This document shows, piece by piece, positions 1 to 64,000 of a DNA stretch of 64,000 nt; the stretch's first letter is position 1, and each line of letters starts with the position of its first letter. The translations under genes were made by a program, and so were the position numbers. This DNA is from Planctomycetota bacterium (GTDB lineage Bacteria > Planctomycetota > B15-G4 > SIAN01). The notes under the pieces were generated by a model. The model did not search any database. It had not been told where the DNA came from and saw only the letters and a list, made by a program, of their open reading frames with translations. The stretch is taken from NCBI GenBank assembly GCA_031409275.1, contig JANNXA010000024.1, forward strand, positions 46,763 through 110,762. Direction: 5' to 3'.

Positions 1-114
1 TTCGGAGCGCGTCGCGAAGGGGCGACCGGTGACGCGGTCGATCTGCGCCATCGCCACCGGGGCTCCGCACGTCAGCGCGAATCCGGCCGCGAGGAGGATC
101 GGGAGCTGGCTCAT
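1..114 (-). CDS. ggt: Gamma-glutamyltransferase, N-terminal fragment (runs off the window edge)
   Basis: Own translation from ATG at 114: MSQLPILLAAGFALTCGAPVAMAQIDRVTGRPFATRSE. Signal peptide followed by a DRxTGxxFATRSE stretch typical of secreted bacterial GGT N-termini; only 38 aa visible. Confidence 0.65.
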   Translation of the reverse strand, partial: MSQLPILLAAGFALTCGAPVAMAQIDRVTGRPFATRSE

Positions 115-162
115 GCGGCGGACGCTACGGCCGCCGCGTCGCGCCGAGAAGCACCCCCTCGT

Positions 163-765
163 TCAGCGCGGGGCCGACTGACGCGCGGCAACGTACTCCT
201 TCGCGCGCGCTTCGAATTCCGGCGTCTTCAGCCCGACCGACTTCGCCTCGGCCGTCGCCGCATCGAGCGCGAGGCCGCCATCGAGCGTCCGCCACGCGAG
301 CCAGAGCGCGCCGACGCGGTTGGCGCTGGCGCAGTGGACGAGCGCCGGTCGCTCGATGCCGTTCAACAGCTCGCGCGCGCGATCGAAGACGGCGTCGGTC
401 AGCTCGTCCTTGTTGCTGAAGGGCAGCGTGACGTAGGTGAGGCCGAGCTGCTGCACGACCGCCGCCTCATCGAAGCCGATCGGCTCGCCCGGCTTGCGCA
501 GGTTGAGGACCGTCTTGATGCCGTTGCTCTTCGCCTGCGCGAGGTCGTCGGCCGACGGCTGGCTCGCCAGAAAGAGGCCGTTCCAGGTGTGCAGTCGCTG
601 GATCGTGCCGCAGGTGGCGGGCTCGAGCTTGTCGGTCGTGATGGCGTGGTGCTCGATCGCGGTTGCGGGAGAGGGCGGCGAAGCGGGCGTCGGTGATGGC
701 GACTCGCAGGCGGACAGCAGCAGCGACGCAAACGCTCCGAGGCTGCGAACGGGTGGGCGGCTCAT
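163..765 (-). CDS. DUF442 / tyrosine-phosphatase-fold lipoprotein (possible sulfur transferase or phosphatase)
   Basis: Lipobox-like LLLSAC; SQP, VLNLR and CX5R loop HCASANR; start trimmed to MSRPP. Confidence 0.8.
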   Translation of the reverse strand: MSRPPVRSLGAFASLLLSACESPSPTPASPPSPATAIEHHAITTDKLEPATCGTIQRLHTWNGLFLASQPSADDLAQAKSNGIKTVLNLRKPGEPIGFDEAAVVQQLGLTYVTLPFSNKDELTDAVFDRARELLNGIERPALVHCASANRVGALWLAWRTLDGGLALDAATAEAKSVGLKTPEFEARAKEYVAARQSAPR

Positions 766-928
766 CGGACCGTGCTCCTGGATTCGGGGGCGAGATGGGG
801 AGAGCCGCGCACGCGACTCCTCCCCTCGCCAGGATGAAGCACATTTCGCGCCGGCGTCGCCACCCGCGCCCACCGCTCGCGCGGCTACACTCCCGCCCCT
901 TGCACGCACCTGAAGGAGGGAGAACCCG

Positions 929-2305
929 ATGCAGACTCGCGCCTCGTTCCGACCGACCTTTCGCGCGGCCGCCGGCCTGGTGGCGCTGACCGCCACCCTC
1001 GCCCTGCCCGGCTGCGGCGACTCGCCCTCGAGCGGCGGCGGCAGTTCGGCCGCCGTCGACACCAAGCCGCTCACCATCTGGTGGTTCGAGTGGGCGCCGC
1101 CGAAGGGGCTGCGCGAACTCTCCAAGGAGTTCACCGCGCAGACCGGCATCGCCGTCGACGTGCAGGAGATCCCGCTCAAGAGCTACCAGGACAAGACGTT
1201 CCTCGAGTTCGGCAACGCGACGACGAGCCACCCGACGACCTTCGACATCGTCATCGGCGACAGCCAGTGGATCGGCCGCGGCGCCAGCAAGGGGCTCTAC
1301 GTCGACCTGACCGACTGGCTGCCGACGGTCGTCGACATGAAGACGATCCACGACCGTGCGGCGAAGTACTTGTGCGAGTACCCCGAGGGGAGCGGACGCT
1401 GGTTCGCGGCGCCGGCCGAGACCGATGCCATCGGCCTCGCCTACCGCAAGGACTGGTTCGACGATCCGAAGGAGCAGGCCGCGTTCGCGGCGAAGTACGG
1501 CCGACCGCTGGCGGTGCCCGACAGCTGGGACGACTTCAAGCAGGTCGCCGAGTTCTTCCAGCGCCCCGATCAGAAGCGCTTCGGATGCACGCTGCTCTCC
1601 GGCCGCGGCTACGACGCGCTGACCATGGGGCTGCAGAACCTGCTGTGGGCGTACGGCGGCGCGTGGCATGCCGAAGGCAGCAACGCCGTGAAGGGGACGC
1701 TCGACTCGCCCGGCACCGTCGCAGCGATCGAGATGTACCGCGAGCTGTTGAAGCTCGGGCCGAAGGGCGCGGAGAACCTCGACTACGGCGAGTCGATTGC
1801 CAACTTCGAGAACGAGTCGACGGCGATCGCGCTCAACTACTTCGCCTTCTTCCCCGGCCTGGCGCAGAAGTTCGGCGACCGCGTCGGATTCGCGGTGGTG
1901 CCGAAGGGTCCCAAGGGCCGCGTCGCCAGCCTCGGCGGCCAGGGCTTCAGCATCTCCACCAAGATCGCGGCCGCGCGCCAGGAGCAGGCGAAGAAGTTCA
2001 TCGCCTGGTTCCTGCAGAAGAGCGTCCAGGAGCAGTGGATCACCAAGCCGGGCGGCTTCACGGCGCACACCGAGATCCTGAAGAGCGACACCTTCCGCAA
2101 GGCGACCGCCTACAACGCGCCGTTCGCCGACTCGATCGACTCGATGCGCGACTTCTGGAACGTCCCCTGCTTCAACGAGCTGCTGACGGAGACGCAGAAG
2201 TACGTCGGCCAGGCAATCGACGGCGAGATGGACCCGATGGCCGCGATGCAGAAGCTCGCCGAAGAGAAAGAGCGCATCCTCAAAGAGAACGGCCTGCTGA
2301 AGTAG
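929..2305 (+). CDS. Sugar/polyol ABC transporter substrate-binding lipoprotein (CUT1)
   Basis: RBS AGGAGG; lipobox ALPGC; LTIWWFEW, TGIAV, FDIVIGDSQWIG, YRKDWF, LGGQG motifs. Confidence 0.92.
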   Translation: MQTRASFRPTFRAAAGLVALTATLALPGCGDSPSSGGGSSAAVDTKPLTIWWFEWAPPKGLRELSKEFTAQTGIAVDVQEIPLKSYQDKTFLEFGNATTSHPTTFDIVIGDSQWIGRGASKGLYVDLTDWLPTVVDMKTIHDRAAKYLCEYPEGSGRWFAAPAETDAIGLAYRKDWFDDPKEQAAFAAKYGRPLAVPDSWDDFKQVAEFFQRPDQKRFGCTLLSGRGYDALTMGLQNLLWAYGGAWHAEGSNAVKGTLDSPGTVAAIEMYRELLKLGPKGAENLDYGESIANFENESTAIALNYFAFFPGLAQKFGDRVGFAVVPKGPKGRVASLGGQGFSISTKIAAARQEQAKKFIAWFLQKSVQEQWITKPGGFTAHTEILKSDTFRKATAYNAPFADSIDSMRDFWNVPCFNELLTETQKYVGQAIDGEMDPMAAMQKLAEEKERILKENGLLK

Positions 2306-2356
2306 CGAGTCAAGCAGGGCGTCCCGCGAGAGGCGACGCCTGGCCCGACCGCTTAA

Positions 2357-2678
2357 GAGCGCCTAACAGCCCGTTGGAGCACTCCCCGTGTCGCCTGGCG
2401 GCGTCTTTCAAGCCGGTACTTCGTCGGAGTCTCTCGACAACTCACCGGGGAGTTGGCTTCGAACCTCCTCCTCGTCCCGACTCGAAATTCGCTCGGCAGA
2501 CTCGCGGTGACTTCTCCAACGGGCTGCTAACAGAATGTCCGCTGCGTTCGACCGGCTGCGGCCACCCAGGACTTCGTCGACCTCCATCGGCGACTCTTCA
2601 GAGTCGCCTGCTTCGGCCTCCTCGTCCTGCGCGGCCTCGCTCGGTCTCGGCGCGACAAGTCCATTCTGTTAGGCGCTC
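2357..2678. mobile_element. MITE family B copy 1 (158 bp net), interrupted in its left TIR by a family A element
   Basis: TIR GAGCGCCTAACAGAATG / CATTCTGTTAGGCGCTC, flanked by TAA direct repeats (2354-2356, 2679-2681); near-identical uninterrupted copy at 63851. Confidence 0.9.
2367..2526. mobile_element. MITE family A copy 1 (160 bp)
   Basis: TIR CAGCCCGTTGGAG / CTCCAACGGGCTG; CTAA duplication at 2363-2366 and 2527-2530; homologous to copies at 45246, 51270 and 62937 (opposite orientation). Confidence 0.93.
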
Positions 2679-2732
2679 TAAGGAGCGTGGGGCCAGGCGC
2701 GTCAACGTGCCGCGGTCGTGATCAGGACTCGA

Positions 2733-2984
2733 TCACGACTCGTCGTCGAGCGTGAAGCCGATCTTCACCGTGACCTGCCAGTGGGCGATCTTGCCGTCCT
2801 CGAGAGAGCCGCGCGTCTCGGTGATCTGGAACCAGCGCAGGTTCCGCAGCGTCTTCGCAGCACGCATCACGGCGTTGTTCACGGCATCGTCACTCGACTT
2901 GCTCGACGAGCCCACCAGCTCGGCGATCTTGTAGACGTTGGCAGCGCTCTTCTGCGGGTCGTTCTTCTGCTTGCCGTTCTTCAT
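2733..2984 (-). CDS. Dodecin family flavin-binding protein
   Basis: [11 protein letters not shown]...[18 protein letters not shown]...[19 protein letters not shown] upstream of ATG at 2984. Confidence 0.95.
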
Positions 2985-3119
2985 GCGAATCTCCTGGAAT
3001 AGGCGGTCCCGCACGCAGAAATGCGCGCGCGGACGTTCGCACCCTAGCGACCTAGGACGCAGTCCCGCGCTGCCATCGCAGCGTCGATTCACGCGCAGAT
3101 CGCGTGGATCGGCGCTCCC

Positions 3120-5060
3120 TCACTCTTCGCGCGGCGGCACGACGCGACGTCGCTCGCCCGCGACCAGCGTCAATTGCTGGGTCCTCTTGCGGCCATCGTT
3201 GTCGATCCACTCGAGCGTGACGGCGCCGGCCGGCACGAACAACTCGACCTCCGACCGAATGACGTTTTTCTTCGGATCCGCGTAGGCGCTCCCGCACTTC
3301 GCGAGGCAGACGCCCTCCGCGAGGACCCGCACGCCAACGGCGTGGCTGACACCCGGGTTCTCCTCGCCGTCGAGCACGGCATCCGCGACCGGAGAGGGAT
3401 CCACTTCAAGGATCGCCGCCTTGCCGACGCGTGCCGCAATCGTCGAGGTGCCGCGCGCCTGTACGACGAAGCCGCGCACCAGCGCGACCTCGCTCTCGCC
3501 GGCGAAGACGAGGACGTCGTAGGTGCCGGGTTCGAAACCCACTCGCTGAAGCTCGAGTCCGTTCTCGCGCTGCTCGAACCGCTCCGCGCGATCGAGCTGT
3601 GGCACCTGCGAGCCGTCCGGGCGAAAGAAGCGGACCTCGCGAACGGCCCGCTCCGCGCCGGCCTCGTCATGCGCTTGCACCACCACCCGCTGCTGCAGCT
3701 CGACACGGACCACCACCTCGCCGGAGCTGACTCGTGCCTTCACCGGTTCCCGTGTCGCCAGCGATTCGTCGAGCGACGTGCCGGCCAGTGTCAGCACCGT
3801 GCGATTCGTCGCACCCCGAAAGCGGAAGCGCCCCTCCTTGTCGGTGGCGACGCTGGCCATCCACTCGACCGTTCCATCCTTCTCGATGAAACGCGTTCCG
3901 ACCGTCCCAACGACCGGAGCGTCGTCAGGCCCGACCAGCCGGCCAACGATCTCGAGGCCGCGCTCGACCACCAATTCGAGCCACGCGGAGCGCGCCCCTT
4001 CGCGCACTTCGACCCATCCGCTGGCCGGACCATGGCAGGCGCCCGCCGCAGCGCCGCGCTCCTCGGCATCGGCCGCGAAGATCGCGAATCCGCTGGCGAC
4101 GTCGGGCCAGACGAAGCGGCCGTCGCCGTCGGTGACGATCCTGGCCCCCGACCAGCGCATCGCCCCGTAGATCGGCTCGGCTTCGCGCGCGGCGCGATCG
4201 GCAGCGGCGGCCCCGAGTTCGAGCGGCACGCAGCGGTGCCAATCCACCGCCGTGTCGGGAACCGGCACCCCGTTCGAATCGACCACCCTTCCGCTCACGA
4301 GCGGGCCGCCGCGCAGCTTCCAGCGCTTCACGATCCCCTCGCCAGCCGTGAAACGCATCGTCACGACGTCGCAATCGAGCAGCGCAAGCCCTTCGGTCAG
4401 TTCGACCTCGAGTTCGCGGTCGGTCGGCACGTCGGCGATCAACGCCTCGCCTCGCGCGTCGGTGGTCGCTTCCACCACGAAGCGCACCGCGCCGATCCGT
4501 TCGAGCAGCCGCACCGTGACGCCCGACGCGGGGCGGCCATCCGCCTCCAGGACGGTGGCGCGCAGCCGCGCCGGTCGCGTGAGCTGGATCACGAGCGGTT
4601 CGACGTCGGTGCGGCCGAGTTCCTGGCTGGCGACGGCGCGCGGCGCGTAGCCCTCCGCCGCGATCACGAGCCAATCGTCCTCCGCCGCCGCGAGCGCGAA
4701 ACGCCCGTCGTCGTCGCTGCGCCCTTCGACCCGCATCCGCTGCAGCGACCAGACGTCGCGGCGCAGCATCCCGCCGTTGGCGGACGCCGGCCAGCCGATC
4801 GGCGCCTCGGCCAGCGCGATGCCGGTCGCCGCATCCATGACGCGACCGTATCGCTGCGTCGTCACGCGCGTCGCGGTGCGCGCGGCCTCGCTGCTCGCCG
4901 GCGTCGCGACTTCGTCCGGCGCCGCGTCGTACACCGGTGCCTGGCGAACGACCGGTTCGAGCGACGGCCTCTCACGCTGCCACCAGGCGACGAACGCAGC
5001 GATCCCGGCGGCAGTCACCACCACCGTCACGGCGATCGGCAGCAGTCGCACCGCTCGCAT
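3120..5060 (-). CDS. Membrane-anchored carboxypeptidase-regulatory-like (transthyretin-like beta-sandwich) repeat protein
   Basis: N-terminal TM helix; repeated GRVxDxxGxP...T/SDxxGRF modules. Confidence 0.75.
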   Translation of the reverse strand: MRAVRLLPIAVTVVVTAAGIAAFVAWWQRERPSLEPVVRQAPVYDAAPDEVATPASSEAARTATRVTTQRYGRVMDAATGIALAEAPIGWPASANGGMLRRDVWSLQRMRVEGRSDDDGRFALAAAEDDWLVIAAEGYAPRAVASQELGRTDVEPLVIQLTRPARLRATVLEADGRPASGVTVRLLERIGAVRFVVEATTDARGEALIADVPTDRELEVELTEGLALLDCDVVTMRFTAGEGIVKRWKLRGGPLVSGRVVDSNGVPVPDTAVDWHRCVPLELGAAAADRAAREAEPIYGAMRWSGARIVTDGDGRFVWPDVASGFAIFAADAEERGAAAGACHGPASGWVEVREGARSAWLELVVERGLEIVGRLVGPDDAPVVGTVGTRFIEKDGTVEWMASVATDKEGRFRFRGATNRTVLTLAGTSLDESLATREPVKARVSSGEVVVRVELQQRVVVQAHDEAGAERAVREVRFFRPDGSQVPQLDRAERFEQRENGLELQRVGFEPGTYDVLVFAGESEVALVRGFVVQARGTSTIAARVGKAAILEVDPSPVADAVLDGEENPGVSHAVGVRVLAEGVCLAKCGSAYADPKKNVIRSEVELFVPAGAVTLEWIDNDGRKRTQQLTLVAGERRRVVPPREE

Positions 5061-5098
5061 CCTCGCTCCCGTTGCGCCTCGCCCCCGTCGCGCCTCGC

Positions 5099-5881
5099 TC
5101 AGCTCCCGCCATCGCGCAGCGCGCGCGCCGCGGCCGCGACCGTCGCATTGGCGTAGCGCAGGACGAAGTGGCCGTCGCGCCGGTGCTCGGGATCGAGATC
5201 GCAGAGCACGACGTCGTAGCCGCAGTACTGCGCCAGCGCGCGGATCGCCTCAGGCGAGCTCCAATCGAAGCAACCCGTGGTCGGATCGCTGTTGGCCGCC
5301 AGCACGCGCGGCACGTCGCCGACCAGCTTGCGCAGACCGTTGGCGGACGTGCCGTCGGCGAAAGTGCCGATGAACCAGCCCCCCAATTGCAGCACTTCGG
5401 TCGCGCCAAGGAGCAGCGCCGCCAGCTGATGGGCGGTGAGGTGGACCAGCGTGTCGATCGAGAAGAGCGCGTCGACACGACCGCTCCAGCCTTGCTGCGT
5501 CGCTGCGCGACTCACCGCGTTGGCATCGCGCTCATCGATCAGCGCGAGCACCACCCGCCCTTGCGTCACTTCCTTCGCGAAGCGCTGCCGGCAGAGCTTC
5601 TGGAACTGCTCCGAGACGTCGAGCGCCAGCAGCTCGACGGCGGGCGCGGCGGCCAGCACGCGCGCGGTGTACTTGCCCGCCCCCGGCCCGACTTCGATGG
5701 CGTGCTTCCACGTCGCGACGCCGCACGGCTCGAAGAGGCGGCGAAACCACGCCGACCAGAGGCGCTCGTCGCCCCACTCGTCGCCCGGCCAACCACCCGG
5801 CGGCGGCTGCGAGCGCGCCGCGTAGTCATCCCACGCTGCGGCGAACTTGCCATCCGTGGCTGCCATCGCGTCCCTCGTCAC
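5099..5881 (-). CDS. Class I SAM-dependent methyltransferase
   Basis: IEVGPGAG motif I, LDVS, FSIDTLVHL; GTG start overlaps upstream TGA. Confidence 0.85.
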   Translation of the reverse strand: MTRDAMAATDGKFAAAWDDYAARSQPPPGGWPGDEWGDERLWSAWFRRLFEPCGVATWKHAIEVGPGAGKYTARVLAAAPAVELLALDVSEQFQKLCRQRFAKEVTQGRVVLALIDERDANAVSRAATQQGWSGRVDALFSIDTLVHLTAHQLAALLLGATEVLQLGGWFIGTFADGTSANGLRKLVGDVPRVLAANSDPTTGCFDWSSPEAIRALAQYCGYDVVLCDLDPEHRRDGHFVLRYANATVAAAARALRDGGS

Positions 5882-7902
5882 GGCTCATCGATCACCACTT
5901 CCTCGCGGCCACCCGCCACGAGTTCCAGATCGCGCACCACCGTACCCGCGCCGAGGCCTACGCGCAGGCGCACCGGTCCCGCCGGTGCGGTGAAGCGCTG
6001 CGTCGAGCCGAGCGCGAGCTCGCCAGCGGCGATGACCACCGCACCGCTCTGCAATGCGACTTGCGCGAGCGTCACCGGGCCGGCGCGGTAGCGCACCTCG
6101 ACGGTGGCGCCGCGCTGCAACACCACGTCGACCGCACGCGTCTCTCCTTCGGCCAGCGTGACCCCCTCGAGGAAGCCGGCGAAGCCGTCGGTGGTCGTCG
6201 CTCCGAGCGTGAAGTTCCCGGCAGGCAGCCCGTCGAAGCGGTCATCGCTGCTCGGCGTCGCACCGCGACCGCCCGTCCACGCGATCGCGTCGCCGCCTTG
6301 CTGAACCAGCAGGAAGCTCGCGGCAACCGGTTCGCCGCGCCCGTCGAAGCGCGCCACCATCACCAGCGCCGCGGCATCGGCGACCTCGATGCGCAGATCG
6401 CGGCTGCCCGCGCGCGCGTTCAGCGGCGGCGCGGCGGCGTAGCGCAAATCGGACGGCAGGAAGCGCAGCTCGTAGTCGCCTTCGGAGAGCGGCCCGGCGC
6501 GGAAGTTCCCTTCGACGTCGGCGTAGCTCGGGACCTCGCCGGCGATCGCGTTCCCGAGCTCGCGGACGCGCAACGTTCCCGGCACCGGCCCACCGCGCCG
6601 ATCGAGAGCGCGCCCCGTGACGAAGAGGCCGCGCTGCGCCTGCAGTTCCACCTCGCTCGAAACGCTGCCGGCCGGCAACGACAGCGGCTGCGCGAGCGGG
6701 ACGAGATCGCCGCCGGCATGGCCGAGCCCGATCCGTGACCACGCCGCCGGCCCGATCCAGTAGTCGCCCGCCGCCACCGCGCCCCAATCGAAGCGCCCCT
6801 CCTCGTCGGTGAAAGCGCGCGCGACGACGTGCGACTCGTCGCCGGGAGTGAAGAAGGCGCTCTCCGCGTTGCGGTCGAGCTGCGCGCCCTGCGTCGCCAA
6901 CCAGATCAGCACGTCGGCGAGCGGCGCGCCGGTCTCATCGAGGAGACGTCCGCGCAGCTTGATGCCGCCGCCCAGTTGCCACGTGCGCTCGACCGTCGCG
7001 CCCGGTTCCATGCGAAGCGCGGTCGCCTCCACGATCGCCAGCTGGCCCGGCATCGACTCGGGCGGCACCACCGTGAACGAAAGGGCGGAGGAGGCGGGCA
7101 GCCCGGCGATCGTCGCGCGGCCGTCGCGATCGGTGGTGGCGGCCAACACGATCGGGGGCCCGCGCAACACCCCTTCTCCTGACCGATCGGTGCCGCGAAG
7201 GACGACGTCGAACGCGTCGAGCGCGTGCAGCGAGGCCACGACGTCGGCCCCCTCGATCGGCAGCTCACCCGCGCCCAGCACGCGCGCCTGAAGGCGGCAC
7301 TCGACGTCGAGTTCGACTGGCGCCGGCAACGCCGCATCGATCGACAGCTCTTCCGTCGTGACCCAACGCAGTCCGAAGCCGGACGCGCGCACGAAGAGGA
7401 GCCCTGGATCGGACGCCTGCGCCGGCAGCGTGAAACGGCCATCAGCGTCGCTGATCGCCAGCGGTCGCGCCGCCGGAACGAAAAGCAATACAAACGGAAT
7501 GCGCCACGGGTCGCCGCGCGGTTCCTCGCCAACGAGCTCCGCCCCCTCGATCGGCGTGCCGTTCGTGGCGGTGACGCGACCGTGCAGCGGCGGCGACGGC
7601 GGGTTCGCTCTCGGTGGCCAGGCGCTCGCGTCGTGTGGCTCGTCCGGACCTCGTGCTGGCTTGAGGTCGGAAGCCGTTGCTTGCGACGCTTCCGATCGCG
7701 GCGGCGGCACCGCGGAGCGCACCGGCGATGGCAGTGGCGCCGTCGCATCGCTCGCCTCGCGCTCCACTCGACCGTTCTGCACCAGCCGTGGGCCCGCCAA
7801 GCCAAGCCACCACCACGCCGCACCCGCGAGCGCCGCGAAGGCGACGAGGAGCGCCACCGCCGCCGCCAACGCGCGGCCGCTCGTCAAGCCTCGTCGCTGC
7901 AT
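5878..7902 (-). CDS. Membrane-anchored carboxypeptidase-regulatory-like repeat protein
   Basis: N-terminal TM, Pro/Ala linker, repeats GRVTATNGTPI..SDADGRF and GRLLDETGAPL..TDEEGRF. Confidence 0.75.
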   Translation of the reverse strand: MQRRGLTSGRALAAAVALLVAFAALAGAAWWWLGLAGPRLVQNGRVEREASDATAPLPSPVRSAVPPPRSEASQATASDLKPARGPDEPHDASAWPPRANPPSPPLHGRVTATNGTPIEGAELVGEEPRGDPWRIPFVLLFVPAARPLAISDADGRFTLPAQASDPGLLFVRASGFGLRWVTTEELSIDAALPAPVELDVECRLQARVLGAGELPIEGADVVASLHALDAFDVVLRGTDRSGEGVLRGPPIVLAATTDRDGRATIAGLPASSALSFTVVPPESMPGQLAIVEATALRMEPGATVERTWQLGGGIKLRGRLLDETGAPLADVLIWLATQGAQLDRNAESAFFTPGDESHVVARAFTDEEGRFDWGAVAAGDYWIGPAAWSRIGLGHAGGDLVPLAQPLSLPAGSVSSEVELQAQRGLFVTGRALDRRGGPVPGTLRVRELGNAIAGEVPSYADVEGNFRAGPLSEGDYELRFLPSDLRYAAAPPLNARAGSRDLRIEVADAAALVMVARFDGRGEPVAASFLLVQQGGDAIAWTGGRGATPSSDDRFDGLPAGNFTLGATTTDGFAGFLEGVTLAEGETRAVDVVLQRGATVEVRYRAGPVTLAQVALQSGAVVIAAGELALGSTQRFTAPAGPVRLRVGLGAGTVVRDLELVAGGREEVVIDEP

Positions 7903-7973
7903 CGCTTGCCTCCCGTTCGGGCTCGCCAACGTCCCGGCCCGTCGCGCCGCTCGCGCCCTACAATCGCGCCCCC

Positions 7974-8864
7974 ATGAAGATCCGCAAAGCGGTGATCACG
8001 GCGGCCGGTCCCGATCAGCGCGAGCTGCCGCTGCAGCGACTCGTCGATCGCGACGGTTCGGCGAAGTCGGCGCTGCGCCTGCTGCTCGACGAGGCGGCGG
8101 CCGCCGGCATCGGCGAGGTGGCGATCATCGTCCACCCCGACGATGGCGAGCGCTACGCCGCCGCGACGGGGGCGCCAGGCGGGGCGCCGCGCGTCGCCGA
8201 TGGCGTCGAGCCCAAGCTCCACTTCGTGCCACAGGCGGCTGCGCGCGGCTATGCCGATGCGCTGTTGCAGGCGCGCGACTTCGTTGGCGACGAGCCCTTC
8301 CTCCACTTGGTGGGCGACCATCTCTTCCTGCCGCGCGGCGAGTTGCGCCCCGCCGCTGAACTCGTCGCGGTGGCGCAGCGTGAAGGGGCCGCCGTCTCGG
8401 CGGTGCAGTCGACGCGCGAATCGCATCTGCGCGAGTACGGCGTGGTCGGCGGGCCGCGCGTCGCCGGCCGCGAGCGCCTCTTCGCCATCGACGCGGTGCT
8501 GGAGAAGCCGACTCCGACCGAAGCGGAGCAGACGCTCTTCGTGCCGGGACTGCGCGCCGGCCACTACCTCTGCTTCTTCGGGATGCACGTGCTGCCGGCC
8601 GCGATCTTCGACGCCCTCGCACAGGCGCTGCGCGACGCCGCCGAACCGCGCCGCGTCTCGTTGACGCACGCGCTCGCCACCCTGCCGGGCCGCGCGCGCT
8701 GGCTCGCGCTCGAAGTCGCCGCCACCCGCTTCAATCTCGGCGAGAAGTACGGGCTGCTGATCGCGCAGCTCGCGCTGGGACTTTCTGGGCGCGATCGCGA
8801 CGACGTGCTGGCGCAGGTGACGGAACTCCTGCTCGCTCGCGAAAAGGGTCGCGCCCAAAAATGA
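7974..8864 (+). CDS. Sugar-phosphate nucleotidyltransferase family protein (GalU-like, divergent)
   Basis: [12 protein letters not shown] start; [22 protein letters not shown] motifs. Confidence 0.85.
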
Positions 8865-11800
8865 GCCGACCGCTGAGCCGACTCGTCGCGATCCTCGAAA
8901 CCGCGGACGACGCGCTGCGCCACCGTTCGCTGGAGGCCGCGGTCGCCGGGCTCGATGTCGAAGCGCTGCTGCACGAGTGCCGGGCGCTCGACGCGTTCCG
9001 CGCGCGCACCGACAACCTCTACCAGCGCGTGCGCGCCCTCTTCTTCCTGCAGGCGATCCACCGCTACCACCTCGCCGCGCGCGCGCAGCGGCTCCCCGCC
9101 GCCGGCGGCCGCATCCCGTACGACGGCCAGCAGCTGCTGCTCGACCGCCGTTTCGAGGAGGCGATCGCCTGCTTCCGGCGCACGCTTGACGACGCGGGCG
9201 TGAGCGAAGCGCTCTGCTCCGCGCTGGCCGCCGCCTACCGCGGGCTCGCGTTCCAGACGCTCGCCGATCAGGTGCGCCGCAGCGTGCGCAGCGTGCGCGG
9301 CAACCAATGGATGTTCCGCTGCGGCCATCCGCTCGATCAGCCGCTGCGGCTGCGTCCCGAACTGCTGGAACGCGATGTTGCCGGCCACTACCCGCTGCTG
9401 GTCGAACGCACGCCGGTGCGCATGGACCTCACCCATTGCGGCTGGAGCGACATCTTCTTCCTCGGCATGGACCATCCCGAGGGCGCGCGCGTGCTGAACG
9501 TCTCGATCGACCTCGGCGTGCATGGCCGTGATGCGGCACCGGCGCCGCCGGTCGAGTGTTCGCTGCGCGTGATCGACGAGCCGCTGCTGCGCCTCACCAG
9601 CGTCGACCTCGGCGCCACCGCCGACGTCGCGGAACTGCCGCTGCTGTTCGACTTCGCGCGCGACTACCTCGGCCTGCTGAAGGCGGCGCTGCTCGCCGCC
9701 GGGCTCGTGCCGCCAGGTATCGAAGGATCGGGCACGACGCTGCAGCAGTTGCTGGCGCAGCTGGTCGGTGAAGGACGCGGACTGGAGATCGTGGCGCACG
9801 TGCGCGGCATCCCGAAGGGCTCGCGCCTCGCCGTGTCGACCACGCTGCTCGGCTCGCTGATCGCCTTGTGCATGCGCGCGACCGGACAGACGCGCGCGCT
9901 GACGGGCACGCTCGAGGAAGCGGAGCGGCGCACCTGCGCGGCGCGCGCGATCCTCGGCGAGTGGCTCGGCGGCTCGGGCGGCGGCTGGCAGGACTCGGGC
10001 GGGCTGTGGCCGGGCATCAAGCTGATCGAAGGGGTCGCGACGGCAGCGGGCGACCCGGAACACGGGACGAGCCGTGGCCGCCTGCTGCCGCGCCACACGT
10101 TGCTCGGCCGCGAACGCGTTCCCGACTCGACGCGCGCGCAGCTGACGCGCTCGCTCGTGCTGGTGCACGGAGGCATGGCGCAGAACGTCGGCCCCATCCT
10201 CGAGATGGTGACCGAGAAGTACCTGCTGCGCAGCGACCTTGAATGGCGGGCGCGCCAGGAGACCGGCGCCATCCTCGAGCAGCTGCTCGTCGCGCTGGCG
10301 CACGGCGACATGAAGTCGCTGGCCGAAGCGACCACGCGCAACTTCTTCGGGCCGTTGACCACGATCATTCCGCAGGCGACCAACGCCTTCACCGAGTCGG
10401 TGATCGAGCGGGTCAAGCAGCGCTTCGGCGCGCGCTTCCTCGGCTTCTGGATGCTGGGCGGCATGTCGGGCGGCGGGATGGGTTTCCTCTTCGAACCGGA
10501 GCCGATCACCGACGCGGCCCCCGACGCGGCCCGCACCGCCGATCCGCTGGCGGCGACCAAGCGCGAGCTGCAGCAGATCCTCTCCTCGGCGAAGCGCGAG
10601 CTGCAGGACGCGCTCCCCTTCGCGATGGAGCCGGTCGTCTACGACTTCGCCATCAATGACCACGGCACGCGGGCACAGTGGAGCGCGCCGCGAGTCGCCG
10701 TCGCGCCGCACCCCGCCAACGCGACCACGGCCGCGGCGAGCGACGCGCCGCTACCCGAGCTGCTGGCGCGGCTCGGCTTCGATCGCGTCGAGCACGAGCA
10801 GATCCGCGTTGATCTGAGGGCCGGCCGCATCGGGCTCGCGCAGAATCGGCTGCCCGCGCACAGCGTGCTGCGCGACGCCGAGCCAGGCGACGTCGCCGAC
10901 CTGCGCGCCGGTGCTGGTGCCGAGGAGGTCGCGCGCGGCACGGCGGCGCTGCAGCGCGGCGAAGTGGCGGTGCTCACGCTCGCGGCCGGCGCCGGCAGTC
11001 GCTGGAGCGGCGGCGCGAACGTCGTGAAGGCGCTCTTCCCGTTCGCCAAGTTCGATGGCCGATTCCGCAGCTTCCTCGACGTGCATCTCGCCAAGAGCCG
11101 GCGCGTGGCACGCGCGGCCGGCGTGCCGCTGCCCCACTTCGTCGCCACCAGCTCCTTCACGCATGAAGCGATCGCACGCCAACTCGCGCTGCGCACCGGA
11201 TCGGAACCGCGCGAGCGCGACGTCGAAGTCGAGCTGTCGCCCGGCCGCGCCGTCGGCCTGCGGCTGATCCCGATGGAGCGCGACCTGCGCTTCGCGTGGG
11301 AGGAGACGCGCCACCAGCGGCTCGACGTGCAGGCGCAGAAGGTGCGCGAAAGCCTGCATGCGGCGCTGATCGGGTGGGCGCGCGGTGCGGGCGAAGGCGA
11401 CGACTACACCGACAACCTCGCGGTGCAGTGCCTCCATCCCGTCGGCCACTTCTACGAGCTGCCCAACCTGCTGAAAAACGGTCGCCTCGCCCGATTGCTG
11501 CGCGAGCGGCCGCAACTCTCGACGCTGCTGCTGCACAACATCGACACGCTCGGCGCCGACGTCGACGCGGGCCTGCTCGGCCACCATCTGCGCCAGGTCG
11601 AGGATGGCGGCGCGCTCACCTTCGAGGTGATCGGCCGGCAGCTCGAGGATCGCGGCGGTGGTCTCGCGCGGGTCGATGGTCGGCTGCGGCTGGTTGAAGG
11701 GTTGGCGCTGCCGCGCGAGGAGCAGGAGCTCGAACTGCGCTGGTACAACACGATGACGACGTGGATCGACATCGACTCGCTGCTGGCGCGCTTCGGCCTC

Positions 11801-12142
11801 ACGCGCGAGCTGCTCCTGCGCAGCGCCGAGCCGGACACCGCCAGCGCCGAAGCGGCCGCTGCCGCGATCGCGACCGCGGTGCGCCGCGTCGCCGCCGAAC
11901 TGCCCACCTACGTCACGCTGAAGGACGTGAAGAAGCGCTGGGGCCAGGCGCAGGAGGATGTCTTCCCCGTCACCCAGTTCGAGAAGTTGTGGAGCGACCT
12001 CACCGCGCTGCCGCAGCTCGACTGCCGCTACGTCGCCGTCCCGCGCGTGCGCGGCCAGCAGTTGAAGGAGCCCGCCCAGCTCGATCCGTGGCTGCGCGAC
12101 GGCAGCGCCGCCGCCATCGCCGCGCGCTGCGACTTCCACTGA
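8861..12142 (+). CDS. Bifunctional GHMP-family sugar kinase / UDP-sugar pyrophosphorylase fusion
   Basis: N-half: [30 protein letters not shown] (GHMP/fucokinase-like). C-half: [35 protein letters not shown] (UDPGP-like). ATGA overlap with upstream gene. Confidence 0.8.
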
Positions 12143-12170
12143 CCGCGACGACGCGGCTCGCCCGGTCCGC

Positions 12171-14144
<1,974 letters not shown>

Positions 14145-14286
14145 GAACGGATCTCGACCGGCCCGACCAAGCCGCGCGCCGCGCAACAGGAGCAAAGGCG
14201 CGGCCGTCGCGATCGCGGCGGCCGAGAAACTGCGGGGTCAGGACCAGCGCGCTGAAGAGTAGCGCTGTCAGGGCCGGCGAGGCGGC

Positions 14287-15090
14287 TCAGAACCTCACCG
14301 ACAGCGTCGCGAGCGGGCCGGAGAAGTCGAAGTCGCCGTCGTTGGTCGTCTCGTTGAAGTCCCAGACCATCCAGCGATAGCCCAAGCCGACGCGAATGGC
14401 GTCGGAGATGGGGTAGAGCAGCTCGGCGCCCCAGTCGTAGAGGCGGCGGTGGAACGAGTTGGCGGCCAGCGCGCCGTAGAGGTCGAGCGTCGCGCCGCTG
14501 CCGAAGTCGGTCGTCCATTGCGCGTGGGCGCCGGGGTAGACGCGGCTGAACTCCCGGTCCTCGTTCGCGCCGCTCGGCGCGGCCGTCACGTGAGTGTCGA
14601 GGTTCCACCACCAGGCGCCGAGCCCGACTCGGAATGCGTCCGCGGTGTCCTTCTCCTTCGAGAAGGCGTAGTCCCACTTGAGCGCCCAGGTGGTGAGGTC
14701 GAGGTCGCTCGAGACGCGATCCCCCTTGGGGTAGGAAGCGCCGTGGAACTGGTAGCCGCGCGTGATGTCGTTGCTGCCGCTGAAGCCGAGCGGGATGTAC
14801 TCGATGCCGAAGCGGTGCTCGCCCATGTCGAGCGAGGCGTTCCACAGCAGCTCCCGATCGCTGTCGAGGCCGAGCTGGTCCGAGAGGCCGGCGTGGGTCG
14901 ACGTCGCGGGCTGCGACCCCGCCTCGATGTCGAGGTGGCCGTCGGGTTTCGCCTGCCAGTACTTCGCGCCGAACTCGAAGCTCGATTCGCTCGGTCGCCC
15001 GGCCGGCGCCGGCAGCGGCAACGCGGAGCAGCCGGCCGCGGCGAGGGCCGCCCACAGCGCCGGAACGGACTTCAAGCGCCACGTCGTCAT
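14287..15090 (-). CDS. Putative outer-membrane beta-barrel (lipo)protein
   Basis: Lipobox-like AAAGC, alternating amphipathic strands, C-terminal F (LSVRF). Confidence 0.7.
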   Translation of the reverse strand: MTTWRLKSVPALWAALAAAGCSALPLPAPAGRPSESSFEFGAKYWQAKPDGHLDIEAGSQPATSTHAGLSDQLGLDSDRELLWNASLDMGEHRFGIEYIPLGFSGSNDITRGYQFHGASYPKGDRVSSDLDLTTWALKWDYAFSKEKDTADAFRVGLGAWWWNLDTHVTAAPSGANEDREFSRVYPGAHAQWTTDFGSGATLDLYGALAANSFHRRLYDWGAELLYPISDAIRVGLGYRWMVWDFNETTNDGDFDFSGPLATLSVRF

Positions 15091-15228
15091 CGTGAACTCC
15101 ATCGCGGGGAGGAAACGGCGCGCCGCCGCGACATCGATGCCGACGCGCACGGGCGCGGTCGCCGTTTTCAGCTGGCGACAGTACAGCGGCTTGGCGGGGT
15201 CGGTGCGACCGCGTATGAACGCGGCCCC

Positions 15229-16104
15229 ATGCAGGAACGCGGAACCACCCGGCTCAAGTGGGCCTTCGTCGGCCCGACGCTGCTCTTTCTGCTGGCGTTC
15301 AACCTCTTCCCGCTCGTCTGGAGCATCGTGCTCGGGTTCCGGAACGACGAGCTGGTGGGCGGCGATTCGCGCTTCGTCGGCAGCGCCAACTACGCGCGCG
15401 TCTTCGCCGACCCTCGCTTCGCGGAAGCGGTGCGGCTCACTGCGCGCTTCGTCGGGCTCGCCGTCCTGCTCGAGCTGCTGGTCGGCTTCACGCTGGCGCT
15501 GGCGCTTCAGCGCGACTTCAAGGGCAAGAGCGCGGTCCTCACCACGCTGCTGATCCCGATGATGCTGTCGCCGGCAGTGGTCGGCCTCTTCTGGAACCTG
15601 ATCCTGAACGGCAACTACGGGATCCTGAACCAGCTGCTCGCCGCCGTCGGGCTGCCCGCGCCGCAATGGACCACCGATCGCGACTGGAAGTTCACCTCGA
15701 TCCTGCTGGTCGACCTGTGGATGTGGACGCCGTTCATGCTGCTGATCTCGCTGGCGGCGCTGAACGCCATTCCGAAGTCGCTCTACGAAGCGGCGGAGAT
15801 CGACCGCGCCGGCACGCTGACCGTGTTCCGCCGCATCACGCTGCCGATGGTCGCGCCCCTGCTCGGGCTCGCCGTGCTGCTGCGCGCGACCGACGCGCTG
15901 AAGCAGTTCGACCTCGTCATGGCCATCACCGGTCCCAACGACGCCAAGACGCAGACGCTCTCCACGCTGCTCTATCAGGTCGTCTTTCGCGACGGCAAGG
16001 TCGGCCTCGGGGCGAGCTTCGCGTGCGTCGTGCTGGTGGCGGTGATCGCCGTCGCGACGCTCTTCACGCGCTACATGGAACGGCTGCAGGAGCGGCCCTC
16101 ATGA
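15229..16104 (+). CDS. Sugar ABC transporter permease
   Basis: Six TM segments; EAA loop YEAAEIDRA; WMWTPF. Confidence 0.93.
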   Translation: MQERGTTRLKWAFVGPTLLFLLAFNLFPLVWSIVLGFRNDELVGGDSRFVGSANYARVFADPRFAEAVRLTARFVGLAVLLELLVGFTLALALQRDFKGKSAVLTTLLIPMMLSPAVVGLFWNLILNGNYGILNQLLAAVGLPAPQWTTDRDWKFTSILLVDLWMWTPFMLLISLAALNAIPKSLYEAAEIDRAGTLTVFRRITLPMVAPLLGLAVLLRATDALKQFDLVMAITGPNDAKTQTLSTLLYQVVFRDGKVGLGASFACVVLVAVIAVATLFTRYMERLQERPS

Positions 16105-16976
16105 GGTGGCTCTCCCGGCTCCTGGTGGGCGGCTACCTGCTGCTGGCGACGCTGCCGCTGGTGTGGATGGCGGTGACGTCGTTCAAGGCGAAGCCCGACG
16201 CGATCAGCCTCCATCCGCGCTTCGTGCCGATTTTTACGGCGCCGGCCGAAGGCGCCGACGACGCGGAGCGCTCGACCTTCGTGGCCACGCGCGAGGCGTA
16301 CGCCAAGCTCGGCGAAGTGCAGACCGGTGCGCGCGCGAGCTACTTCGAGCACCTCGGCAACAGCGCGCTGATCGGGCTGCTCTCCACGCTGCTCTCGGTG
16401 GCGCTCGGGACGCTGGCGGCCTACGGCTTCAGCCGCTTCGAGATCGCCGGCAGCAAGGACTGGCTCTTCTTCATCCTGTCGACACGCTTCCTGCCGGCGC
16501 TGGCCGTCGTCGTGCCGGTGCTGATCATGTACCGCGAGCTCGGACTGCTCGGCACCCACCTCGGCCTGGTGCTGCTCTACACGGCGTTCAACCTGTCGTT
16601 GGCGGTGTGGCTGATGAAGGGATTCATCGACGAGATCCCGCGCGCGTTCGAGGAGGCGGCGCTGGTCGACGGCTACTCGCGGCTGCAGGCGTTCTTCCGC
16701 GTGATCCTGCCGCAGGCGCGCACCGGGATGGCGGTGACCGCGGTCTTCTGCCTGATCTCGGCGTGGAACGAGTACGGCTTCGCGATGACGCTGAACAGCT
16801 CGGGCGCGCTGACCGTGCCGGCCTACTTCGCCGGGCTGCAGGGCAACCTCGAGGGGATGCCGTGGCCGCAGGTCGCGGCCGGCGCGCTGATCTTCGTGGC
16901 GCCGATCGTCCTCTTCACCGTGCTGGTGCGCCGCCACCTGCTGCGCGGCATGACCTTCGGGACGATCAAGCAGTGA
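16101..16976 (+). CDS. Sugar ABC transporter permease
   Basis: AAYGFSRF, EEAALVDG, AWNEY; ATGA overlap. Confidence 0.93.
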   Translation: MRWLSRLLVGGYLLLATLPLVWMAVTSFKAKPDAISLHPRFVPIFTAPAEGADDAERSTFVATREAYAKLGEVQTGARASYFEHLGNSALIGLLSTLLSVALGTLAAYGFSRFEIAGSKDWLFFILSTRFLPALAVVVPVLIMYRELGLLGTHLGLVLLYTAFNLSLAVWLMKGFIDEIPRAFEEAALVDGYSRLQAFFRVILPQARTGMAVTAVFCLISAWNEYGFAMTLNSSGALTVPAYFAGLQGNLEGMPWPQVAAGALIFVAPIVLFTVLVRRHLLRGMTFGTIKQ

Positions 16977-17155
16977 TCTCTCGAGCGGCCCGCCGACTCT
17001 TCGACCGCGCCACGCTGGCCACGATGGTCGCCGGCCTCGCGCTGCTGCTGCAGCCGTGGTGGGATGGCGGCTTGCGCGTCGGCTTCTTCGTGACGCTGGC
17101 GGGCGTCGTGCTGCAGACCATCGCGGGCCATCTGCGCGACGAGGGCGGCGCATGA
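16973..17155 (+). CDS. Small two-TM membrane protein within the ABC operon
   Basis: 60-aa ORF (VISRAARR...LQPW...GFFVTLAGVVLQTIAGHL) coupled by 4-nt overlaps to both neighbours. Confidence 0.7.
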   Translation: MISRAARRLFDRATLATMVAGLALLLQPWWDGGLRVGFFVTLAGVVLQTIAGHLRDEGGA

Positions 17156-18234
17156 GCGCCCACCTCGAGCTCGAGCGGCTCACGAAGACCTACCCCGACG
17201 GCACACGCGCCGTGAAGGGGATCGACTTCGCGGCGACGGCCGGCGAGTTCGTCGTGCTGCTCGGCCCGAGCGGCTGCGGCAAGACGACGACGCTGCGCAT
17301 GACGGCGGGGCTCGAGCTGCCGACCGGCGGCACGATCCGGCTGGCCGGCGTCGACGTCTCGCAGCAGCGCCCATCGCGCCGCGACGTCGGCTTCGTCTTC
17401 CAGTTCTATGCGCTCTACCCCCATCTCACCGTCGCGCAGAACCTCGCCTTCCCGCTCGATTGCGTCGGCACGCCGCGCGCCACGCGCGACGCCGCCGTCG
17501 CCGACCTCGCGCGCCGCCTCGACCTCGAATCGCTGCTCTCCCGCAAGCCGCGCGAGCTGTCGGGCGGCGATCAGCAGCGGGTGGCGCTCGGCCGCGCGAT
17601 GATCCGCCGCCCGCAGATCTGGCTGATGGACGAGCCGCTCGGCACGCTCGACGCCGACCGCCGCCTCGCGATGTGCGAGTTCCTGCGCGTGCAACAGCTC
17701 GACGCGAAGGTGACGACGCTCTACGTCACGCACGATCAGGAGGAGGCGATGCGGCTCGCCGACCGCATCGTCGTCATGCACGACGGCAAGATCGAGCAGG
17801 TCGGCGCGCCGATGGCGGTCTACGCCGAACCCGCCTCGCTCTTCGTCGCCCACTTCGTCGGCAGCCCGGGCATGAACTTCTTCGAGGGGCGGCTCGAACG
17901 CGATGCCGGAGGGTGGCGCTTCGTCACGGCGAATGGCGTCGAGCTGCCGCTGCCCGACGCGTTGACCCGCGCGTCGCTACGCGACGGCACGACGACGCTG
18001 GGCGTGCGACCCGAGTTCGTCCGCCTCGCCAAGGACGGCCCGTTGCGCGGCAGCGTGGTGCAGGACGAATACCTCGGCGCCAGCCGTTGCCTCCACCTCG
18101 ACACGCCATGCGGGCCGCTCGTCGCGCGGGTCGCCGCCGATGCCGGCGCCGCGATCGGCGCCACCGTCGCGCTCGACTTCGCGCGCGAGCACGTGCGACT
18201 CTTCGATCCGGCCAGCGGAGCGCGACTGCGATGA
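17152..18234 (+). CDS. Sugar ABC transporter ATP-binding protein
   Basis: GPSGCGKT, VFQFYALYPH, LSGGDQQR, DEP, HDQEEA, TOBE C-terminus. Confidence 0.93.
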   Translation: MSAHLELERLTKTYPDGTRAVKGIDFAATAGEFVVLLGPSGCGKTTTLRMTAGLELPTGGTIRLAGVDVSQQRPSRRDVGFVFQFYALYPHLTVAQNLAFPLDCVGTPRATRDAAVADLARRLDLESLLSRKPRELSGGDQQRVALGRAMIRRPQIWLMDEPLGTLDADRRLAMCEFLRVQQLDAKVTTLYVTHDQEEAMRLADRIVVMHDGKIEQVGAPMAVYAEPASLFVAHFVGSPGMNFFEGRLERDAGGWRFVTANGVELPLPDALTRASLRDGTTTLGVRPEFVRLAKDGPLRGSVVQDEYLGASRCLHLDTPCGPLVARVAADAGAAIGATVALDFAREHVRLFDPASGARLR

Positions 18235-19340
18235 GTCCCGCCGCGCAAGACGTCCCCGCGCTCCATCTCGACGGGGTCACCAAGCGCTTCGGTCGCGGCC
18301 AGCGCGCCGTCGTCGCATTGTCCGACGTCAGCTTCGACGTCGGCGCCAACGAACGAGTGGTGGTGCTTGGCGCGACCGGCGCCGGCAAGACGACGCTGCT
18401 GCGCGTCATCGCCGGCCTCGAAACTCCCGACGGCGGCCGCCTCGCGCTCGCAGGCCGCGACGCCGCACCGCTCGAACCGGCGCAGCGCGACGTCGCGCTG
18501 GTCTTCCAGAACTTCTCGCTCTACCCGCACTTGAGCGTGCGCGACAACCTCGCCTTCCCGCTTCGCGCTCCGGGTCGCGCGCTGGCCACCAGCGAAGTGA
18601 CGAAACGCGTCGACGAAGCGGCGGCGCTGCTGCGCATCACGCGGCTGCTCGATCGGCCGGCGAAGAACCTCTCGGGCGGCGAGATGCAGCGCGTCGCCAT
18701 CGGCCGCGCCATCGTCCGCCGACCGCGCCTCTTCCTGCTCGACGAGCCGCTGACCAACCTCGACGCGAAACTGCGCGAGTCGCTGCGCCTCGAGCTCGTG
18801 AAGCTCTTCCGCGAGCTCGCGGTGCCGGTGGTCTACGTGACGCACGATCAGGCCGAAGCGCTGTCGATGGCGGACCGCATCGTCGTGCTGGCGCATGGCC
18901 GCGTGCTGCAAAGCGGAACGCCGCGCGAGATCTACCTGGCGCCAGCGACGCCCGCGGTCGCGCGACAGCTCGGCCAGCCAACCATCAACCTGATCGACGT
19001 CGAACGGCGTGGCGCGGCGTGGTGCGCGCTCGACGGCACGCCGCTGCTGCGCGCCGATGCGGAGGCGGCGCGCGGCGCGGGCGGGGCGACGCGCGCGCTG
19101 CTGGGCGTACGCCCCGAGCAAGGGCGCCTGCATGCCAGCGCCACGCCGGGCACTTTCGCGGGGCGAGTCGAGCTGGTCGAGGAGTGCGGGCCGCATCGCA
19201 TCGTGGCCGTCCACGCGCTCGGCCAGACGCTGCGCTTCGCGGTCGCCAACGATCGATCGTTCGCGCCGGGCGCACCGCTGCAGATCGAGTTGCCGCCGGA
19301 GCAACTGCTGCTCTGGCCCGCCGATCCGTCCGCCCGCTGA
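18231..19340 (+). CDS. Sugar ABC transporter ATP-binding protein (second)
   Basis: GATGAGKT, VFQNFSLYPH, LSGGEMQR, DEPLTNLDAKLR. Confidence 0.93.
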   Translation: MSPAAQDVPALHLDGVTKRFGRGQRAVVALSDVSFDVGANERVVVLGATGAGKTTLLRVIAGLETPDGGRLALAGRDAAPLEPAQRDVALVFQNFSLYPHLSVRDNLAFPLRAPGRALATSEVTKRVDEAAALLRITRLLDRPAKNLSGGEMQRVAIGRAIVRRPRLFLLDEPLTNLDAKLRESLRLELVKLFRELAVPVVYVTHDQAEALSMADRIVVLAHGRVLQSGTPREIYLAPATPAVARQLGQPTINLIDVERRGAAWCALDGTPLLRADAEAARGAGGATRALLGVRPEQGRLHASATPGTFAGRVELVEECGPHRIVAVHALGQTLRFAVANDRSFAPGAPLQIELPPEQLLLWPADPSAR

Positions 19341-19392
19341 CGAGCGCGCACCGAGGCCGCGGCGACTCGGGGGATCTCCCCACTCGCGCGCC

Positions 19393-19418
19393 GGAACCCG
19401 GGGCGACTACGATCCGTC
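19393..19418 (+). promoter_or_regulatory. Possible ECF-sigma promoter upstream of the S8 peptidase
   Basis: GGAAC-N17-CGTC about 100 bp upstream of the ATG; motif match only. Confidence 0.3.
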
Positions 19419-19517
19419 GGAGCGCGACTCGCCGGCTCGGGAAATCCGGCGAGCCACCGTTCGCCCGGCGTGTGCCGGCGCGGACCGCTCGATCCAAGGA
19501 AGAAGAAGGAGAAGCGC

Positions 19518-20849
19518 ATGGACCGCCGACAGGGTCTTCGTTTGGCGCTCGGGCTGCTGGCCGCCTCCGGGCTGTTCGCATTCGCAGGAGAGGAGCCGGC
19601 GCGGCGCAACTACTTGGTGCAGCCCGCGTTCGTCCCGCCGGCCGACGCGCCGGAGTTCGCGCCCGATCGCGTGCTGGTGAAGTGGAAGATCGACATCGAT
19701 CCGCTGCAGATCGACGCACGGCTCGGGCCACTCGGCGCGCGCTGGATCCATCGCGGCGTCGACGGTGCGTTCGACGTGCTGCAGGTCGCGCCCGGCCGCG
19801 TCCTCGAGTGGGTGCGCTACCTCTCGCAGCTCGACGAGATCGAGTACGCCGAGCCCGACTACGTGGCGTGGAAGTCGGGTGCCGCGAACGACACCTACTA
19901 CAACCCCTACCAGTGGAACTTCTTCAACTGGGGGCAGACCTCGAACGGCGTGGTGTCGAACTACGGCGTGCAGGGTGACGCGGCGTGGAACACGACCAGC
20001 GGCACCGGCGTCATCGTCGCGGTGGTCGACACCGGCGTCGCCTACGAGAATTTCGGCGCCTTCGCGCAGGCGCCCGACCTCGCCGGGACGACCTTCGTCG
20101 CCGGCTGGGACTACGTGAACGGCGACGCCCACCCGAACGATGACGAGGGGCACGGCACCCACGTCGCCGGCACCATCGCGCAGACCACCAACAACTCGAG
20201 TGGCTGCGCCGGCCTCGCTTACGGGGCCAGCATCATGCCGGTGAAGGTGCTCGACAGCGCCGGCTCCGGTTACCACAGCTGGATCGCCGACGGCATTCGC
20301 TACGCCGCCAACAACGGCGCCTTCGTCATCAACCTGAGCCTCGGCTCGCGCAGCGGCTCCTCCACGCTGCAGAGCGCGGTCGACTACGCCTGGAGCACCA
20401 AGGGCGTGGTCGTCTGCGCGGCGACCGGCAACGGCGGCAAGAACGGCATCGACTATCCGGCGAAGTACACCAACACCATCGCGGTCGGCGCCACCCGATT
20501 CGACGGCGCGCGCTGCAGCTATTCGAACTGGGGCACCGGCATCGACATCGTCGCGCCGGGCGGTGACACCGGCGTCGACCAGAACGGCGACGGCTACGGC
20601 GACGGCATCCTGCAGCAGACCTTCAGCGGGGGCGTCACCAACTTCGGCTACTACTTCTTCTCCGGCACCTCGATGGCGACGCCGCACGTCGCCGCGACCG
20701 CCGCGCTGGTGAAGGCGAACAAGCCGGCGTACACCAACAACCAGGTCCGCAGCGCCATCCAGACCAAGGCGAAGGATCTCGGCTCCTCCGGCTACGACAC
20801 CAAGTTCGGCAACGGCCTCGTGAGCGCGAAGGATGCGCTGACCTACTGA
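19518..20849 (+). CDS. Secreted S8 (subtilisin/thermitase-like) serine peptidase
   Basis: Signal peptide; catalytic motifs VDTG, HGTHVAG, GTSMATPH. Confidence 0.96.
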   Translation: MDRRQGLRLALGLLAASGLFAFAGEEPARRNYLVQPAFVPPADAPEFAPDRVLVKWKIDIDPLQIDARLGPLGARWIHRGVDGAFDVLQVAPGRVLEWVRYLSQLDEIEYAEPDYVAWKSGAANDTYYNPYQWNFFNWGQTSNGVVSNYGVQGDAAWNTTSGTGVIVAVVDTGVAYENFGAFAQAPDLAGTTFVAGWDYVNGDAHPNDDEGHGTHVAGTIAQTTNNSSGCAGLAYGASIMPVKVLDSAGSGYHSWIADGIRYAANNGAFVINLSLGSRSGSSTLQSAVDYAWSTKGVVVCAATGNGGKNGIDYPAKYTNTIAVGATRFDGARCSYSNWGTGIDIVAPGGDTGVDQNGDGYGDGILQQTFSGGVTNFGYYFFSGTSMATPHVAATAALVKANKPAYTNNQVRSAIQTKAKDLGSSGYDTKFGNGLVSAKDALTY

Positions 20850-20910
20850 CCGCGATCGACGTCGCATCGTGACGCGCTCCGCCTCGCGGACGGCGGCGAG
20901 CGCAGGATGT

Positions 20911-20949
20911 CCGGGGCGTGCGCAGCGATGCGCACGCCCCGGTTCTTTC
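20911..20949 (+). terminator. Rho-independent terminator
   Basis: Perfect 14-bp stem CCGGGGCGTGCGCA, GCGA loop, then TTCTTTC, downstream of the S8 gene. Confidence 0.75.
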
Positions 20950-21030
20950 GGAGCCGAGGCGCCGCACAGGCCGCCGGCGCCATCGACTACCATCCCGCCT
21001 TCGATCGGTACTGAACGCACGGAGCGAACG

Positions 21031-21780
21031 ATGGCCAGCCACTCGCGCATCGAACTCTTCCATCGCCTGCTGGCGAGCGGCCTCCTGCCGACGCTGCCCG
21101 CCGAGCGCGCCGAGGAGACGCTGGCCGGTGCGAACGGGCTGCTGGCGGGCGGCGCCGTCGCCGTAGAGCTGCTCGCGCGTGGCGACCACGCCTACGAGAC
21201 GTTTCGCACCGTGCTCCCGCAGCTTCGCCGCGACCATCCCGACGCGATCGTCGGCGTCGGCTCGATCGTCGACGCGCCGACCGCGGCGCTCTACCTCGCG
21301 AGCGGCGCCGACTTCGTGGTGGGCCCCGATTGCAACGAGGCGGTGGCGCGCGTCTGCAATCGACGCAAAGTCGCGTGGATCCCCGGCTGCGGCACCGTGA
21401 CCGAGATCGGCCGCGCCGAGGAGCTCGGCGCCGAAGTGGTGAAGCTCTTCCCCGCCGCCGCATTCGACGGTCCCGAGTTCGTCCGCTCGCTGCGCGGACC
21501 GCAACCGTGGAGCCGCGTGATGGCGACCGGGAATGCGGTGCCGTTCGACGAAGCGGTGATCACGCGCTGGATCGAGGCGGGCGCATGCGCGCTCAGCATG
21601 GGCCCGTCGCTCGCCGAGCCGCGCCTGCTGGCGGCACGCGATGCGGATGGAATCGCCGCGCGCACCGTGTCGGTGCTGGCGTGGATCGCGGCGGCGCGCC
21701 AACGCGGCACCCGACGCGCCGTCACTTCTCCGAAGGCGGCGGCCGCAGCGCGGCGACCGCCGGCGCGCCGCTCGCGCTGA
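21031..21780 (+). CDS. eda: KDPG/KHG aldolase family protein
   Basis: GVGSIVD, GADFVVGP, IPGCGTVTEI, Schiff-base VKLFP, GPQPW. Confidence 0.85.
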   Translation: MASHSRIELFHRLLASGLLPTLPAERAEETLAGANGLLAGGAVAVELLARGDHAYETFRTVLPQLRRDHPDAIVGVGSIVDAPTAALYLASGADFVVGPDCNEAVARVCNRRKVAWIPGCGTVTEIGRAEELGAEVVKLFPAAAFDGPEFVRSLRGPQPWSRVMATGNAVPFDEAVITRWIEAGACALSMGPSLAEPRLLAARDADGIAARTVSVLAWIAAARQRGTRRAVTSPKAAAAARRPPARRSR

Positions 21781-22471
21781 TCTGGTCGAGCAGCATCAGC
21801 TTCTGCCAGATCTTGCGTGAGAGGCCGTTGGTGAGGTCCTCGATCTCGTTCACCGCAGCGAGCACGACCTCGTCCTGGAAGCTCGCGACGTCGTAGGCGG
21901 CGATCTTGCCGACCAGCGCCAGCAGGTCGCTGCAGTAGTGGAGGTAGCGGCCGAGCTCGAAGGAGTTGAGCACGGTCTGCGGTGACGATTCGGTCGCGGT
22001 GTAGTCGACCTGCAGCCGCTCCGGGTCCTTCGCCAGCTGGTGCATGTCGATCACGTGCGCCAGCACGCGCAGTTCCTGCAGCGCGTCCAGCACGCCGCGT
22101 CGCTTGCGCCGCGCTTCGAGCGTCATGGCGAACAGCACCGCGACGCCCAGCAGCGCCAGCGCCGAAAGGGTCGATTCGATTCCCTGGACCAGGTCGAGCG
22201 CATCGAGCGTGCCGGGTGGCGGCCGTGCGTGGGTGACCGCGAACCAGAGCAGCCAACCCATCGCCGCCAGCAGCAGCGCGCTGACCAGTCGCAACCGCAG
22301 CCGCGGCTTGCGGATGGTCGCGCCACGCGCCGCGGCCGCCGCGGCGACGTCGGTGAGCTGCCTGGCGACGTGCAGCAGCCCCGAGTCGGGGAAGCGCTCG
22401 CCGATGCGCCGCACCAACGCGCGCAGCGTCTCGACGATCTTCGCGGGATCGAGCACGATCGGATCGGGCAT
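21722..22471 (-). CDS. Conserved hypothetical membrane protein
   Basis: RIGERFPDSGL, two TM helices, AHVIDMHQLAKDP, RYLHYCSDLL, KIWQK; protein-like composition. Confidence 0.7.
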   Translation of the reverse strand: MPDPIVLDPAKIVETLRALVRRIGERFPDSGLLHVARQLTDVAAAAAARGATIRKPRLRLRLVSALLLAAMGWLLWFAVTHARPPPGTLDALDLVQGIESTLSALALLGVAVLFAMTLEARRKRRGVLDALQELRVLAHVIDMHQLAKDPERLQVDYTATESSPQTVLNSFELGRYLHYCSDLLALVGKIAAYDVASFQDEVVLAAVNEIEDLTNGLSRKIWQKLMLLDQISASGAPAVAALRPPPSEK

Positions 22472-22495
22472 GGGCGGGAGATATACCCACGCGCC

Positions 22496-24112
22496 ATGTT
22501 CCGTGTCCTCATCGCCGATCCGATCGAAGCCGAGGGAGTCGCGCTGCTGCAGGCGGCGGGGCTCGAGGTCGTGCAGCGTCGCGGCCTGTCCGAGGCGGAA
22601 CTGCTCCTCGAGCTGCCCGCCTTCGATGCGCTGCTGGTCCGCAGCAAGACCGTGGTGACGGCGCGCGCGCTGGAAGCGACGCGGCGACTTCGGATCGTGA
22701 CGCGAGCCGGGATCGGCGTCGACAACGTCGACCTCGCCGCCGCCTCGCGTCGCGGCGTCATCGTGACCAACGTCCCCGATGCGAGCACCACGACCACCGC
22801 CGAACACGCCATCGCGCTGCTCCTGTCGCTGGCGCGCCGGATCCCCGCCGCCGATCGCCACCTGCGAGCCGGCGGCTTCGAGCGCGCGAAGTTCGTCGGC
22901 AGCGAGATCTGCGGCAAGACGCTCGGCGTGATCGGGCTCGGCCGCATCGGCAAGGTCGTCGCCGACCGCGCGCTCGGGCTGAAGATGCGCGTCGTCGCGC
23001 ACGACCCGTTCCTGCCAGCGGGCGCCGCGGGCATGGCCGGCGTCACCTGCGTGCCGCTGCCGGAGCTGATGGCGCAGGTGCACGCGCTGACGGTCCACGT
23101 GCCGCTCACCGACGCGACCCGCGGAATGATCGGCGCCGCGCAGTTCGCGCAGGCGAAACGGGGTCTCCTGGTCGTGAACGCCGCGCGCGGCGGGATCGTC
23201 GATGAAGCGGCGCTGGTCGCGGCGCTTGAAAGCGGCCAGGTCGCCGGCGCCGCGCTCGACGTCTTCGTCGAGGAGCCGCCGCCGGCCGACTCGCCGCTGC
23301 GCCGTTTCGAGCAGCTGATCCTGACGCCGCACCTCGGCGCCTCGACGGCCGAAGCGCAGCTGCGCGTCGCGCTCGAAGCGGCGGCGCAGATCGTCGACTT
23401 CGCGCGCACCGGCGTCGCCCGCAGCGCCGTCAACTACGCGGCGCTGCCCGAGGATCTGCGCGAGGAGCTCGCGCCGTGCGTCGAGCTCGCGACCCGTCTG
23501 GGCCTGCTGGCGGGCGCGGCGTGCGACGGTCGGATGGCTCGCGTTGCGGTGACCTTCCGCGGCGAGCGTTTCGAGGCGGCAGGCGAGCGCGCCACTGCCC
23601 CGCTGCGCGCCGCGCTGCTGGCCGGCCTGCTGCAACGGACGCTGGGCGAGGGAGTGAGCGCCGTGAACGCCGCGCTCTTCGCCCGCGATCGGCAGATCGA
23701 GATCCTCGAAGCGCGCGCGCCTCGCGATCGCGACTTCGTCCTGCGCATCGTGGTGGAGGTCGAATTCGCGACCCCCGCCGGTCCGCGCACGCTCTGCGTC
23801 GAAGGCACCTGCTTCGGGCGGCGACCGCGGTTGATCGCATTCGACGGCGTACCGCTCGACGCGCCGCTCGAAGGGGTGCTGCTGGTGACGCGCCATCGCG
23901 ACCGACCGGGCCAGGTCGGCCGCATCGGGACGCTGCTCGGACAGCACGGCGTGAACTTGACCAGCGTCGACGTCGGCACGCTCCCAAGCGGTGCGCAGGC
24001 GGTCGGCGTGCTGGGCATCGGCGGCGAGCTGCCGACGGCGGCGCTCTCCGAGCTGGCGCAGGTCGAAGGCATCGAGGAGACCTTCGCCGTGCGACTGCCG
24101 GCCGCGCCATGA
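22496..24112 (+). CDS. serA: D-3-phosphoglycerate dehydrogenase
   Basis: RAGIGVDNVD, GLGRIG, NAARGG, PHLGAST, C-terminal ACT domain (DRPG). Confidence 0.93.
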   Translation: MFRVLIADPIEAEGVALLQAAGLEVVQRRGLSEAELLLELPAFDALLVRSKTVVTARALEATRRLRIVTRAGIGVDNVDLAAASRRGVIVTNVPDASTTTTAEHAIALLLSLARRIPAADRHLRAGGFERAKFVGSEICGKTLGVIGLGRIGKVVADRALGLKMRVVAHDPFLPAGAAGMAGVTCVPLPELMAQVHALTVHVPLTDATRGMIGAAQFAQAKRGLLVVNAARGGIVDEAALVAALESGQVAGAALDVFVEEPPPADSPLRRFEQLILTPHLGASTAEAQLRVALEAAAQIVDFARTGVARSAVNYAALPEDLREELAPCVELATRLGLLAGAACDGRMARVAVTFRGERFEAAGERATAPLRAALLAGLLQRTLGEGVSAVNAALFARDRQIEILEARAPRDRDFVLRIVVEVEFATPAGPRTLCVEGTCFGRRPRLIAFDGVPLDAPLEGVLLVTRHRDRPGQVGRIGTLLGQHGVNLTSVDVGTLPSGAQAVGVLGIGGELPTAALSELAQVEGIEETFAVRLPAAP

Positions 24113-24777
24113 CGCTGGCACGCGTCCGGCCACGCTTCGCACGCGTGATCTTCGATGTCGACTCGACGCTGTGCGCGATCGAAGGGATCGACGAGCTGGC
24201 GCGCTGGCGCGGCATCGACGTCACCGCGCTCACCGAGCGCGCCATGCGCGGCGAGCTCGCGCTCGAGCAGGTCTACGCGAAGCGACTCGCGCTGGCGCGC
24301 CCCGACGCGGCGCTGCTCGCGCGACTCGGCCGCCTCTACGTGCGACGGCTGCTGCCCGGCATGCGCGCGCTGATCGCAGGCCTGCAGCGCGCGCGCATCG
24401 AGGTCGTGCTGATCTCCGGCGGACTGCGACCGGCGCTGCTGCCGCTGCTCGATGTGCTGGAACTTCCTGGATCGCACCTCTTCGCCGTCGACGTGCGGCT
24501 CGACTCGCGCGGCCGCTATGCCGGATTCGACGAGCGCTCGCCGCTGGTGCGCGCCGACGGCAAGCGCGAAGTCGTCGCGCGCCTCGCGCCACCCCGCGGC
24601 GCACGAGTCGGGAAGGTCTTGCTGGTTGGCGACGGATCCACCGACCTCGCCGCGCGCCCGGCCGTCGACGCCTTCTGCGCCTTCACTGGCGTTGCCGTGC
24701 GGCCGAAGGTCGTCGCGAAAGCGGACCATGTCGCACACGACGCCGCGGCCTTGCGTACACTGCTCCGCCTTGCGTGA
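24109..24777 (+). CDS. serB: HAD-IB phosphoserine phosphatase
   Basis: FDVDSTL..IEGIDELA, TERAMRGE, ISGG, GDGSTD; coupled to serA. Confidence 0.88.
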   Translation: MTLARVRPRFARVIFDVDSTLCAIEGIDELARWRGIDVTALTERAMRGELALEQVYAKRLALARPDAALLARLGRLYVRRLLPGMRALIAGLQRARIEVVLISGGLRPALLPLLDVLELPGSHLFAVDVRLDSRGRYAGFDERSPLVRADGKREVVARLAPPRGARVGKVLLVGDGSTDLAARPAVDAFCAFTGVAVRPKVVAKADHVAHDAAALRTLLRLA

Positions 24778-24816
24778 ACGGTCGGTCGGCGAACGGTCCG
24801 AGATTGGATGCGAACG

Positions 24817-25914
24817 ATGAGCTTTCCTGGTGAATTCCCGCCTCGCATGTGGATCCCCGGGCCGACGTACGTGCGGCCCGAGATCCTCGCCGCATGCGCG
24901 CGCCCGACCGTCGGCCATCGCACGTCGATCATGAAGGAGCTCGTCCTCTCGATCGACCCGAAGCTGCGCCGCCTGTTCAACACCAGGCAGCATGCGCTCG
25001 TCATCTCCGCGTCGGGCAGCGCCGCGTGGGAAGGGGCGATCCGCTGCGGTGTCGAGAAGCGCTGGGCCTGCATCACCAACGGCAGCTTCTCCGAAGGTTG
25101 GGCGCGCACCGGCGAGAGCTGCGGGCGCGACACCGTGAAGGTCACGTTCGAGTGGGGCGACGGGCTCGATCCCGATCGCATCCATGACGAGCTCAAGCGA
25201 GCGGGCCCGGTCGAAGCGGTCGGCTTCGTCAGCAATGAGACGTCGACCGGCGCGTTCAGCGACGTGCCGGCCGTCATCGCCGCGATCCGCCGCGCGCAGC
25301 CCGACGCGATGCTCTTCGTCGATGCGGTCAGCACGCTCGGCGGCGCCGCCTTCGAGTTCGACCGCTGGGACGTCGACCTCGCGCTCGCCTCGTCGCAGAA
25401 GTGCCTCGCGCTGCCGCCCGGCATCGCCGTCGTCGCGCTCTCCGACCGCTTCCTCGCCAAGGCGAAGACGGTGAAGGGGCGCGGCTACTACATGGACTTC
25501 GTCCACCTCGCCAGCGACTGGGACATCCACCAGACGCCGGCGACCCCGGCCGTGAACCTCTTCTACGCGCTCGACGATCAGCTCACCGCGATGGAGCGCG
25601 AGACCTACGACGCGCGCTTCGCCCGCCACCGCGCCATGGCCGAACGCGTCCATCGCTGGGCCGATGCCAAGGGTTTCCCGAGCTTCGTCGCCGAGAAGTT
25701 CCGCTCCCCCACCACCGCCAATCGCGCCGTGAACGGCTTCGACGTCGGCACCTTCATCGCGCGCATGATCGCGCGCGGCCACGAGCTCTCGAACGGCTAC
25801 GGCAAGCTGAAGGGCCAGGCCTTCCGCATCGGCCACTTCGGCGACCACAGCATGGTCGAGCTCGACAACATGCTGGCGATCGCCGACGACGTGCTGAAGA
25901 GCATGGGTCGGTAG
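24817..25914 (+). CDS. Class V PLP aminotransferase (alanine-glyoxylate/serine-pyruvate type), probable phosphoserine aminotransferase by context
   Basis: IPGPT, GHR, NETSTG, VDAVS, SSQKCLALPPG, TPATP, FRIGH. Confidence 0.85.
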   Translation: MSFPGEFPPRMWIPGPTYVRPEILAACARPTVGHRTSIMKELVLSIDPKLRRLFNTRQHALVISASGSAAWEGAIRCGVEKRWACITNGSFSEGWARTGESCGRDTVKVTFEWGDGLDPDRIHDELKRAGPVEAVGFVSNETSTGAFSDVPAVIAAIRRAQPDAMLFVDAVSTLGGAAFEFDRWDVDLALASSQKCLALPPGIAVVALSDRFLAKAKTVKGRGYYMDFVHLASDWDIHQTPATPAVNLFYALDDQLTAMERETYDARFARHRAMAERVHRWADAKGFPSFVAEKFRSPTTANRAVNGFDVGTFIARMIARGHELSNGYGKLKGQAFRIGHFGDHSMVELDNMLAIADDVLKSMGR

Positions 25915-25951
25915 CGGAAGGCGGCGGAGTTCGGAGCGCGGCCGTCGCGAG

Positions 25952-25973
25952 GTCGCGGCGAGGTCGCCGCGAC
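25952..25973. terminator. Inverted repeat between convergent genes
   Basis: GTCGCGGCGA-GG-TCGCCGCGAC between the stops at 25914 and 25975; no U-tract. Confidence 0.35.
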
Positions 25974-25974
25974 G

Positions 25975-26895
25975 TCACCCCGCCACCGTCCGCAGCTTCC
26001 TGAAGAGCTCGTCGAGCGCGCGCCGCAGCTCCGCGAACTCGCCGGGGGCGAGGTCGTGCTGATCGCTGCCGCCGCGCCGTGGCTGGCGCACGACGTGCGA
26101 GTCATCACGGTCGATGGACAGCTCGAAGAGCACCTCGCCGTCTCCGCGCGCATCGAAGCCGTGCGCCTCGCAGAGGAACTCGAAGCGGCCGTCCGAGCAG
26201 TTCAGTAGCTGCATCGTGACCACGCCCGCCAGCGGCCCGCCGTTCCAGCCCGGCGCCGAATTCGCGAGCTGCAAGGTGGCGGTCACCTCGATCGACTCGC
26301 ACTCACGCGTCGATTCCGAAGAGCCGCGCACGACCTTGTCGCTCCACGTGGCGCACGCGATCCGCAGCCGGCTCTCCGGTGCGCCGGGCTCCGGGCCGAT
26401 CTGGCGTGCGCCCTCGATCCACGGCGCGTTCGCGAGCCCCGTCGCGTCGATCAGCGCGAGCAGCGGGGCGAAGAGCTGCGTCGGATCCTCGGCCACCTGC
26501 TCGCCGTCGAGCAGGACCTCGGCAAGGTCGCGCCAGAGGATCGCGTGGACGAGTTCGTTGGCCGCGAAGTGGTCGGCGAGCTGGCGCCGCCGCGGATCGC
26601 CCGCGCGCGCCTCATCACGCGCCGCAGCGAGCTCGCCACGCAACCGTTCGATCTCCGTTTGCAGACGGGCGTTCTCCTCCTCGAGCAGCGAGTTCGCGTC
26701 GGCTCGACGCGCCGCGGGCGCCGAACCGGAGCGTTCGGGGCGCTCCGCCGCGACGGCCGCATCCCGCTGACGCTCCGCGCGCCATCTCGCTTCGTGAGCG
26801 GCACGCAGCTCCTGTTGCGATCGGTTCCTCATGGCGAGGCCGACGACGACGAAAAGCACCACGAGGAGTGCTGCTGCTTTGCTCCCGTTGCTCAT
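25975..26895 (-). CDS. Hypothetical membrane-anchored coiled-coil protein
   Basis: N-terminal TM helix, coiled coil LEEENARLQTEIERLRGEL. Confidence 0.6.
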   Translation of the reverse strand: MSNGSKAAALLVVLFVVVGLAMRNRSQQELRAAHEARWRAERQRDAAVAAERPERSGSAPAARRADANSLLEEENARLQTEIERLRGELAAARDEARAGDPRRRQLADHFAANELVHAILWRDLAEVLLDGEQVAEDPTQLFAPLLALIDATGLANAPWIEGARQIGPEPGAPESRLRIACATWSDKVVRGSSESTRECESIEVTATLQLANSAPGWNGGPLAGVVTMQLLNCSDGRFEFLCEAHGFDARGDGEVLFELSIDRDDSHVVRQPRRGGSDQHDLAPGEFAELRRALDELFRKLRTVAG

Positions 26896-26948
26896 TCCAG
26901 GCTCCCCGATCCCGCGGCGGCGTCGCTTCGCCGCTACATTGCCGCGCC

Positions 26949-28049
26949 ATGATCTCGCTGCCCACTCCGCACGGCACGCTCGCGCTGCCCGCTTTCCTGC
27001 CCGATGCGACGCGCGGCGTGGTGCGGACCGTCGATGGCGCCGACCTGCGCGCCGTCGGCATCGAGGCGCTGTGCGTCAACACGTGGCATCTCGCCAAGGA
27101 GCCAGGCCCGCGCGCGATCGAGAAGCTCGGCGGGATCCATCGCTTCATGGGGTTCGACGGGCCGGTCCTCTCCGACTCGGGCGGCTTCCAGGTGTTGTCG
27201 TTGCTGGCGAGCGGCGCGCTCGACGGCTCGGCCAGCAACAAAGGGATTCGCTGGAAGGAGAAGGGCGCCGAGGGGGAGCTGCTCACGCCCGAGAAGTGCA
27301 TCCGCTGGCAGGCGAAGCTCGGCGCCGACCTGCTGGTCTGCCTCGACCACTGCACGCGACCGGAAGAGGCGCCTGAAGCGCAGCGCGCGAGCGTCGACCA
27401 CACGGTGCGCTGGGCGGAGGAGTGCAAGGCGACGCGCGATCGGATCGCGCAGGAGAGCGGCGTGCGCCGGCCGCTGCTGGCCGTGATCCAGGGCGGCGAC
27501 GACGTCGCGCTGCGACGCGAGTGCGCGCAGCGGCTCTTCGAGATGGACTTCGACGGCTACGCGTTCGGCGGCTGGCCGGTGCGCAGCGACGGGACGCTGG
27601 TGGCGAGCGTCGCGCAAGTGGCCGCGATGGCGCCGCACGATCGGCCGCTGTGGGGGCTGGGCATCGGCAAGCCGGAGAACCTCGTCGCCGCGGCGGCGCT
27701 CGGCTACTCGCTCTTCGACTGCGTGCTGCCGACCCGTGACGCGCGCCAAGGCCGGATCTGCATCCGACTCGGCGGGCCGGCGCGCGCCGACAACTCGCCG
27801 CGCTGGTGGGACTACCTCTACCTCGCCGACACCAAGCACGCGGTCGACGATGCGCCGCTCGAAGAGGGTTGTCCGTGCCCGACCTGCGCGCGCTGCTCGC
27901 GCGGCTACCTCCACCACCTCGCGACCGTGAACGAGTCGCTGGTGCTGCGGCTCGCGACGCTGCACAACCTCTCCTTCTACGCACGGCTGATGCGCGAGCT
28001 GCAAGCGGCGCGCGTGGAGCCGACCGCGCGCGAGATCGCGACGCCGTGA
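26949..28049 (+). CDS. tgt: tRNA-guanine transglycosylase family protein (divergent)
   Basis: DSGGFQ, LDHC, IQGG, FDCVLPTR, zinc site CPCPTC..H, HNL. Confidence 0.9.
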   Translation: MISLPTPHGTLALPAFLPDATRGVVRTVDGADLRAVGIEALCVNTWHLAKEPGPRAIEKLGGIHRFMGFDGPVLSDSGGFQVLSLLASGALDGSASNKGIRWKEKGAEGELLTPEKCIRWQAKLGADLLVCLDHCTRPEEAPEAQRASVDHTVRWAEECKATRDRIAQESGVRRPLLAVIQGGDDVALRRECAQRLFEMDFDGYAFGGWPVRSDGTLVASVAQVAAMAPHDRPLWGLGIGKPENLVAAAALGYSLFDCVLPTRDARQGRICIRLGGPARADNSPRWWDYLYLADTKHAVDDAPLEEGCPCPTCARCSRGYLHHLATVNESLVLRLATLHNLSFYARLMRELQAARVEPTAREIATP

Positions 28050-28930
28050 CGTCGATGCCAGCGCCACCGTCGCTGGTCGCGGCGCTGCGCCAGTCGCGCA
28101 AATACAAGGACGTCGCGGAGGCGGTGCTCCAGCGCGTCGCGGCGGAAGCGTGGGCGATCGAGGGGCGCGAGGCGGACGCGGTGAAGCGCGCCAAACGGGC
28201 GCTCCACCAGCTCCACTCCGCGTTCGTGCAGGAGCGCGAACTCGACGACGCCGAGGCCGCCGTCGCGGCGCTCGAACACGAACGCGCAGCGGCGCGCGCC
28301 GCCGGCAGCGACCTCCCTGCGGAGCGACTCGAGGCGACCTGCCGCACGGTGCTGGCCTGCCACGCGTCGACGCGCGAGCGGCTGACGCAGCTCGCCGCGC
28401 TCGGCCGCGAGCTCACGGCACGGATCGGCCCGCCGCAAAGCCTCCTCGATCTCGGCTGCGGTTTGCATCCCTTCGCGCTGCCGTGGATGGCGCTGCCGCG
28501 CGAGATGCCCTACCACGCCCGCGAAGCGGACGCGCGGATGGCAGGACTCGTCGGCCGCTTCTTCGCGAGCGTCGGCCAGGCGGGCAGCGCGGCGCCGCTC
28601 GATGTCGTGGCCGCCGCCGTCGGAGAGAGCGAGCTGCCGCGTGCCGACGTGGCGTGGCTCTTCAAGCTGCTGCCGACGCTCGAACGGCAACGAGCCGGAA
28701 CCTCCGCTCGACTGCTGACGCGGCTCGAACGGCTCGACGTGCGCGCGGTCGTCGTCTCGTTCCCGACGCGATCGCTCGGCGCGCGCGCGAAGGGGATGGA
28801 CGAAGCGTACGGCCGCTTCGCCGACGAACTCTTCGCCGGCACCGCGTGGCGCACGACCCGCTTTGAACTCGGCGACGAGCTCTTCGTCGTCGGCCAACGG
28901 GCGCGCAGCGAAGAGAAGACCGCAGACTGA
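28046..28930 (+). CDS. 16S rRNA (guanine-1405-N7)-methyltransferase family (ArmA/Rmt/FmrO-like)
   Basis: SRKY, KRALHQ..AF, HASTRERL, DLGCGLHP, FKLLPTLE, VVSFPTRSLG...GM...Y; GTGA overlap with tgt. Confidence 0.88.
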   Translation: MTSMPAPPSLVAALRQSRKYKDVAEAVLQRVAAEAWAIEGREADAVKRAKRALHQLHSAFVQERELDDAEAAVAALEHERAAARAAGSDLPAERLEATCRTVLACHASTRERLTQLAALGRELTARIGPPQSLLDLGCGLHPFALPWMALPREMPYHAREADARMAGLVGRFFASVGQAGSAAPLDVVAAAVGESELPRADVAWLFKLLPTLERQRAGTSARLLTRLERLDVRAVVVSFPTRSLGARAKGMDEAYGRFADELFAGTAWRTTRFELGDELFVVGQRARSEEKTAD

Positions 28931-28958
28931 TCCGCCGCGACGCGACGGCGCCTAGCGC

Positions 28959-31900
28959 TCACTCGAAGCGTGCGAGCTCGAGCGTCGTGGTGGCGCCGGC
29001 AGGGAGAGCGAGCTCACCCGTGGCGATGCGCTTCGCAGCGGGAAAGCCGCTCGCCGCGGTCCATGTCGCGCGCCAGCGCAGCCGCCCCGCCGGTCGCGTC
29101 GACTCGGCGACGACGCTGCCCATGCGATCGGTCGCCACCTCCGTCTCGCGCGCGAGCGGTTCGTCGCCGTTCGCCAGTTCGATCAGAAGCCGGCCCGGCG
29201 CGAGCGCCTCGCCGATCCGCCACTCGATCCGCGCCGACGGCTGCAGTTCGAGCGGCAGTTCGCGCCGCTCGCCCGATTGCAGGACCACCGTCGCCGAAGC
29301 GTGCTCGCCGTCCCCTTCGACGTAGAGGCAGATCGGCAAGCCGACCGGCAATCGCCCCAACAGGAACCGTCCCTCGTCATCGATGTGCGCGCAACCGTCG
29401 GTGACGTCGCTCTGCGGACGTCCGCTCGCATCGATCTGGTGACCACCGTCCTGGGGGTTGTTCGTGTCGGGCCGGACCCACAGGAACCAATGCACCTCGC
29501 CACGGACCGGCTGCCCGCCGCGCATCAGCTGGCCGGCGATCTGCGCCGGCTCCCCCACCGTCCAGTCGAGCGCCAGCTGCTGATCGGGCTGCTCGATTCG
29601 GAAGCGCAGGACCGCGCGTCGGCCGTCGCTGAAGTCGCCGCGCAGCTCCCAATCGCCAGGAAAGAGCGCGTCAACGACGATCTTCCCGCTCGAGAGCTGC
29701 GCACCCGGCCGCGAGTGGACGTAGTTGGAGCGCGGCCAGGCGAACGCGCGCACCGGCGTCAGCGCCGCGCCGCTCGCGCCGTCACGCACCGTGATGACGG
29801 CGCGCGCCGTGGTCGCCGGAAGGCGCTGCAGCACCACCACGACGTCGTCGCCGGCGCGCACTCGCTGCGGGAAGGGGGCGATGCAGCCGTCGACCGGTTC
29901 TGCGAAGAGCGTGAAGCGCAGGTCGCTCACCCCTTCGACGACGAAGCGCCCCTGCGCGTCGGTCGGCTGCGTCGCGCGCAGCTGGACGTAGTTCTGTTGC
30001 TGCGGATCGAGCGCCTCGACGTGGACGACCACCCCCGCCTGCGGCGCCCCGCCGTCGTCGATGACTCGCCCGCGCACCTGCCCCGCGCGCATCAACGTGA
30101 AGTCGAGCGGCAGCTCCTCGCGCACGCGCGCCACACCATCGGCGCCGACGACTCCCGATGAGTCCGCGTCGATCGTCGTGATCCGCCCGCGCACCCAGTC
30201 GCCGGTCGCACCGAAGTCGCCGGGCGCGAAACCGTCGGCCGTCGCCTTGCCGTCGAGGTCGCCGATCGGCCCCTCGCGATCGCTCGTCGCATAGTGCCCT
30301 TCGGCGTCGCTGGTCGTCGGCTCGAATCCCGCGATCGCCACCGTCGCGCCGGCGATCCCGCCGCCGCGCTCGTCGACCACGCGCCCGACCACGCGATGGA
30401 CGGTCGGCGGCCGCAGCTCGACGATCACCTCGTCCTCGCGGCCGCGTGCGACGCCAAGCGACCGCACGACCGGCCGCCACCCCTCCGCCATGACGTACAG
30501 CCGATAGCCTCTCGAACTGCTGGAGAGGTTCTCGAGCAGCGGCTCGTCGCGCCCTTCGATCAGCGAGTCGAAGACGACCGAGCCCGCCTCGTCGGTCACG
30601 CCGCGGAAGAGCGCCTTCCACGGCTCGCGCGCGATGGAGGGGAGTGGCGGCTCGTCGTTCCCGAAGTGGCGCTGCCCGAAGGGCGGGAAGGTCGGGTAGG
30701 CAACCACTTCGGCGTCGGAAACCGGTTCGCCAGCAGGCGTCACGACGCGCACACGCAACCGCGCCGGCGGCTCGAGCGCGACCTCGACGTCGACCTGCTC
30801 TGCCTCGCCGGCAACCCGGAAGAGGGCGTAACCGATGCGACCGGCGCCCAGCGCGAAGAGCACGGCGGCCGAGTGTTCCGTCGTCACCGGTTCGCTCAGC
30901 TCGAACCGGCCATCGCCATCGCTGGTGGCGACCGGGCGAGCGCTGTCGGGACCGAAACGATCCGAGCCGACGTAGCTGTTCGCGCGCAGATGGAGCGTCG
31001 CTCCCGCCACCGGCGTGCGCTCCGGCAACTGCACGACGCGACCCACGACACGCGCCCCGACCGACAGCTCGATGCGGCCGAGATCGACGATCGGCACGTT
31101 GTCACGCTGCGTGGAACGGCGTCCGTCGAGTTCCAGGTGGACCCGCTGCGGCGCATCGACCGAGCCGTCGAACCAGTCGCGCGCCACGCGTTCGAGCGTC
31201 GCCGCAACGCGGCCATCCGCTCCGCTCACGAGCTCCGTCACGCGCTGCTCGAGCGTCGCGCCCTCCGCCGCGGAACCGGCGAACCACCGGAGCTCCACCG
31301 TCGCATCGCGAAGCGGCGCCCCGCCGCGTGCATCGACCACGACCCCGACCACGGCGATCCGCTCGAAGAGCGCAGCCGCGCCGCGACCCTCCGCACTCGC
31401 TTCGCGCCGCTGCGCCTGCGGGGCATCGGCCGGCGCCGGCACCGGTGATGCCGGCATGCCATCGCTAGCGCCGCTCGAAGAGGCGTCGGCTGGGAGCGCG
31501 GCGTTCGCCACCGAATCGGCGTTCGGCGACGGCGCCCGCCGCGGCTCGACGACGAAGTGCCAGGTCGCGAGCACTGCGACCAGCACTCCCGCCGCCACTG
31601 CGCTCTTGGTTGCCGTCCCCATCGCCGTCGCTCCCATCGCCAACGCAAGCCCGCCCCATTGGTCGCGCGTGCCGTAGCGTGAATCGAGGTCGCCGCGCAA
31701 CCGCGCGAGCCCGCGCTTCAGCCGCGTGCGCACCGTCTCGACCGGGAGCCCGAGCTGCACCGCGATGGTCCGCGGCGGCTGCCCGTCGAAGTAACGCAGG
31801 AGCACGACGCGGCGGTGCGGCTCATCGAGCCGGAGCAGCGCCTCGGCCAGCGCACGCTGCAGCTCGACCTGTGCCACCAGGTGGTCGGCGGCCGGCTGCG

Positions 31901-32171
31901 CCTCGCGGCGGGCGACGCTGCGCTCGCGAGCGACACGGGCGGCGCGCCGCACGCGACGCCGCGCGGCGAGGTTCTGCGCGATGCGCCGCAACCAGCCACC
32001 GGCGCGCGTCGCATCGCCGGGTGGATGGAGCCACGCGGCGAGCTGCGTCTCCTGAACCAGGTCCTCGGCGTCGCCGTCGTCCGCAAGCGAGCGCGCCAAC
32101 GCCAGCAACTCGCGGCGGTCGCCGAGCAGCTGATCGACGTCGAGAGGTGCATCGGAATCGGGAGGGGTCAT
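28959..32171 (-). CDS. ECF sigma-70 factor fused via a TM helix to a long carboxypeptidase-regulatory-like repeat region
   Basis: Sigma2 (DAEDLVQET, WLRRIAQN), sigma4 (VVLLRYF..TVRTRLKRG), TM segment, then GRVVD..G..SDxxGRF repeats. Confidence 0.88.
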   Translation of the reverse strand: MTPPDSDAPLDVDQLLGDRRELLALARSLADDGDAEDLVQETQLAAWLHPPGDATRAGGWLRRIAQNLAARRRVRRAARVARERSVARREAQPAADHLVAQVELQRALAEALLRLDEPHRRVVLLRYFDGQPPRTIAVQLGLPVETVRTRLKRGLARLRGDLDSRYGTRDQWGGLALAMGATAMGTATKSAVAAGVLVAVLATWHFVVEPRRAPSPNADSVANAALPADASSSGASDGMPASPVPAPADAPQAQRREASAEGRGAAALFERIAVVGVVVDARGGAPLRDATVELRWFAGSAAEGATLEQRVTELVSGADGRVAATLERVARDWFDGSVDAPQRVHLELDGRRSTQRDNVPIVDLGRIELSVGARVVGRVVQLPERTPVAGATLHLRANSYVGSDRFGPDSARPVATSDGDGRFELSEPVTTEHSAAVLFALGAGRIGYALFRVAGEAEQVDVEVALEPPARLRVRVVTPAGEPVSDAEVVAYPTFPPFGQRHFGNDEPPLPSIAREPWKALFRGVTDEAGSVVFDSLIEGRDEPLLENLSSSSRGYRLYVMAEGWRPVVRSLGVARGREDEVIVELRPPTVHRVVGRVVDERGGGIAGATVAIAGFEPTTSDAEGHYATSDREGPIGDLDGKATADGFAPGDFGATGDWVRGRITTIDADSSGVVGADGVARVREELPLDFTLMRAGQVRGRVIDDGGAPQAGVVVHVEALDPQQQNYVQLRATQPTDAQGRFVVEGVSDLRFTLFAEPVDGCIAPFPQRVRAGDDVVVVLQRLPATTARAVITVRDGASGAALTPVRAFAWPRSNYVHSRPGAQLSSGKIVVDALFPGDWELRGDFSDGRRAVLRFRIEQPDQQLALDWTVGEPAQIAGQLMRGGQPVRGEVHWFLWVRPDTNNPQDGGHQIDASGRPQSDVTDGCAHIDDEGRFLLGRLPVGLPICLYVEGDGEHASATVVLQSGERRELPLELQPSARIEWRIGEALAPGRLLIELANGDEPLARETEVATDRMGSVVAESTRPAGRLRWRATWTAASGFPAAKRIATGELALPAGATTTLELARFE

Positions 32172-32249
32172 CGCCACCACGCTACGGCCGGGATCTGGGG
32201 TCGATCCGTCGACGCCCAACCACTCCACGCCGCCGGTGGCGAATCGGGT

Positions 32250-32696
32250 TCAGCTCGCTACGACGGGAGCGGCGGGCTTCTGCGCAACGGGACGTGCAGA
32301 CCCGGCGACGCCCCAGCCACCGGACCGAAACGTCGCCAGCCACCAGAACTGGAAGAGGACCACGTGTGAAGCACGGCCAGGTTCGTCGAACTGCCAGAAG
32401 CCGAATGCGATCGCGCCCCACATCGCCACCACGAGCAGCAGGCTGATCCGACGCGCCGCAGCGGCCCAGCGCGGCCTCGCCTGCACGCGCGGCAGGAGCC
32501 ACGCGGAGATCCACCAGATGGAGAGCATGAGCGCCGCGACGATCGCGACCGGGAGCGTGATCCAGCGCACGAGCCGCAACGATCGCGTGAAGAGCGCCGT
32601 GAGCAGGAGCCCGATCATGATCGGGACGGAGATCGCGACGCTGATCGCGATGCCGGGATTGCGCTCGAACCAACCGGAGGAACGCGAGCGGCTCAT
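32250..32696 (-). CDS. Hypothetical integral membrane protein
   Basis: 3-4 hydrophobic helices; RBS GGAGG; ATGA overlap. Confidence 0.6.
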   Translation of the reverse strand: MSRSRSSGWFERNPGIAISVAISVPIMIGLLLTALFTRSLRLVRWITLPVAIVAALMLSIWWISAWLLPRVQARPRWAAAARRISLLLVVAMWGAIAFGFWQFDEPGRASHVVLFQFWWLATFRSGGWGVAGSARPVAQKPAAPVVAS

Positions 32697-33229
32697 CGCG
32701 GCGCCTCCATGCTCTGCCGCAGCCAGCGCCCTTGTCCCGCCGCCCCCACCCAACGCACCTGCTCGACGCGAACTCGATGGAGCGACGTCAACGCGAGGAG
32801 ATCGACCACGAGGGCGCCCTCGCCGGCGTTCGGCGGCGCGACGAGGCGGCGCGTTCGATGGTCCACGAGCGCCTCGCCGAACTGCGGGACCGTCGCGAGG
32901 CCGACATAGAGCGCTAGGCAATAGAGGCCGCCGCGCTGCGCGATCGGCAAGAACCAGGCGTCATCGCCCTCCGGTGGTGGCGCGCGCCAGTGGCGGAGCA
33001 GCTGAACGAAGAGCAGCGAAGCGATCGCGCCCGCGACGACGGCAATGATCGGACCACGCGGGAGGAAGAGCGAGTCGATGCCCTCCCAACGCGGCGAGGC
33101 GGGATCGATGCAGATCCAGTACGCGAGCCACGGAACCACGGCGATCGCGACGGCCGCGACGGCCCGCGCGGGCAGTCGTCGCCGTCGAGTCGTCGCCGGG
33201 GCATTCGGCGCGGAAACGGTTGCATCCAT
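32693..33229 (-). CDS. Hypothetical membrane protein
   Basis: Three hydrophobic segments; coupled to the downstream gene. Confidence 0.55.
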   Translation of the reverse strand: MDATVSAPNAPATTRRRRLPARAVAAVAIAVVPWLAYWICIDPASPRWEGIDSLFLPRGPIIAVVAGAIASLLFVQLLRHWRAPPPEGDDAWFLPIAQRGGLYCLALYVGLATVPQFGEALVDHRTRRLVAPPNAGEGALVVDLLALTSLHRVRVEQVRWVGAAGQGRWLRQSMEAPR

Positions 33230-33276
33230 GCCGTCGCAGGATCGCAGTGCCCGCCCGAACTCACAAGCGCTGACGC

Positions 33277-33385
33277 ACCTCGCCGGTAGCGACCTCGCCG
33301 GTAGCGACCTCGCCGGTGGCGGGGATCTTTCCACCACCTCGGTGCGCCGATGGCCGGTGCGCAGGTGGCGGGGATCTTTCCACCA
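33277..33385. repeat. Three 15-bp tandem repeats plus two 22-bp palindromic (REP-like) direct repeats
   Basis: ACCTCGCCGGTRGCG x3 (33277-33321); GGTGGCGGGGATCTTTCCACCA at 33315-33336 and 33364-33385. Confidence 0.85.
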
Positions 33386-33418
33386 GCGATCGATCCCCGT
33401 CCATCGGCCGCGCGCTCC

Positions 33419-34906
33419 TCAGGGCAGCACGACCAGCTTCACGGCGTTGCTGAGCGCGACGCCCTTCGGCTGCGCCGCGTCGAGGATCAGCGCCTGCACG
33501 TAGATGTCGACGGGGCCACCACCGCCTTCGAGATCGTCGAGGAGGAGCGAGCCGGAGGCGTCGGTCGCAAACGGCAGGAAGAGCTCGAGGCCCACTGGCA
33601 CCAGGAAGCCGCCCTTGAACGGCGTCGGCGCGAAGGTCAGCGACGCCGCGATCCAGGCCGGCCGATTGGCGGCGGCGCCGGTGACCAGGAGATCGGCGAA
33701 ATTGCCGCTGGCGAATGGCTCGCCGCAAATGGTGAGGTGCGCATGGCCGGGCCCGCCGTAGCCGAGATCCTGCTGGCAAACGCGGACGTTGTTCTCGAGC
33801 ACGGAGATGTCGTCGCTGCCTTCGTTGAAGGTGATCAGCTCGACGTCACCGTCGCCGTCGAGATCGACCGCCAGCATCTCCGGGCACTCGGGATTGCTGC
33901 CGACCGGGTACTCGATGCCGCGGTTGAAGATGCCGATGCCGGCGTTGCGCATCACCGAGACATCGTTCGATCCGGCGTTGCAGGTCGCCATGTCGATGAT
34001 GCCGTCGAGGTCGAAGTCGCCAGAGCAGCAGCCGGTGGTGTCGACCCCCTTGAATGCGCCGTTGATCGGCCCGATCCACGGGTTGCCGCCGTTGTAGCGC
34101 AGGTACACCTGCGGCGCCTCGAAGACGCTGCCGCGCGACACGGAATAGAAGTCGAGGAATCCGTCGCGATCCATGTCGGCCATGCCCAGCCCATGCGGCT
34201 TGAGCTGCGTGCCGTAACCGAGGTCGATCAGGAACTGGAACGTCCCATCGCCGCGATTCTCGTAGACGCGAACGAGATGGTCGTCGCGCGACGTCGCCGC
34301 CAGATCGGGGATGCCGTCGCCCGTGACATCGCCCGCCGTCACATCGCGCGTCTCGGTCCCGATGGCATAGAAATCAGCGGCCAGGAAGCCACCCGCTCCA
34401 TCGCTGAGGAGCACGGCGACGTCGCCGGCGCCGCGCTCGTTGATGGCGAGGTCGAGCCAACCGTTGCCATCGAAGTCGATGGCGACGACCATGCTCGGCT
34501 CGAAGCCGAGCGGGAAGGTCGCACCCGGCGTGAAGGTCCCGTCCCCATTCGCGAGGACGAGCTGCAGCTCTTCGGCGCCGAAGAGGACGACCGCAAGGTC
34601 GACGTCGCCGTCATGGTCGAAGTCCCCGATGGTGACGCCTTCGGGATTGCTGTCGCTGGCCAACGCGAGGAGGAGCGGCGGTGCGAAGGTGCCGTCGCCG
34701 AGGTTGCGCAGGAAGGCGAGCTCGTCGTCGCCGCGACCGGAAACGATCACATCGAGGAAGCCGTCCTCGTCGTAGTCGAGCGCTGCGCCGCCGGACGGCC
34801 GGCTGAGCGCTGGGTAGTGAACGGCCGGCGCGAAGTCGATCTGAGCGGAGGCTGTGGCCGCGAGGCCCAACAGCAGCAACGGCAATCCGGCAACAACACG
34901 CTTCAT
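33419..34906 (-). CDS. Secreted FG-GAP/VCBS repeat beta-propeller protein
   Basis: Signal peptide; seven DxDxDGxxD repeats; C-terminal CQQDLGYGGPG domain. Confidence 0.9.
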   Translation of the reverse strand: MKRVVAGLPLLLLGLAATASAQIDFAPAVHYPALSRPSGGAALDYDEDGFLDVIVSGRGDDELAFLRNLGDGTFAPPLLLALASDSNPEGVTIGDFDHDGDVDLAVVLFGAEELQLVLANGDGTFTPGATFPLGFEPSMVVAIDFDGNGWLDLAINERGAGDVAVLLSDGAGGFLAADFYAIGTETRDVTAGDVTGDGIPDLAATSRDDHLVRVYENRGDGTFQFLIDLGYGTQLKPHGLGMADMDRDGFLDFYSVSRGSVFEAPQVYLRYNGGNPWIGPINGAFKGVDTTGCCSGDFDLDGIIDMATCNAGSNDVSVMRNAGIGIFNRGIEYPVGSNPECPEMLAVDLDGDGDVELITFNEGSDDISVLENNVRVCQQDLGYGGPGHAHLTICGEPFASGNFADLLVTGAAANRPAWIAASLTFAPTPFKGGFLVPVGLELFLPFATDASGSLLLDDLEGGGGPVDIYVQALILDAAQPKGVALSNAVKLVVLP

Positions 34907-35136
34907 CGAGGATCTCCAGGAATCGAGCAGCAGTGCAGACGCGCGGCGGCGCCGTTCGACAACGGCCGCCGTGCGATCGCGGAGCCGTCGCAACGTCAGT
35001 GCCGGGGCCGATTCCCCGTCCGACGCCCCGGAGCCGCTCGCGCCGCTTTGTGCCGAGCGCCCCGTCGCTCCCGCTTCCATCCACGATCTGGACCGTTCTG
35101 TCCAAAGCGGCGTGGGATCGGGCTCGCCGTGGTGTC

Positions 35137-35655
35137 ATGGTGCGCGTGGACCTCGAATCGACACTGCTCGCCACGTTTCGCGCGACTCTGCCCGACCTCT
35201 ACGCCTTCGTGGCGCGACGCGTCGGCGGCGAGCGAGCGTTGGCGGAGGACCTCGTCCAGGAGACGTGGCTGCGCGCCGTCGACACGTGGCGCAAGCGAGG
35301 GGCGCCGCGCGAGCCGATCGCGTGGCTCAAAACGACCGCGCGCCACCTCCTGCTGAACCACCTGCGAACGCAGAGTCGCCGGCCGACCGTCGCGCTCGAC
35401 CGCGATCCGCTGGCCGGCGATCCAACGGGAGCCGCAAACGTCTGGTCGAGCGATGACGCGGCGCGAGTGCAGTGGGGTCTCGCCCGACTCGGCAGCGGCG
35501 ACGCTGAACTGATCGAAGCGTTCCACCTGGAGGGCCACTCGACGCGCGAACTGGCGCAACAGCGCGGCCTGAGCGAGCGGGCCATCGAAGGACGATTGCA
35601 TCGAGCGCGCGCCAAGCTGCGGCGCCTGTTGGGCACGAACGGAGCGACGACATGA
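35137..35655 (+). CDS. ECF sigma-70 factor
   Basis: LAEDLVQETWLRA, WLKTTARH, AIEGRLHRAR. Confidence 0.88.
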   Translation: MVRVDLESTLLATFRATLPDLYAFVARRVGGERALAEDLVQETWLRAVDTWRKRGAPREPIAWLKTTARHLLLNHLRTQSRRPTVALDRDPLAGDPTGAANVWSSDDAARVQWGLARLGSGDAELIEAFHLEGHSTRELAQQRGLSERAIEGRLHRARAKLRRLLGTNGATT

Positions 35656-36632
35656 CGACCGACCACACCCCTCTTCCGGTCGACGCATTGCTTCCCGACC
35701 CGCGTTTCGCGGAGTTCCTGGAATGGCAGCTGCGGAGCTCGCTGCGACGCGCCACGCGTTTCTCGACGTCGGCGACGACCGCGACGCCGACGAGTGCGCG
35801 CTCGCGCTTCGTACGCCTCGCTCTTGCTGCCGCCGCGTTGCTGGTGGCGCTGACGCTTGGCGCCTGCGGCGTGCTGGCGGTGCAGGAGGCGGAGCGGCGT
35901 GAGGAAGGGCAGCTCCTCGCCGCGCAATACGACGTGAAGCTCGAGCTGGCGAGGGGCCGCGAGGCGCGGGCCAAGGAGGAGTGTGGCCGGCGCGAGCAAC
36001 AGCTCCGGGCCGGCTTGCTCCCGAAGGAGGAGTTCGACGAGGCCGGTTCGCGACTCGCGCGGCTGCGGTTCGAGCGGCAGCTCCTCGAGCTCGATGCCGC
36101 CGAGGTCGCAGCACGCGGCCGAGAACCAGATCGGCGGCTCGGCGCGGAACGGGTCGGCGGCCGCGACTTCGTCGACGAGCGGCTGGCGTTGGAGCAAGCT
36201 GCGGATCGCTTCGAGTCGAGGCTCGTCCTCGAACGGTACCAGCGCGCGGAGCTGCTGCAGGCGCAGGGCCTGGTGCCCGCTGCGCAATTCGAGGAGGCGT
36301 CGGTCGCCATGGCCGCGGCGATCGCGCGCCAACACTCGCTCGTCAGTCGTCGCGAAACGCGCCGGCGCTTCCTCGCCGGCGATTTCAGCGCGTTCGACGC
36401 CGAGTGGGCTGGACTGCGCGCGATCGCCGAAGCGGAGCGCTCCACTGCCACGGCACTCCTCACCGTGGCCACGATTCAGCGCGACCGCCTCGCGGCGCTG
36501 CATCAGGTGGATCGCATCCCCGCTGCGGAACTCTCGGCGGCCGAGCAGGCGCTCGCCGACGCGCAGGCTCGCCTCGACCTCGCCGAGCTCGAGTTGGCGA
36601 CGATCAAGGCGCGCCGTCGCGAGGCGAAGTGA
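35652..36632 (+). CDS. Putative anti-sigma membrane protein with periplasmic coiled-coil repeats
   Basis: ATGA-coupled to the ECF gene; one TM helix; helical repeats. Confidence 0.6.
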   Translation: MTTDHTPLPVDALLPDPRFAEFLEWQLRSSLRRATRFSTSATTATPTSARSRFVRLALAAAALLVALTLGACGVLAVQEAERREEGQLLAAQYDVKLELARGREARAKEECGRREQQLRAGLLPKEEFDEAGSRLARLRFERQLLELDAAEVAARGREPDRRLGAERVGGRDFVDERLALEQAADRFESRLVLERYQRAELLQAQGLVPAAQFEEASVAMAAAIARQHSLVSRRETRRRFLAGDFSAFDAEWAGLRAIAEAERSTATALLTVATIQRDRLAALHQVDRIPAAELSAAEQALADAQARLDLAELELATIKARRREAK

Positions 36633-36678
36633 AGGCAGCCGCTGGCGCGGAGTGTCGTGGAACGCCACCATCCGCGGC

Positions 36679-37437
36679 GTGCGACTCCACTGGACACGAC
36701 CGCGCTCGCTGCTGGTCGGCGCGCTGATCACCGCGCTGCCGTTGGCGGTGCGCGCATGCGATCCGCCGCCGCGCCACCACGGCCACGACTACGGTGCCGC
36801 GCTCGACGCTGCGGCGCAGGACGGTCGGCTGTTGCTCGTCCATCTGCGTCATCCGCAGCGCGACGCGGGGGGCCGGCTCGACCTCTTCACGCTGCTCGAC
36901 CATGACGTCGCGGCGCTGATCGAGAAGCGCTTCCATCAGGTGACCGTCGACGTCCTGCGTGAGTCGAAGCTGGCGGAGCGGCTCGCGGGCAGCGGAACCG
37001 CGGTCGCGACGCTCGTCCTCGCTGGCGACGGTCGGGTGCTCGCGCGCCAGGACGGCTACGTCGAGGCGACCCCCTTCCGCGCCTGGCTCGAGCGCGTGCT
37101 CCGCGAACGGCCGCGCCTCATGGCGCTGGAGCAGCAGCTCGTCGGCGCGCCGCTCGACGTCGACGCTCGGCTCGAGTTCGCCGAATTGCTCCACGCGCTT
37201 GGCGCGGACGCTCGCGCGGACTTGCAGCTCGCCGAGGCGCGGTCGGCCCTTGGCGCCGTCGCGCCGGAAGCGATGCGCGTCGCACGCGTCCGGGCCCGCG
37301 GCCTCGACGTCGAGCTGCTGCGTGGTCGCGGGCAGGACGAAGCGGCGCAGCAGCTGCAGAAGCTTCCGATCGAGCGCTATCCTCCGCCCCCTTCTGCGGC
37401 GGAGGCGGACGTCGAGCGTCCGCGCGAGCCGCGCTGA
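36679..37437 (+). CDS. Exported thioredoxin-like fold / TPR-like protein lacking CxxC
   Basis: YGAALDAAAQDGRLLLVHL, VTVDV, DGRVLARQDGY; start codon uncertain. Confidence 0.5.
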   Translation: MRLHWTRPRSLLVGALITALPLAVRACDPPPRHHGHDYGAALDAAAQDGRLLLVHLRHPQRDAGGRLDLFTLLDHDVAALIEKRFHQVTVDVLRESKLAERLAGSGTAVATLVLAGDGRVLARQDGYVEATPFRAWLERVLRERPRLMALEQQLVGAPLDVDARLEFAELLHALGADARADLQLAEARSALGAVAPEAMRVARVRARGLDVELLRGRGQDEAAQQLQKLPIERYPPPPSAAEADVERPREPR

Positions 37438-37440
37438 GTA

Positions 37441-37601
37441 GTGTCCTGATCCCGAAGTGCGCATCACCATTCGGGGCGCCCTTCGCGCATGGCTTCGTCG
37501 GACCTCCTCATCGACTTCCCGCGAAGTCGATGTCGTCGGCCCTCCTTGCCGTGCACGAAGCTCGCCTCCGACTGCTCTCCCGAACTTCGGAATCAGGACA
37601 C
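37441..37601. mobile_element. MITE family C (161 bp)
   Basis: TIR GTGTCCTGATCCCGAAGTGCG / CGAACTTCGGAATCAGGACAC (19 of 21 match); TA on the left, CA on the right; same internal core as families A and B; single copy in the window. Confidence 0.75.
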
Positions 37602-37615
37602 CAGGAGATCGCTCG

Positions 37616-38626
37616 ATGCCACGCCTCTTCGCCACACTCGCGCTCGCCGTCACTTCGATCTCGACTCCCGCACAGGAGAGCCCGATGGTGCTCGGCAGCG
37701 GTCGCCACACCTACCAGTGGGTGAAGGATTGGGCGAAGTTGCCGGCCGGCATGGCGGAACTCGGCAGCACGCACGGTGGCATCGTCGTCGACAAGGCCAA
37801 CCGCATCTACGTCACGACCGACACGGCGAACTCGCTGTGTGTCTTCGAGCAGGATGGTCGCTTCGTCGGAGCGGTCGGGCAGGAGTTGAACGGCGGACTG
37901 CATGGCGTCGTGCTACGTGAAGAGAACGGCACCGAGTTCATCTACGCAGCGCACCTCTCTGCGCACGAGGCGGTGAAGCTCAAGCTCGACGGCAGCGTGG
38001 TGTGGCGCATCGGCTACCCGAAGGAGTCGGGGATCTACCAGGACGCGGGCGGCTACGCGCCGACCGGTATCGCGGTGCTGCCCGATGGTGCGGTGGTCGT
38101 GGCCGATGGCTACGGCACGTCGTGGCTCCACCTCTTCGACAAGGATCAGAAGTACGTCAAGTCGTTCGGCGGGCCGGGCACCGAAGCGGGCAAGTTCCAG
38201 ACCAGCCACGGGCTGTGCCTCGACACGCGCGGGGAGAAGCCGCTGCTGCTGATCGCCGATCGCGCGAACCACCGGCTCCAGCACTTCGACCTCGAGTGCA
38301 ACTTCGTGAAGCTCTACGACCAGGAGCTGCGCCTGCCCTGCTTCACGACGATCGCCAACGGCGGCGGCGACGTCGCCGTGCCCGACCTGCAGGGGCGCGT
38401 GACGATCTTCGACCGCGAGATGAAGCTGGTCTGCCACCTCGGCGACAACCAGGAAGAGGGGCTGCGCGGCAACTTCGACGTGCGCCACGACCGCCTGAAG
38501 GAGGGCCAGTTCACCTCGCCGCACGGCTGCGCGTGGGATCACGACGGCAACCTCTACGTGCAGGATTGGAACGTGCTCGGCCGCGTCACCAAGCTGCTGC
38601 GAGTGAAGCCCGCCGCCGGAAAGTGA
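37616..38626 (+). CDS. Secreted NHL-repeat beta-propeller (peptidylglycine lyase-like)
   Basis: RBS AGGAG; signal peptide; ADGYG, FQTSHG, ADRANHRLQ, FTSPHG. Confidence 0.85.
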   Translation: MPRLFATLALAVTSISTPAQESPMVLGSGRHTYQWVKDWAKLPAGMAELGSTHGGIVVDKANRIYVTTDTANSLCVFEQDGRFVGAVGQELNGGLHGVVLREENGTEFIYAAHLSAHEAVKLKLDGSVVWRIGYPKESGIYQDAGGYAPTGIAVLPDGAVVVADGYGTSWLHLFDKDQKYVKSFGGPGTEAGKFQTSHGLCLDTRGEKPLLLIADRANHRLQHFDLECNFVKLYDQELRLPCFTTIANGGGDVAVPDLQGRVTIFDREMKLVCHLGDNQEEGLRGNFDVRHDRLKEGQFTSPHGCAWDHDGNLYVQDWNVLGRVTKLLRVKPAAGK

Positions 38627-38699
38627 TCGCGCACGGCGGGAACTCGGCGGTGGTGGGCAGCGTACGCTGCGCCTTCCCCTGCCGCCGAGGAGCCGCCGC

Positions 38700-41600
38700 A
38701 TGTCCACTCGCGTCCCCCATCGCCCGTTCCGCCCGTTCGTCGCGCTGACCGTCGTCGGCAGCACGCTCGCCTGCGCCGCCGCTGCGGCTCCGCTGGCGCC
38801 ATCCCCGCTCGCCGCGCCGCGCCCGCCGCCTGCGGCGCAAGCGAGCGAAGGCCTGAGCACGACCGACACGCGCCTGCTCGAGCAGCCGGCGATGAGCGCC
38901 ACCCACCTCGCATTCGTCTACGCGGGCGATCTGTGGGTGGCGAATCGAGATGGCAGCGGCGCGCGCCGCATGACGTCGCATCCCGGCCAGGAGTCGCGGC
39001 CGCGCTTCTCACCCGATGGCCAGTGGCTCGCCTTCTCCGGCGAGTACGACGGCAACGTCGACCTCTTCGTGATGCCGGTCACCGGCGGCGAGCCGCGTCG
39101 CCTCACCACCCATCCGGGCGCCGACGTCGTGCAAGGCTTCACCGCCGATGGTCGCGAGCTCCTCTTCACGTCGCAACGCGATGTCCATTCGGGACGCTTC
39201 CACCACCTCTTCAAGGTAAGCGTTGAGGGCGGTTGGCCGACGCGCCTGCCGCTACCGAGCTGCAGCAAGGCGACGCTCTCGCCGGACGGGAAGAAGGTCG
39301 CCTACCTGCCGCTCTCCGAGCCGTTCCAGCAGTGGAAGAACTACCGCGGCGGTCGCGCGAGCCGGATCTGGATCTGCGACCTCGCCGACCTCTCGGTCGA
39401 GCAGGTGCCGCAACCGGCGGGGCGCTGCAACGACACCGACCCGATGTGGCTGGCCGGCCCGCATTCGAATCAGCTCTTCTTCCGCAGCGACCGCGCCGGC
39501 GAGTTCAACCTCTTCGCCTATGACTTCGCCAGCAAGGCCGTGCAGCAGAAGACGACGCACGCCGACTTGCCGGTGGTGAACGCTTCCGCGGCTCCGGACG
39601 CAATCGTCTACGAGCAGGCCGGTTGGCTGCACCGCTTCGATCCCAAGAGCGGCGTGGCGCAACGGCTCATCGTCGGCGTCGCCGCCGACCTCGTCGAGAC
39701 GCGGCCGCGTTTCGTGAAGGGCGCGCAGTACCTGCGCAGCGCGAGCCTCTCGCCGAGCGGCACTCGCGTCGCCGTCGGCTTCCGCGGCGAGATCGTGACG
39801 CTGCCCGCCGAGAAGGGCGATCCGCGCAACCTGACGCAGTCGCCCGGTGTGAACGAGCGCGACCCGGCCTGGTCGCCCGACGGCAAGACGATCGCCTGGA
39901 CGTCGGATGAAGGCGGCGCGCACCACCTCGTGCTGGCGCCGCAGGACGGACGCGGCGAACGGCGCACGCTGACGATTCCGGGCGCCGGCTTCTACGAGCC
40001 GGCCGGCTGGTCGCCCGACAGCCGCAAGCTGGCGGTCATCGACAACGCGCGCGCGCTCTGGCTCGTCGATGTGGAGAGCGGCGAGTCGAAGCGGATCGAT
40101 GCGGAACCGGTCTATGGCGTGCTTTCCAGCATCGCGATCGCCTGGTCTCCCGACTCGAAGTGGCTCGCCTACACGCTGGCCGTCCGCACCGGCTTCCGTC
40201 GCCTCTACCTGCGCGACGTTGCCGCCGAACGCTCGACCGCCGTGACCGACGGCCTTGCCGACGTCGCCGAACCGGCGTTCGACGCCAGCGGCAAGTACCT
40301 CTGGTTCGCGGCGTCCACCGACGCCGGGCCGCTGCTCAACTGGTTCTCGCTGACCAGCAGCGACCTCGCGCAGACCAACGCCCTCTACGTCGTCTGCCTG
40401 CAGAAGGGGACGCCGTCCCCGTTCGCGCCCGAAAGCGATGAGGAAGCCGGTGTCGTCGCGGCCGCAGCGAAGCCGGCCGACGCGACGCCTGCCGACGCGA
40501 CGAAAGCCGATCCCGCTGCCGCCGACGCGGTGGTGACGCCGTCGATCGACCTCGATGGCCTTGCGGAGCGCATGCTGGCGCTGCCGTTGCCAACGGCCGC
40601 GTACAGCAACCTCGTCGGTGGCAGCGATGGACAACTTTGGTACGTGAAGTCGGAGCGCGCGCCGTTCTCCGGGCCGGCGCAAAAGCCGACGTTGGCGCGG
40701 TTCGACCTCGCGACGCGCAAGGAGAAGGTGATCCAGGAAGGGGTCGACGGCTTCGAGCTGTCGGCCGACAAGAAGAAGCTCCTGATCGGCGGCGGCGACG
40801 GGCGCTTCGTGGTCGCGGCTGGCGACGCGCTCGACAAGAGCAAGGGGCGCCTCGCCGTCGATGCCATCGAGGTGCGCATCGAGCCGCGCACCGAGTGGGC
40901 GCAGATCCTCGACGAAGTGTGGCGCATCAACCGCGACTGGTTCTACGACCCAGGGATGCACGGCGCCGATTGGCCGGCGATGCGCGCGCGCTACTTCCAG
41001 TTCCTCCCCCACCTCGCGACGCGCGGCGACCTGAATCGCGTGATCCAGTGGCTCTGCTCGGAACTGGCCGTCGGCCACAGCTACTCGGGCGGCGGCGACA
41101 CACTGATCAGCGGCAAGCCGATCGCTGGCGGACTGCTCGGCGCCGACTACGAAGTCGTCGATGGACGCTATCGCTTCGCCAAGGTCTTCGGGGGCCAGCC
41201 GTTCGCACCGGAACTGCGCGCTCCGCTCGCGGCACCCGGCGTCGCGGTGCAGGCGGGCGAGTTCCTGCTCGCGGTCGACGGCGTGCCGCTGCTGGCCAGC
41301 GAAGAACTCTTCGCGCGATTCGAAGGCAGAGCGGGCAAGCAGGTCGAGCTGACCGTCGGGCCGAACGCGGACGGCAGCGGCTCGCGCACGGTGAAGGTGG
41401 TGCCCGTCGAGAACGAGGCGGCATTGCGCAACCGCGACTGGGTCGAAGGCAACTTGCGCCGTGTCACTGAGGCGACGGCTGGCCGAGTCGGCTACGTCTA
41501 CGTGCCGAACACGTCGGATGCCGGCTTCACCTACTTCAAGCGCTGGTTCTTCCCGCAGACCGATCGCGAGGCGTTGATCGTCGACGAGCGGATGAACGGC

Positions 41601-42089
41601 GGCGGCTCGTTCGCCGACTACGTCATCGACCTGCTGCGCCGACCCTACACCGCTCATTGGGCAACGCGCTACGGCGAGAGCTTCATCACGCCGCAAGGCG
41701 CGCTGTTCGGACCGACCGCGATGTTGATCGACGAGACGGCCGGCTCGGGCGGCGATCTGCTGCCGTGGATGTTCCGCAAGTTCGGACTCGGCAAGTTGAT
41801 CGGCCGGCCGACCTGGGGCGGACTGGTCGGCATCCTCGGCTTCCCGGAACTGATGGATGGCGGCAGCGTGACGGCGCCCAACCTCGCGATCTGGACCGAA
41901 GCGGATGGCTTCTGCGTCGAGAACGTCGGGGTCCCTCCCGACCTCGAGGTGGAGATGGCGCCAGCCGACTGCGTCGGTGGCCGCGATCCGCAGCTCGAGC
42001 GGGCCATCGCGGAACTGCTTGCGGAGCTCGACAAGAACCCGCGGCGTCCGGCGGTCCAGCCGCCCTTCCCCGTGCGCGCGCGGCGCTGA
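38700..42089 (+). CDS. Tricorn-like S41 protease
   Basis: FVYAGDLW, PD40/propeller repeats, PDZ, NGGG, catalytic GSGGD, TWGGLVG, DPQLERAI. Confidence 0.95.
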   Translation: MSTRVPHRPFRPFVALTVVGSTLACAAAAAPLAPSPLAAPRPPPAAQASEGLSTTDTRLLEQPAMSATHLAFVYAGDLWVANRDGSGARRMTSHPGQESRPRFSPDGQWLAFSGEYDGNVDLFVMPVTGGEPRRLTTHPGADVVQGFTADGRELLFTSQRDVHSGRFHHLFKVSVEGGWPTRLPLPSCSKATLSPDGKKVAYLPLSEPFQQWKNYRGGRASRIWICDLADLSVEQVPQPAGRCNDTDPMWLAGPHSNQLFFRSDRAGEFNLFAYDFASKAVQQKTTHADLPVVNASAAPDAIVYEQAGWLHRFDPKSGVAQRLIVGVAADLVETRPRFVKGAQYLRSASLSPSGTRVAVGFRGEIVTLPAEKGDPRNLTQSPGVNERDPAWSPDGKTIAWTSDEGGAHHLVLAPQDGRGERRTLTIPGAGFYEPAGWSPDSRKLAVIDNARALWLVDVESGESKRIDAEPVYGVLSSIAIAWSPDSKWLAYTLAVRTGFRRLYLRDVAAERSTAVTDGLADVAEPAFDASGKYLWFAASTDAGPLLNWFSLTSSDLAQTNALYVVCLQKGTPSPFAPESDEEAGVVAAAAKPADATPADATKADPAAADAVVTPSIDLDGLAERMLALPLPTAAYSNLVGGSDGQLWYVKSERAPFSGPAQKPTLARFDLATRKEKVIQEGVDGFELSADKKKLLIGGGDGRFVVAAGDALDKSKGRLAVDAIEVRIEPRTEWAQILDEVWRINRDWFYDPGMHGADWPAMRARYFQFLPHLATRGDLNRVIQWLCSELAVGHSYSGGGDTLISGKPIAGGLLGADYEVVDGRYRFAKVFGGQPFAPELRAPLAAPGVAVQAGEFLLAVDGVPLLASEELFARFEGRAGKQVELTVGPNADGSGSRTVKVVPVENEAALRNRDWVEGNLRRVTEATAGRVGYVYVPNTSDAGFTYFKRWFFPQTDREALIVDERMNGGGSFADYVIDLLRRPYTAHWATRYGESFITPQGALFGPTAMLIDETAGSGGDLLPWMFRKFGLGKLIGRPTWGGLVGILGFPELMDGGSVTAPNLAIWTEADGFCVENVGVPPDLEVEMAPADCVGGRDPQLERAIAELLAELDKNPRRPAVQPPFPVRARR

Positions 42090-42234
42090 CCGAAGGCGCG
42101 CCGGCGCCGAGTACGAATTCCCGATTGCAGGAAGATCACCCCTGCGCAGCGACCCTGCGCGGGGGCGATCGCGCGATTCCTCCCGGGGTCGCGGGGCGCG
42201 CGGCCAGCGGCAGCGCCGTTGCGTCCTCCCCGGC

Positions 42235-43095
42235 ATGGCGACGACTCCCTCGCAACGTCTCGGACTCCTGCGCGTCCTGCTGCCGCGTCCTCATCGCTAC
42301 CGCGCGTGGCGCAGCAAGATCGCGCTGCTGTCGCTGATCGTCGTCGCCGCGCCGCCGTTGTCGGGGCTTGGTCGCATCGACTTGTGGCGCGGCCACCATT
42401 TGCTGCTGGGCGAGCCGGTCGGCTTCGGCAAGGCGCTCTTCGGTGGACTCCTGTTCGGGACCGCGAGCTACCTCATCACCTTCGTGGTGAACGCCTTCGG
42501 GGGTCGGCTCTTCTGCGGCTTCGGCTGCCCGCTGTCGCAAGCCAATCGCCTGGTCGAGGAGGTCGACACCCAGCGCGGCAAGCCGGGCCGCGCGGCCGCG
42601 ATCGCGCGCAGCTGGCTCTTCGCCGTCGCCTTCGCCGCCGCGATCCTCCACTGGTGGATCAATCCGCGGCTGTGGCTCGAGGGAAGCATCGGCGCGCGCG
42701 CCGCCGCACTCGGTGCGCTGGCGATCGGCGCCGCGCTGATCCAGGGCCACGCGCGCTGGTGGCATTGGGCCTTCTGTCGCGGATGGTGCCCGGTCGGCCT
42801 CTACTACTCGGTGGTGTCGCCGAGCACCGCACTCGGCATCCACTTCGACGCCGCCACCTGCGTCAACTGCAACGCGTGCGATCGCGTCTGCCCGGTCGGC
42901 CTCGCGCCGCGCAACCTGCCCGGCGAGATCGAGCGCGACGAAGGGCTCGCCATCGCCAGCACGACCGGCGTCCACCACTGCTTGAGCTGCGGCGACTGCG
43001 TCGAAGCGTGCGAGTACATCTTGGAGAAGCGCGGCGTGACGCCCATCGCGTTGACGCTGACCGCGCATCCGTTCCGCCCGAAGACGCCGGCGTGA
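42235..43095 (+). CDS. Membrane-bound 4Fe-4S polyferredoxin (NapH/CcoG-like)
   Basis: CGFGCP, CRGWCP, CVNCNACDRVCP, CLSCGDCVEAC; TM helices. Confidence 0.88.
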   Translation: MATTPSQRLGLLRVLLPRPHRYRAWRSKIALLSLIVVAAPPLSGLGRIDLWRGHHLLLGEPVGFGKALFGGLLFGTASYLITFVVNAFGGRLFCGFGCPLSQANRLVEEVDTQRGKPGRAAAIARSWLFAVAFAAAILHWWINPRLWLEGSIGARAAALGALAIGAALIQGHARWWHWAFCRGWCPVGLYYSVVSPSTALGIHFDAATCVNCNACDRVCPVGLAPRNLPGEIERDEGLAIASTTGVHHCLSCGDCVEACEYILEKRGVTPIALTLTAHPFRPKTPA

Positions 43096-44378
43096 CCGCG
43101 CAAAGCGACGGGCGCGGCGGAGTCTGGCTGACGGCCTACGTCGCGCTGGCGCTGTTGCCGATGGCAGCGGCGGGGGTCGCGCGCGCCGACAGCGAGCCGC
43201 TGCGATTCGCGTCCGAGCTGGCCGTCACGACCGGCTTCGTCGCGTTCGCGTTGCTGATGCTCGAGCTGCCGCCGATCTCTCGACTGCGCCACCTCTCCGA
43301 CCGCTTCGGCATCGACCGGCTGATGCGCTTCCATCGTGCGATGGGAGTGGTGGCGCTGGTGTTCGTCGCCGCGCACATCTGGCTCGCGGGCGGGCGATGG
43401 ACGCGCAGCGGCGCGATCGCCTTCGGGAGCACGCTGCTGCTGGTGGCGACTTCGATCGGTCGGCGGACCTTGCACCTGCCCTACGAAGCGTGGCACCTGC
43501 TTCACGTGCTGCTTTCACTGACGCTGGTGCCGGCGCTGCTGGTCCACCTCTTCACGGCGCGCGGAACGCCTCCGCCACGAGCGCTCGCGCTCGTGATCGG
43601 CGCGTACGGAGTCGCCTTCGTGCTGCTGATGGTGCGCGATCGCATCGCGCGACCGCTGTGGCTCGCGCGCCGACCGTGGGAGGTCGTCGCGAACCGCGCG
43701 GAAGGGGGCGACACGCAGACGCTGGTGGTGCGGCCGCTCGGCCATCGCGGCTTCGACTTCGGGCCGGGACAGTTCGCATGGGTGCTGACCGGCCGCCATC
43801 CGCTCCTCGCCGAGCAGCACCCGATCACCTTCTCCTCCTCCGCCGAACGTCCGCCGGACGGCTCGATCGAACTTGCGATCAAGGCGCTCGGCGACTGGAG
43901 CGGCACCATCGTCCCGGCGCTCCGCCCCGGCGCGCGCCTCTGGCTCGATGGACCTTACGGCTCGCTCACGACCGATCGCATCGCGGCCCAAGGCTTCGTG
44001 CTGATCGCCGGTGGAATCGGCATCACGCCAATGCTCTCGATCCTGCGAACGATGCGTGATCGCGGCGATCGCCGGCGGGTGGTGCTGTTCCATGCCGCGC
44101 GCAACCGTCAGCGGATGGTCTTCGCAGCGGAGCTCGCCGCGCTGCGCCGCACGCTCGACCTGCGCATCGTCGAGCTCTTCGAAGAGGCGCAGGCCGGCGC
44201 CGAGGAGGGGTTCATTCGCGCCGAGCTGCTGCGACGCCACTTGCCGCCGGACGTGCGCCACGATGCGTTCCTCGCGTGCGGCCCGGCGCCGATGCTCGAC
44301 GCCGTCGGGCGAGCGCTGGCCGATGTCGGCGTCTCACCCCATCAGCTCCACACCGAACGGTTCGACCTGATGTCATGA
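43092..44378 (+). CDS. Ferric-reductase-like transmembrane flavocytochrome b
   Basis: Heme His pairs (FHRAMG..AH, WHLLH..VH), PGQF, HPIT, DGPYG, AGGIGITP, CGP, ERF. Confidence 0.9.
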   Translation: MTAQSDGRGGVWLTAYVALALLPMAAAGVARADSEPLRFASELAVTTGFVAFALLMLELPPISRLRHLSDRFGIDRLMRFHRAMGVVALVFVAAHIWLAGGRWTRSGAIAFGSTLLLVATSIGRRTLHLPYEAWHLLHVLLSLTLVPALLVHLFTARGTPPPRALALVIGAYGVAFVLLMVRDRIARPLWLARRPWEVVANRAEGGDTQTLVVRPLGHRGFDFGPGQFAWVLTGRHPLLAEQHPITFSSSAERPPDGSIELAIKALGDWSGTIVPALRPGARLWLDGPYGSLTTDRIAAQGFVLIAGGIGITPMLSILRTMRDRGDRRRVVLFHAARNRQRMVFAAELAALRRTLDLRIVELFEEAQAGAEEGFIRAELLRRHLPPDVRHDAFLACGPAPMLDAVGRALADVGVSPHQLHTERFDLMS

Positions 44379-44689
44379 ACTTCCTGCGCGACCCCATCGA
44401 CCGACTCGCGATCGCGCTCGGGCTGCTGCTCGCGGCCGCGGCGAGCGCAGCGGCATGGCGTGCCAGCGTCCCCCACCCGGCCGCGCTCGCGCCGCCGACG
44501 GCGGCACAGCTCTGGCAACGCCACTGCGCACACTGTCACGAGCGAGCCGAGTTGCTGTCGACGCTGCGTTCCAGTGTCGCCTTCGACCAGGCCGAGAAGC
44601 TCACGGAGTTCCTCGCAACGCACGGTCGCGCCAACGCCATCGAAGATCGCATCATCGCCGAGGAGCTATCCCTCGAGATTCACCGCTGA
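44375..44689 (+). CDS. Small monoheme c-type cytochrome
   Basis: Signal/TM helix; CAHCH; ATGA overlap. Confidence 0.7.
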   Translation: MNFLRDPIDRLAIALGLLLAAAASAAAWRASVPHPAALAPPTAAQLWQRHCAHCHERAELLSTLRSSVAFDQAEKLTEFLATHGRANAIEDRIIAEELSLEIHR

Positions 44690-44738
44690 CCGTGTCCGCT
44701 CCTACGATCCAGAACCTCCTTGGAGCCTCGAACCCCAC

Positions 44739-45245
44739 ATGGGCACCCAGTACCGACCCCCGAAGTCCCCCGAACAGCGCGACCGCAATCGTGCCGTTGC
44801 GGTACGTGTCGACGACCTGATGGTGGACCACGTGATGACCGCGACCCCGCATCAGTCGGTCGAGCACGTCCGTGCGCTGATGGCGCAGCACCGCATCCAT
44901 GCGCTGCCGGTCATCGACGCCGAGGGCCATCCGATCGGGATCGTCACCTCGAGCGACCTGATCGAGGAGCTGCCCGCCGCGAAGCCGATCGGCCAGCTCA
45001 TGACGCGCGCGGTCTACAGCGTGCCGCGCTACGAGGACCCCTCGATCGCGGCGCGCATCATGCGCAACCATCGCATCCACCACGTGGTCGTGACGCACGA
45101 GGGACGCATCGCCGGGATCTTGAGCTCGCTCGATCTGCTGGCGCTCGTCGAAGAACGCCGCTACGTCTCGAAGCAACGTCCCGACACCACCCAGCGCGGC
45201 GTCGGTGACCGCAAGAAAGGCGAAGGCAAGGGCAAGAAGCCGTAG
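44739..45245 (+). CDS. CBS-domain pair protein
   Basis: HALPVID..PIGIVTSSDL; HHVVV..IAGILSSLDL. Confidence 0.9.
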   Translation: MGTQYRPPKSPEQRDRNRAVAVRVDDLMVDHVMTATPHQSVEHVRALMAQHRIHALPVIDAEGHPIGIVTSSDLIEELPAAKPIGQLMTRAVYSVPRYEDPSIAARIMRNHRIHHVVVTHEGRIAGILSSLDLLALVEERRYVSKQRPDTTQRGVGDRKKGEGKGKKP

Positions 45246-45405
45246 CAGCCCGTTGGAGAAGTCACCGCGAGTCCGGCGAGCGGATTTCGAGTCGGGACGA
45301 GGAGGAGGTTCGAAGCCAATTCCCCGGTGAGTTGTCGAGAACGTCCGACGAAGTACCGGCTTGAAAGACGCCGCCGGGCGACACGGGGAGTTGTCCAACG
45401 GGCTG
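45246..45405. mobile_element. MITE family A copy 2 (160 bp)
   Basis: TIRs CAGCCCGTTGGA / TCCAACGGGCTG; GTAG duplication (45242-45245, 45406-45409) that includes the CBS gene stop codon. Confidence 0.93.
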
Positions 45406-45416
45406 GTAGCGCTCGT

Positions 45417-46706
45417 CTACAAGTCGGCGCGCGCCGCGAAGAGATGCTCGGCATCGAGGCGCGGCGCGTTGTGCAGGAGCGTGGTCAGCCGCCGCTGCGG
45501 CTGCGTCGCGAACTTCGAGTCGCCGTCGACCGTGATCACGACCAGGGCATCGAGGTCGACGAGGCGCGGATCGAGATGGACCGCGAGCCCCTTCGCGCCC
45601 TGCGCGCCGGTGATCTCGATGCGATCGCGCGCCACGACCTCGGCCGTGATCGTCGCGCCGAACGGCACCTCGTCGCAGTGGAGCCAATAGAGGTCGCGCT
45701 TGGCGGGACGCGACGGCTGCCAGATCACCTTCTTCGGGCACGGCTCGCGCGCGAAGTTCATCGCCCACGCGACGCCCGGCCCCGGCCCCGCTTCAGGGAA
45801 GTCGTGTCCGCGCCCTTCGACGCGCTCCCATCGGTGGTGCCAGCCGGCGCCGTTGCACCCCTTCGCCAGCGCATCGAGCTCGGCCACCGCGAAGTCGTTC
45901 GGTGCCGGCGGCACGTTGGGGTCGTCGCCGCTCTGGTAGACCGAGATCGGGAGGTTGTAGAGGCACGGCAACACTCCCTCTTCGATGCCGATCACCTTGG
46001 TGCGCTCGGTCTTGGAGAAGTAGGGCGTCGGCGCGCCGGCGAACGCGGCGAGCCCGCCGAAGAGGTCGGCGTGGCGCGAGCCGAGCGTCCACGTCCCGAA
46101 GCCGCCCATCGAGTGGCCGGTGAGGTAGATGCGATTGGGGTCGATCGGATGGGTGCGTTTGGCGGCGGCGATCAGGTCGAAGACGAACGCCTCGGTGTCC
46201 GTTTCGGTCCACCCCTTCTCCGTCTTGTGCAGCACCTCGGGATAGATGACGACCGTGTTCTTCAACTTGCCGAGCGCCGCCCCGAAGCCGCTGACCGCGC
46301 CCTCCGCTTCACCTGACCCGGCACCGCCACCGTGCAGGCAGACGATCAGCTGCTTCGCCTTGCGATCGCCTTGCACGATGTACTTGCCGACCTTCTCCTT
46401 CTGGTCGATCCAGTAGTTGGTGCCGCCGCTCTCGAGCTTCTTCCCCTTCCGTGCCAGCTCGAGCAACGTCGGCGCCCACTTCTTCACATCGGCCGCGGTC
46501 AGGACGTCGATGGGTGCCAGCGTCGTCTCGATCTCGAGACGGCGCGAAGCTGGCGCGGTGAACCACTCGGTGACCAGCTCCTTCTGCCGGGTCGGCGAGA
46601 GCTTGATCGGCGGCGCAACCTGCGCGCCCGCAATGGCGACGACGGAAACCGCCAGACAGGCGCACCTGACGGCCGCGCCGAACGCGCGCTCGATGCCGTA
46701 CCTCAT
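45417..46706 (-). CDS. Secreted alpha/beta hydrolase (esterase/peptidase-like)
   Basis: Signal peptide; LHGGG, GHSMGG, Asp (GDDP), His (GHDF). Confidence 0.85.
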   Translation of the reverse strand: MRYGIERAFGAAVRCACLAVSVVAIAGAQVAPPIKLSPTRQKELVTEWFTAPASRRLEIETTLAPIDVLTAADVKKWAPTLLELARKGKKLESGGTNYWIDQKEKVGKYIVQGDRKAKQLIVCLHGGGAGSGEAEGAVSGFGAALGKLKNTVVIYPEVLHKTEKGWTETDTEAFVFDLIAAAKRTHPIDPNRIYLTGHSMGGFGTWTLGSRHADLFGGLAAFAGAPTPYFSKTERTKVIGIEEGVLPCLYNLPISVYQSGDDPNVPPAPNDFAVAELDALAKGCNGAGWHHRWERVEGRGHDFPEAGPGPGVAWAMNFAREPCPKKVIWQPSRPAKRDLYWLHCDEVPFGATITAEVVARDRIEITGAQGAKGLAVHLDPRLVDLDALVVITVDGDSKFATQPQRRLTTLLHNAPRLDAEHLFAARADL

Positions 46707-46761
46707 TTCACCCCCTTGCTGCACTTGAACCTCGGGCAGGGCGCCTCGATCATTCCCTGCC

Positions 46762-48120
46762 ATGCCCCATCACCGCAAGCTCGCCCGTGCCGTCGCCTGG
46801 CTTTGTTGGATTGCGCCGCTCGCCTGCGGCGAGTTGCATGCGCAAGCGAAGCTCTCGCTTCCGCGCGCCAAGGTCGCGGAGATCGAGAAGCTCGCCGATG
46901 CGTGGTTCGCCGCGCGGCCGCCATCGCGGTTCGTCGAGTGGGATGGGCCGACGCGCGCCACTCTCGAAACGCAGGCGCGCGCCATCGGCGAGGTCGGCGA
47001 GGGCGATCTTGCGCCGCTCGTCGAGCTGCTGTGGAAAGCGGCGCGCAATCACGCGCCCGACTGGAAGAAGGGCGAGCTGCCGACGCCGTACGGTCCGGCG
47101 ACCTACCTCGAGAAGGGCAAGGGCGGCCGCAAACAGGGCTTCGCACTGGCGCTGCACGGTGGCGGCGAAGGAGCCGGCGATGCCGCGGAAGCGGCCGGCA
47201 ATTGGAACCCGCCGGGTTGCGTCATCGCGGCACCGCAGGGCATCCGCCTCGTGCACGACACCTGGAACACCGTGCATGGCGAGCGCTTCGCGCTCTCGCT
47301 GATCGAGTGGGCGAAGTGGCATCACGACGTCGACCCCGATCGCGTCTACACCATGGGCTTCAGCATGGGCGGCACCGGCTCGTTCTTCCTCGCCGGCCGC
47401 CATCCCGACCTCTTCGCGGGCGCGATTCCTGCGCACGGTGTGCTGATGGCGGAACCGAAGAGCCAGGTCGCGACGAAGGAGGAGGTCGTGCAGGTGCAGC
47501 ACGGGCTGCTGCCCAACCTCCGTAACCTCGCGATGTACTGGTACACCGGAAGCGTCGACCAGAACTGCAAGCCCGGCACCTACCTCTTCGCGTGGGATCG
47601 CCTGCTCGAACTGAAAGCGGCCGATCCGGGCGGCTACGCGAAGCTCTCCTTCTACTGCCAGCCGAACCTCGCCCACTCCTTCCCGACGGGCGAGCCGCAG
47701 AAGGGTTTCGACGTCGTCCTGAAGGAGCGCCGCGACACCTTCCCGACGAAAGTGGTTTGGGAGCACGCGAGCAGTCCCTTCCCGCAACCCGACGACGACG
47801 AGCCGTTGCCACGCTTCGTCCCGACCTGGCACTACTGGCTGCACTGCCTCGCGCCGCAGGATCGGATGCGCGTCGTCGCCGAGCGCCACGGCAACACGTT
47901 CGAAGTGAAGACGAGAGGCGTGGCCGCCGACCAACTCGAACTGCTGCTCCAGCCCGCGCTCTACGATCCGAAGCAGCCGCTGGTGGTGACCGTCGACGGG
48001 CGCAAGGTGGTCGACGGCGTCGTGCTGCCCGACTTCTGGACCGTGCTCGAGACGCTCGACGCACGCATGGACCGGACGCTCGTCTTCGACCGCCGCGTGC
48101 GCCTGTCGGCGTCGCGCTGA
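46762..48120 (+). CDS. Secreted alpha/beta hydrolase, paralog of the divergent neighbour
   Basis: Signal peptide; LHGGG, GFSMGG, SVDQ, AHSF. Confidence 0.85.
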   Translation: MPHHRKLARAVAWLCWIAPLACGELHAQAKLSLPRAKVAEIEKLADAWFAARPPSRFVEWDGPTRATLETQARAIGEVGEGDLAPLVELLWKAARNHAPDWKKGELPTPYGPATYLEKGKGGRKQGFALALHGGGEGAGDAAEAAGNWNPPGCVIAAPQGIRLVHDTWNTVHGERFALSLIEWAKWHHDVDPDRVYTMGFSMGGTGSFFLAGRHPDLFAGAIPAHGVLMAEPKSQVATKEEVVQVQHGLLPNLRNLAMYWYTGSVDQNCKPGTYLFAWDRLLELKAADPGGYAKLSFYCQPNLAHSFPTGEPQKGFDVVLKERRDTFPTKVVWEHASSPFPQPDDDEPLPRFVPTWHYWLHCLAPQDRMRVVAERHGNTFEVKTRGVAADQLELLLQPALYDPKQPLVVTVDGRKVVDGVVLPDFWTVLETLDARMDRTLVFDRRVRLSASR

Positions 48121-48713
48121 GGCACGCTACTCACGATCCAGGCGAGCGCGCCCGCCAGCGCGCCGACGGCGTGGGCAAGCGGCACGCTCGCGAAACCGGC
48201 CGCCGCGTCGTCGACGAACCAGCGTGCATCGAAGGCAAGCTCGCCGACCAGCTTCGCCGCGAAGAGCACCAGCGCCAGCGCGACGAGGGCGCGTCCGACG
48301 CGATCCCGGCGGCTGCGCCACGTGCCAAGCAGCGCGACCGTGAACCATGCCGAAGCGAGGCCGGAAGCGCCGCGGTAGGAGTGGAGCTCGGGCGCGAAGA
48401 TCGCGATCGCCAGCGGGATCAGCGGGAGCGCCAACAGCGTCGCCAGCCGCAGCGCGCGCCGATCGACCCGTTCGGCCACGAGGCCGGTCAACAGCAACGC
48501 CAGTGCGTTCCACGCCGCATGCGCGACTCCGTAGTGGACGAAGTGGCAGGTGAGCCGCGCGAGCGGCCGCGGGTCCCCGCGCGACCACTCGCCCCACTCG
48601 GCGCCGCCGGCGACCGCGCTGATCGCCGCCGCCAACACCACCGCGACCAGCGCTGCTCCGGTGAGCCAGGGCTGCTCGCCGTCGCGTCGAGTTCGTTCCA
48701 TCGCGAAGTCCAT
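47961..48713 (-). CDS. Rhombosortase (rhomboid-family intramembrane protease)
   Basis: TCHFVH..HAAWN, catalytic YRGASG, KLVGE, VPLAHAVG; adjacent to a GlyGly-CTERM protein; 3' end uncertain. Confidence 0.82.
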   Translation of the reverse strand: MDFAMERTRRDGEQPWLTGAALVAVVLAAAISAVAGGAEWGEWSRGDPRPLARLTCHFVHYGVAHAAWNALALLLTGLVAERVDRRALRLATLLALPLIPLAIAIFAPELHSYRGASGLASAWFTVALLGTWRSRRDRVGRALVALALVLFAAKLVGELAFDARWFVDDAAAGFASVPLAHAVGALAGALAWIVSSVPQRDADRRTRRSKTSVRSMRASSVSSTVQKSGSTTPSTTLRPSTVTTSGCFGS

Positions 48714-48808
48714 GCTGGAGGTCCGTGCAGGAGATCTGGGTCGAAGGTCCGGGCACGACGCGGTCGATCCGGCCGGCGCCGCCGTGTGCGACGCCGGCCG
48801 CGACTCCC

Positions 48809-50824
48809 TCAGCGCGCGGCCGATTCGCGCCGCCGCGCGGGTCGAAGCGCCAGTGCCGCAAGCAGGCCGGCCAGCGTCACGACGCTCCAGTCCATCGCGC
48901 CGCCGCCCTTGCCGTTGTTGCCACCCGTCGACGGCGCCGTGGTCGGGAACGCCGGCTGCGCCTCATCGACGCGGTAGCTCTTCACCGGCTGCGCGGCGCG
49001 AACCTGCTGCGCCTGCTGTTCGTTCGCGACGCGATCGCGGTTGTTGCGCGCGATGCCGTGCCGCTCGAACGCGGCGTCCTCGGCGACGACCATCGAGGTC
49101 TCGTCGGTGACCAGCTGGCACAGCAGCCCGAGCTCACCGACGCGCTTCGCCGCCGCGGCGCCATCGACCGCACCGCGATCGCGCTGCAGCTCGACCTCCT
49201 CGATCTGGTTCATCGCCCACAGCCGTTCGAGTTCGGGGTGGTCACGATCGACGGCGGGCAGAAGCGCCTTCGTGGAGTAGCGCTGATCCTGGCCGGTGAG
49301 GTGCGCGTCGAGCGTCACCTCGACCTCGCCCGGCTGGTCGTAGCGTCCGAACATCACCAGCTGCTGGCCGTGGAACACCTTGCCCAGCAGTTCGCGCGAC
49401 GTGTCGTGGATCCCCTTGCCACGCACCGACAGCTTCGCCGCGTGCAGGCACTCGTGGGTCACCTTCGACTTCGCCAACTCGATCTGGCCCAGCAAGTCGT
49501 CGCTGTTCGAAACGCCGGCGTAGAAGCCGCCCGACGCATCGCAGATCGTGCGCATCAGCGGCCAGTTGCCGCTGTTGCCCAGCAGGAAGCCGAACAGCCG
49601 CAGGTCGTACTGCGCGAGCAGCTTGGCGAACTGCTCGGGGCGCACTTCGCCCTGGTTGGCCACGGCATCGGTCACCAGCACGACGCTGGTGGCGCGATCC
49701 GCGTCGAGATCGCGCAGGCCAAGCGCGATCCCTTCGTAGAGGTTCGTGCTGCCGCCGGAATGGAGCGCCTTCAACGTCGCAAGGGCCGATTCGACGTTCT
49801 GCTTCGTCGCCGATTGCCAGCCCGACGTGAGGTCCCGCGCCGAGTCGTTGAAGGTGGCGATGCGGAAGCGATCGTGGTCCCGCAGCTCGCCGAGCGCGCG
49901 CGAGACGCCGTCGACCAGCGCCGCCATCTTTTGCTCCATGCTGCCGGAGACATCGAGCACGAAGCTGTAGTCGGCGCCATGCAGCAGCGGTTGCAGATCG
50001 ATGCCGGGCGTGACGACGACCATGAAGGTGCCGGTCCCCTCCGCGTCCGCGCGGAACGGCACCACGTCGATCCGGCCGGGCAAGCCATCGACGAGGCGCC
50101 AGTAGAGGACGAGGTCCTTCGCCAGCTTGGTGCGACCGCCGTCGAGCCGCACGTCGTAGTCGCCGCCCGCGATCGGCGTGACCACGGCTTCCTTCTCGAA
50201 GCCGGGCAGCCGCACGCGCTCGATCGGCGCGGCCGAACGGACGAGTGCATGGAACGAGAACGACCGCTCGGCGACGACCTCACCCGACCAGAAGGAGCGT
50301 GCGGCATCGTCGGTGCCGCCGGCCTCGATCGGATAGAGGTAACGACCGACGCCGGTGTCGATCTCGAGCGGCTCGTAGTAGGCGAACTGGCACTTCGTCT
50401 CGGCATTGGCGGGCACGCGCGCGACGCGGAAGCGATAGGTGAAGAACGCGTTCTTCTCCGCGAGGCCGGCGTCGCGCCCCTGACTCTTCTCCTCCTCAAA
50501 GACCTGCTGAGCCTGCGCCTTGCCGACCACCTCGCCCTGCAGCACCGTCTCGCCGGCGAAGATCGTCATCTCGCCGAGCGCGCCATCGCGCGGCACCGGG
50601 AACTCGTACCACGCTTCGCAATCGGCGCTGTTCGGGTTGAACCAGGTCTGCGTCACTTCGGTGCGCGCGAAGCCATCCTGGATCACGACCTCGACGTGGT
50701 GGTCGCGCAGCTCGACGGTGCGATCGACCTTGCCGATCGGCTCGAGCCCGTCCGCCGCGAAGGCGGGTGAGTGATGCATGAAGGTCGCAAGGAACGCGAA
50801 GGAAGCGGCGAACAAGCTGCGCAT
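48809..50824 (-). CDS. VIT + vWA domain protein with GlyGly-CTERM tail
   Basis: Signal peptide; VIT (FARTEVTQTW..YEFPVP); MIDAS DVSGSM, GGSTN, VTD; tail KGGGAMDW-hydrophobic-RRR. Confidence 0.9.
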   Translation of the reverse strand: MRSLFAASFAFLATFMHHSPAFAADGLEPIGKVDRTVELRDHHVEVVIQDGFARTEVTQTWFNPNSADCEAWYEFPVPRDGALGEMTIFAGETVLQGEVVGKAQAQQVFEEEKSQGRDAGLAEKNAFFTYRFRVARVPANAETKCQFAYYEPLEIDTGVGRYLYPIEAGGTDDAARSFWSGEVVAERSFSFHALVRSAAPIERVRLPGFEKEAVVTPIAGGDYDVRLDGGRTKLAKDLVLYWRLVDGLPGRIDVVPFRADAEGTGTFMVVVTPGIDLQPLLHGADYSFVLDVSGSMEQKMAALVDGVSRALGELRDHDRFRIATFNDSARDLTSGWQSATKQNVESALATLKALHSGGSTNLYEGIALGLRDLDADRATSVVLVTDAVANQGEVRPEQFAKLLAQYDLRLFGFLLGNSGNWPLMRTICDASGGFYAGVSNSDDLLGQIELAKSKVTHECLHAAKLSVRGKGIHDTSRELLGKVFHGQQLVMFGRYDQPGEVEVTLDAHLTGQDQRYSTKALLPAVDRDHPELERLWAMNQIEEVELQRDRGAVDGAAAAKRVGELGLLCQLVTDETSMVVAEDAAFERHGIARNNRDRVANEQQAQQVRAAQPVKSYRVDEAQPAFPTTAPSTGGNNGKGGGAMDWSVVTLAGLLAALALRPARRRESAAR

Positions 50825-51004
50825 GGCACTTCTCCATCCGAGGGAATGGAGCAGCCAACTGCGCATCGCGTGCCGAAGCGCGCGCACGGGGGCGAGCGAC
50901 GGGAACGGCGCACCGTGCGAAGAGAGGTACGCGGTGCGGGGTGCCTCATCTAGCCGAAGCGTTCAGCCCTCTAGCATCGAGAACGATCAGGAAGCGAGGC
51001 GTCT

Positions 51005-51495
51005 TCATCGCGAATTCACCCGCCTCCGGATTGCTCGCCCATTCCGGACGGCCACCAGAAGCCAGCACGAGCCAGTCGGCGGGATCTCCCTCTTCGCTTC
51101 GGAGGCCGGCGTCGCCTCCCAGCGCACCTCGCCTCGCGCCATCCGCTCGGCCCAGCGCATCAGGTCACCCAGATGCGACAGCAGCTCCATCGGCGTCCTC
51201 GTGGTCGGTGCCGCGCGCACCGTCCCGAAGGGCGCCGGAAAGTCGCGCAACACCTTGCCCGCGCGATAGCAGCCCGTTGGAGAAGTCACCGCGAGTCCGG
51301 CGAGCGGATCTCGAGTCGGGACGAGGAGGAGGTTCGAAGCCAACTCCCCAGTGAGTTGTCGAGAGCCTCCGACGAAGTACCGGCTTGAAAGACGCCGCCG
51401 GGCGACACGGGGAGTTCTCCAACGGGCTGATAGGCGAGCGTCGCCAACGTGTGGCGCAACTGCAGTCGTGGGTCATGTGCCGTCATCGGGAACAT
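51005..51495 (-). pseudogene. DinB-like conserved hypothetical gene interrupted by MITE A
   Basis: Removing 51270-51429 and one TSD restores LRHTLATLAY-RAGKVLRDF...RTPMELLSHLGDLMRW in frame; the 3' part looks truncated. Confidence 0.75.
51270..51429. mobile_element. MITE family A copy 3 (160 bp)
   Basis: Perfect 15-bp TIR CAGCCCGTTGGAGAA; ATAG duplication (51266-51269, 51430-51433). Confidence 0.95.
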
Positions 51496-51539
51496 CGCCT
51501 CCATCACGCGGTCAAAGCGCGCCAGCACTCGCCGCATCA

Positions 51540-51857
51540 TCAACCGTCGGCGCGCAGCACCTCGACGATTGGCGAGCATGCCACGGCCAACGTCAGCGGC
51601 AGATCGCCGGGCTGCGGATCGTCGCGGTAGCGCAGCGCCGCCGCCAACAGTCCGTCAGCGCCGGCTTCGAACTCGGCCAGCTCCTCGGCGGGGAGAATGA
51701 CCTCTGCGCTGCCCGACGCGCCGACCACGCCGGCGAAGTCGGCTCGCTGCAGCGAGGCGAGGGGATGTTGGCGCAGGACGAGGAGGGGAATCGCGGCTCC
51801 GACGAGGCGGGTCTGCTGACCCGCTGAGGAAGGAACGCGGTTTTCCGACGATGTCAT
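51540..51857 (-). CDS. Hypothetical protein
   Basis: 105-aa ORF with plausible composition; no recognised motif. Confidence 0.35.
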   Translation of the reverse strand: MTSSENRVPSSAGQQTRLVGAAIPLLVLRQHPLASLQRADFAGVVGASGSAEVILPAEELAEFEAGADGLLAAALRYRDDPQPGDLPLTLAVACSPIVEVLRADG

Positions 51858-52011
51858 GCGTCGACCGACCGAGCCGCAGCAGGGACTCGTGAATGAGGCG
51901 GGCTAGTGTCGTGATCCGATCGGCGCCGATCGCGGGCGCGAACGTCGACCCGATCAGCCCCAGCAGCGCGCGGCGGCCCCAGATCGTGCGGCGGGGATCA
52001 GCGCGCGCGGT

Positions 52012-53682
52012 TCAGCGGCCTCGACCCGCATCGCTGACCACGCGCTCGACCAGCGTCGCGACGAGTTGCCCGAGCGGGCCGGCCAGCACGGCGTCGCGCG
52101 GATCGTCGAGCGAGCCATCGACCGCGGCGAAATCGACGAGCTGGCGAGCGGGCAGCTCGGTCGGCGCTTCGAAGGTGTCGCGCGTCGCGCGTTCGACGGC
52201 GAGATCGGCGTCAGAGGCCTGGCCCGGCTCGCCCACCCGAAGAAGGAGTCGCCGCTCGATCGTCGCGTCGTCGACACGACAGTGCACCACGACGAACGGC
52301 ACGCCGAGTCGCTCCGCCGCCGCCGCCGCCGCCGCCCGGCGCGCCGCCGTGCTGTAGGTCGCGTCGAGCACGACCGGTCGACCGGCCGCCAACAGAGCCT
52401 GCGCCCGCTCGAGCAACACGTCGTAGATCCGCTGGATCGCTGCGGGCTCGTAGAGCTCGGCGCGCCGCTGCGGTGGCGACGGTTGATCGACGGGCAACCC
52501 CGCGAGTTCCTTGCGCACGACGTCGGCCGCCACGACGGTCGCGCCGAGCCGCGGCGCCAGCGCACGCGCCAGCCGGCTCTTGCCGGAACCGGGTCGTCCG
52601 CACATCACGATCAGAGGAACGGTCCAGCCGTACGTCGCCGCGAGGGCGAACGCTGCGCGCGACTCGTTCGCGGCGGCGAGCTGAGCGGCGCCACTCGTCT
52701 GCGCCGCACGCAACGCGGCGACGTTGCCTCGAATCGTGGCACGCTGCGCTTCGTAGTACGGCAGCAGGCGAGCGAGCTCGCCGTCGCCCGATGCGGCCAC
52801 GTAGGCCGCGGCGAGCGTCGCCGCTCCCTCGAACGCGCCGCGGCGACGCAGGTCCATCAGCAGGAAGGCAAGGTCGTTCGCGACGTCGCCGAGACGGAAC
52901 TCCGGGTTGAACTCGATGGCGTCGAACGGGATCGGATCGCCGTCGACCACACAGAGGTTGGCGCAATGCAGGTCACCGTGGCCGTCGACGATGGCGCCGG
53001 TGGCGAGGCGTCGCTCGAACCAGTCGGAATGGTCGCGCAGGAACGTCGAACTGGCGCGAGCCAGCTCCGCCGCGATTGCCGGCGACAGCACGCTCGGCGT
53101 GATCTCCTGCCGATCGAGCGCATCGGCGGCCGCATCGGCCTCGGCCAGGACGCTCTTGTGGCGCCGCTTCAGGTCCGACGGCGCTCCACCGCTGGCACGA
53201 GCGCGCGCCCCATCGACGCGCACCGCGCGATGGAACGTCACCAGCTTCTGCGCCAGCGTCTCGGCCAGCGTGCGATGAAACTCGCCGCGCGCCACGACCG
53301 CGTCCAGCATCCCTTCGGCCGGCAGGCGCGCCATCACCACGCACCAGTCGACGATCGGCGCGTCGCGCTCCGGCGGCCCGGGCCACGGCGAAGCCTCGAC
53401 GCACGCGGTCGCGCGCGGCGCCGCCAGCTCTGCGCCCAGCGGATCGAGCGGGCCGAGCGCGAGCCGTCCGTCACGGCCTCGATGCAGCGGCGCGACGCCG
53501 AGATAGATCGACGGCGCGAGGCGACGATTGACGCGCACTTCCTCGCGACAGAACTTCGCGCGCAGCGCCAGGGTCGAGAAGTCGAGGAAATCGAAGCGCA
53601 CCGCCTTCTTGCGCTTCCACGCGAACTCCCCGTCCACGACGACGTCGGAGATGTGCGTCTCGAAGTGTTGCACGGTGGCCAT
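52012..53682 (-). CDS. APH-like kinase / AAA_33 P-loop kinase fusion
   Basis: ETHIS, FLDFSTL, HGDLH, FDAIEFN, GRPGSGKS, LDATY, SDAD. Confidence 0.9.
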   Translation of the reverse strand: MATVQHFETHISDVVVDGEFAWKRKKAVRFDFLDFSTLALRAKFCREEVRVNRRLAPSIYLGVAPLHRGRDGRLALGPLDPLGAELAAPRATACVEASPWPGPPERDAPIVDWCVVMARLPAEGMLDAVVARGEFHRTLAETLAQKLVTFHRAVRVDGARARASGGAPSDLKRRHKSVLAEADAAADALDRQEITPSVLSPAIAAELARASSTFLRDHSDWFERRLATGAIVDGHGDLHCANLCVVDGDPIPFDAIEFNPEFRLGDVANDLAFLLMDLRRRGAFEGAATLAAAYVAASGDGELARLLPYYEAQRATIRGNVAALRAAQTSGAAQLAAANESRAAFALAATYGWTVPLIVMCGRPGSGKSRLARALAPRLGATVVAADVVRKELAGLPVDQPSPPQRRAELYEPAAIQRIYDVLLERAQALLAAGRPVVLDATYSTAARRAAAAAAAERLGVPFVVVHCRVDDATIERRLLLRVGEPGQASDADLAVERATRDTFEAPTELPARQLVDFAAVDGSLDDPRDAVLAGPLGQLVATLVERVVSDAGRGR

Positions 53683-53708
53683 CGTTTCGTCGCGTCCGCG
53701 CGGCGCTC

Positions 53709-54230
53709 TCACCAGCCCTTGTTCTTGCGCAACGTCGTGACATGCGCCACGTGGTGATGGCCGTGCCACGCGTAGGTGGCGACCAGGTCATCGAGCGTGA
53801 GCTTGCCCTTCTCGCTGTGGAGGCAGGTGCGCGCGAAGGCGGCTGCCGGCGCCGCGTTCAACGCCGCGACGAGGCGCAGGTGGAGCGGTTCGAGCAGCAC
53901 CAGGCTCGGCTCGATCGGCAGCTTCACATCGGCCAGCTTCGCCCATGCATTCTCGTCGTAGCCCTTCACCGGCGGGTTCTCTTCGGTCAGCGTGAGCTTG
54001 CAGCGGACGTAGGCGTTGACGTGGCTGTCGGCGACGTGGTGGACGACCTGCCGCACGGTCCAGCCGCCTTCGCGATAGGGCGTGTCGAGCTGCACCGCGG
54101 AGAGTCCGCGCACCGCCGCGCGCATGGCGCCTGGCACGGCCGCGATCCGGTCGATCAACCGCTTCCGCTCCTCCGCCGGGAGCGGCCCCTTCAGCTCGAG
54201 CTTGCCGATCGGATAGCGCAGGTCGATCAC
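53709..54230 (-). CDS. yfiT: YfiT/BstA DinB-family thiol S-transferase
   Basis: DLRYPIG, TPYREGGWTVRQVVHHVADSH, YAWHGHHHVAH; RBS AAGGAG. Confidence 0.9.
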   Translation of the reverse strand: MIDLRYPIGKLELKGPLPAEERKRLIDRIAAVPGAMRAAVRGLSAVQLDTPYREGGWTVRQVVHHVADSHVNAYVRCKLTLTEENPPVKGYDENAWAKLADVKLPIEPSLVLLEPLHLRLVAALNAAPAAAFARTCLHSEKGKLTLDDLVATYAWHGHHHVAHVTTLRKNKGW

Positions 54231-54246
54231 GAGCAACTCCTTCGTT

Positions 54247-55533
54247 TCACGGCAGGAAGAACGCTTCGCGCCATGGCGGGCGCGCCGGCGCGCGCTGCTT
54301 CGCCAGCAGGCGCTCGCACACGCTACGCACCGCGCGCCACGCGGCGCCATCGGGCGCGGTCGTCTGGACGCTCGCCGCCAGCGTCGTGACGGCCGCGCGC
54401 TCGGTAGGCGTGAGCGCCTCGGGCGTCGTGGTGCCGAGGAGCTGCCACAGCAGGAAGAGCTCCTCGGCCGCCGGCTCCGTCGCCGCAGCGAGGCGCTTTG
54501 CCAGCGACGCGTGGTCGAGCGCAGCGGCGTCGGTGAAGCGGAAGTCGATCCGCTCGGCAGCAGGGCGCCGCGGCGAACTCGAGAAACTCGGCGAACTCGG
54601 CAAAGAGCTCGAAGGTGCTCCCCTCTCGAAGAGATCGCCGACGCCTTGCAGCCGCCGCGCCGCGCTCTCCACTTGCGCGGTGAAGACCGGCGCCGGGTCG
54701 GTGGTGAAGCACTTCAACGTCAACCAGACCAGCTCCGCGATCGTCGGGTCCTCGACGACCGCCCTCACGTTCGAGAGCGGCTGGCGCTGCAACGCGTCCC
54801 ACCACAAGACGACGTACCAGCGCTGCTTCTGCGAATAGCTCGCCTCGTGGTCGCGCCAGCGAGAGAGGAGCTGCGCGTCGGCTCCGCCCGCGCGCGGCGG
54901 CTCCACGAACAGCGGCGAGTCGCCAGCGAGGTAGTGGCGCACCAGCTCGCTGCAGAGCGCGAAGGAGTCGAGCGGCGGCAGCCCCTTCACGCGGCGACGC
55001 GCCCGCTCCCAACCCTGCGCGTCGAGGTCGACCGCAAGGCCGTGGTGCGCCGACTTCGCCAGCACGTGGTAGTCGAGCAGCAGCACAGCGAACGCCTCGC
55101 TGACCAGGTGCTGCTCGACGAAGAAATCACGCTCGCACCAGCGCGCCGCGCCGAAGGTGAGCGTGGCGACGTCGTACCAGATCACGTGCGCCAGGTCGTG
55201 CAGCAACCACAACTCGTCGACGGTGAGGTCGTCGAACTCGACCCCTCCCGCGGCCACCGCTTCGCGACGCGGAAAGTGCGCGGGCTCGCCAGCGAAACGG
55301 CGCACGACGCGGCGCTGCGGCGCGAAGCCGCGCAGATCGGGCAAGCCAAGCGCACCCCACCCGTGATGGCGCGGAACGACCTCGAAGCGCACGCCGGTCG
55401 CCTCGGCATAGCGAAGCCACCGCGTCAGCGTCGACGCCTGCGCCTGCTGTTCGCCCGCTCCCGCCACCCTTCGTCCTCGCGTCGCTCGCCGCGTCTCGCC
55501 ACTGCTTGCTCTTGTTGCGCGAGCGTAGCGCAC
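54247..55533 (-). CDS. Hypothetical protein with HDxxH...E motif
   Basis: Fills the gap in a co-oriented run; LLHDLAHVIW and SEAFAV; start uncertain. Confidence 0.55.
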   Translation of the reverse strand: MRYARATRASSGETRRATRGRRVAGAGEQQAQASTLTRWLRYAEATGVRFEVVPRHHGWGALGLPDLRGFAPQRRVVRRFAGEPAHFPRREAVAAGGVEFDDLTVDELWLLHDLAHVIWYDVATLTFGAARWCERDFFVEQHLVSEAFAVLLLDYHVLAKSAHHGLAVDLDAQGWERARRRVKGLPPLDSFALCSELVRHYLAGDSPLFVEPPRAGGADAQLLSRWRDHEASYSQKQRWYVVLWWDALQRQPLSNVRAVVEDPTIAELVWLTLKCFTTDPAPVFTAQVESAARRLQGVGDLFERGAPSSSLPSSPSFSSSPRRPAAERIDFRFTDAAALDHASLAKRLAAATEPAAEELFLLWQLLGTTTPEALTPTERAAVTTLAASVQTTAPDGAAWRAVRSVCERLLAKQRAPARPPWREAFFLP

Positions 55534-55555
55534 GCTCCACGACCGTTCGCCGCCG

Positions 55556-56506
55556 TCAGCGTTTGACCCACGCCAACGCCACCGTCGCCAGCACGATCCA
55601 CAGCGCGACGCCGAGGCCGAGGTGGCGCGGCCGCATCGTGCGCAGCGTGGCGCGATCGATCGAGAGCCCGACGGCGAAGAGCGCCAGCACCAGCCCGCGC
55701 CGGCCGCCCTCGGCGGCGAGGCGACCGAGCGGCGCCAACGACGGCCACAGCGCCACCAGCGCCGCCGCCGCCACGAAGGCGACCACGAAGAGCGGCGGCC
55801 GCAGCCAGACGCGCCGCGGCGCCGTGGTCGACGCGGCCAACGCGGGCTGACCGAAGGCGAGCGCCAGGCAGACCGGCACGATCCAGAGCGAGCGGCCAAG
55901 CTTCATCGCGGTGGCCAGTTCGAGCGCCTCTCTGCCGCGCGACGGCGCGGCGCCCACCACGGAACTGGTGTCGTGGATCGCCAGCGCGCACCACTCGCCA
56001 AACTGCGCCGGCGACAGGCCGAGTCGATCCCCGAGCCACGGGAAGAGCAGGAGCGCGACGGCGTTCAGCAGGAAGACGACACCGACGGCGAGCCCCACCG
56101 CGGCCGGCTTGGCGCGCAGCACCGGCGCCGCGGCGGCGATCGCGCTGCCACCGCAGATCGCGGTGCCCACCGTGATCAACCACGCCGAATCGCGCTCGAT
56201 CTTGAACCACCGCGAGAGCCATGCGCCCGCCAGCAGCGCCACTCCCAGCGTCAGCGCAGCACCGCTGATGCCGGCGCTTCCGGCGCGCACCACCAGCGTC
56301 AGGTCGAGGCCGGCACCGAGCGCCACCACCGAGCCCTTCAGCAGCCACTGCCCCGCGGCATGGCTCGAGCGCGGGGCGGCACCCAGCGCGGCGAGCGCGA
56401 CGCCCGCGAGCAGCGCGGCGAAACCGGGCACGCGCCACGCCACGCAGGCGACCGCGATCAGGACCACGACCGCACTCTTCCAGGCGCGACTCATGGTCAG
56501 GAGCAT
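55556..56506 (-). CDS. YeiH / putative sulfate exporter family transporter
   Basis: GTAICGGSAIAA, AIHDTSSVVGA, KLGRSLWI; multiple TM helices. Confidence 0.92.
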   Translation of the reverse strand: MLLTMSRAWKSAVVVLIAVACVAWRVPGFAALLAGVALAALGAAPRSSHAAGQWLLKGSVVALGAGLDLTLVVRAGSAGISGAALTLGVALLAGAWLSRWFKIERDSAWLITVGTAICGGSAIAAAAPVLRAKPAAVGLAVGVVFLLNAVALLLFPWLGDRLGLSPAQFGEWCALAIHDTSSVVGAAPSRGREALELATAMKLGRSLWIVPVCLALAFGQPALAASTTAPRRVWLRPPLFVVAFVAAAALVALWPSLAPLGRLAAEGGRRGLVLALFAVGLSIDRATLRTMRPRHLGLGVALWIVLATVALAWVKR

Positions 56507-56548
56507 CGTGCCGAACCATCCATCCGGAAAGCCGTATCCTCCGATCTC

Positions 56549-56567
56549 CCATCAGCTTCACGGATGG
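56549..56567. promoter_or_regulatory. Putative LysR binding site
   Basis: CCATC-N9-GATGG dyad (T-N11-A) in the 87-bp gap between divergent yeiH-like and LysR genes. Confidence 0.55.
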
Positions 56568-56593
56568 AGCTTCCGCCGCGAGGGTCGCCTGCC

Positions 56594-57493
56594 ATGCGCC
56601 AGCCGCTCGATGCCGATCTGCTCGCCACCTTCCTCTCCGTCGTCGAGCACGGCCGCATCTCCGCAGCGGCGCGCGCGATCCATCTCTCGCAGCCCGCCGT
56701 CACCGCCCGCATCCGCCGCCTCGAACACTCGGTGGGTGCGCCGCTGCTGGTCCGCTCGGTCCGCGGCGTCGAGCCGACCGCAGCCGGCCAGCGCCTGGCC
56801 GCGCGCGCGCGCGAAGTGCAGCGACTGCTCGAAGCGGCGCTCGACGACTTCGGCGACGAAGAGCACGCGCTCGGAGCGTTGTCGCTGGCGGTCAGCACCA
56901 CCATCGCCGCCCATGTGCTGCCGAGCGTCCTGGCCCGTTTCCGCGCGCGTCACGCCGACGTCCCCGTGACGCTGGAGGTCGCCAACACCGAGGAGGTGGT
57001 CGAAGCCGTGCGCGCCGGCCGCCAGCCGCTCGGCCTGGTCGAAGGGACGGCGCGCGCCGCCGGCGTGCGGCTCGAGAAGTGGCTCGACGACGAGCTGGTG
57101 CCAGTGATGGCCGCCGACGCGCCGTTCCTAGTGCGCCGCGATGCCGATCTGCTGGCGACCCCGATCCTGTGGCGAGAGCCGGGCTCGGGGACGCGCGCCG
57201 TCATCGCCGCCGCGCTGCGCAAGGCGGGCGTTCGGCAGCGGCCGGCGCCGCTCGATCCGGTGCTTGGCACCAGCAGCGCCATCGCCAGTGCCGCCGCCGC
57301 AGGGCTCGGCGTCGCGTTCCTTTCGCGGTGGGCGCTGACGCCCTACCTCGTCACCGGCCGGCTGCGCACCATTCCCGGTCTCTCGTTCACGATCCGCCGC
57401 ACGTTCCAGTGGGCGCTCCCGGCAGGAGCGCTGACCGGCAGCGCTGCGCGCTTCCACCAGCTCGCCACGCAACACCCGCCGGTCCCGACCTGA
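56594..57493 (+). CDS. LysR family regulator (YeiE/CysL-like)
   Basis: HTH ISAAARAIHLSQPAVT; STTIA, NTEEV, GLVEG, REPGSGTR. Confidence 0.93.
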   Translation: MRQPLDADLLATFLSVVEHGRISAAARAIHLSQPAVTARIRRLEHSVGAPLLVRSVRGVEPTAAGQRLAARAREVQRLLEAALDDFGDEEHALGALSLAVSTTIAAHVLPSVLARFRARHADVPVTLEVANTEEVVEAVRAGRQPLGLVEGTARAAGVRLEKWLDDELVPVMAADAPFLVRRDADLLATPILWREPGSGTRAVIAAALRKAGVRQRPAPLDPVLGTSSAIASAAAAGLGVAFLSRWALTPYLVTGRLRTIPGLSFTIRRTFQWALPAGALTGSAARFHQLATQHPPVPT

Positions 57494-57538
57494 GCCGCGC
57501 AGCGCCGCGTTGCAGCGAGAAGCGCCGCGACTCGCGCG

Positions 57539-58291
57539 TCATTTCCGGCCGGTCTTCGTGCAGCCGACCATCACTTGCCCGCTTCCCAGCAACGCGCTGT
57601 CGCCGTTGGTGGCATCGAGCAGCTGCCGCTCGCGGCGCCGCTTGCCGCCGAGCCAGGTGAAGCCGCGGATCAGCAGGAGCCACGGCGCGAAGCAGAGGCG
57701 CTGATGCCAGGCGTAGAGACGCTTGTGACGCAGCACGAAGTGCTCGCAGCCTTCCCAGAAGAGGACCGTCTTCAGGATCGGGAACGGGATGGCGTTGATG
57801 TGGGGCGCGTAGCCGCGCAGGTAGAAGGCGCGATCCTCGCGGCTGTCGATCTTCAAGCGCTGGAAGTTGCCGGTCAGCAGGTAGCGCAGGCGGTACTTCA
57901 GGTTCCAGTAGTTGGGGATCGTGAGGTAGAGGTGGCCGCCCTTCTTCAGGACGCGGACCAGGTCGCGCAGCACCAGGAACGGCGCGCGCAGGTGTTCGAG
58001 CACATCGGTCGAGACCACCACGTCGAACTCGGCGTCCGCGAATGGCAGGCGCGGGTCGTCGAGGTGGTGGACGACGGCGCAGATGCGCGCGTCGGCCGGC
58101 CGCGCTTCGAGATCGAGCACGGTCACCTTGGCGCCCGCCTCCGCGAGCTGCGCCGAGAGCCAGCCGGTCCCGGCGCCGACGTCGAGCACGCTCTTGCCGC
58201 GCAGATCGCCGAGCGCGCCGATCTCCTTCAGCACGACCTGCTGGATCGAGCCTTCCGGCTTGAGCGCGACGCGGTTCTGCGTGCCGTCCAC
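57539..58291 (-). CDS. Class I SAM-dependent methyltransferase
   Basis: VLDVGAGTG, LPFADAEFDVV, VLEHL, RVLKKGG, TIPN. Confidence 0.88.
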   Translation of the reverse strand: MDGTQNRVALKPEGSIQQVVLKEIGALGDLRGKSVLDVGAGTGWLSAQLAEAGAKVTVLDLEARPADARICAVVHHLDDPRLPFADAEFDVVVSTDVLEHLRAPFLVLRDLVRVLKKGGHLYLTIPNYWNLKYRLRYLLTGNFQRLKIDSREDRAFYLRGYAPHINAIPFPILKTVLFWEGCEHFVLRHKRLYAWHQRLCFAPWLLLIRGFTWLGGKRRRERQLLDATNGDSALLGSGQVMVGCTKTGRK

Positions 58292-58292
58292 T

Positions 58293-60290
58293 TCATTCCT
58301 CCCGCGGCTCGCACGCTCGCCACATCTTGGGCGGCGCTTCGCCGCGCATCTCGTACAGGAAACGCGAGGGCATCGACTCGCCCCGATGGCCACCGCGTGC
58401 GCGGCTCTTCACGCAACTCACGGTGAGGTGGCGCTGCGCGCGCGTGATGCCGACGTACATGAGTCGACGCTCCTCCTCGACCGTCTTCTCGCCCACCGCG
58501 CGAATGTGAGGCAGCAGCCCCTCCTCGACGCCCACGAGATAGACGCGCGTGAACTCAAGCCCCTTGGCGGAATGGAGCGTCATCAACGTGACCTGATCGC
58601 GGGCGCTCTCCTTCTCCTCCTCGTCGTCGGTGTCCGACATGACCAGCGCTTCGAGGAAGCTCGAAAGCGTCGGGGCTCCGACCCGGCGCACGTGGTTCTC
58701 CGCGAAGTTCACCAGCTCGAGCACGCCTTGCCAGCGCTCTTCGCGCGTCGCCGCGTCCGGGTAGGCGCGATCCACCTCGGCCCGATAGTCGAACTCGGCC
58801 AGCACCCGGCGAATCCACGCCACGAGGTCGCGCCCCGGATCGGCGCTGCCGAGCGCCGCCACCTTGCGCAGGAACGCCTGCATCGACTCGACCGCGGGTG
58901 GCGGCAGGCCGACGATCGCGTTCGCCTCGCGGAACGCGCGCGCGACCGGGATGCCCTCGGCCGTCGCGTAGGCCAGCGCCTTGTCGATGGTGACCTTCCC
59001 GATGCCGCGCGGCGGGCAGTTGATGATGCGCAGCAGCGAGACCTCGTCGTCGGGGTTCGCCGCGAGGCGCAGGTACGCGAGCACGTCGCGCACTTCCTTG
59101 CGATCGAAGAACGACATGCCACCGACCAGGCGATAGGGCACCTGCTTGGCGCGCAACGCCGCTTCGAACGCGCGCGCCTGCGTCGCCGCGCGGAACAACA
59201 CCGCGAAGTCCTTCGGTCGCGCCCGCCCCTCGCGCATCAGGTCGGTGATCTCGCGCACGGCGAAGTCCGCCTCCGCCGTCTCGTCCTCGACGCGCTTCAC
59301 GACGACCGGTTCGCCCGGCCCCAGCGCCGAGCGCAGCGTCTTGCCGTGGCGTGCCGGGTTGCAGGCGATGACGCGGTTCGCCGCCTCGAGGATCGGCTCG
59401 ACGGAGCGGTAGTTGGTCTCGAGTCGGACCACCGCCGCGCCCTCGAAGTCGCGTTCGAAGCCGAGGATCTTCTTCACGTCGGCGCCGCGCCACCCGTAGA
59501 TCGACTGGTCGTCATCGCCGACCACGCAGAGGTTGCGATGGCCGCCCGCGATCAGCCGCAGCAGCTCGTACTGCGGCGCGTTGGTGTCCTGGTACTCGTC
59601 GACCATCACGTAGCGGTAGCGGGTCGCAAGCGCTTCCTTGTCCACCGAGCTCTCGCGCAGCAGCCGCACCGCGAAGAGCAGCAGGTCGTCGAAATCGACG
59701 CTGCGCGCGCGGCGCAGGTGCTCGTCGTACTTCGCGTACGCCTTGGCGATCAGCAGCTCGTGGCGATCCTGCGCCTGGCGGTGCGCCTCGATCGGCGTCA
59801 CCAGCCGGCTCTTCATCAGCGAGATCTTCGACTGAAGCACGTTGGGCGCGATCTTCGTCTCGGCGATGCGCAGCTCGCGCAGGGCCCCCTTCAGCGCGGA
59901 GAGCTGGTCGGCGCTGTCGCAAATGGCGAAGCGGCCGGGCAGCCCGATGGCGTGGCCGCGCTCGCGCAGCAGGCGCACGCAGAAGGCGTGGAACGTGCCG
60001 ATCGTGACCGCCTTCGCCCGCTCGCCGCCGACGACGCCGGCGACCCGCTCGCGCATCTCGTTGGCGGCGCGATTGGTGAACGTCATCGCCAGCAGCTGCT
60101 CGGGCGCGACGCCGTGCGCCAGCAGCCACGCGATGCGCACGGTGATGACGCGCGTCTTGCCGGAACCGGCGCCGGCCAGCACCAGCAGCGGCCCCTCGGT
60201 GGTGGTGACTGCCGCCCGTTGCTCGGGGTTCAAGCCGGACAGCAACGCGTCGCGAGAGGCGGTGGTGGAGGCGGCGGCGGAACGGGCCAT
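58293..60290 (-). CDS. UvrD/Rep/PcrA family SF1 helicase
   Basis: LAGAGSGKT, TFTNRAA, VDEYQD, GDDDQSIY, NYRS, TLHSAKGLEF, EERRLMYVGITRA. Confidence 0.96.
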   Translation of the reverse strand: MARSAAASTTASRDALLSGLNPEQRAAVTTTEGPLLVLAGAGSGKTRVITVRIAWLLAHGVAPEQLLAMTFTNRAANEMRERVAGVVGGERAKAVTIGTFHAFCVRLLRERGHAIGLPGRFAICDSADQLSALKGALRELRIAETKIAPNVLQSKISLMKSRLVTPIEAHRQAQDRHELLIAKAYAKYDEHLRRARSVDFDDLLLFAVRLLRESSVDKEALATRYRYVMVDEYQDTNAPQYELLRLIAGGHRNLCVVGDDDQSIYGWRGADVKKILGFERDFEGAAVVRLETNYRSVEPILEAANRVIACNPARHGKTLRSALGPGEPVVVKRVEDETAEADFAVREITDLMREGRARPKDFAVLFRAATQARAFEAALRAKQVPYRLVGGMSFFDRKEVRDVLAYLRLAANPDDEVSLLRIINCPPRGIGKVTIDKALAYATAEGIPVARAFREANAIVGLPPPAVESMQAFLRKVAALGSADPGRDLVAWIRRVLAEFDYRAEVDRAYPDAATREERWQGVLELVNFAENHVRRVGAPTLSSFLEALVMSDTDDEEEKESARDQVTLMTLHSAKGLEFTRVYLVGVEEGLLPHIRAVGEKTVEEERRLMYVGITRAQRHLTVSCVKSRARGGHRGESMPSRFLYEMRGEAPPKMWRACEPREE

Positions 60291-60412
60291 CGAGGATCCT
60301 GCGCGGCGCGGACAGGTCGGGATGAAGCGGGGCGCTCTTACTTGGCGCCGGCGACGGGCGCAATCGGGCAGGGATATGCTCCCGCCGACTCGAATCGCCT
60401 GGAGGATCTTCG

Positions 60413-61900
60413 ATGCTGCGTGCCGCCTTCGCTGCCCTCTCCATGACACTGCTCGCTTCGGCGCCCGATCCGATGCGCGACGATGCGCCGATCGCGCCGG
60501 TCAGCTCCATCGTCGAGCTCGTTCCGGAGCCGAGCGCCACCGCCACCGAAGCAGCGTTCGGGTGGCTCAAGTTCATGGCTGCGGGCTACCGCAACAGCGC
60601 CGATCTGCTGGGGCAGGGCAGCGCCGCCGACGCGGAGCTCGTCGTCGGCGAGGCGATCGAGAAGGCGGTGCGACCGCTGCTCGACGCGCAGGTCGGCAAG
60701 AAGGGCAAGGTCAAGTTGAACGACGCCGCCGACGGACCGATCACGAAGGTCGACGACAGCGGCGTCAGCGTCACCGTCAACAAGACCGAGACGTTGGTCG
60801 CGTGGGCTGACCTCGACCCCAAGCAGATCGGGCTGCTGCTCAGCAAGGGCAAGCCGACCGCGGAGGCCGACATCGTGGCCGCCGCGGCGCTGAAGCTGCT
60901 GGGCAACGACGGGGCCGACGCCAAGCAGCGCGCGGCGAAGCTCACGGGCGAGGTCGGCAAGAAACTCGGCGAGCTGCTGGCCGATTTCAAGGAGGTCGGC
61001 CCCGAGCTGAAGGCGGCGCGCGCGCTCGACGCGGCTCTGCGGGATGGCGATGCGGGCAAGGCCGTCGAGCGCATGAAGGCGGCGTGGCCCGAGGCGAAGG
61101 CGACCAAGCTCGGCGAGGACGTGAAAACGGCGCTGCGCGAGCAGTTCGTGCAGCGTGGTGAGTCGGCGTTCCGCGGACCGCAGGCGCTCTCCGCCGCGAT
61201 CCACGGCAAGGTCACGACCAACCCCTCGAAGCTCCATCCCGACGCCGGCGAGGGCGGCATGGGGATCGCCATCGAGTACGACTTCGAGAAGAACCTGGAA
61301 GGCGGCGACTTCGACCCGGCCACGCTGCCGAAGTCCGCCCTGCAGATGGTGAAGTCGAGCGACGGGCGCGCCGTCAGCAGCGTCAACGCGCTTCAGGTCG
61401 CGCAGAGCCGATTGCTGCCCAACGACGTTTCGGGTGGCGCGTTGCCCATCGAGTTCTGCGCCGATGTCGAGGTCGAGCTGCAGGGTGGCTTCGCCGAGAC
61501 CTGGCGTGGCGAACCGGTTGGTTTCTATCTCTTCGGCCTCACGACCGCCGATGGCAGCGATCGCATCGTGCTCAACAACTTCTGCGTGCTGGAGAGCGTC
61601 GTCGGCGGCAAGAACGGCGCGTCCTCCGAGAAGAAGATCGAGAAGCCCAACCCTGGCGTCCAGGTCTTCACCCAGTTCTCGATGGCCGGCGGAAAGATGG
61701 TGATGAAGCTGAACGGTGACCCGACGCCACAGCTCAACTTCGCGCCGAGCGGCCCGCTTCGCCCGTTCCTGATGGCGGGAGGCCCGCCCACCTGGTTCCT
61801 CGAGCGCTTCGTCATCAAAGGCACGGCCACCGGGGCGAGCCTCGGCATGTTGGCGCGCCTGGTCGCCGCGCGCGAGGCGAAGGCGCTGTTTGGTGAGTGA
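60413..61900 (+). CDS. Secreted hypothetical protein
   Basis: Signal peptide; strong codon bias; helical N-half and beta-rich C-half. Confidence 0.7.
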   Translation: MLRAAFAALSMTLLASAPDPMRDDAPIAPVSSIVELVPEPSATATEAAFGWLKFMAAGYRNSADLLGQGSAADAELVVGEAIEKAVRPLLDAQVGKKGKVKLNDAADGPITKVDDSGVSVTVNKTETLVAWADLDPKQIGLLLSKGKPTAEADIVAAAALKLLGNDGADAKQRAAKLTGEVGKKLGELLADFKEVGPELKAARALDAALRDGDAGKAVERMKAAWPEAKATKLGEDVKTALREQFVQRGESAFRGPQALSAAIHGKVTTNPSKLHPDAGEGGMGIAIEYDFEKNLEGGDFDPATLPKSALQMVKSSDGRAVSSVNALQVAQSRLLPNDVSGGALPIEFCADVEVELQGGFAETWRGEPVGFYLFGLTTADGSDRIVLNNFCVLESVVGGKNGASSEKKIEKPNPGVQVFTQFSMAGGKMVMKLNGDPTPQLNFAPSGPLRPFLMAGGPPTWFLERFVIKGTATGASLGMLARLVAAREAKALFGE

Positions 61901-62303
61901 TCCTCGCGACGCGAAGGCCGCGGGGAACGACGCCATCGCCACGTCGAAGGTCGATGTCGCCGCGAAGCTCGCGCTGATCCACGAGCACTGGCGGCCGAAA
62001 GTGGTCGCCGAGCTGAACGGCCAGGAAGTGAAGCTCGCCAAGTTCCAGGGCGACTTCGTGTGGCATCGCCACGAACATGAAGATGAGCTCTTCCTCGGCG
62101 TCGCCGGCTCCTTCCGCGTGGAGTTCCGCGACCGGATCGAGACGATCCACCCCGGCCAGCTCATCGTCGTGCCGCGCGGCGTCGAGCACCGCACGGTCGC
62201 CGACGCCGAAGCGGCCGCGCTGATCTTCGAGCCCGCCGCGACGCGCAACACCGGCGATGTCGTCGACACGCGCCTCACCGCACCCAACGGCGTGAAGCTC
62301 TGA
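61893..62303 (+). CDS. Cupin domain protein
   Basis: HWRPKVV, FVWHRHEHEDELF, VPRGVEH, FEPAATRNTG. Confidence 0.92.
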   Translation: MSDPRDAKAAGNDAIATSKVDVAAKLALIHEHWRPKVVAELNGQEVKLAKFQGDFVWHRHEHEDELFLGVAGSFRVEFRDRIETIHPGQLIVVPRGVEHRTVADAEAAALIFEPAATRNTGDVVDTRLTAPNGVKL

Positions 62304-62325
62304 GCGACCGCGCGCGCCGTTGCCG

Positions 62326-62538
62326 CTACGCCTTCACCTTCACGTACTCGCCGAGCGAGACCGGCTTCGGAGCGGGAGTGCCATCTTCCTCGAGTCCATC
62401 GAGGTGCATACGGATCGCCGTCGCGAGGCGCTTCTTGGTCAGCTCGGCCGTCTTGCCGGTGGCGATGCAGCCCGGCAGGTCAGGCACGTAGCCCGACCAG
62501 TTGCGCTCCGCCGGCTCGATCACGACGAGGTACTTCAT
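62326..62538 (-). CDS. hicB: HicB family antitoxin (short form)
   Basis: YLVVIE..YVPDLPGCIATGKT...HLDGL..G.P.P. Confidence 0.9.
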   Translation of the reverse strand: MKYLVVIEPAERNWSGYVPDLPGCIATGKTAELTKKRLATAIRMHLDGLEEDGTPAPKPVSLGEYVKVKA

Positions 62539-62780
62539 CGAGGCTCTCCCTCCTCCGTTCCTGCCGTCGCTCCTGGATCCTTCGGATCGCGCGCCGGCAC
62601 GAGGCCGGCCTGGCGCAGCGCGCTTCTCTCGGTCTTCGGGCACAGATGCTCCTTGCGATGGCCCGCCACCGTGACTCGCCCCGGCTTCCACGGGTGGCGA
62701 AACTGCCGATGGCTCCCACGTTGACCCGAGAGGAACCAACCATCATCGAGAAGTCTTCGAATTAGCTCGTGCACCGTCAT
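62535..62780 (-). CDS. hicA: HicA family mRNA interferase toxin
   Basis: DGW...RGSHRQFRHP.KPGRVTV...RQAGL; 4-nt overlap with hicB. Confidence 0.9.
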   Translation of the reverse strand: MTVHELIRRLLDDGWFLSGQRGSHRQFRHPWKPGRVTVAGHRKEHLCPKTERSALRQAGLVPARDPKDPGATAGTEEGEPR

Positions 62781-62936
62781 CGCGCCACCCCCCGAGCGAC
62801 GTCGATGAACGCGCCACTCGATCTGCCGCCGACGCCGCGCGAAGGACGTCGCTCGCCGTGGAGGGTGACAGCGACGTGAGGAGCGGCACAAATGGCCGCG
62901 ACGGCAGCGAGCACGCCCGACGCTGCGCTCGCGCTA

Positions 62937-63085
62937 GAGAAGTCACCGCGAGTCCGGCGAGCGAATTTCGAGTCGGGACGAGGAGAAGGTTCGAAGCCAA
63001 TTCCCTAGTGAGGTGTCGAGAGCCGACGACGACGCGCTGGCTTGGAAGACGCCTCCAGGCGACACGGGACTTCTCCAATGGGCTG
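62937..63085. mobile_element. MITE family A copy 4 (degenerate, left TIR tip missing)
   Basis: Aligns to copies 2 and 3 from GAGAAGTCACCGCGAG to CTCCAATGGGCTG, followed by ATAG; many substitutions. Confidence 0.85.
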
Positions 63086-63100
63086 ATAGATTCCGCCGCC

Positions 63101-63382
63101 ATGAGCGACGAGATCGACCCGATCGCCGATCCCTATGCCTCGCTGCAGGCGCGGCTCGCCGAGCAGGTGGTGTGGCCTTCGGTCTACACCTTCAAGTTCA
63201 TCATGAAGACCGAGCTCGTCGGCGAGTTCAGCCTGATCCTGGCCGGTCACGCCTTCACCACCCGAGCATCGGGGGCCGGGCGCCACACTTCGATCACGGC
63301 CGAGCTCTTCATGGAATCGAGCGAAGAGGTGATCGCGCTCTATCGCCGCGCCGCGGAGTTTCCCGGCGTGATCTCGCTGTAG
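63101..63382 (+). CDS. DUF493 family protein
   Basis: WPSVYTFKFI, SGAGRHTSIT, PGVISL. Confidence 0.85.
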   Translation: MSDEIDPIADPYASLQARLAEQVVWPSVYTFKFIMKTELVGEFSLILAGHAFTTRASGAGRHTSITAELFMESSEEVIALYRRAAEFPGVISL

Positions 63383-63514
63383 TCAGCGGGCGCGACGACG
63401 CTCTTCAGCGCGACGCCGGTGACGCCGATCGCCTTGCCACCCGTCTCATCCCAGCGCACGCCGCACGCGTGGCGCACGAAGCCGACATGCAGCTCGCCTG
63501 GATTGCCGGCGTCG

Positions 63515-63811
63515 CTACTTCCAGCGCGTCATGCCGTCGGCGCGACCGTCCTCGCGGTCGATCTGCTCCATCGTCTGCGCGAACTCGGCGGACGTGCACA
63601 GCCCCTTCTGCACGGCAAGGCGCTGCACGGTCTTGACCGCCAACGCGAGTTCGCCGATGGCGCGTTCGAGATCGGCCGAGCCGCCCCCCACCGCGCCACC
63701 GCCCGCGCCACTCAGCGCGAAAGCGTCCGCTCGCGCCGAACTCGCCTGTCGATGGAGGTCCTCGATGCGCGACTGCTGATAGAGGTCGAACACCCAGTTG
63801 ATCAAGCCCAT
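63515..63811 (-). CDS. Hypothetical protein
   Basis: RBS AGGAG; 98 aa ending IDREDGRADG. Confidence 0.65.
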   Translation of the reverse strand: MGLINWVFDLYQQSRIEDLHRQASSARADAFALSGAGGGAVGGGSADLERAIGELALAVKTVQRLAVQKGLCTSAEFAQTMEQIDREDGRADGMTRWK

Positions 63812-63850
63812 GCAATCTCTCCTGATCGCGGCGTCAGAAGCGCCGCCTTA

Positions 63851-64000
63851 GAGCGCCTAACAGAATGTCCGCTGCGTTCGACCGGCTGCGGCCACCCATG
63901 ACTTCGTCGACCTCCATCGGCGACTCTTCAGAGTCGCCTGCTTCGGTCTCCTCGCCCTGGGCGGCCTCGCTCGGTCTCGGCGCGACGCGTCCATTCTGTT
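63851..64000. mobile_element. MITE family B copy 2 (last 8 bp of the right TIR lie beyond the window)
   Basis: TTA then GAGCGCCTAACAGAATG...CATTCTGTT; near-identical to 2357-2678 without the nested insertion. Confidence 0.9.

Follow-up and report, generated by a model that had tools for sequence, protein, structure and literature searches.

The window analysed here, a stretch of 64,000 nucleotides from a planctomycete, carries mobile elements of families A, B, C and E (table 1). Families A, B and C, of 160, 158 and 161 bp, are genuine MITEs: short, non-coding, intergenic and multi-copy, with TIRs, target duplications and ends that match those of insertion sequences (IS). An earlier note on this DNA had described these three families and their common core, and that observation is confirmed, all coordinates being correct. 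Beyond the nested A copy, the window holds three further A copies and one E remnant. The remnant does not appear in the earlier note. No tRNA or tmRNA genes were found within the window.

Table 1. Elements of the window and their parts; the strand given for elements is the purine-rich folding strand.
Feature	Position	Strand	Remarks
Family B MITE	2357..2678	(-)	IS5-type ends GAGCGCCTAACAGAA; split by family A copy; flanked by TAA at 2354-2356 and 2679-2681
Family A MITE, 160 bp	2367..2526	(-)	IS1182-like ends; sits in left TIR of B; CTAA duplicated at 2363-2366 / 2527-2530
Shared structured core of A	2395..2498	(-)	104 bits
Outer module of A core	TTCGTC 2420-2425 with TCCTC 2469-2473		motifs on + strand
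Apical stem of A core	2438-2443 / 2450-2455
Shared structured core of nested B copy	2548..2646	(-)	76.7 bits
Family C MITE, 161 bp	37441..37601	(-)	IS630-type ends; core 37469-37572; between two co-directional genes; TA left, CA right
Family A copy	45246..45405	(+)	GTAG duplication; adjoins stop codon
Family A copy	51270..51429	(+)	ATAG duplication
Family E remnant	51752..51903	(+)	IS1380-type right end; left TIR missing
Degenerate family A copy	62927..63085	(+)	61.8 bits
Family B copy	63851..64000	(-)	8 nt short at contig end; core 63878-63976

Two short motifs mark the core. TTCGTC lies at 2420, 2573, 37494 and 63903; its distance from the left end is 53 nt in A (2367), 53 nt in C (37441) and 52 nt in B (63851). 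TCCTY follows after 43, 40 and 43 nt at 2469, 2619 and 37543, and both motifs stand where the earlier note had placed them. The combined pattern TTCGTC-N36-46-TCCTY is matched nine times in the window (0.74 expected; 0 of 100 shuffles reach nine), at seven distinct TTCGTC sites, six of them inside elements. Within families, the motif is barely more conserved than the stems (0.98/0.94/0.96 versus 0.95/0.94/0.95). BLAST matches number 33 for A, 26 for B, seven for C, eight for D and 22 for E, with element lengths of 158-177 bp. Most copies are intergenic (83 of 91); three overlap a gene end and five lie at contig edges. Read depth of the elements is 30-65 times that of their flanks (read set X1), and no empty target sites were seen in the sequencing runs examined. 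Target duplications vary in sequence. The 4-bp duplication described for A stands (exact in 17 of 29 copies), whereas the TAA given for B is really TNA (exact in nine of 16 full copies). TA termini occur only in C and its sister family D. In most C/D copies, the TA flank attributed to C stands on one or both sides, but it is missing on the right of the window C copy; TA on both sides was found in three of six D and none of four C copies.

The termini are unrelated, as had been claimed, and partners with matching ends were found for each type: IS1182-like for A, IS5 for B, IS630 for C and D, and IS1380 for E. Genome G000 contains an IS1380 element with E-type ends (NF033539, 384 bits). At 11 of 123 metagenome loci, B-type ends delimit IS5 elements of 852-903 bp, and the sole one scanned, L271, matches NF033580 at 151 bits; no IS5 partner of B was identified in G000 or in 42 genomes of the order. 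C/D-type ends are carried by IS630 fragments at contig breaks of G000, where the element is collapsed, and an IS630 family search of that genome gave nothing above the cut-off. A-type ends delimit elements of about 1.5 kb for which IS1182 is the best family, at 169-210 bits, below the cut-off of 270. The scan of IS bodies covered IS1380, IS1182-like and IS5 elements, IS630 being seen as fragments. With R2, no core was found in these bodies (22 loci; the sole matches were two adjacent MITEs), and derivation by internal deletion of a parent IS was rejected on this ground. A comparison of the right end of locus L012 with plasmids gave no match. A link to HUH/RAYT transposases was set aside: the copy closest to the lone Y1_Tnp gene of G000 (C27:25162-25488) lies at C27:45090, some 20 kb away.

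The interiors behave differently from the ends. Those of families A to D align with one another (global alignment z 2.6-4.7), and their central hairpins, which do differ between families, are not unrelated as had been supposed, since all four contain CRACT...AGTYG. One diverged lineage had been named as an outcome that would refute a shared module; it holds for the interiors but not for the ends, which points to homology plus exchange of ends rather than convergence. The purine-rich strand is predicted to fold into a rod-shaped hairpin containing tandem G·A pairs, with z-scores of -5.9, -10.1 and -6.7 for three window elements. Stems vary while pairing is kept: pairing holds in 94% of 384 cells (31-44% in slid controls), and double changes affect 16 of 24 pairs, or 22 of 24 on 92 model-aligned matches. 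Among 65 double changes, 42 restore a Watson-Crick pair (21 doubles expected). Compensatory events are private to one copy in 19 of 27 cases, which could equally reflect selection on sub-lineages.

The mismatches covary as well. Across phyla, their states are GC/AA at 74 loci, GA/GA at 37 and mixed at five, counts that overstate independence because the selecting pattern fixes most loop letters and relatives are included (n = 116; 124 minus five duplicates and three tandem repeats). The GC/GA state, which would add one Watson-Crick pair, occurs at two of the 116 loci. In the middle stem of 5 bp, all pairs are canonical at 47 loci, and tandem GA is found at 35. On the purine-rich strand, G·T outnumbers A·C by 123 to 51. 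This strand is the more stable one in 114 of 116 loci with DNA parameters and in 113 of 116 with RNA parameters. Loops are of GNRA type in one of 112 loci and of UNCG type in none. In the cited portions of the literature, tandem GA in a CGAG context is a stable sheared motif in DNA (PMC10085684, PMC8163305). Reading GAGGA as a CsrA or Shine-Dalgarno site was rejected, as 76 of 116 outer loops have GGC instead of GGA and the inner GAGGAG is absent from A and B. A kink-turn was rejected too, as the core lacks the 3-nt bulge that defines this motif.

The core recurs in other genomes, which the earlier note had proposed to search. A model built from A to D detects the held-out families E and F; with E held out, the window remnant scores 30.9 bits. 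Matches were obtained in 21 of 150 genomes of the same phylum and at 90 of 100 loci that had been selected by pattern and that span about 15 groups of phylum rank. The module is also present in records of Duganella rivi and Massilia terrae. Searches of viral contigs with two core patterns gave one locus and none. The two-core elements of genome G186 carry one core per strand. The core matched no known Rfam family: Rfam 15 gave nothing in the window at the gathering score (best E 5.3, at the nested site), and 18 diverse loci gave only sub-threshold miRNA-type and PhotoRC-I matches.

Core and ends assort independently. Family F and loci L067/L168 share cores that are 91% identical and have unrelated ends; A and L067/L168/L171 share an end type and have cores of 50-57% identity. 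A B/A chimera (G000:C47:3890-4066) has its junction in an 11-nt common motif, although no sequence bridging it by 31 letters on each side was found among the 23 of 44 contig pieces listed. B-type ends also enclose other interiors, this core pattern being present in only one of 20 short elements. Swapping of termini, proposed earlier, is thus upheld, and covariation, the four IS matches and independent assortment together support the reading of one conserved structured module on several transposase end types. Of the three natures suggested for it (RNA, single-stranded DNA, protein-binding site), a double-stranded protein site has the least in its favour, since covariation links mismatched positions that are separated by about 45 nt.

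The reading we prefer, with a probability of roughly 0.42, is that these are non-autonomous transposons with ends matching four IS families, whose core may act as single-stranded DNA, aligning, matching and renewing the ends. Each family would be mobilised in trans by a transposase acting on its own ends. When DNA is opened, at a fork or in a transcription bubble, the purine-rich strand would fold along its whole length, sheared G·A pairs taking the place of Watson-Crick pairs; the opposite strand, with pyrimidine mismatches, would fold worse. A stable single-strand rod could thus form without a full cruciform, sparing the element the cost that a perfect palindrome of 160 bp would carry. Within the rod, one arm may template the other, so that a captured IS end is copied to the opposite side; this would account for the private compensatory changes. 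Elements inserting into one another's ends and recombining at the common motif would yield new combinations of ends and core. The fixed G·A loops are probably recognised by a candidate host or helper protein, because repair from a template would by itself remove them. As the ends on which DDE transposases work are double-stranded, it is not obvious how folding would connect to transposition. Counted against the single-stranded DNA fold are also an inconsistent fork bias and a strand asymmetry that is larger with RNA parameters (-8.1 versus -2.75 kcal/mol for DNA). As to the former, copies in G000 point towards the G-poor strand in 53 cases versus 35, and the halves of the G187 chromosome give 27 versus 13 (hand count) with a noisy skew pointing the opposite way; a replichore bias was rejected on this inconsistency.

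A role as RNA is a realistic if doubtful alternative: the purine-rich strand, when co-transcribed, would form a rod with G·A loops that engage a host protein or weaken RNase III, and insertions beside genes, frequently at stop codons, would be tolerated or tune mRNA decay, a behaviour reported for ERIC and Correia elements. The larger RNA asymmetry and the tolerance of G·U pairs fit it, as do the outer loop in register and the RNA effects of ERIC, in the sections cited (PMC2229807, PMC10969869). A called stop codon is adjoined by 24 of 70 A-D copies, which is also expected from TAG/TAA/TGA target sites, and 20 of 83 intergenic copies lie in convergent gaps (332 of 2396 gaps). Single-stranded DNA is narrowly favoured over RNA for the predicted fold, because orientation shows no transcriptional bias (15 sense, 23 antisense, p 0.26; 9 versus 11 in convergent gaps), 25 of 83 copies occupy gaps between divergent genes, GNRA and UNCG loops are not preferred, and two-core elements place one core on each strand.

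It is improbable that the core is no more than a functionless remnant of a single old MITE, its palindrome kept by template switching and its ends swapped by nesting and recombination. Homologous interiors, private compensatory changes, the chimera, nesting and the presence of B-type ends around other interiors would all follow; however, template switching makes palindromes perfect, whereas here the mismatches are retained across phyla, covarying as GA/GA or GC/AA, with GC/GA scarce and G·T in excess of A·C on one strand. Very improbable is a double-stranded site for a bending protein of IHF/HU type, as in the 155-bp Correia element, bringing together ends 160 bp apart. In its favour are the precedent, as far as the cited text describes it (PMC2229807), a fixed motif-to-end offset (50-59 nt for 48 of the 49 elements of full length) and lengths of 152-172 bp, measured within a filter window of 150-175. 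Long-range pairing, strand asymmetry and mismatch covariation are left unexplained by such a site, and the two halves of the motif are 40 nt apart in B but more than 52 nt apart in E. A bolder reading seems rather unlikely: a pan-bacterial, selfish lineage of sheared-G·A rods, recognised by a conserved host or helper protein, would capture the ends of any DDE IS and copy them to both arms, and MITEs of many phyla, with ERIC a distant member, would descend from this core rather than from their IS.

Imperfect palindromes whose two strands fold differently are familiar from REP/RAYT, IS200/IS605 ends and integron attC sites. Those hairpins are substrates of HUH or tyrosine enzymes, whereas the present elements have DDE-type ends and duplications. 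Membership of REP or REPIN with RAYT was rejected because copies do not flank an HUH transposase gene, and attC because the letters RYYYAAC...GTTRRRY occur only in B, within an IS5 TIR with a TNA duplication. The 13 E. coli K-12 repeats compared are presumably ERIC. Like the module, ERIC forms an end-to-end rod with the purine-rich strand more stable; the outer loop of its best copy, CAAGGCG...CAACGCCG, is in register with the GC/AA form, and tandem GA lies near the apex in 11 of 11 folded copies. It differs in being shorter, with other ends, a longer inner segment and no double GA-C-GA/GA-G-GA. Neither R1 nor, genome-wide, R2 detected ERIC; with filters off, R2 gave 9-15 bits on three of the 13 repeats (mean alignment z at most 1.5). 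The ERIC or IRU of Enterobacteriaceae measure 127 bp (PMC2229807, PMC3184786) and exert orientation-dependent RNA effects (PMC2229807), in the portions cited. Membership was rejected on length (158-177 versus about 127 bp), on termini (the TA ends of ERIC being shared by C/D only) and on a weak sequence alignment at the outer loop only.

RUP (IS630-Spn1), Nezha (ISNpu3), R0/R2 of P. fluorescens and Correia/NEMIS are IS-matched MITEs (PMC2229807, PMC3184786). In the cited text they resemble A-E in being non-coding and 100-200 bp long, with IS-type TIRs, a duplication and a hairpin, and in nesting within other elements; they are described there as one family per IS, whereas here a single genome has one homologous, covarying core on four end types. 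Compared by their published description (PMC2229807), the CIR1-4 repeats of Caulobacter and Brucella share with the module a structure conserved between taxa, and their two-arm plan resembles the two-core elements of G186. The arms of CIR are two and independent, with GANTC exposed, whereas each of A-E forms a single rod and has IS-type TIRs; membership was rejected on the single end-to-end rod and because GANTC, found in the apex of B, is absent from the apices of C and D.

In the reviews cited, bacterial MITEs arise mainly from IS elements that decay or suffer internal deletions (PMC10969869, PMC3184786). In the present elements, it is the interior that is conserved as a unit, and the ends can be exchanged over four transposase families. 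The covarying mismatch states (GA/GA, GC/AA, mixed and fully paired) provide precise test mutations and a bait for the candidate binding partner. The module could also connect ERIC with a far larger family.

The elements of types A to E are MITEs by every feature examined. A coordinate check of the window found families A, B and C at the positions reported in the earlier note (see table). The window holds nine occurrences of the paired motif described there, where 0.74 would be expected, and the structured core proposed for the three families is borne out: the purine-rich strand folds end to end, with z-scores of -5.9 to -10.1. The nested A/B pair is flanked by convergent genes for a sugar ABC substrate-binding protein and a dodecin (window 929-2305 and 2733-2984). 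A C-like end fragment lies at window 51904-51922, directly after an E remnant and TAG.

Copies of families A, B and C in the window
Element	Position	Remark
Family A copy	2367-2526	within left TIR of B copy; CTAA duplicated
Family B copy	2357-2678	left TIR interrupted by family A copy
Family C copy	37441-37601	
Second family B copy	starts 63851	cut by contig end

BLAST and de novo repeat finding in the genome (G000; 5.59 Mb, 69% GC, 55 contigs) yielded 33 matches to A, 26 to B, 7 to C, 8 to D and 22 to E, and additionally the small families F, G and H. Most families measure 158-164 bp and E 176-177 bp; an A subfamily (5 of 31 aligned copies) has an extra 15-nt insert. The target duplication is 4 bp in A (exact in 17 of 29 copies) and TNA in B (9 of 16). 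TA/TA flanks three of six D copies, and the duplication is imperfect in all four C copies. By the author's own dicodon gene calls, 83 of 91 copies are intergenic and a stop codon adjoins 24 of 70 A-D copies. A further repeat family, with core-like units in direct tandem (G000:C50:228150-228370, C27:75790-76090; clusters 6, 19 and 34 of the de novo repeat finding), is matched by R2, one of two core models used for searches. The four copies of repeat cluster 18 (G000:C2:1502-1595) resemble integron attC sites.

Sixteen A-D cores align nearly gap-free. In global alignments across families, only same-strand comparisons rise above shuffles (z 2.6-4.7; reversed, at most 2.5), so the A-D interiors are homologous. 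The central hairpins had been described as different in sequence; the apical stems in fact share CRACT/AGTYG. That pairing is kept while stem letters change is supported: double changes affect 16 of 24 pairs, and 94% of 384 cells are paired against 31-44% in slid controls, the structure itself having been derived from the same sequences. Within A, B and E, a pair is restored by 42 of 65 double changes, where 21 doubles would be expected; of 27 events, 19 are private to one copy. The invariant letters on the purine-rich strand are the unpaired ones. On this strand the outer module sets 5'-C-GA-G-GA-G against 5'-C-GA-C-GAA-G, and C-F carry an inner copy in reversed orientation. The other model, R1, built on A-D, recovers the held-out families E and F and has 94 sites in G000.

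The unrelated ends were attributed earlier to different transposases, and IS1380, IS630, IS1182-like and IS5 partners have now been matched to them. G000 contains a complete IS1380 with E-type ends (384 bits). C/D-type ends bound fragments located at five G000 contig breaks; over their C-terminal 45 aa these fragments match IS630 transposases of plasmids (five of ten listed matches are so annotated). A-type ends occur on a truncated element in G000 and on complete elements of ~1.5 kb in relatives; IS1182 is the family that scores best for them, with 169-210 bits, below its cut-off of 270. At G000:C55:16787-18132 an IS1182-like transposase gene, truncated at its start, overlaps a frame reading like an IS1380 C-terminus. 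Among 123 metagenome loci, 11 have elements of 852-903 bp bounded by B-type ends. Most of these elements contain IS5-like frames, and the single one scanned is IS5 (151 bits); a search of G000 yielded no partner of this kind. Since the TIR overlaps the last transposase codons in IS5 and IS630, those end letters derive from the IS. At 22 loci with IS1380, IS1182-like or IS5 elements, R2 detected no core within the IS bodies and matched only two neighbouring MITEs. The TIRs of A, B and D, like those of the partners (IS1182-like, IS5, IS630), all carry AGAA at positions ~12-16 from the end; across such different IS families this is either chance or a small homology easing end exchange. Metagenome loci L254/L255 hold a 1204-bp stretch with B-type ends, a TAA flank and a 289-aa ORF resembling an alpha/beta hydrolase by eye, possibly a gene captured by these ends.

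Cores and ends were compared in 62 elements (1891 pairs). The cores of F (GAG ends, B-like) and of two loci with A-type ends (L067, L168) are 91% identical, and those of C and G 88%; the core of A is 50-57% identical to those of elements sharing its end type. B-type ends also enclose other interiors: the core pattern matched one of 20 short metagenome elements, several of which bear ERIC-like variants. A 119-bp MITE family combines B-type ends with an unrelated interior (L237, L243, L298, L308, L315, L339). One of the 94 G000 copies is a chimera whose left arm is of type B and whose right arm is of type A, the two meeting within an 11-nt common motif; none of the contig pieces listed bridges it. 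At G000:C7:46460-46489, a GGGCGCC overlap joins ~30 nt of a C-type end to a B copy, which reads as a second end-exchange intermediate.

The core is widely distributed. With 26 candidates scored in each of 150 other genomes from the phylum, R1 finds it in 21. Among 27 of these loci, 16, spread over 10 genomes, are elements of 158-174 bp bearing additional TIR types. An exact pattern scan of 5 of 64 parts of a species-level genome set gave 124 loci (~1800 stretches estimated), and R1 matches 90 of the 100 submitted. Carrier record titles name Planctomycetota, Myxococcota, Gemmatimonadota, Acidobacteriota, Bdellovibrionota, Clostridia, Patescibacteria groups, Omnitrophota, Bacteroidota, Rhodothermales, Pseudomonadota, Campylobacterales, Zixibacteria, Eisenbacteria, Schekmanbacteria and Actinobacteria. 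Removal of five duplicates and three tandem repeats left 116 loci, whose kinship inflates all counts drawn from them. Although pairing was no part of the selecting pattern, 84 of them have a middle stem that is either canonical throughout or tandem-GA (shuffled mean 24). Ends fall into 29 clusters among 49 elements with a TIR score of at least 12 and a length of 150-175 bp.

The core may act as single-stranded DNA, a reading given a probability of about 0.4. Among the sheared motifs known in DNA is 5'-GC/AA. The two loop positions left free by the pattern read GC/AA in 74 of the 116 loci, GA/GA in 37 and mixed in 5; only two have the mixed form adding a Watson-Crick pair. PMC8163305 and PMC10085684 describe sheared tandem GA, especially CGAG facing CGAG, as stable in DNA. 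G·T pairs exceed A·C pairs (123 against 51), and of the two strands the purine-rich one has the higher stability in 113-114 of the 116 loci. Locus L373 (in another genome, G186:C1:2069380-2069690) and roughly a dozen pairs like it are ~310-bp elements with A-like ends, in which two inverted cores place one purine-rich hairpin on each strand.

These two-core elements, the lack of orientation bias to transcription (15 versus 23, p 0.26) and the lack of preference for RNA tetraloops together lean towards DNA, and all three count against action as RNA. That alternative is nevertheless only somewhat less probable, as strand asymmetry is larger with RNA and ERIC has RNA effects; against single-stranded DNA, moreover, no consistent replichore bias was found. 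The core could also be a neutral relic, which seems unlikely, or a site acting as duplex, which is very improbable.

The elements were not recognized earlier as a named family, in agreement with an Rfam search that returned no match. Identity with ERIC is rejected: R1 finds no match there, and R2 reaches 9-15 bits on three of 13 E. coli copies. These weak R2 matches fall at the right place and strand, and align the outer GC/AA loop. No description of a core common to several end types was found in the literature consulted, although the MITE lists of PMC11602168 may include these elements. That the structure and the modular evolution of these elements are real is well supported.
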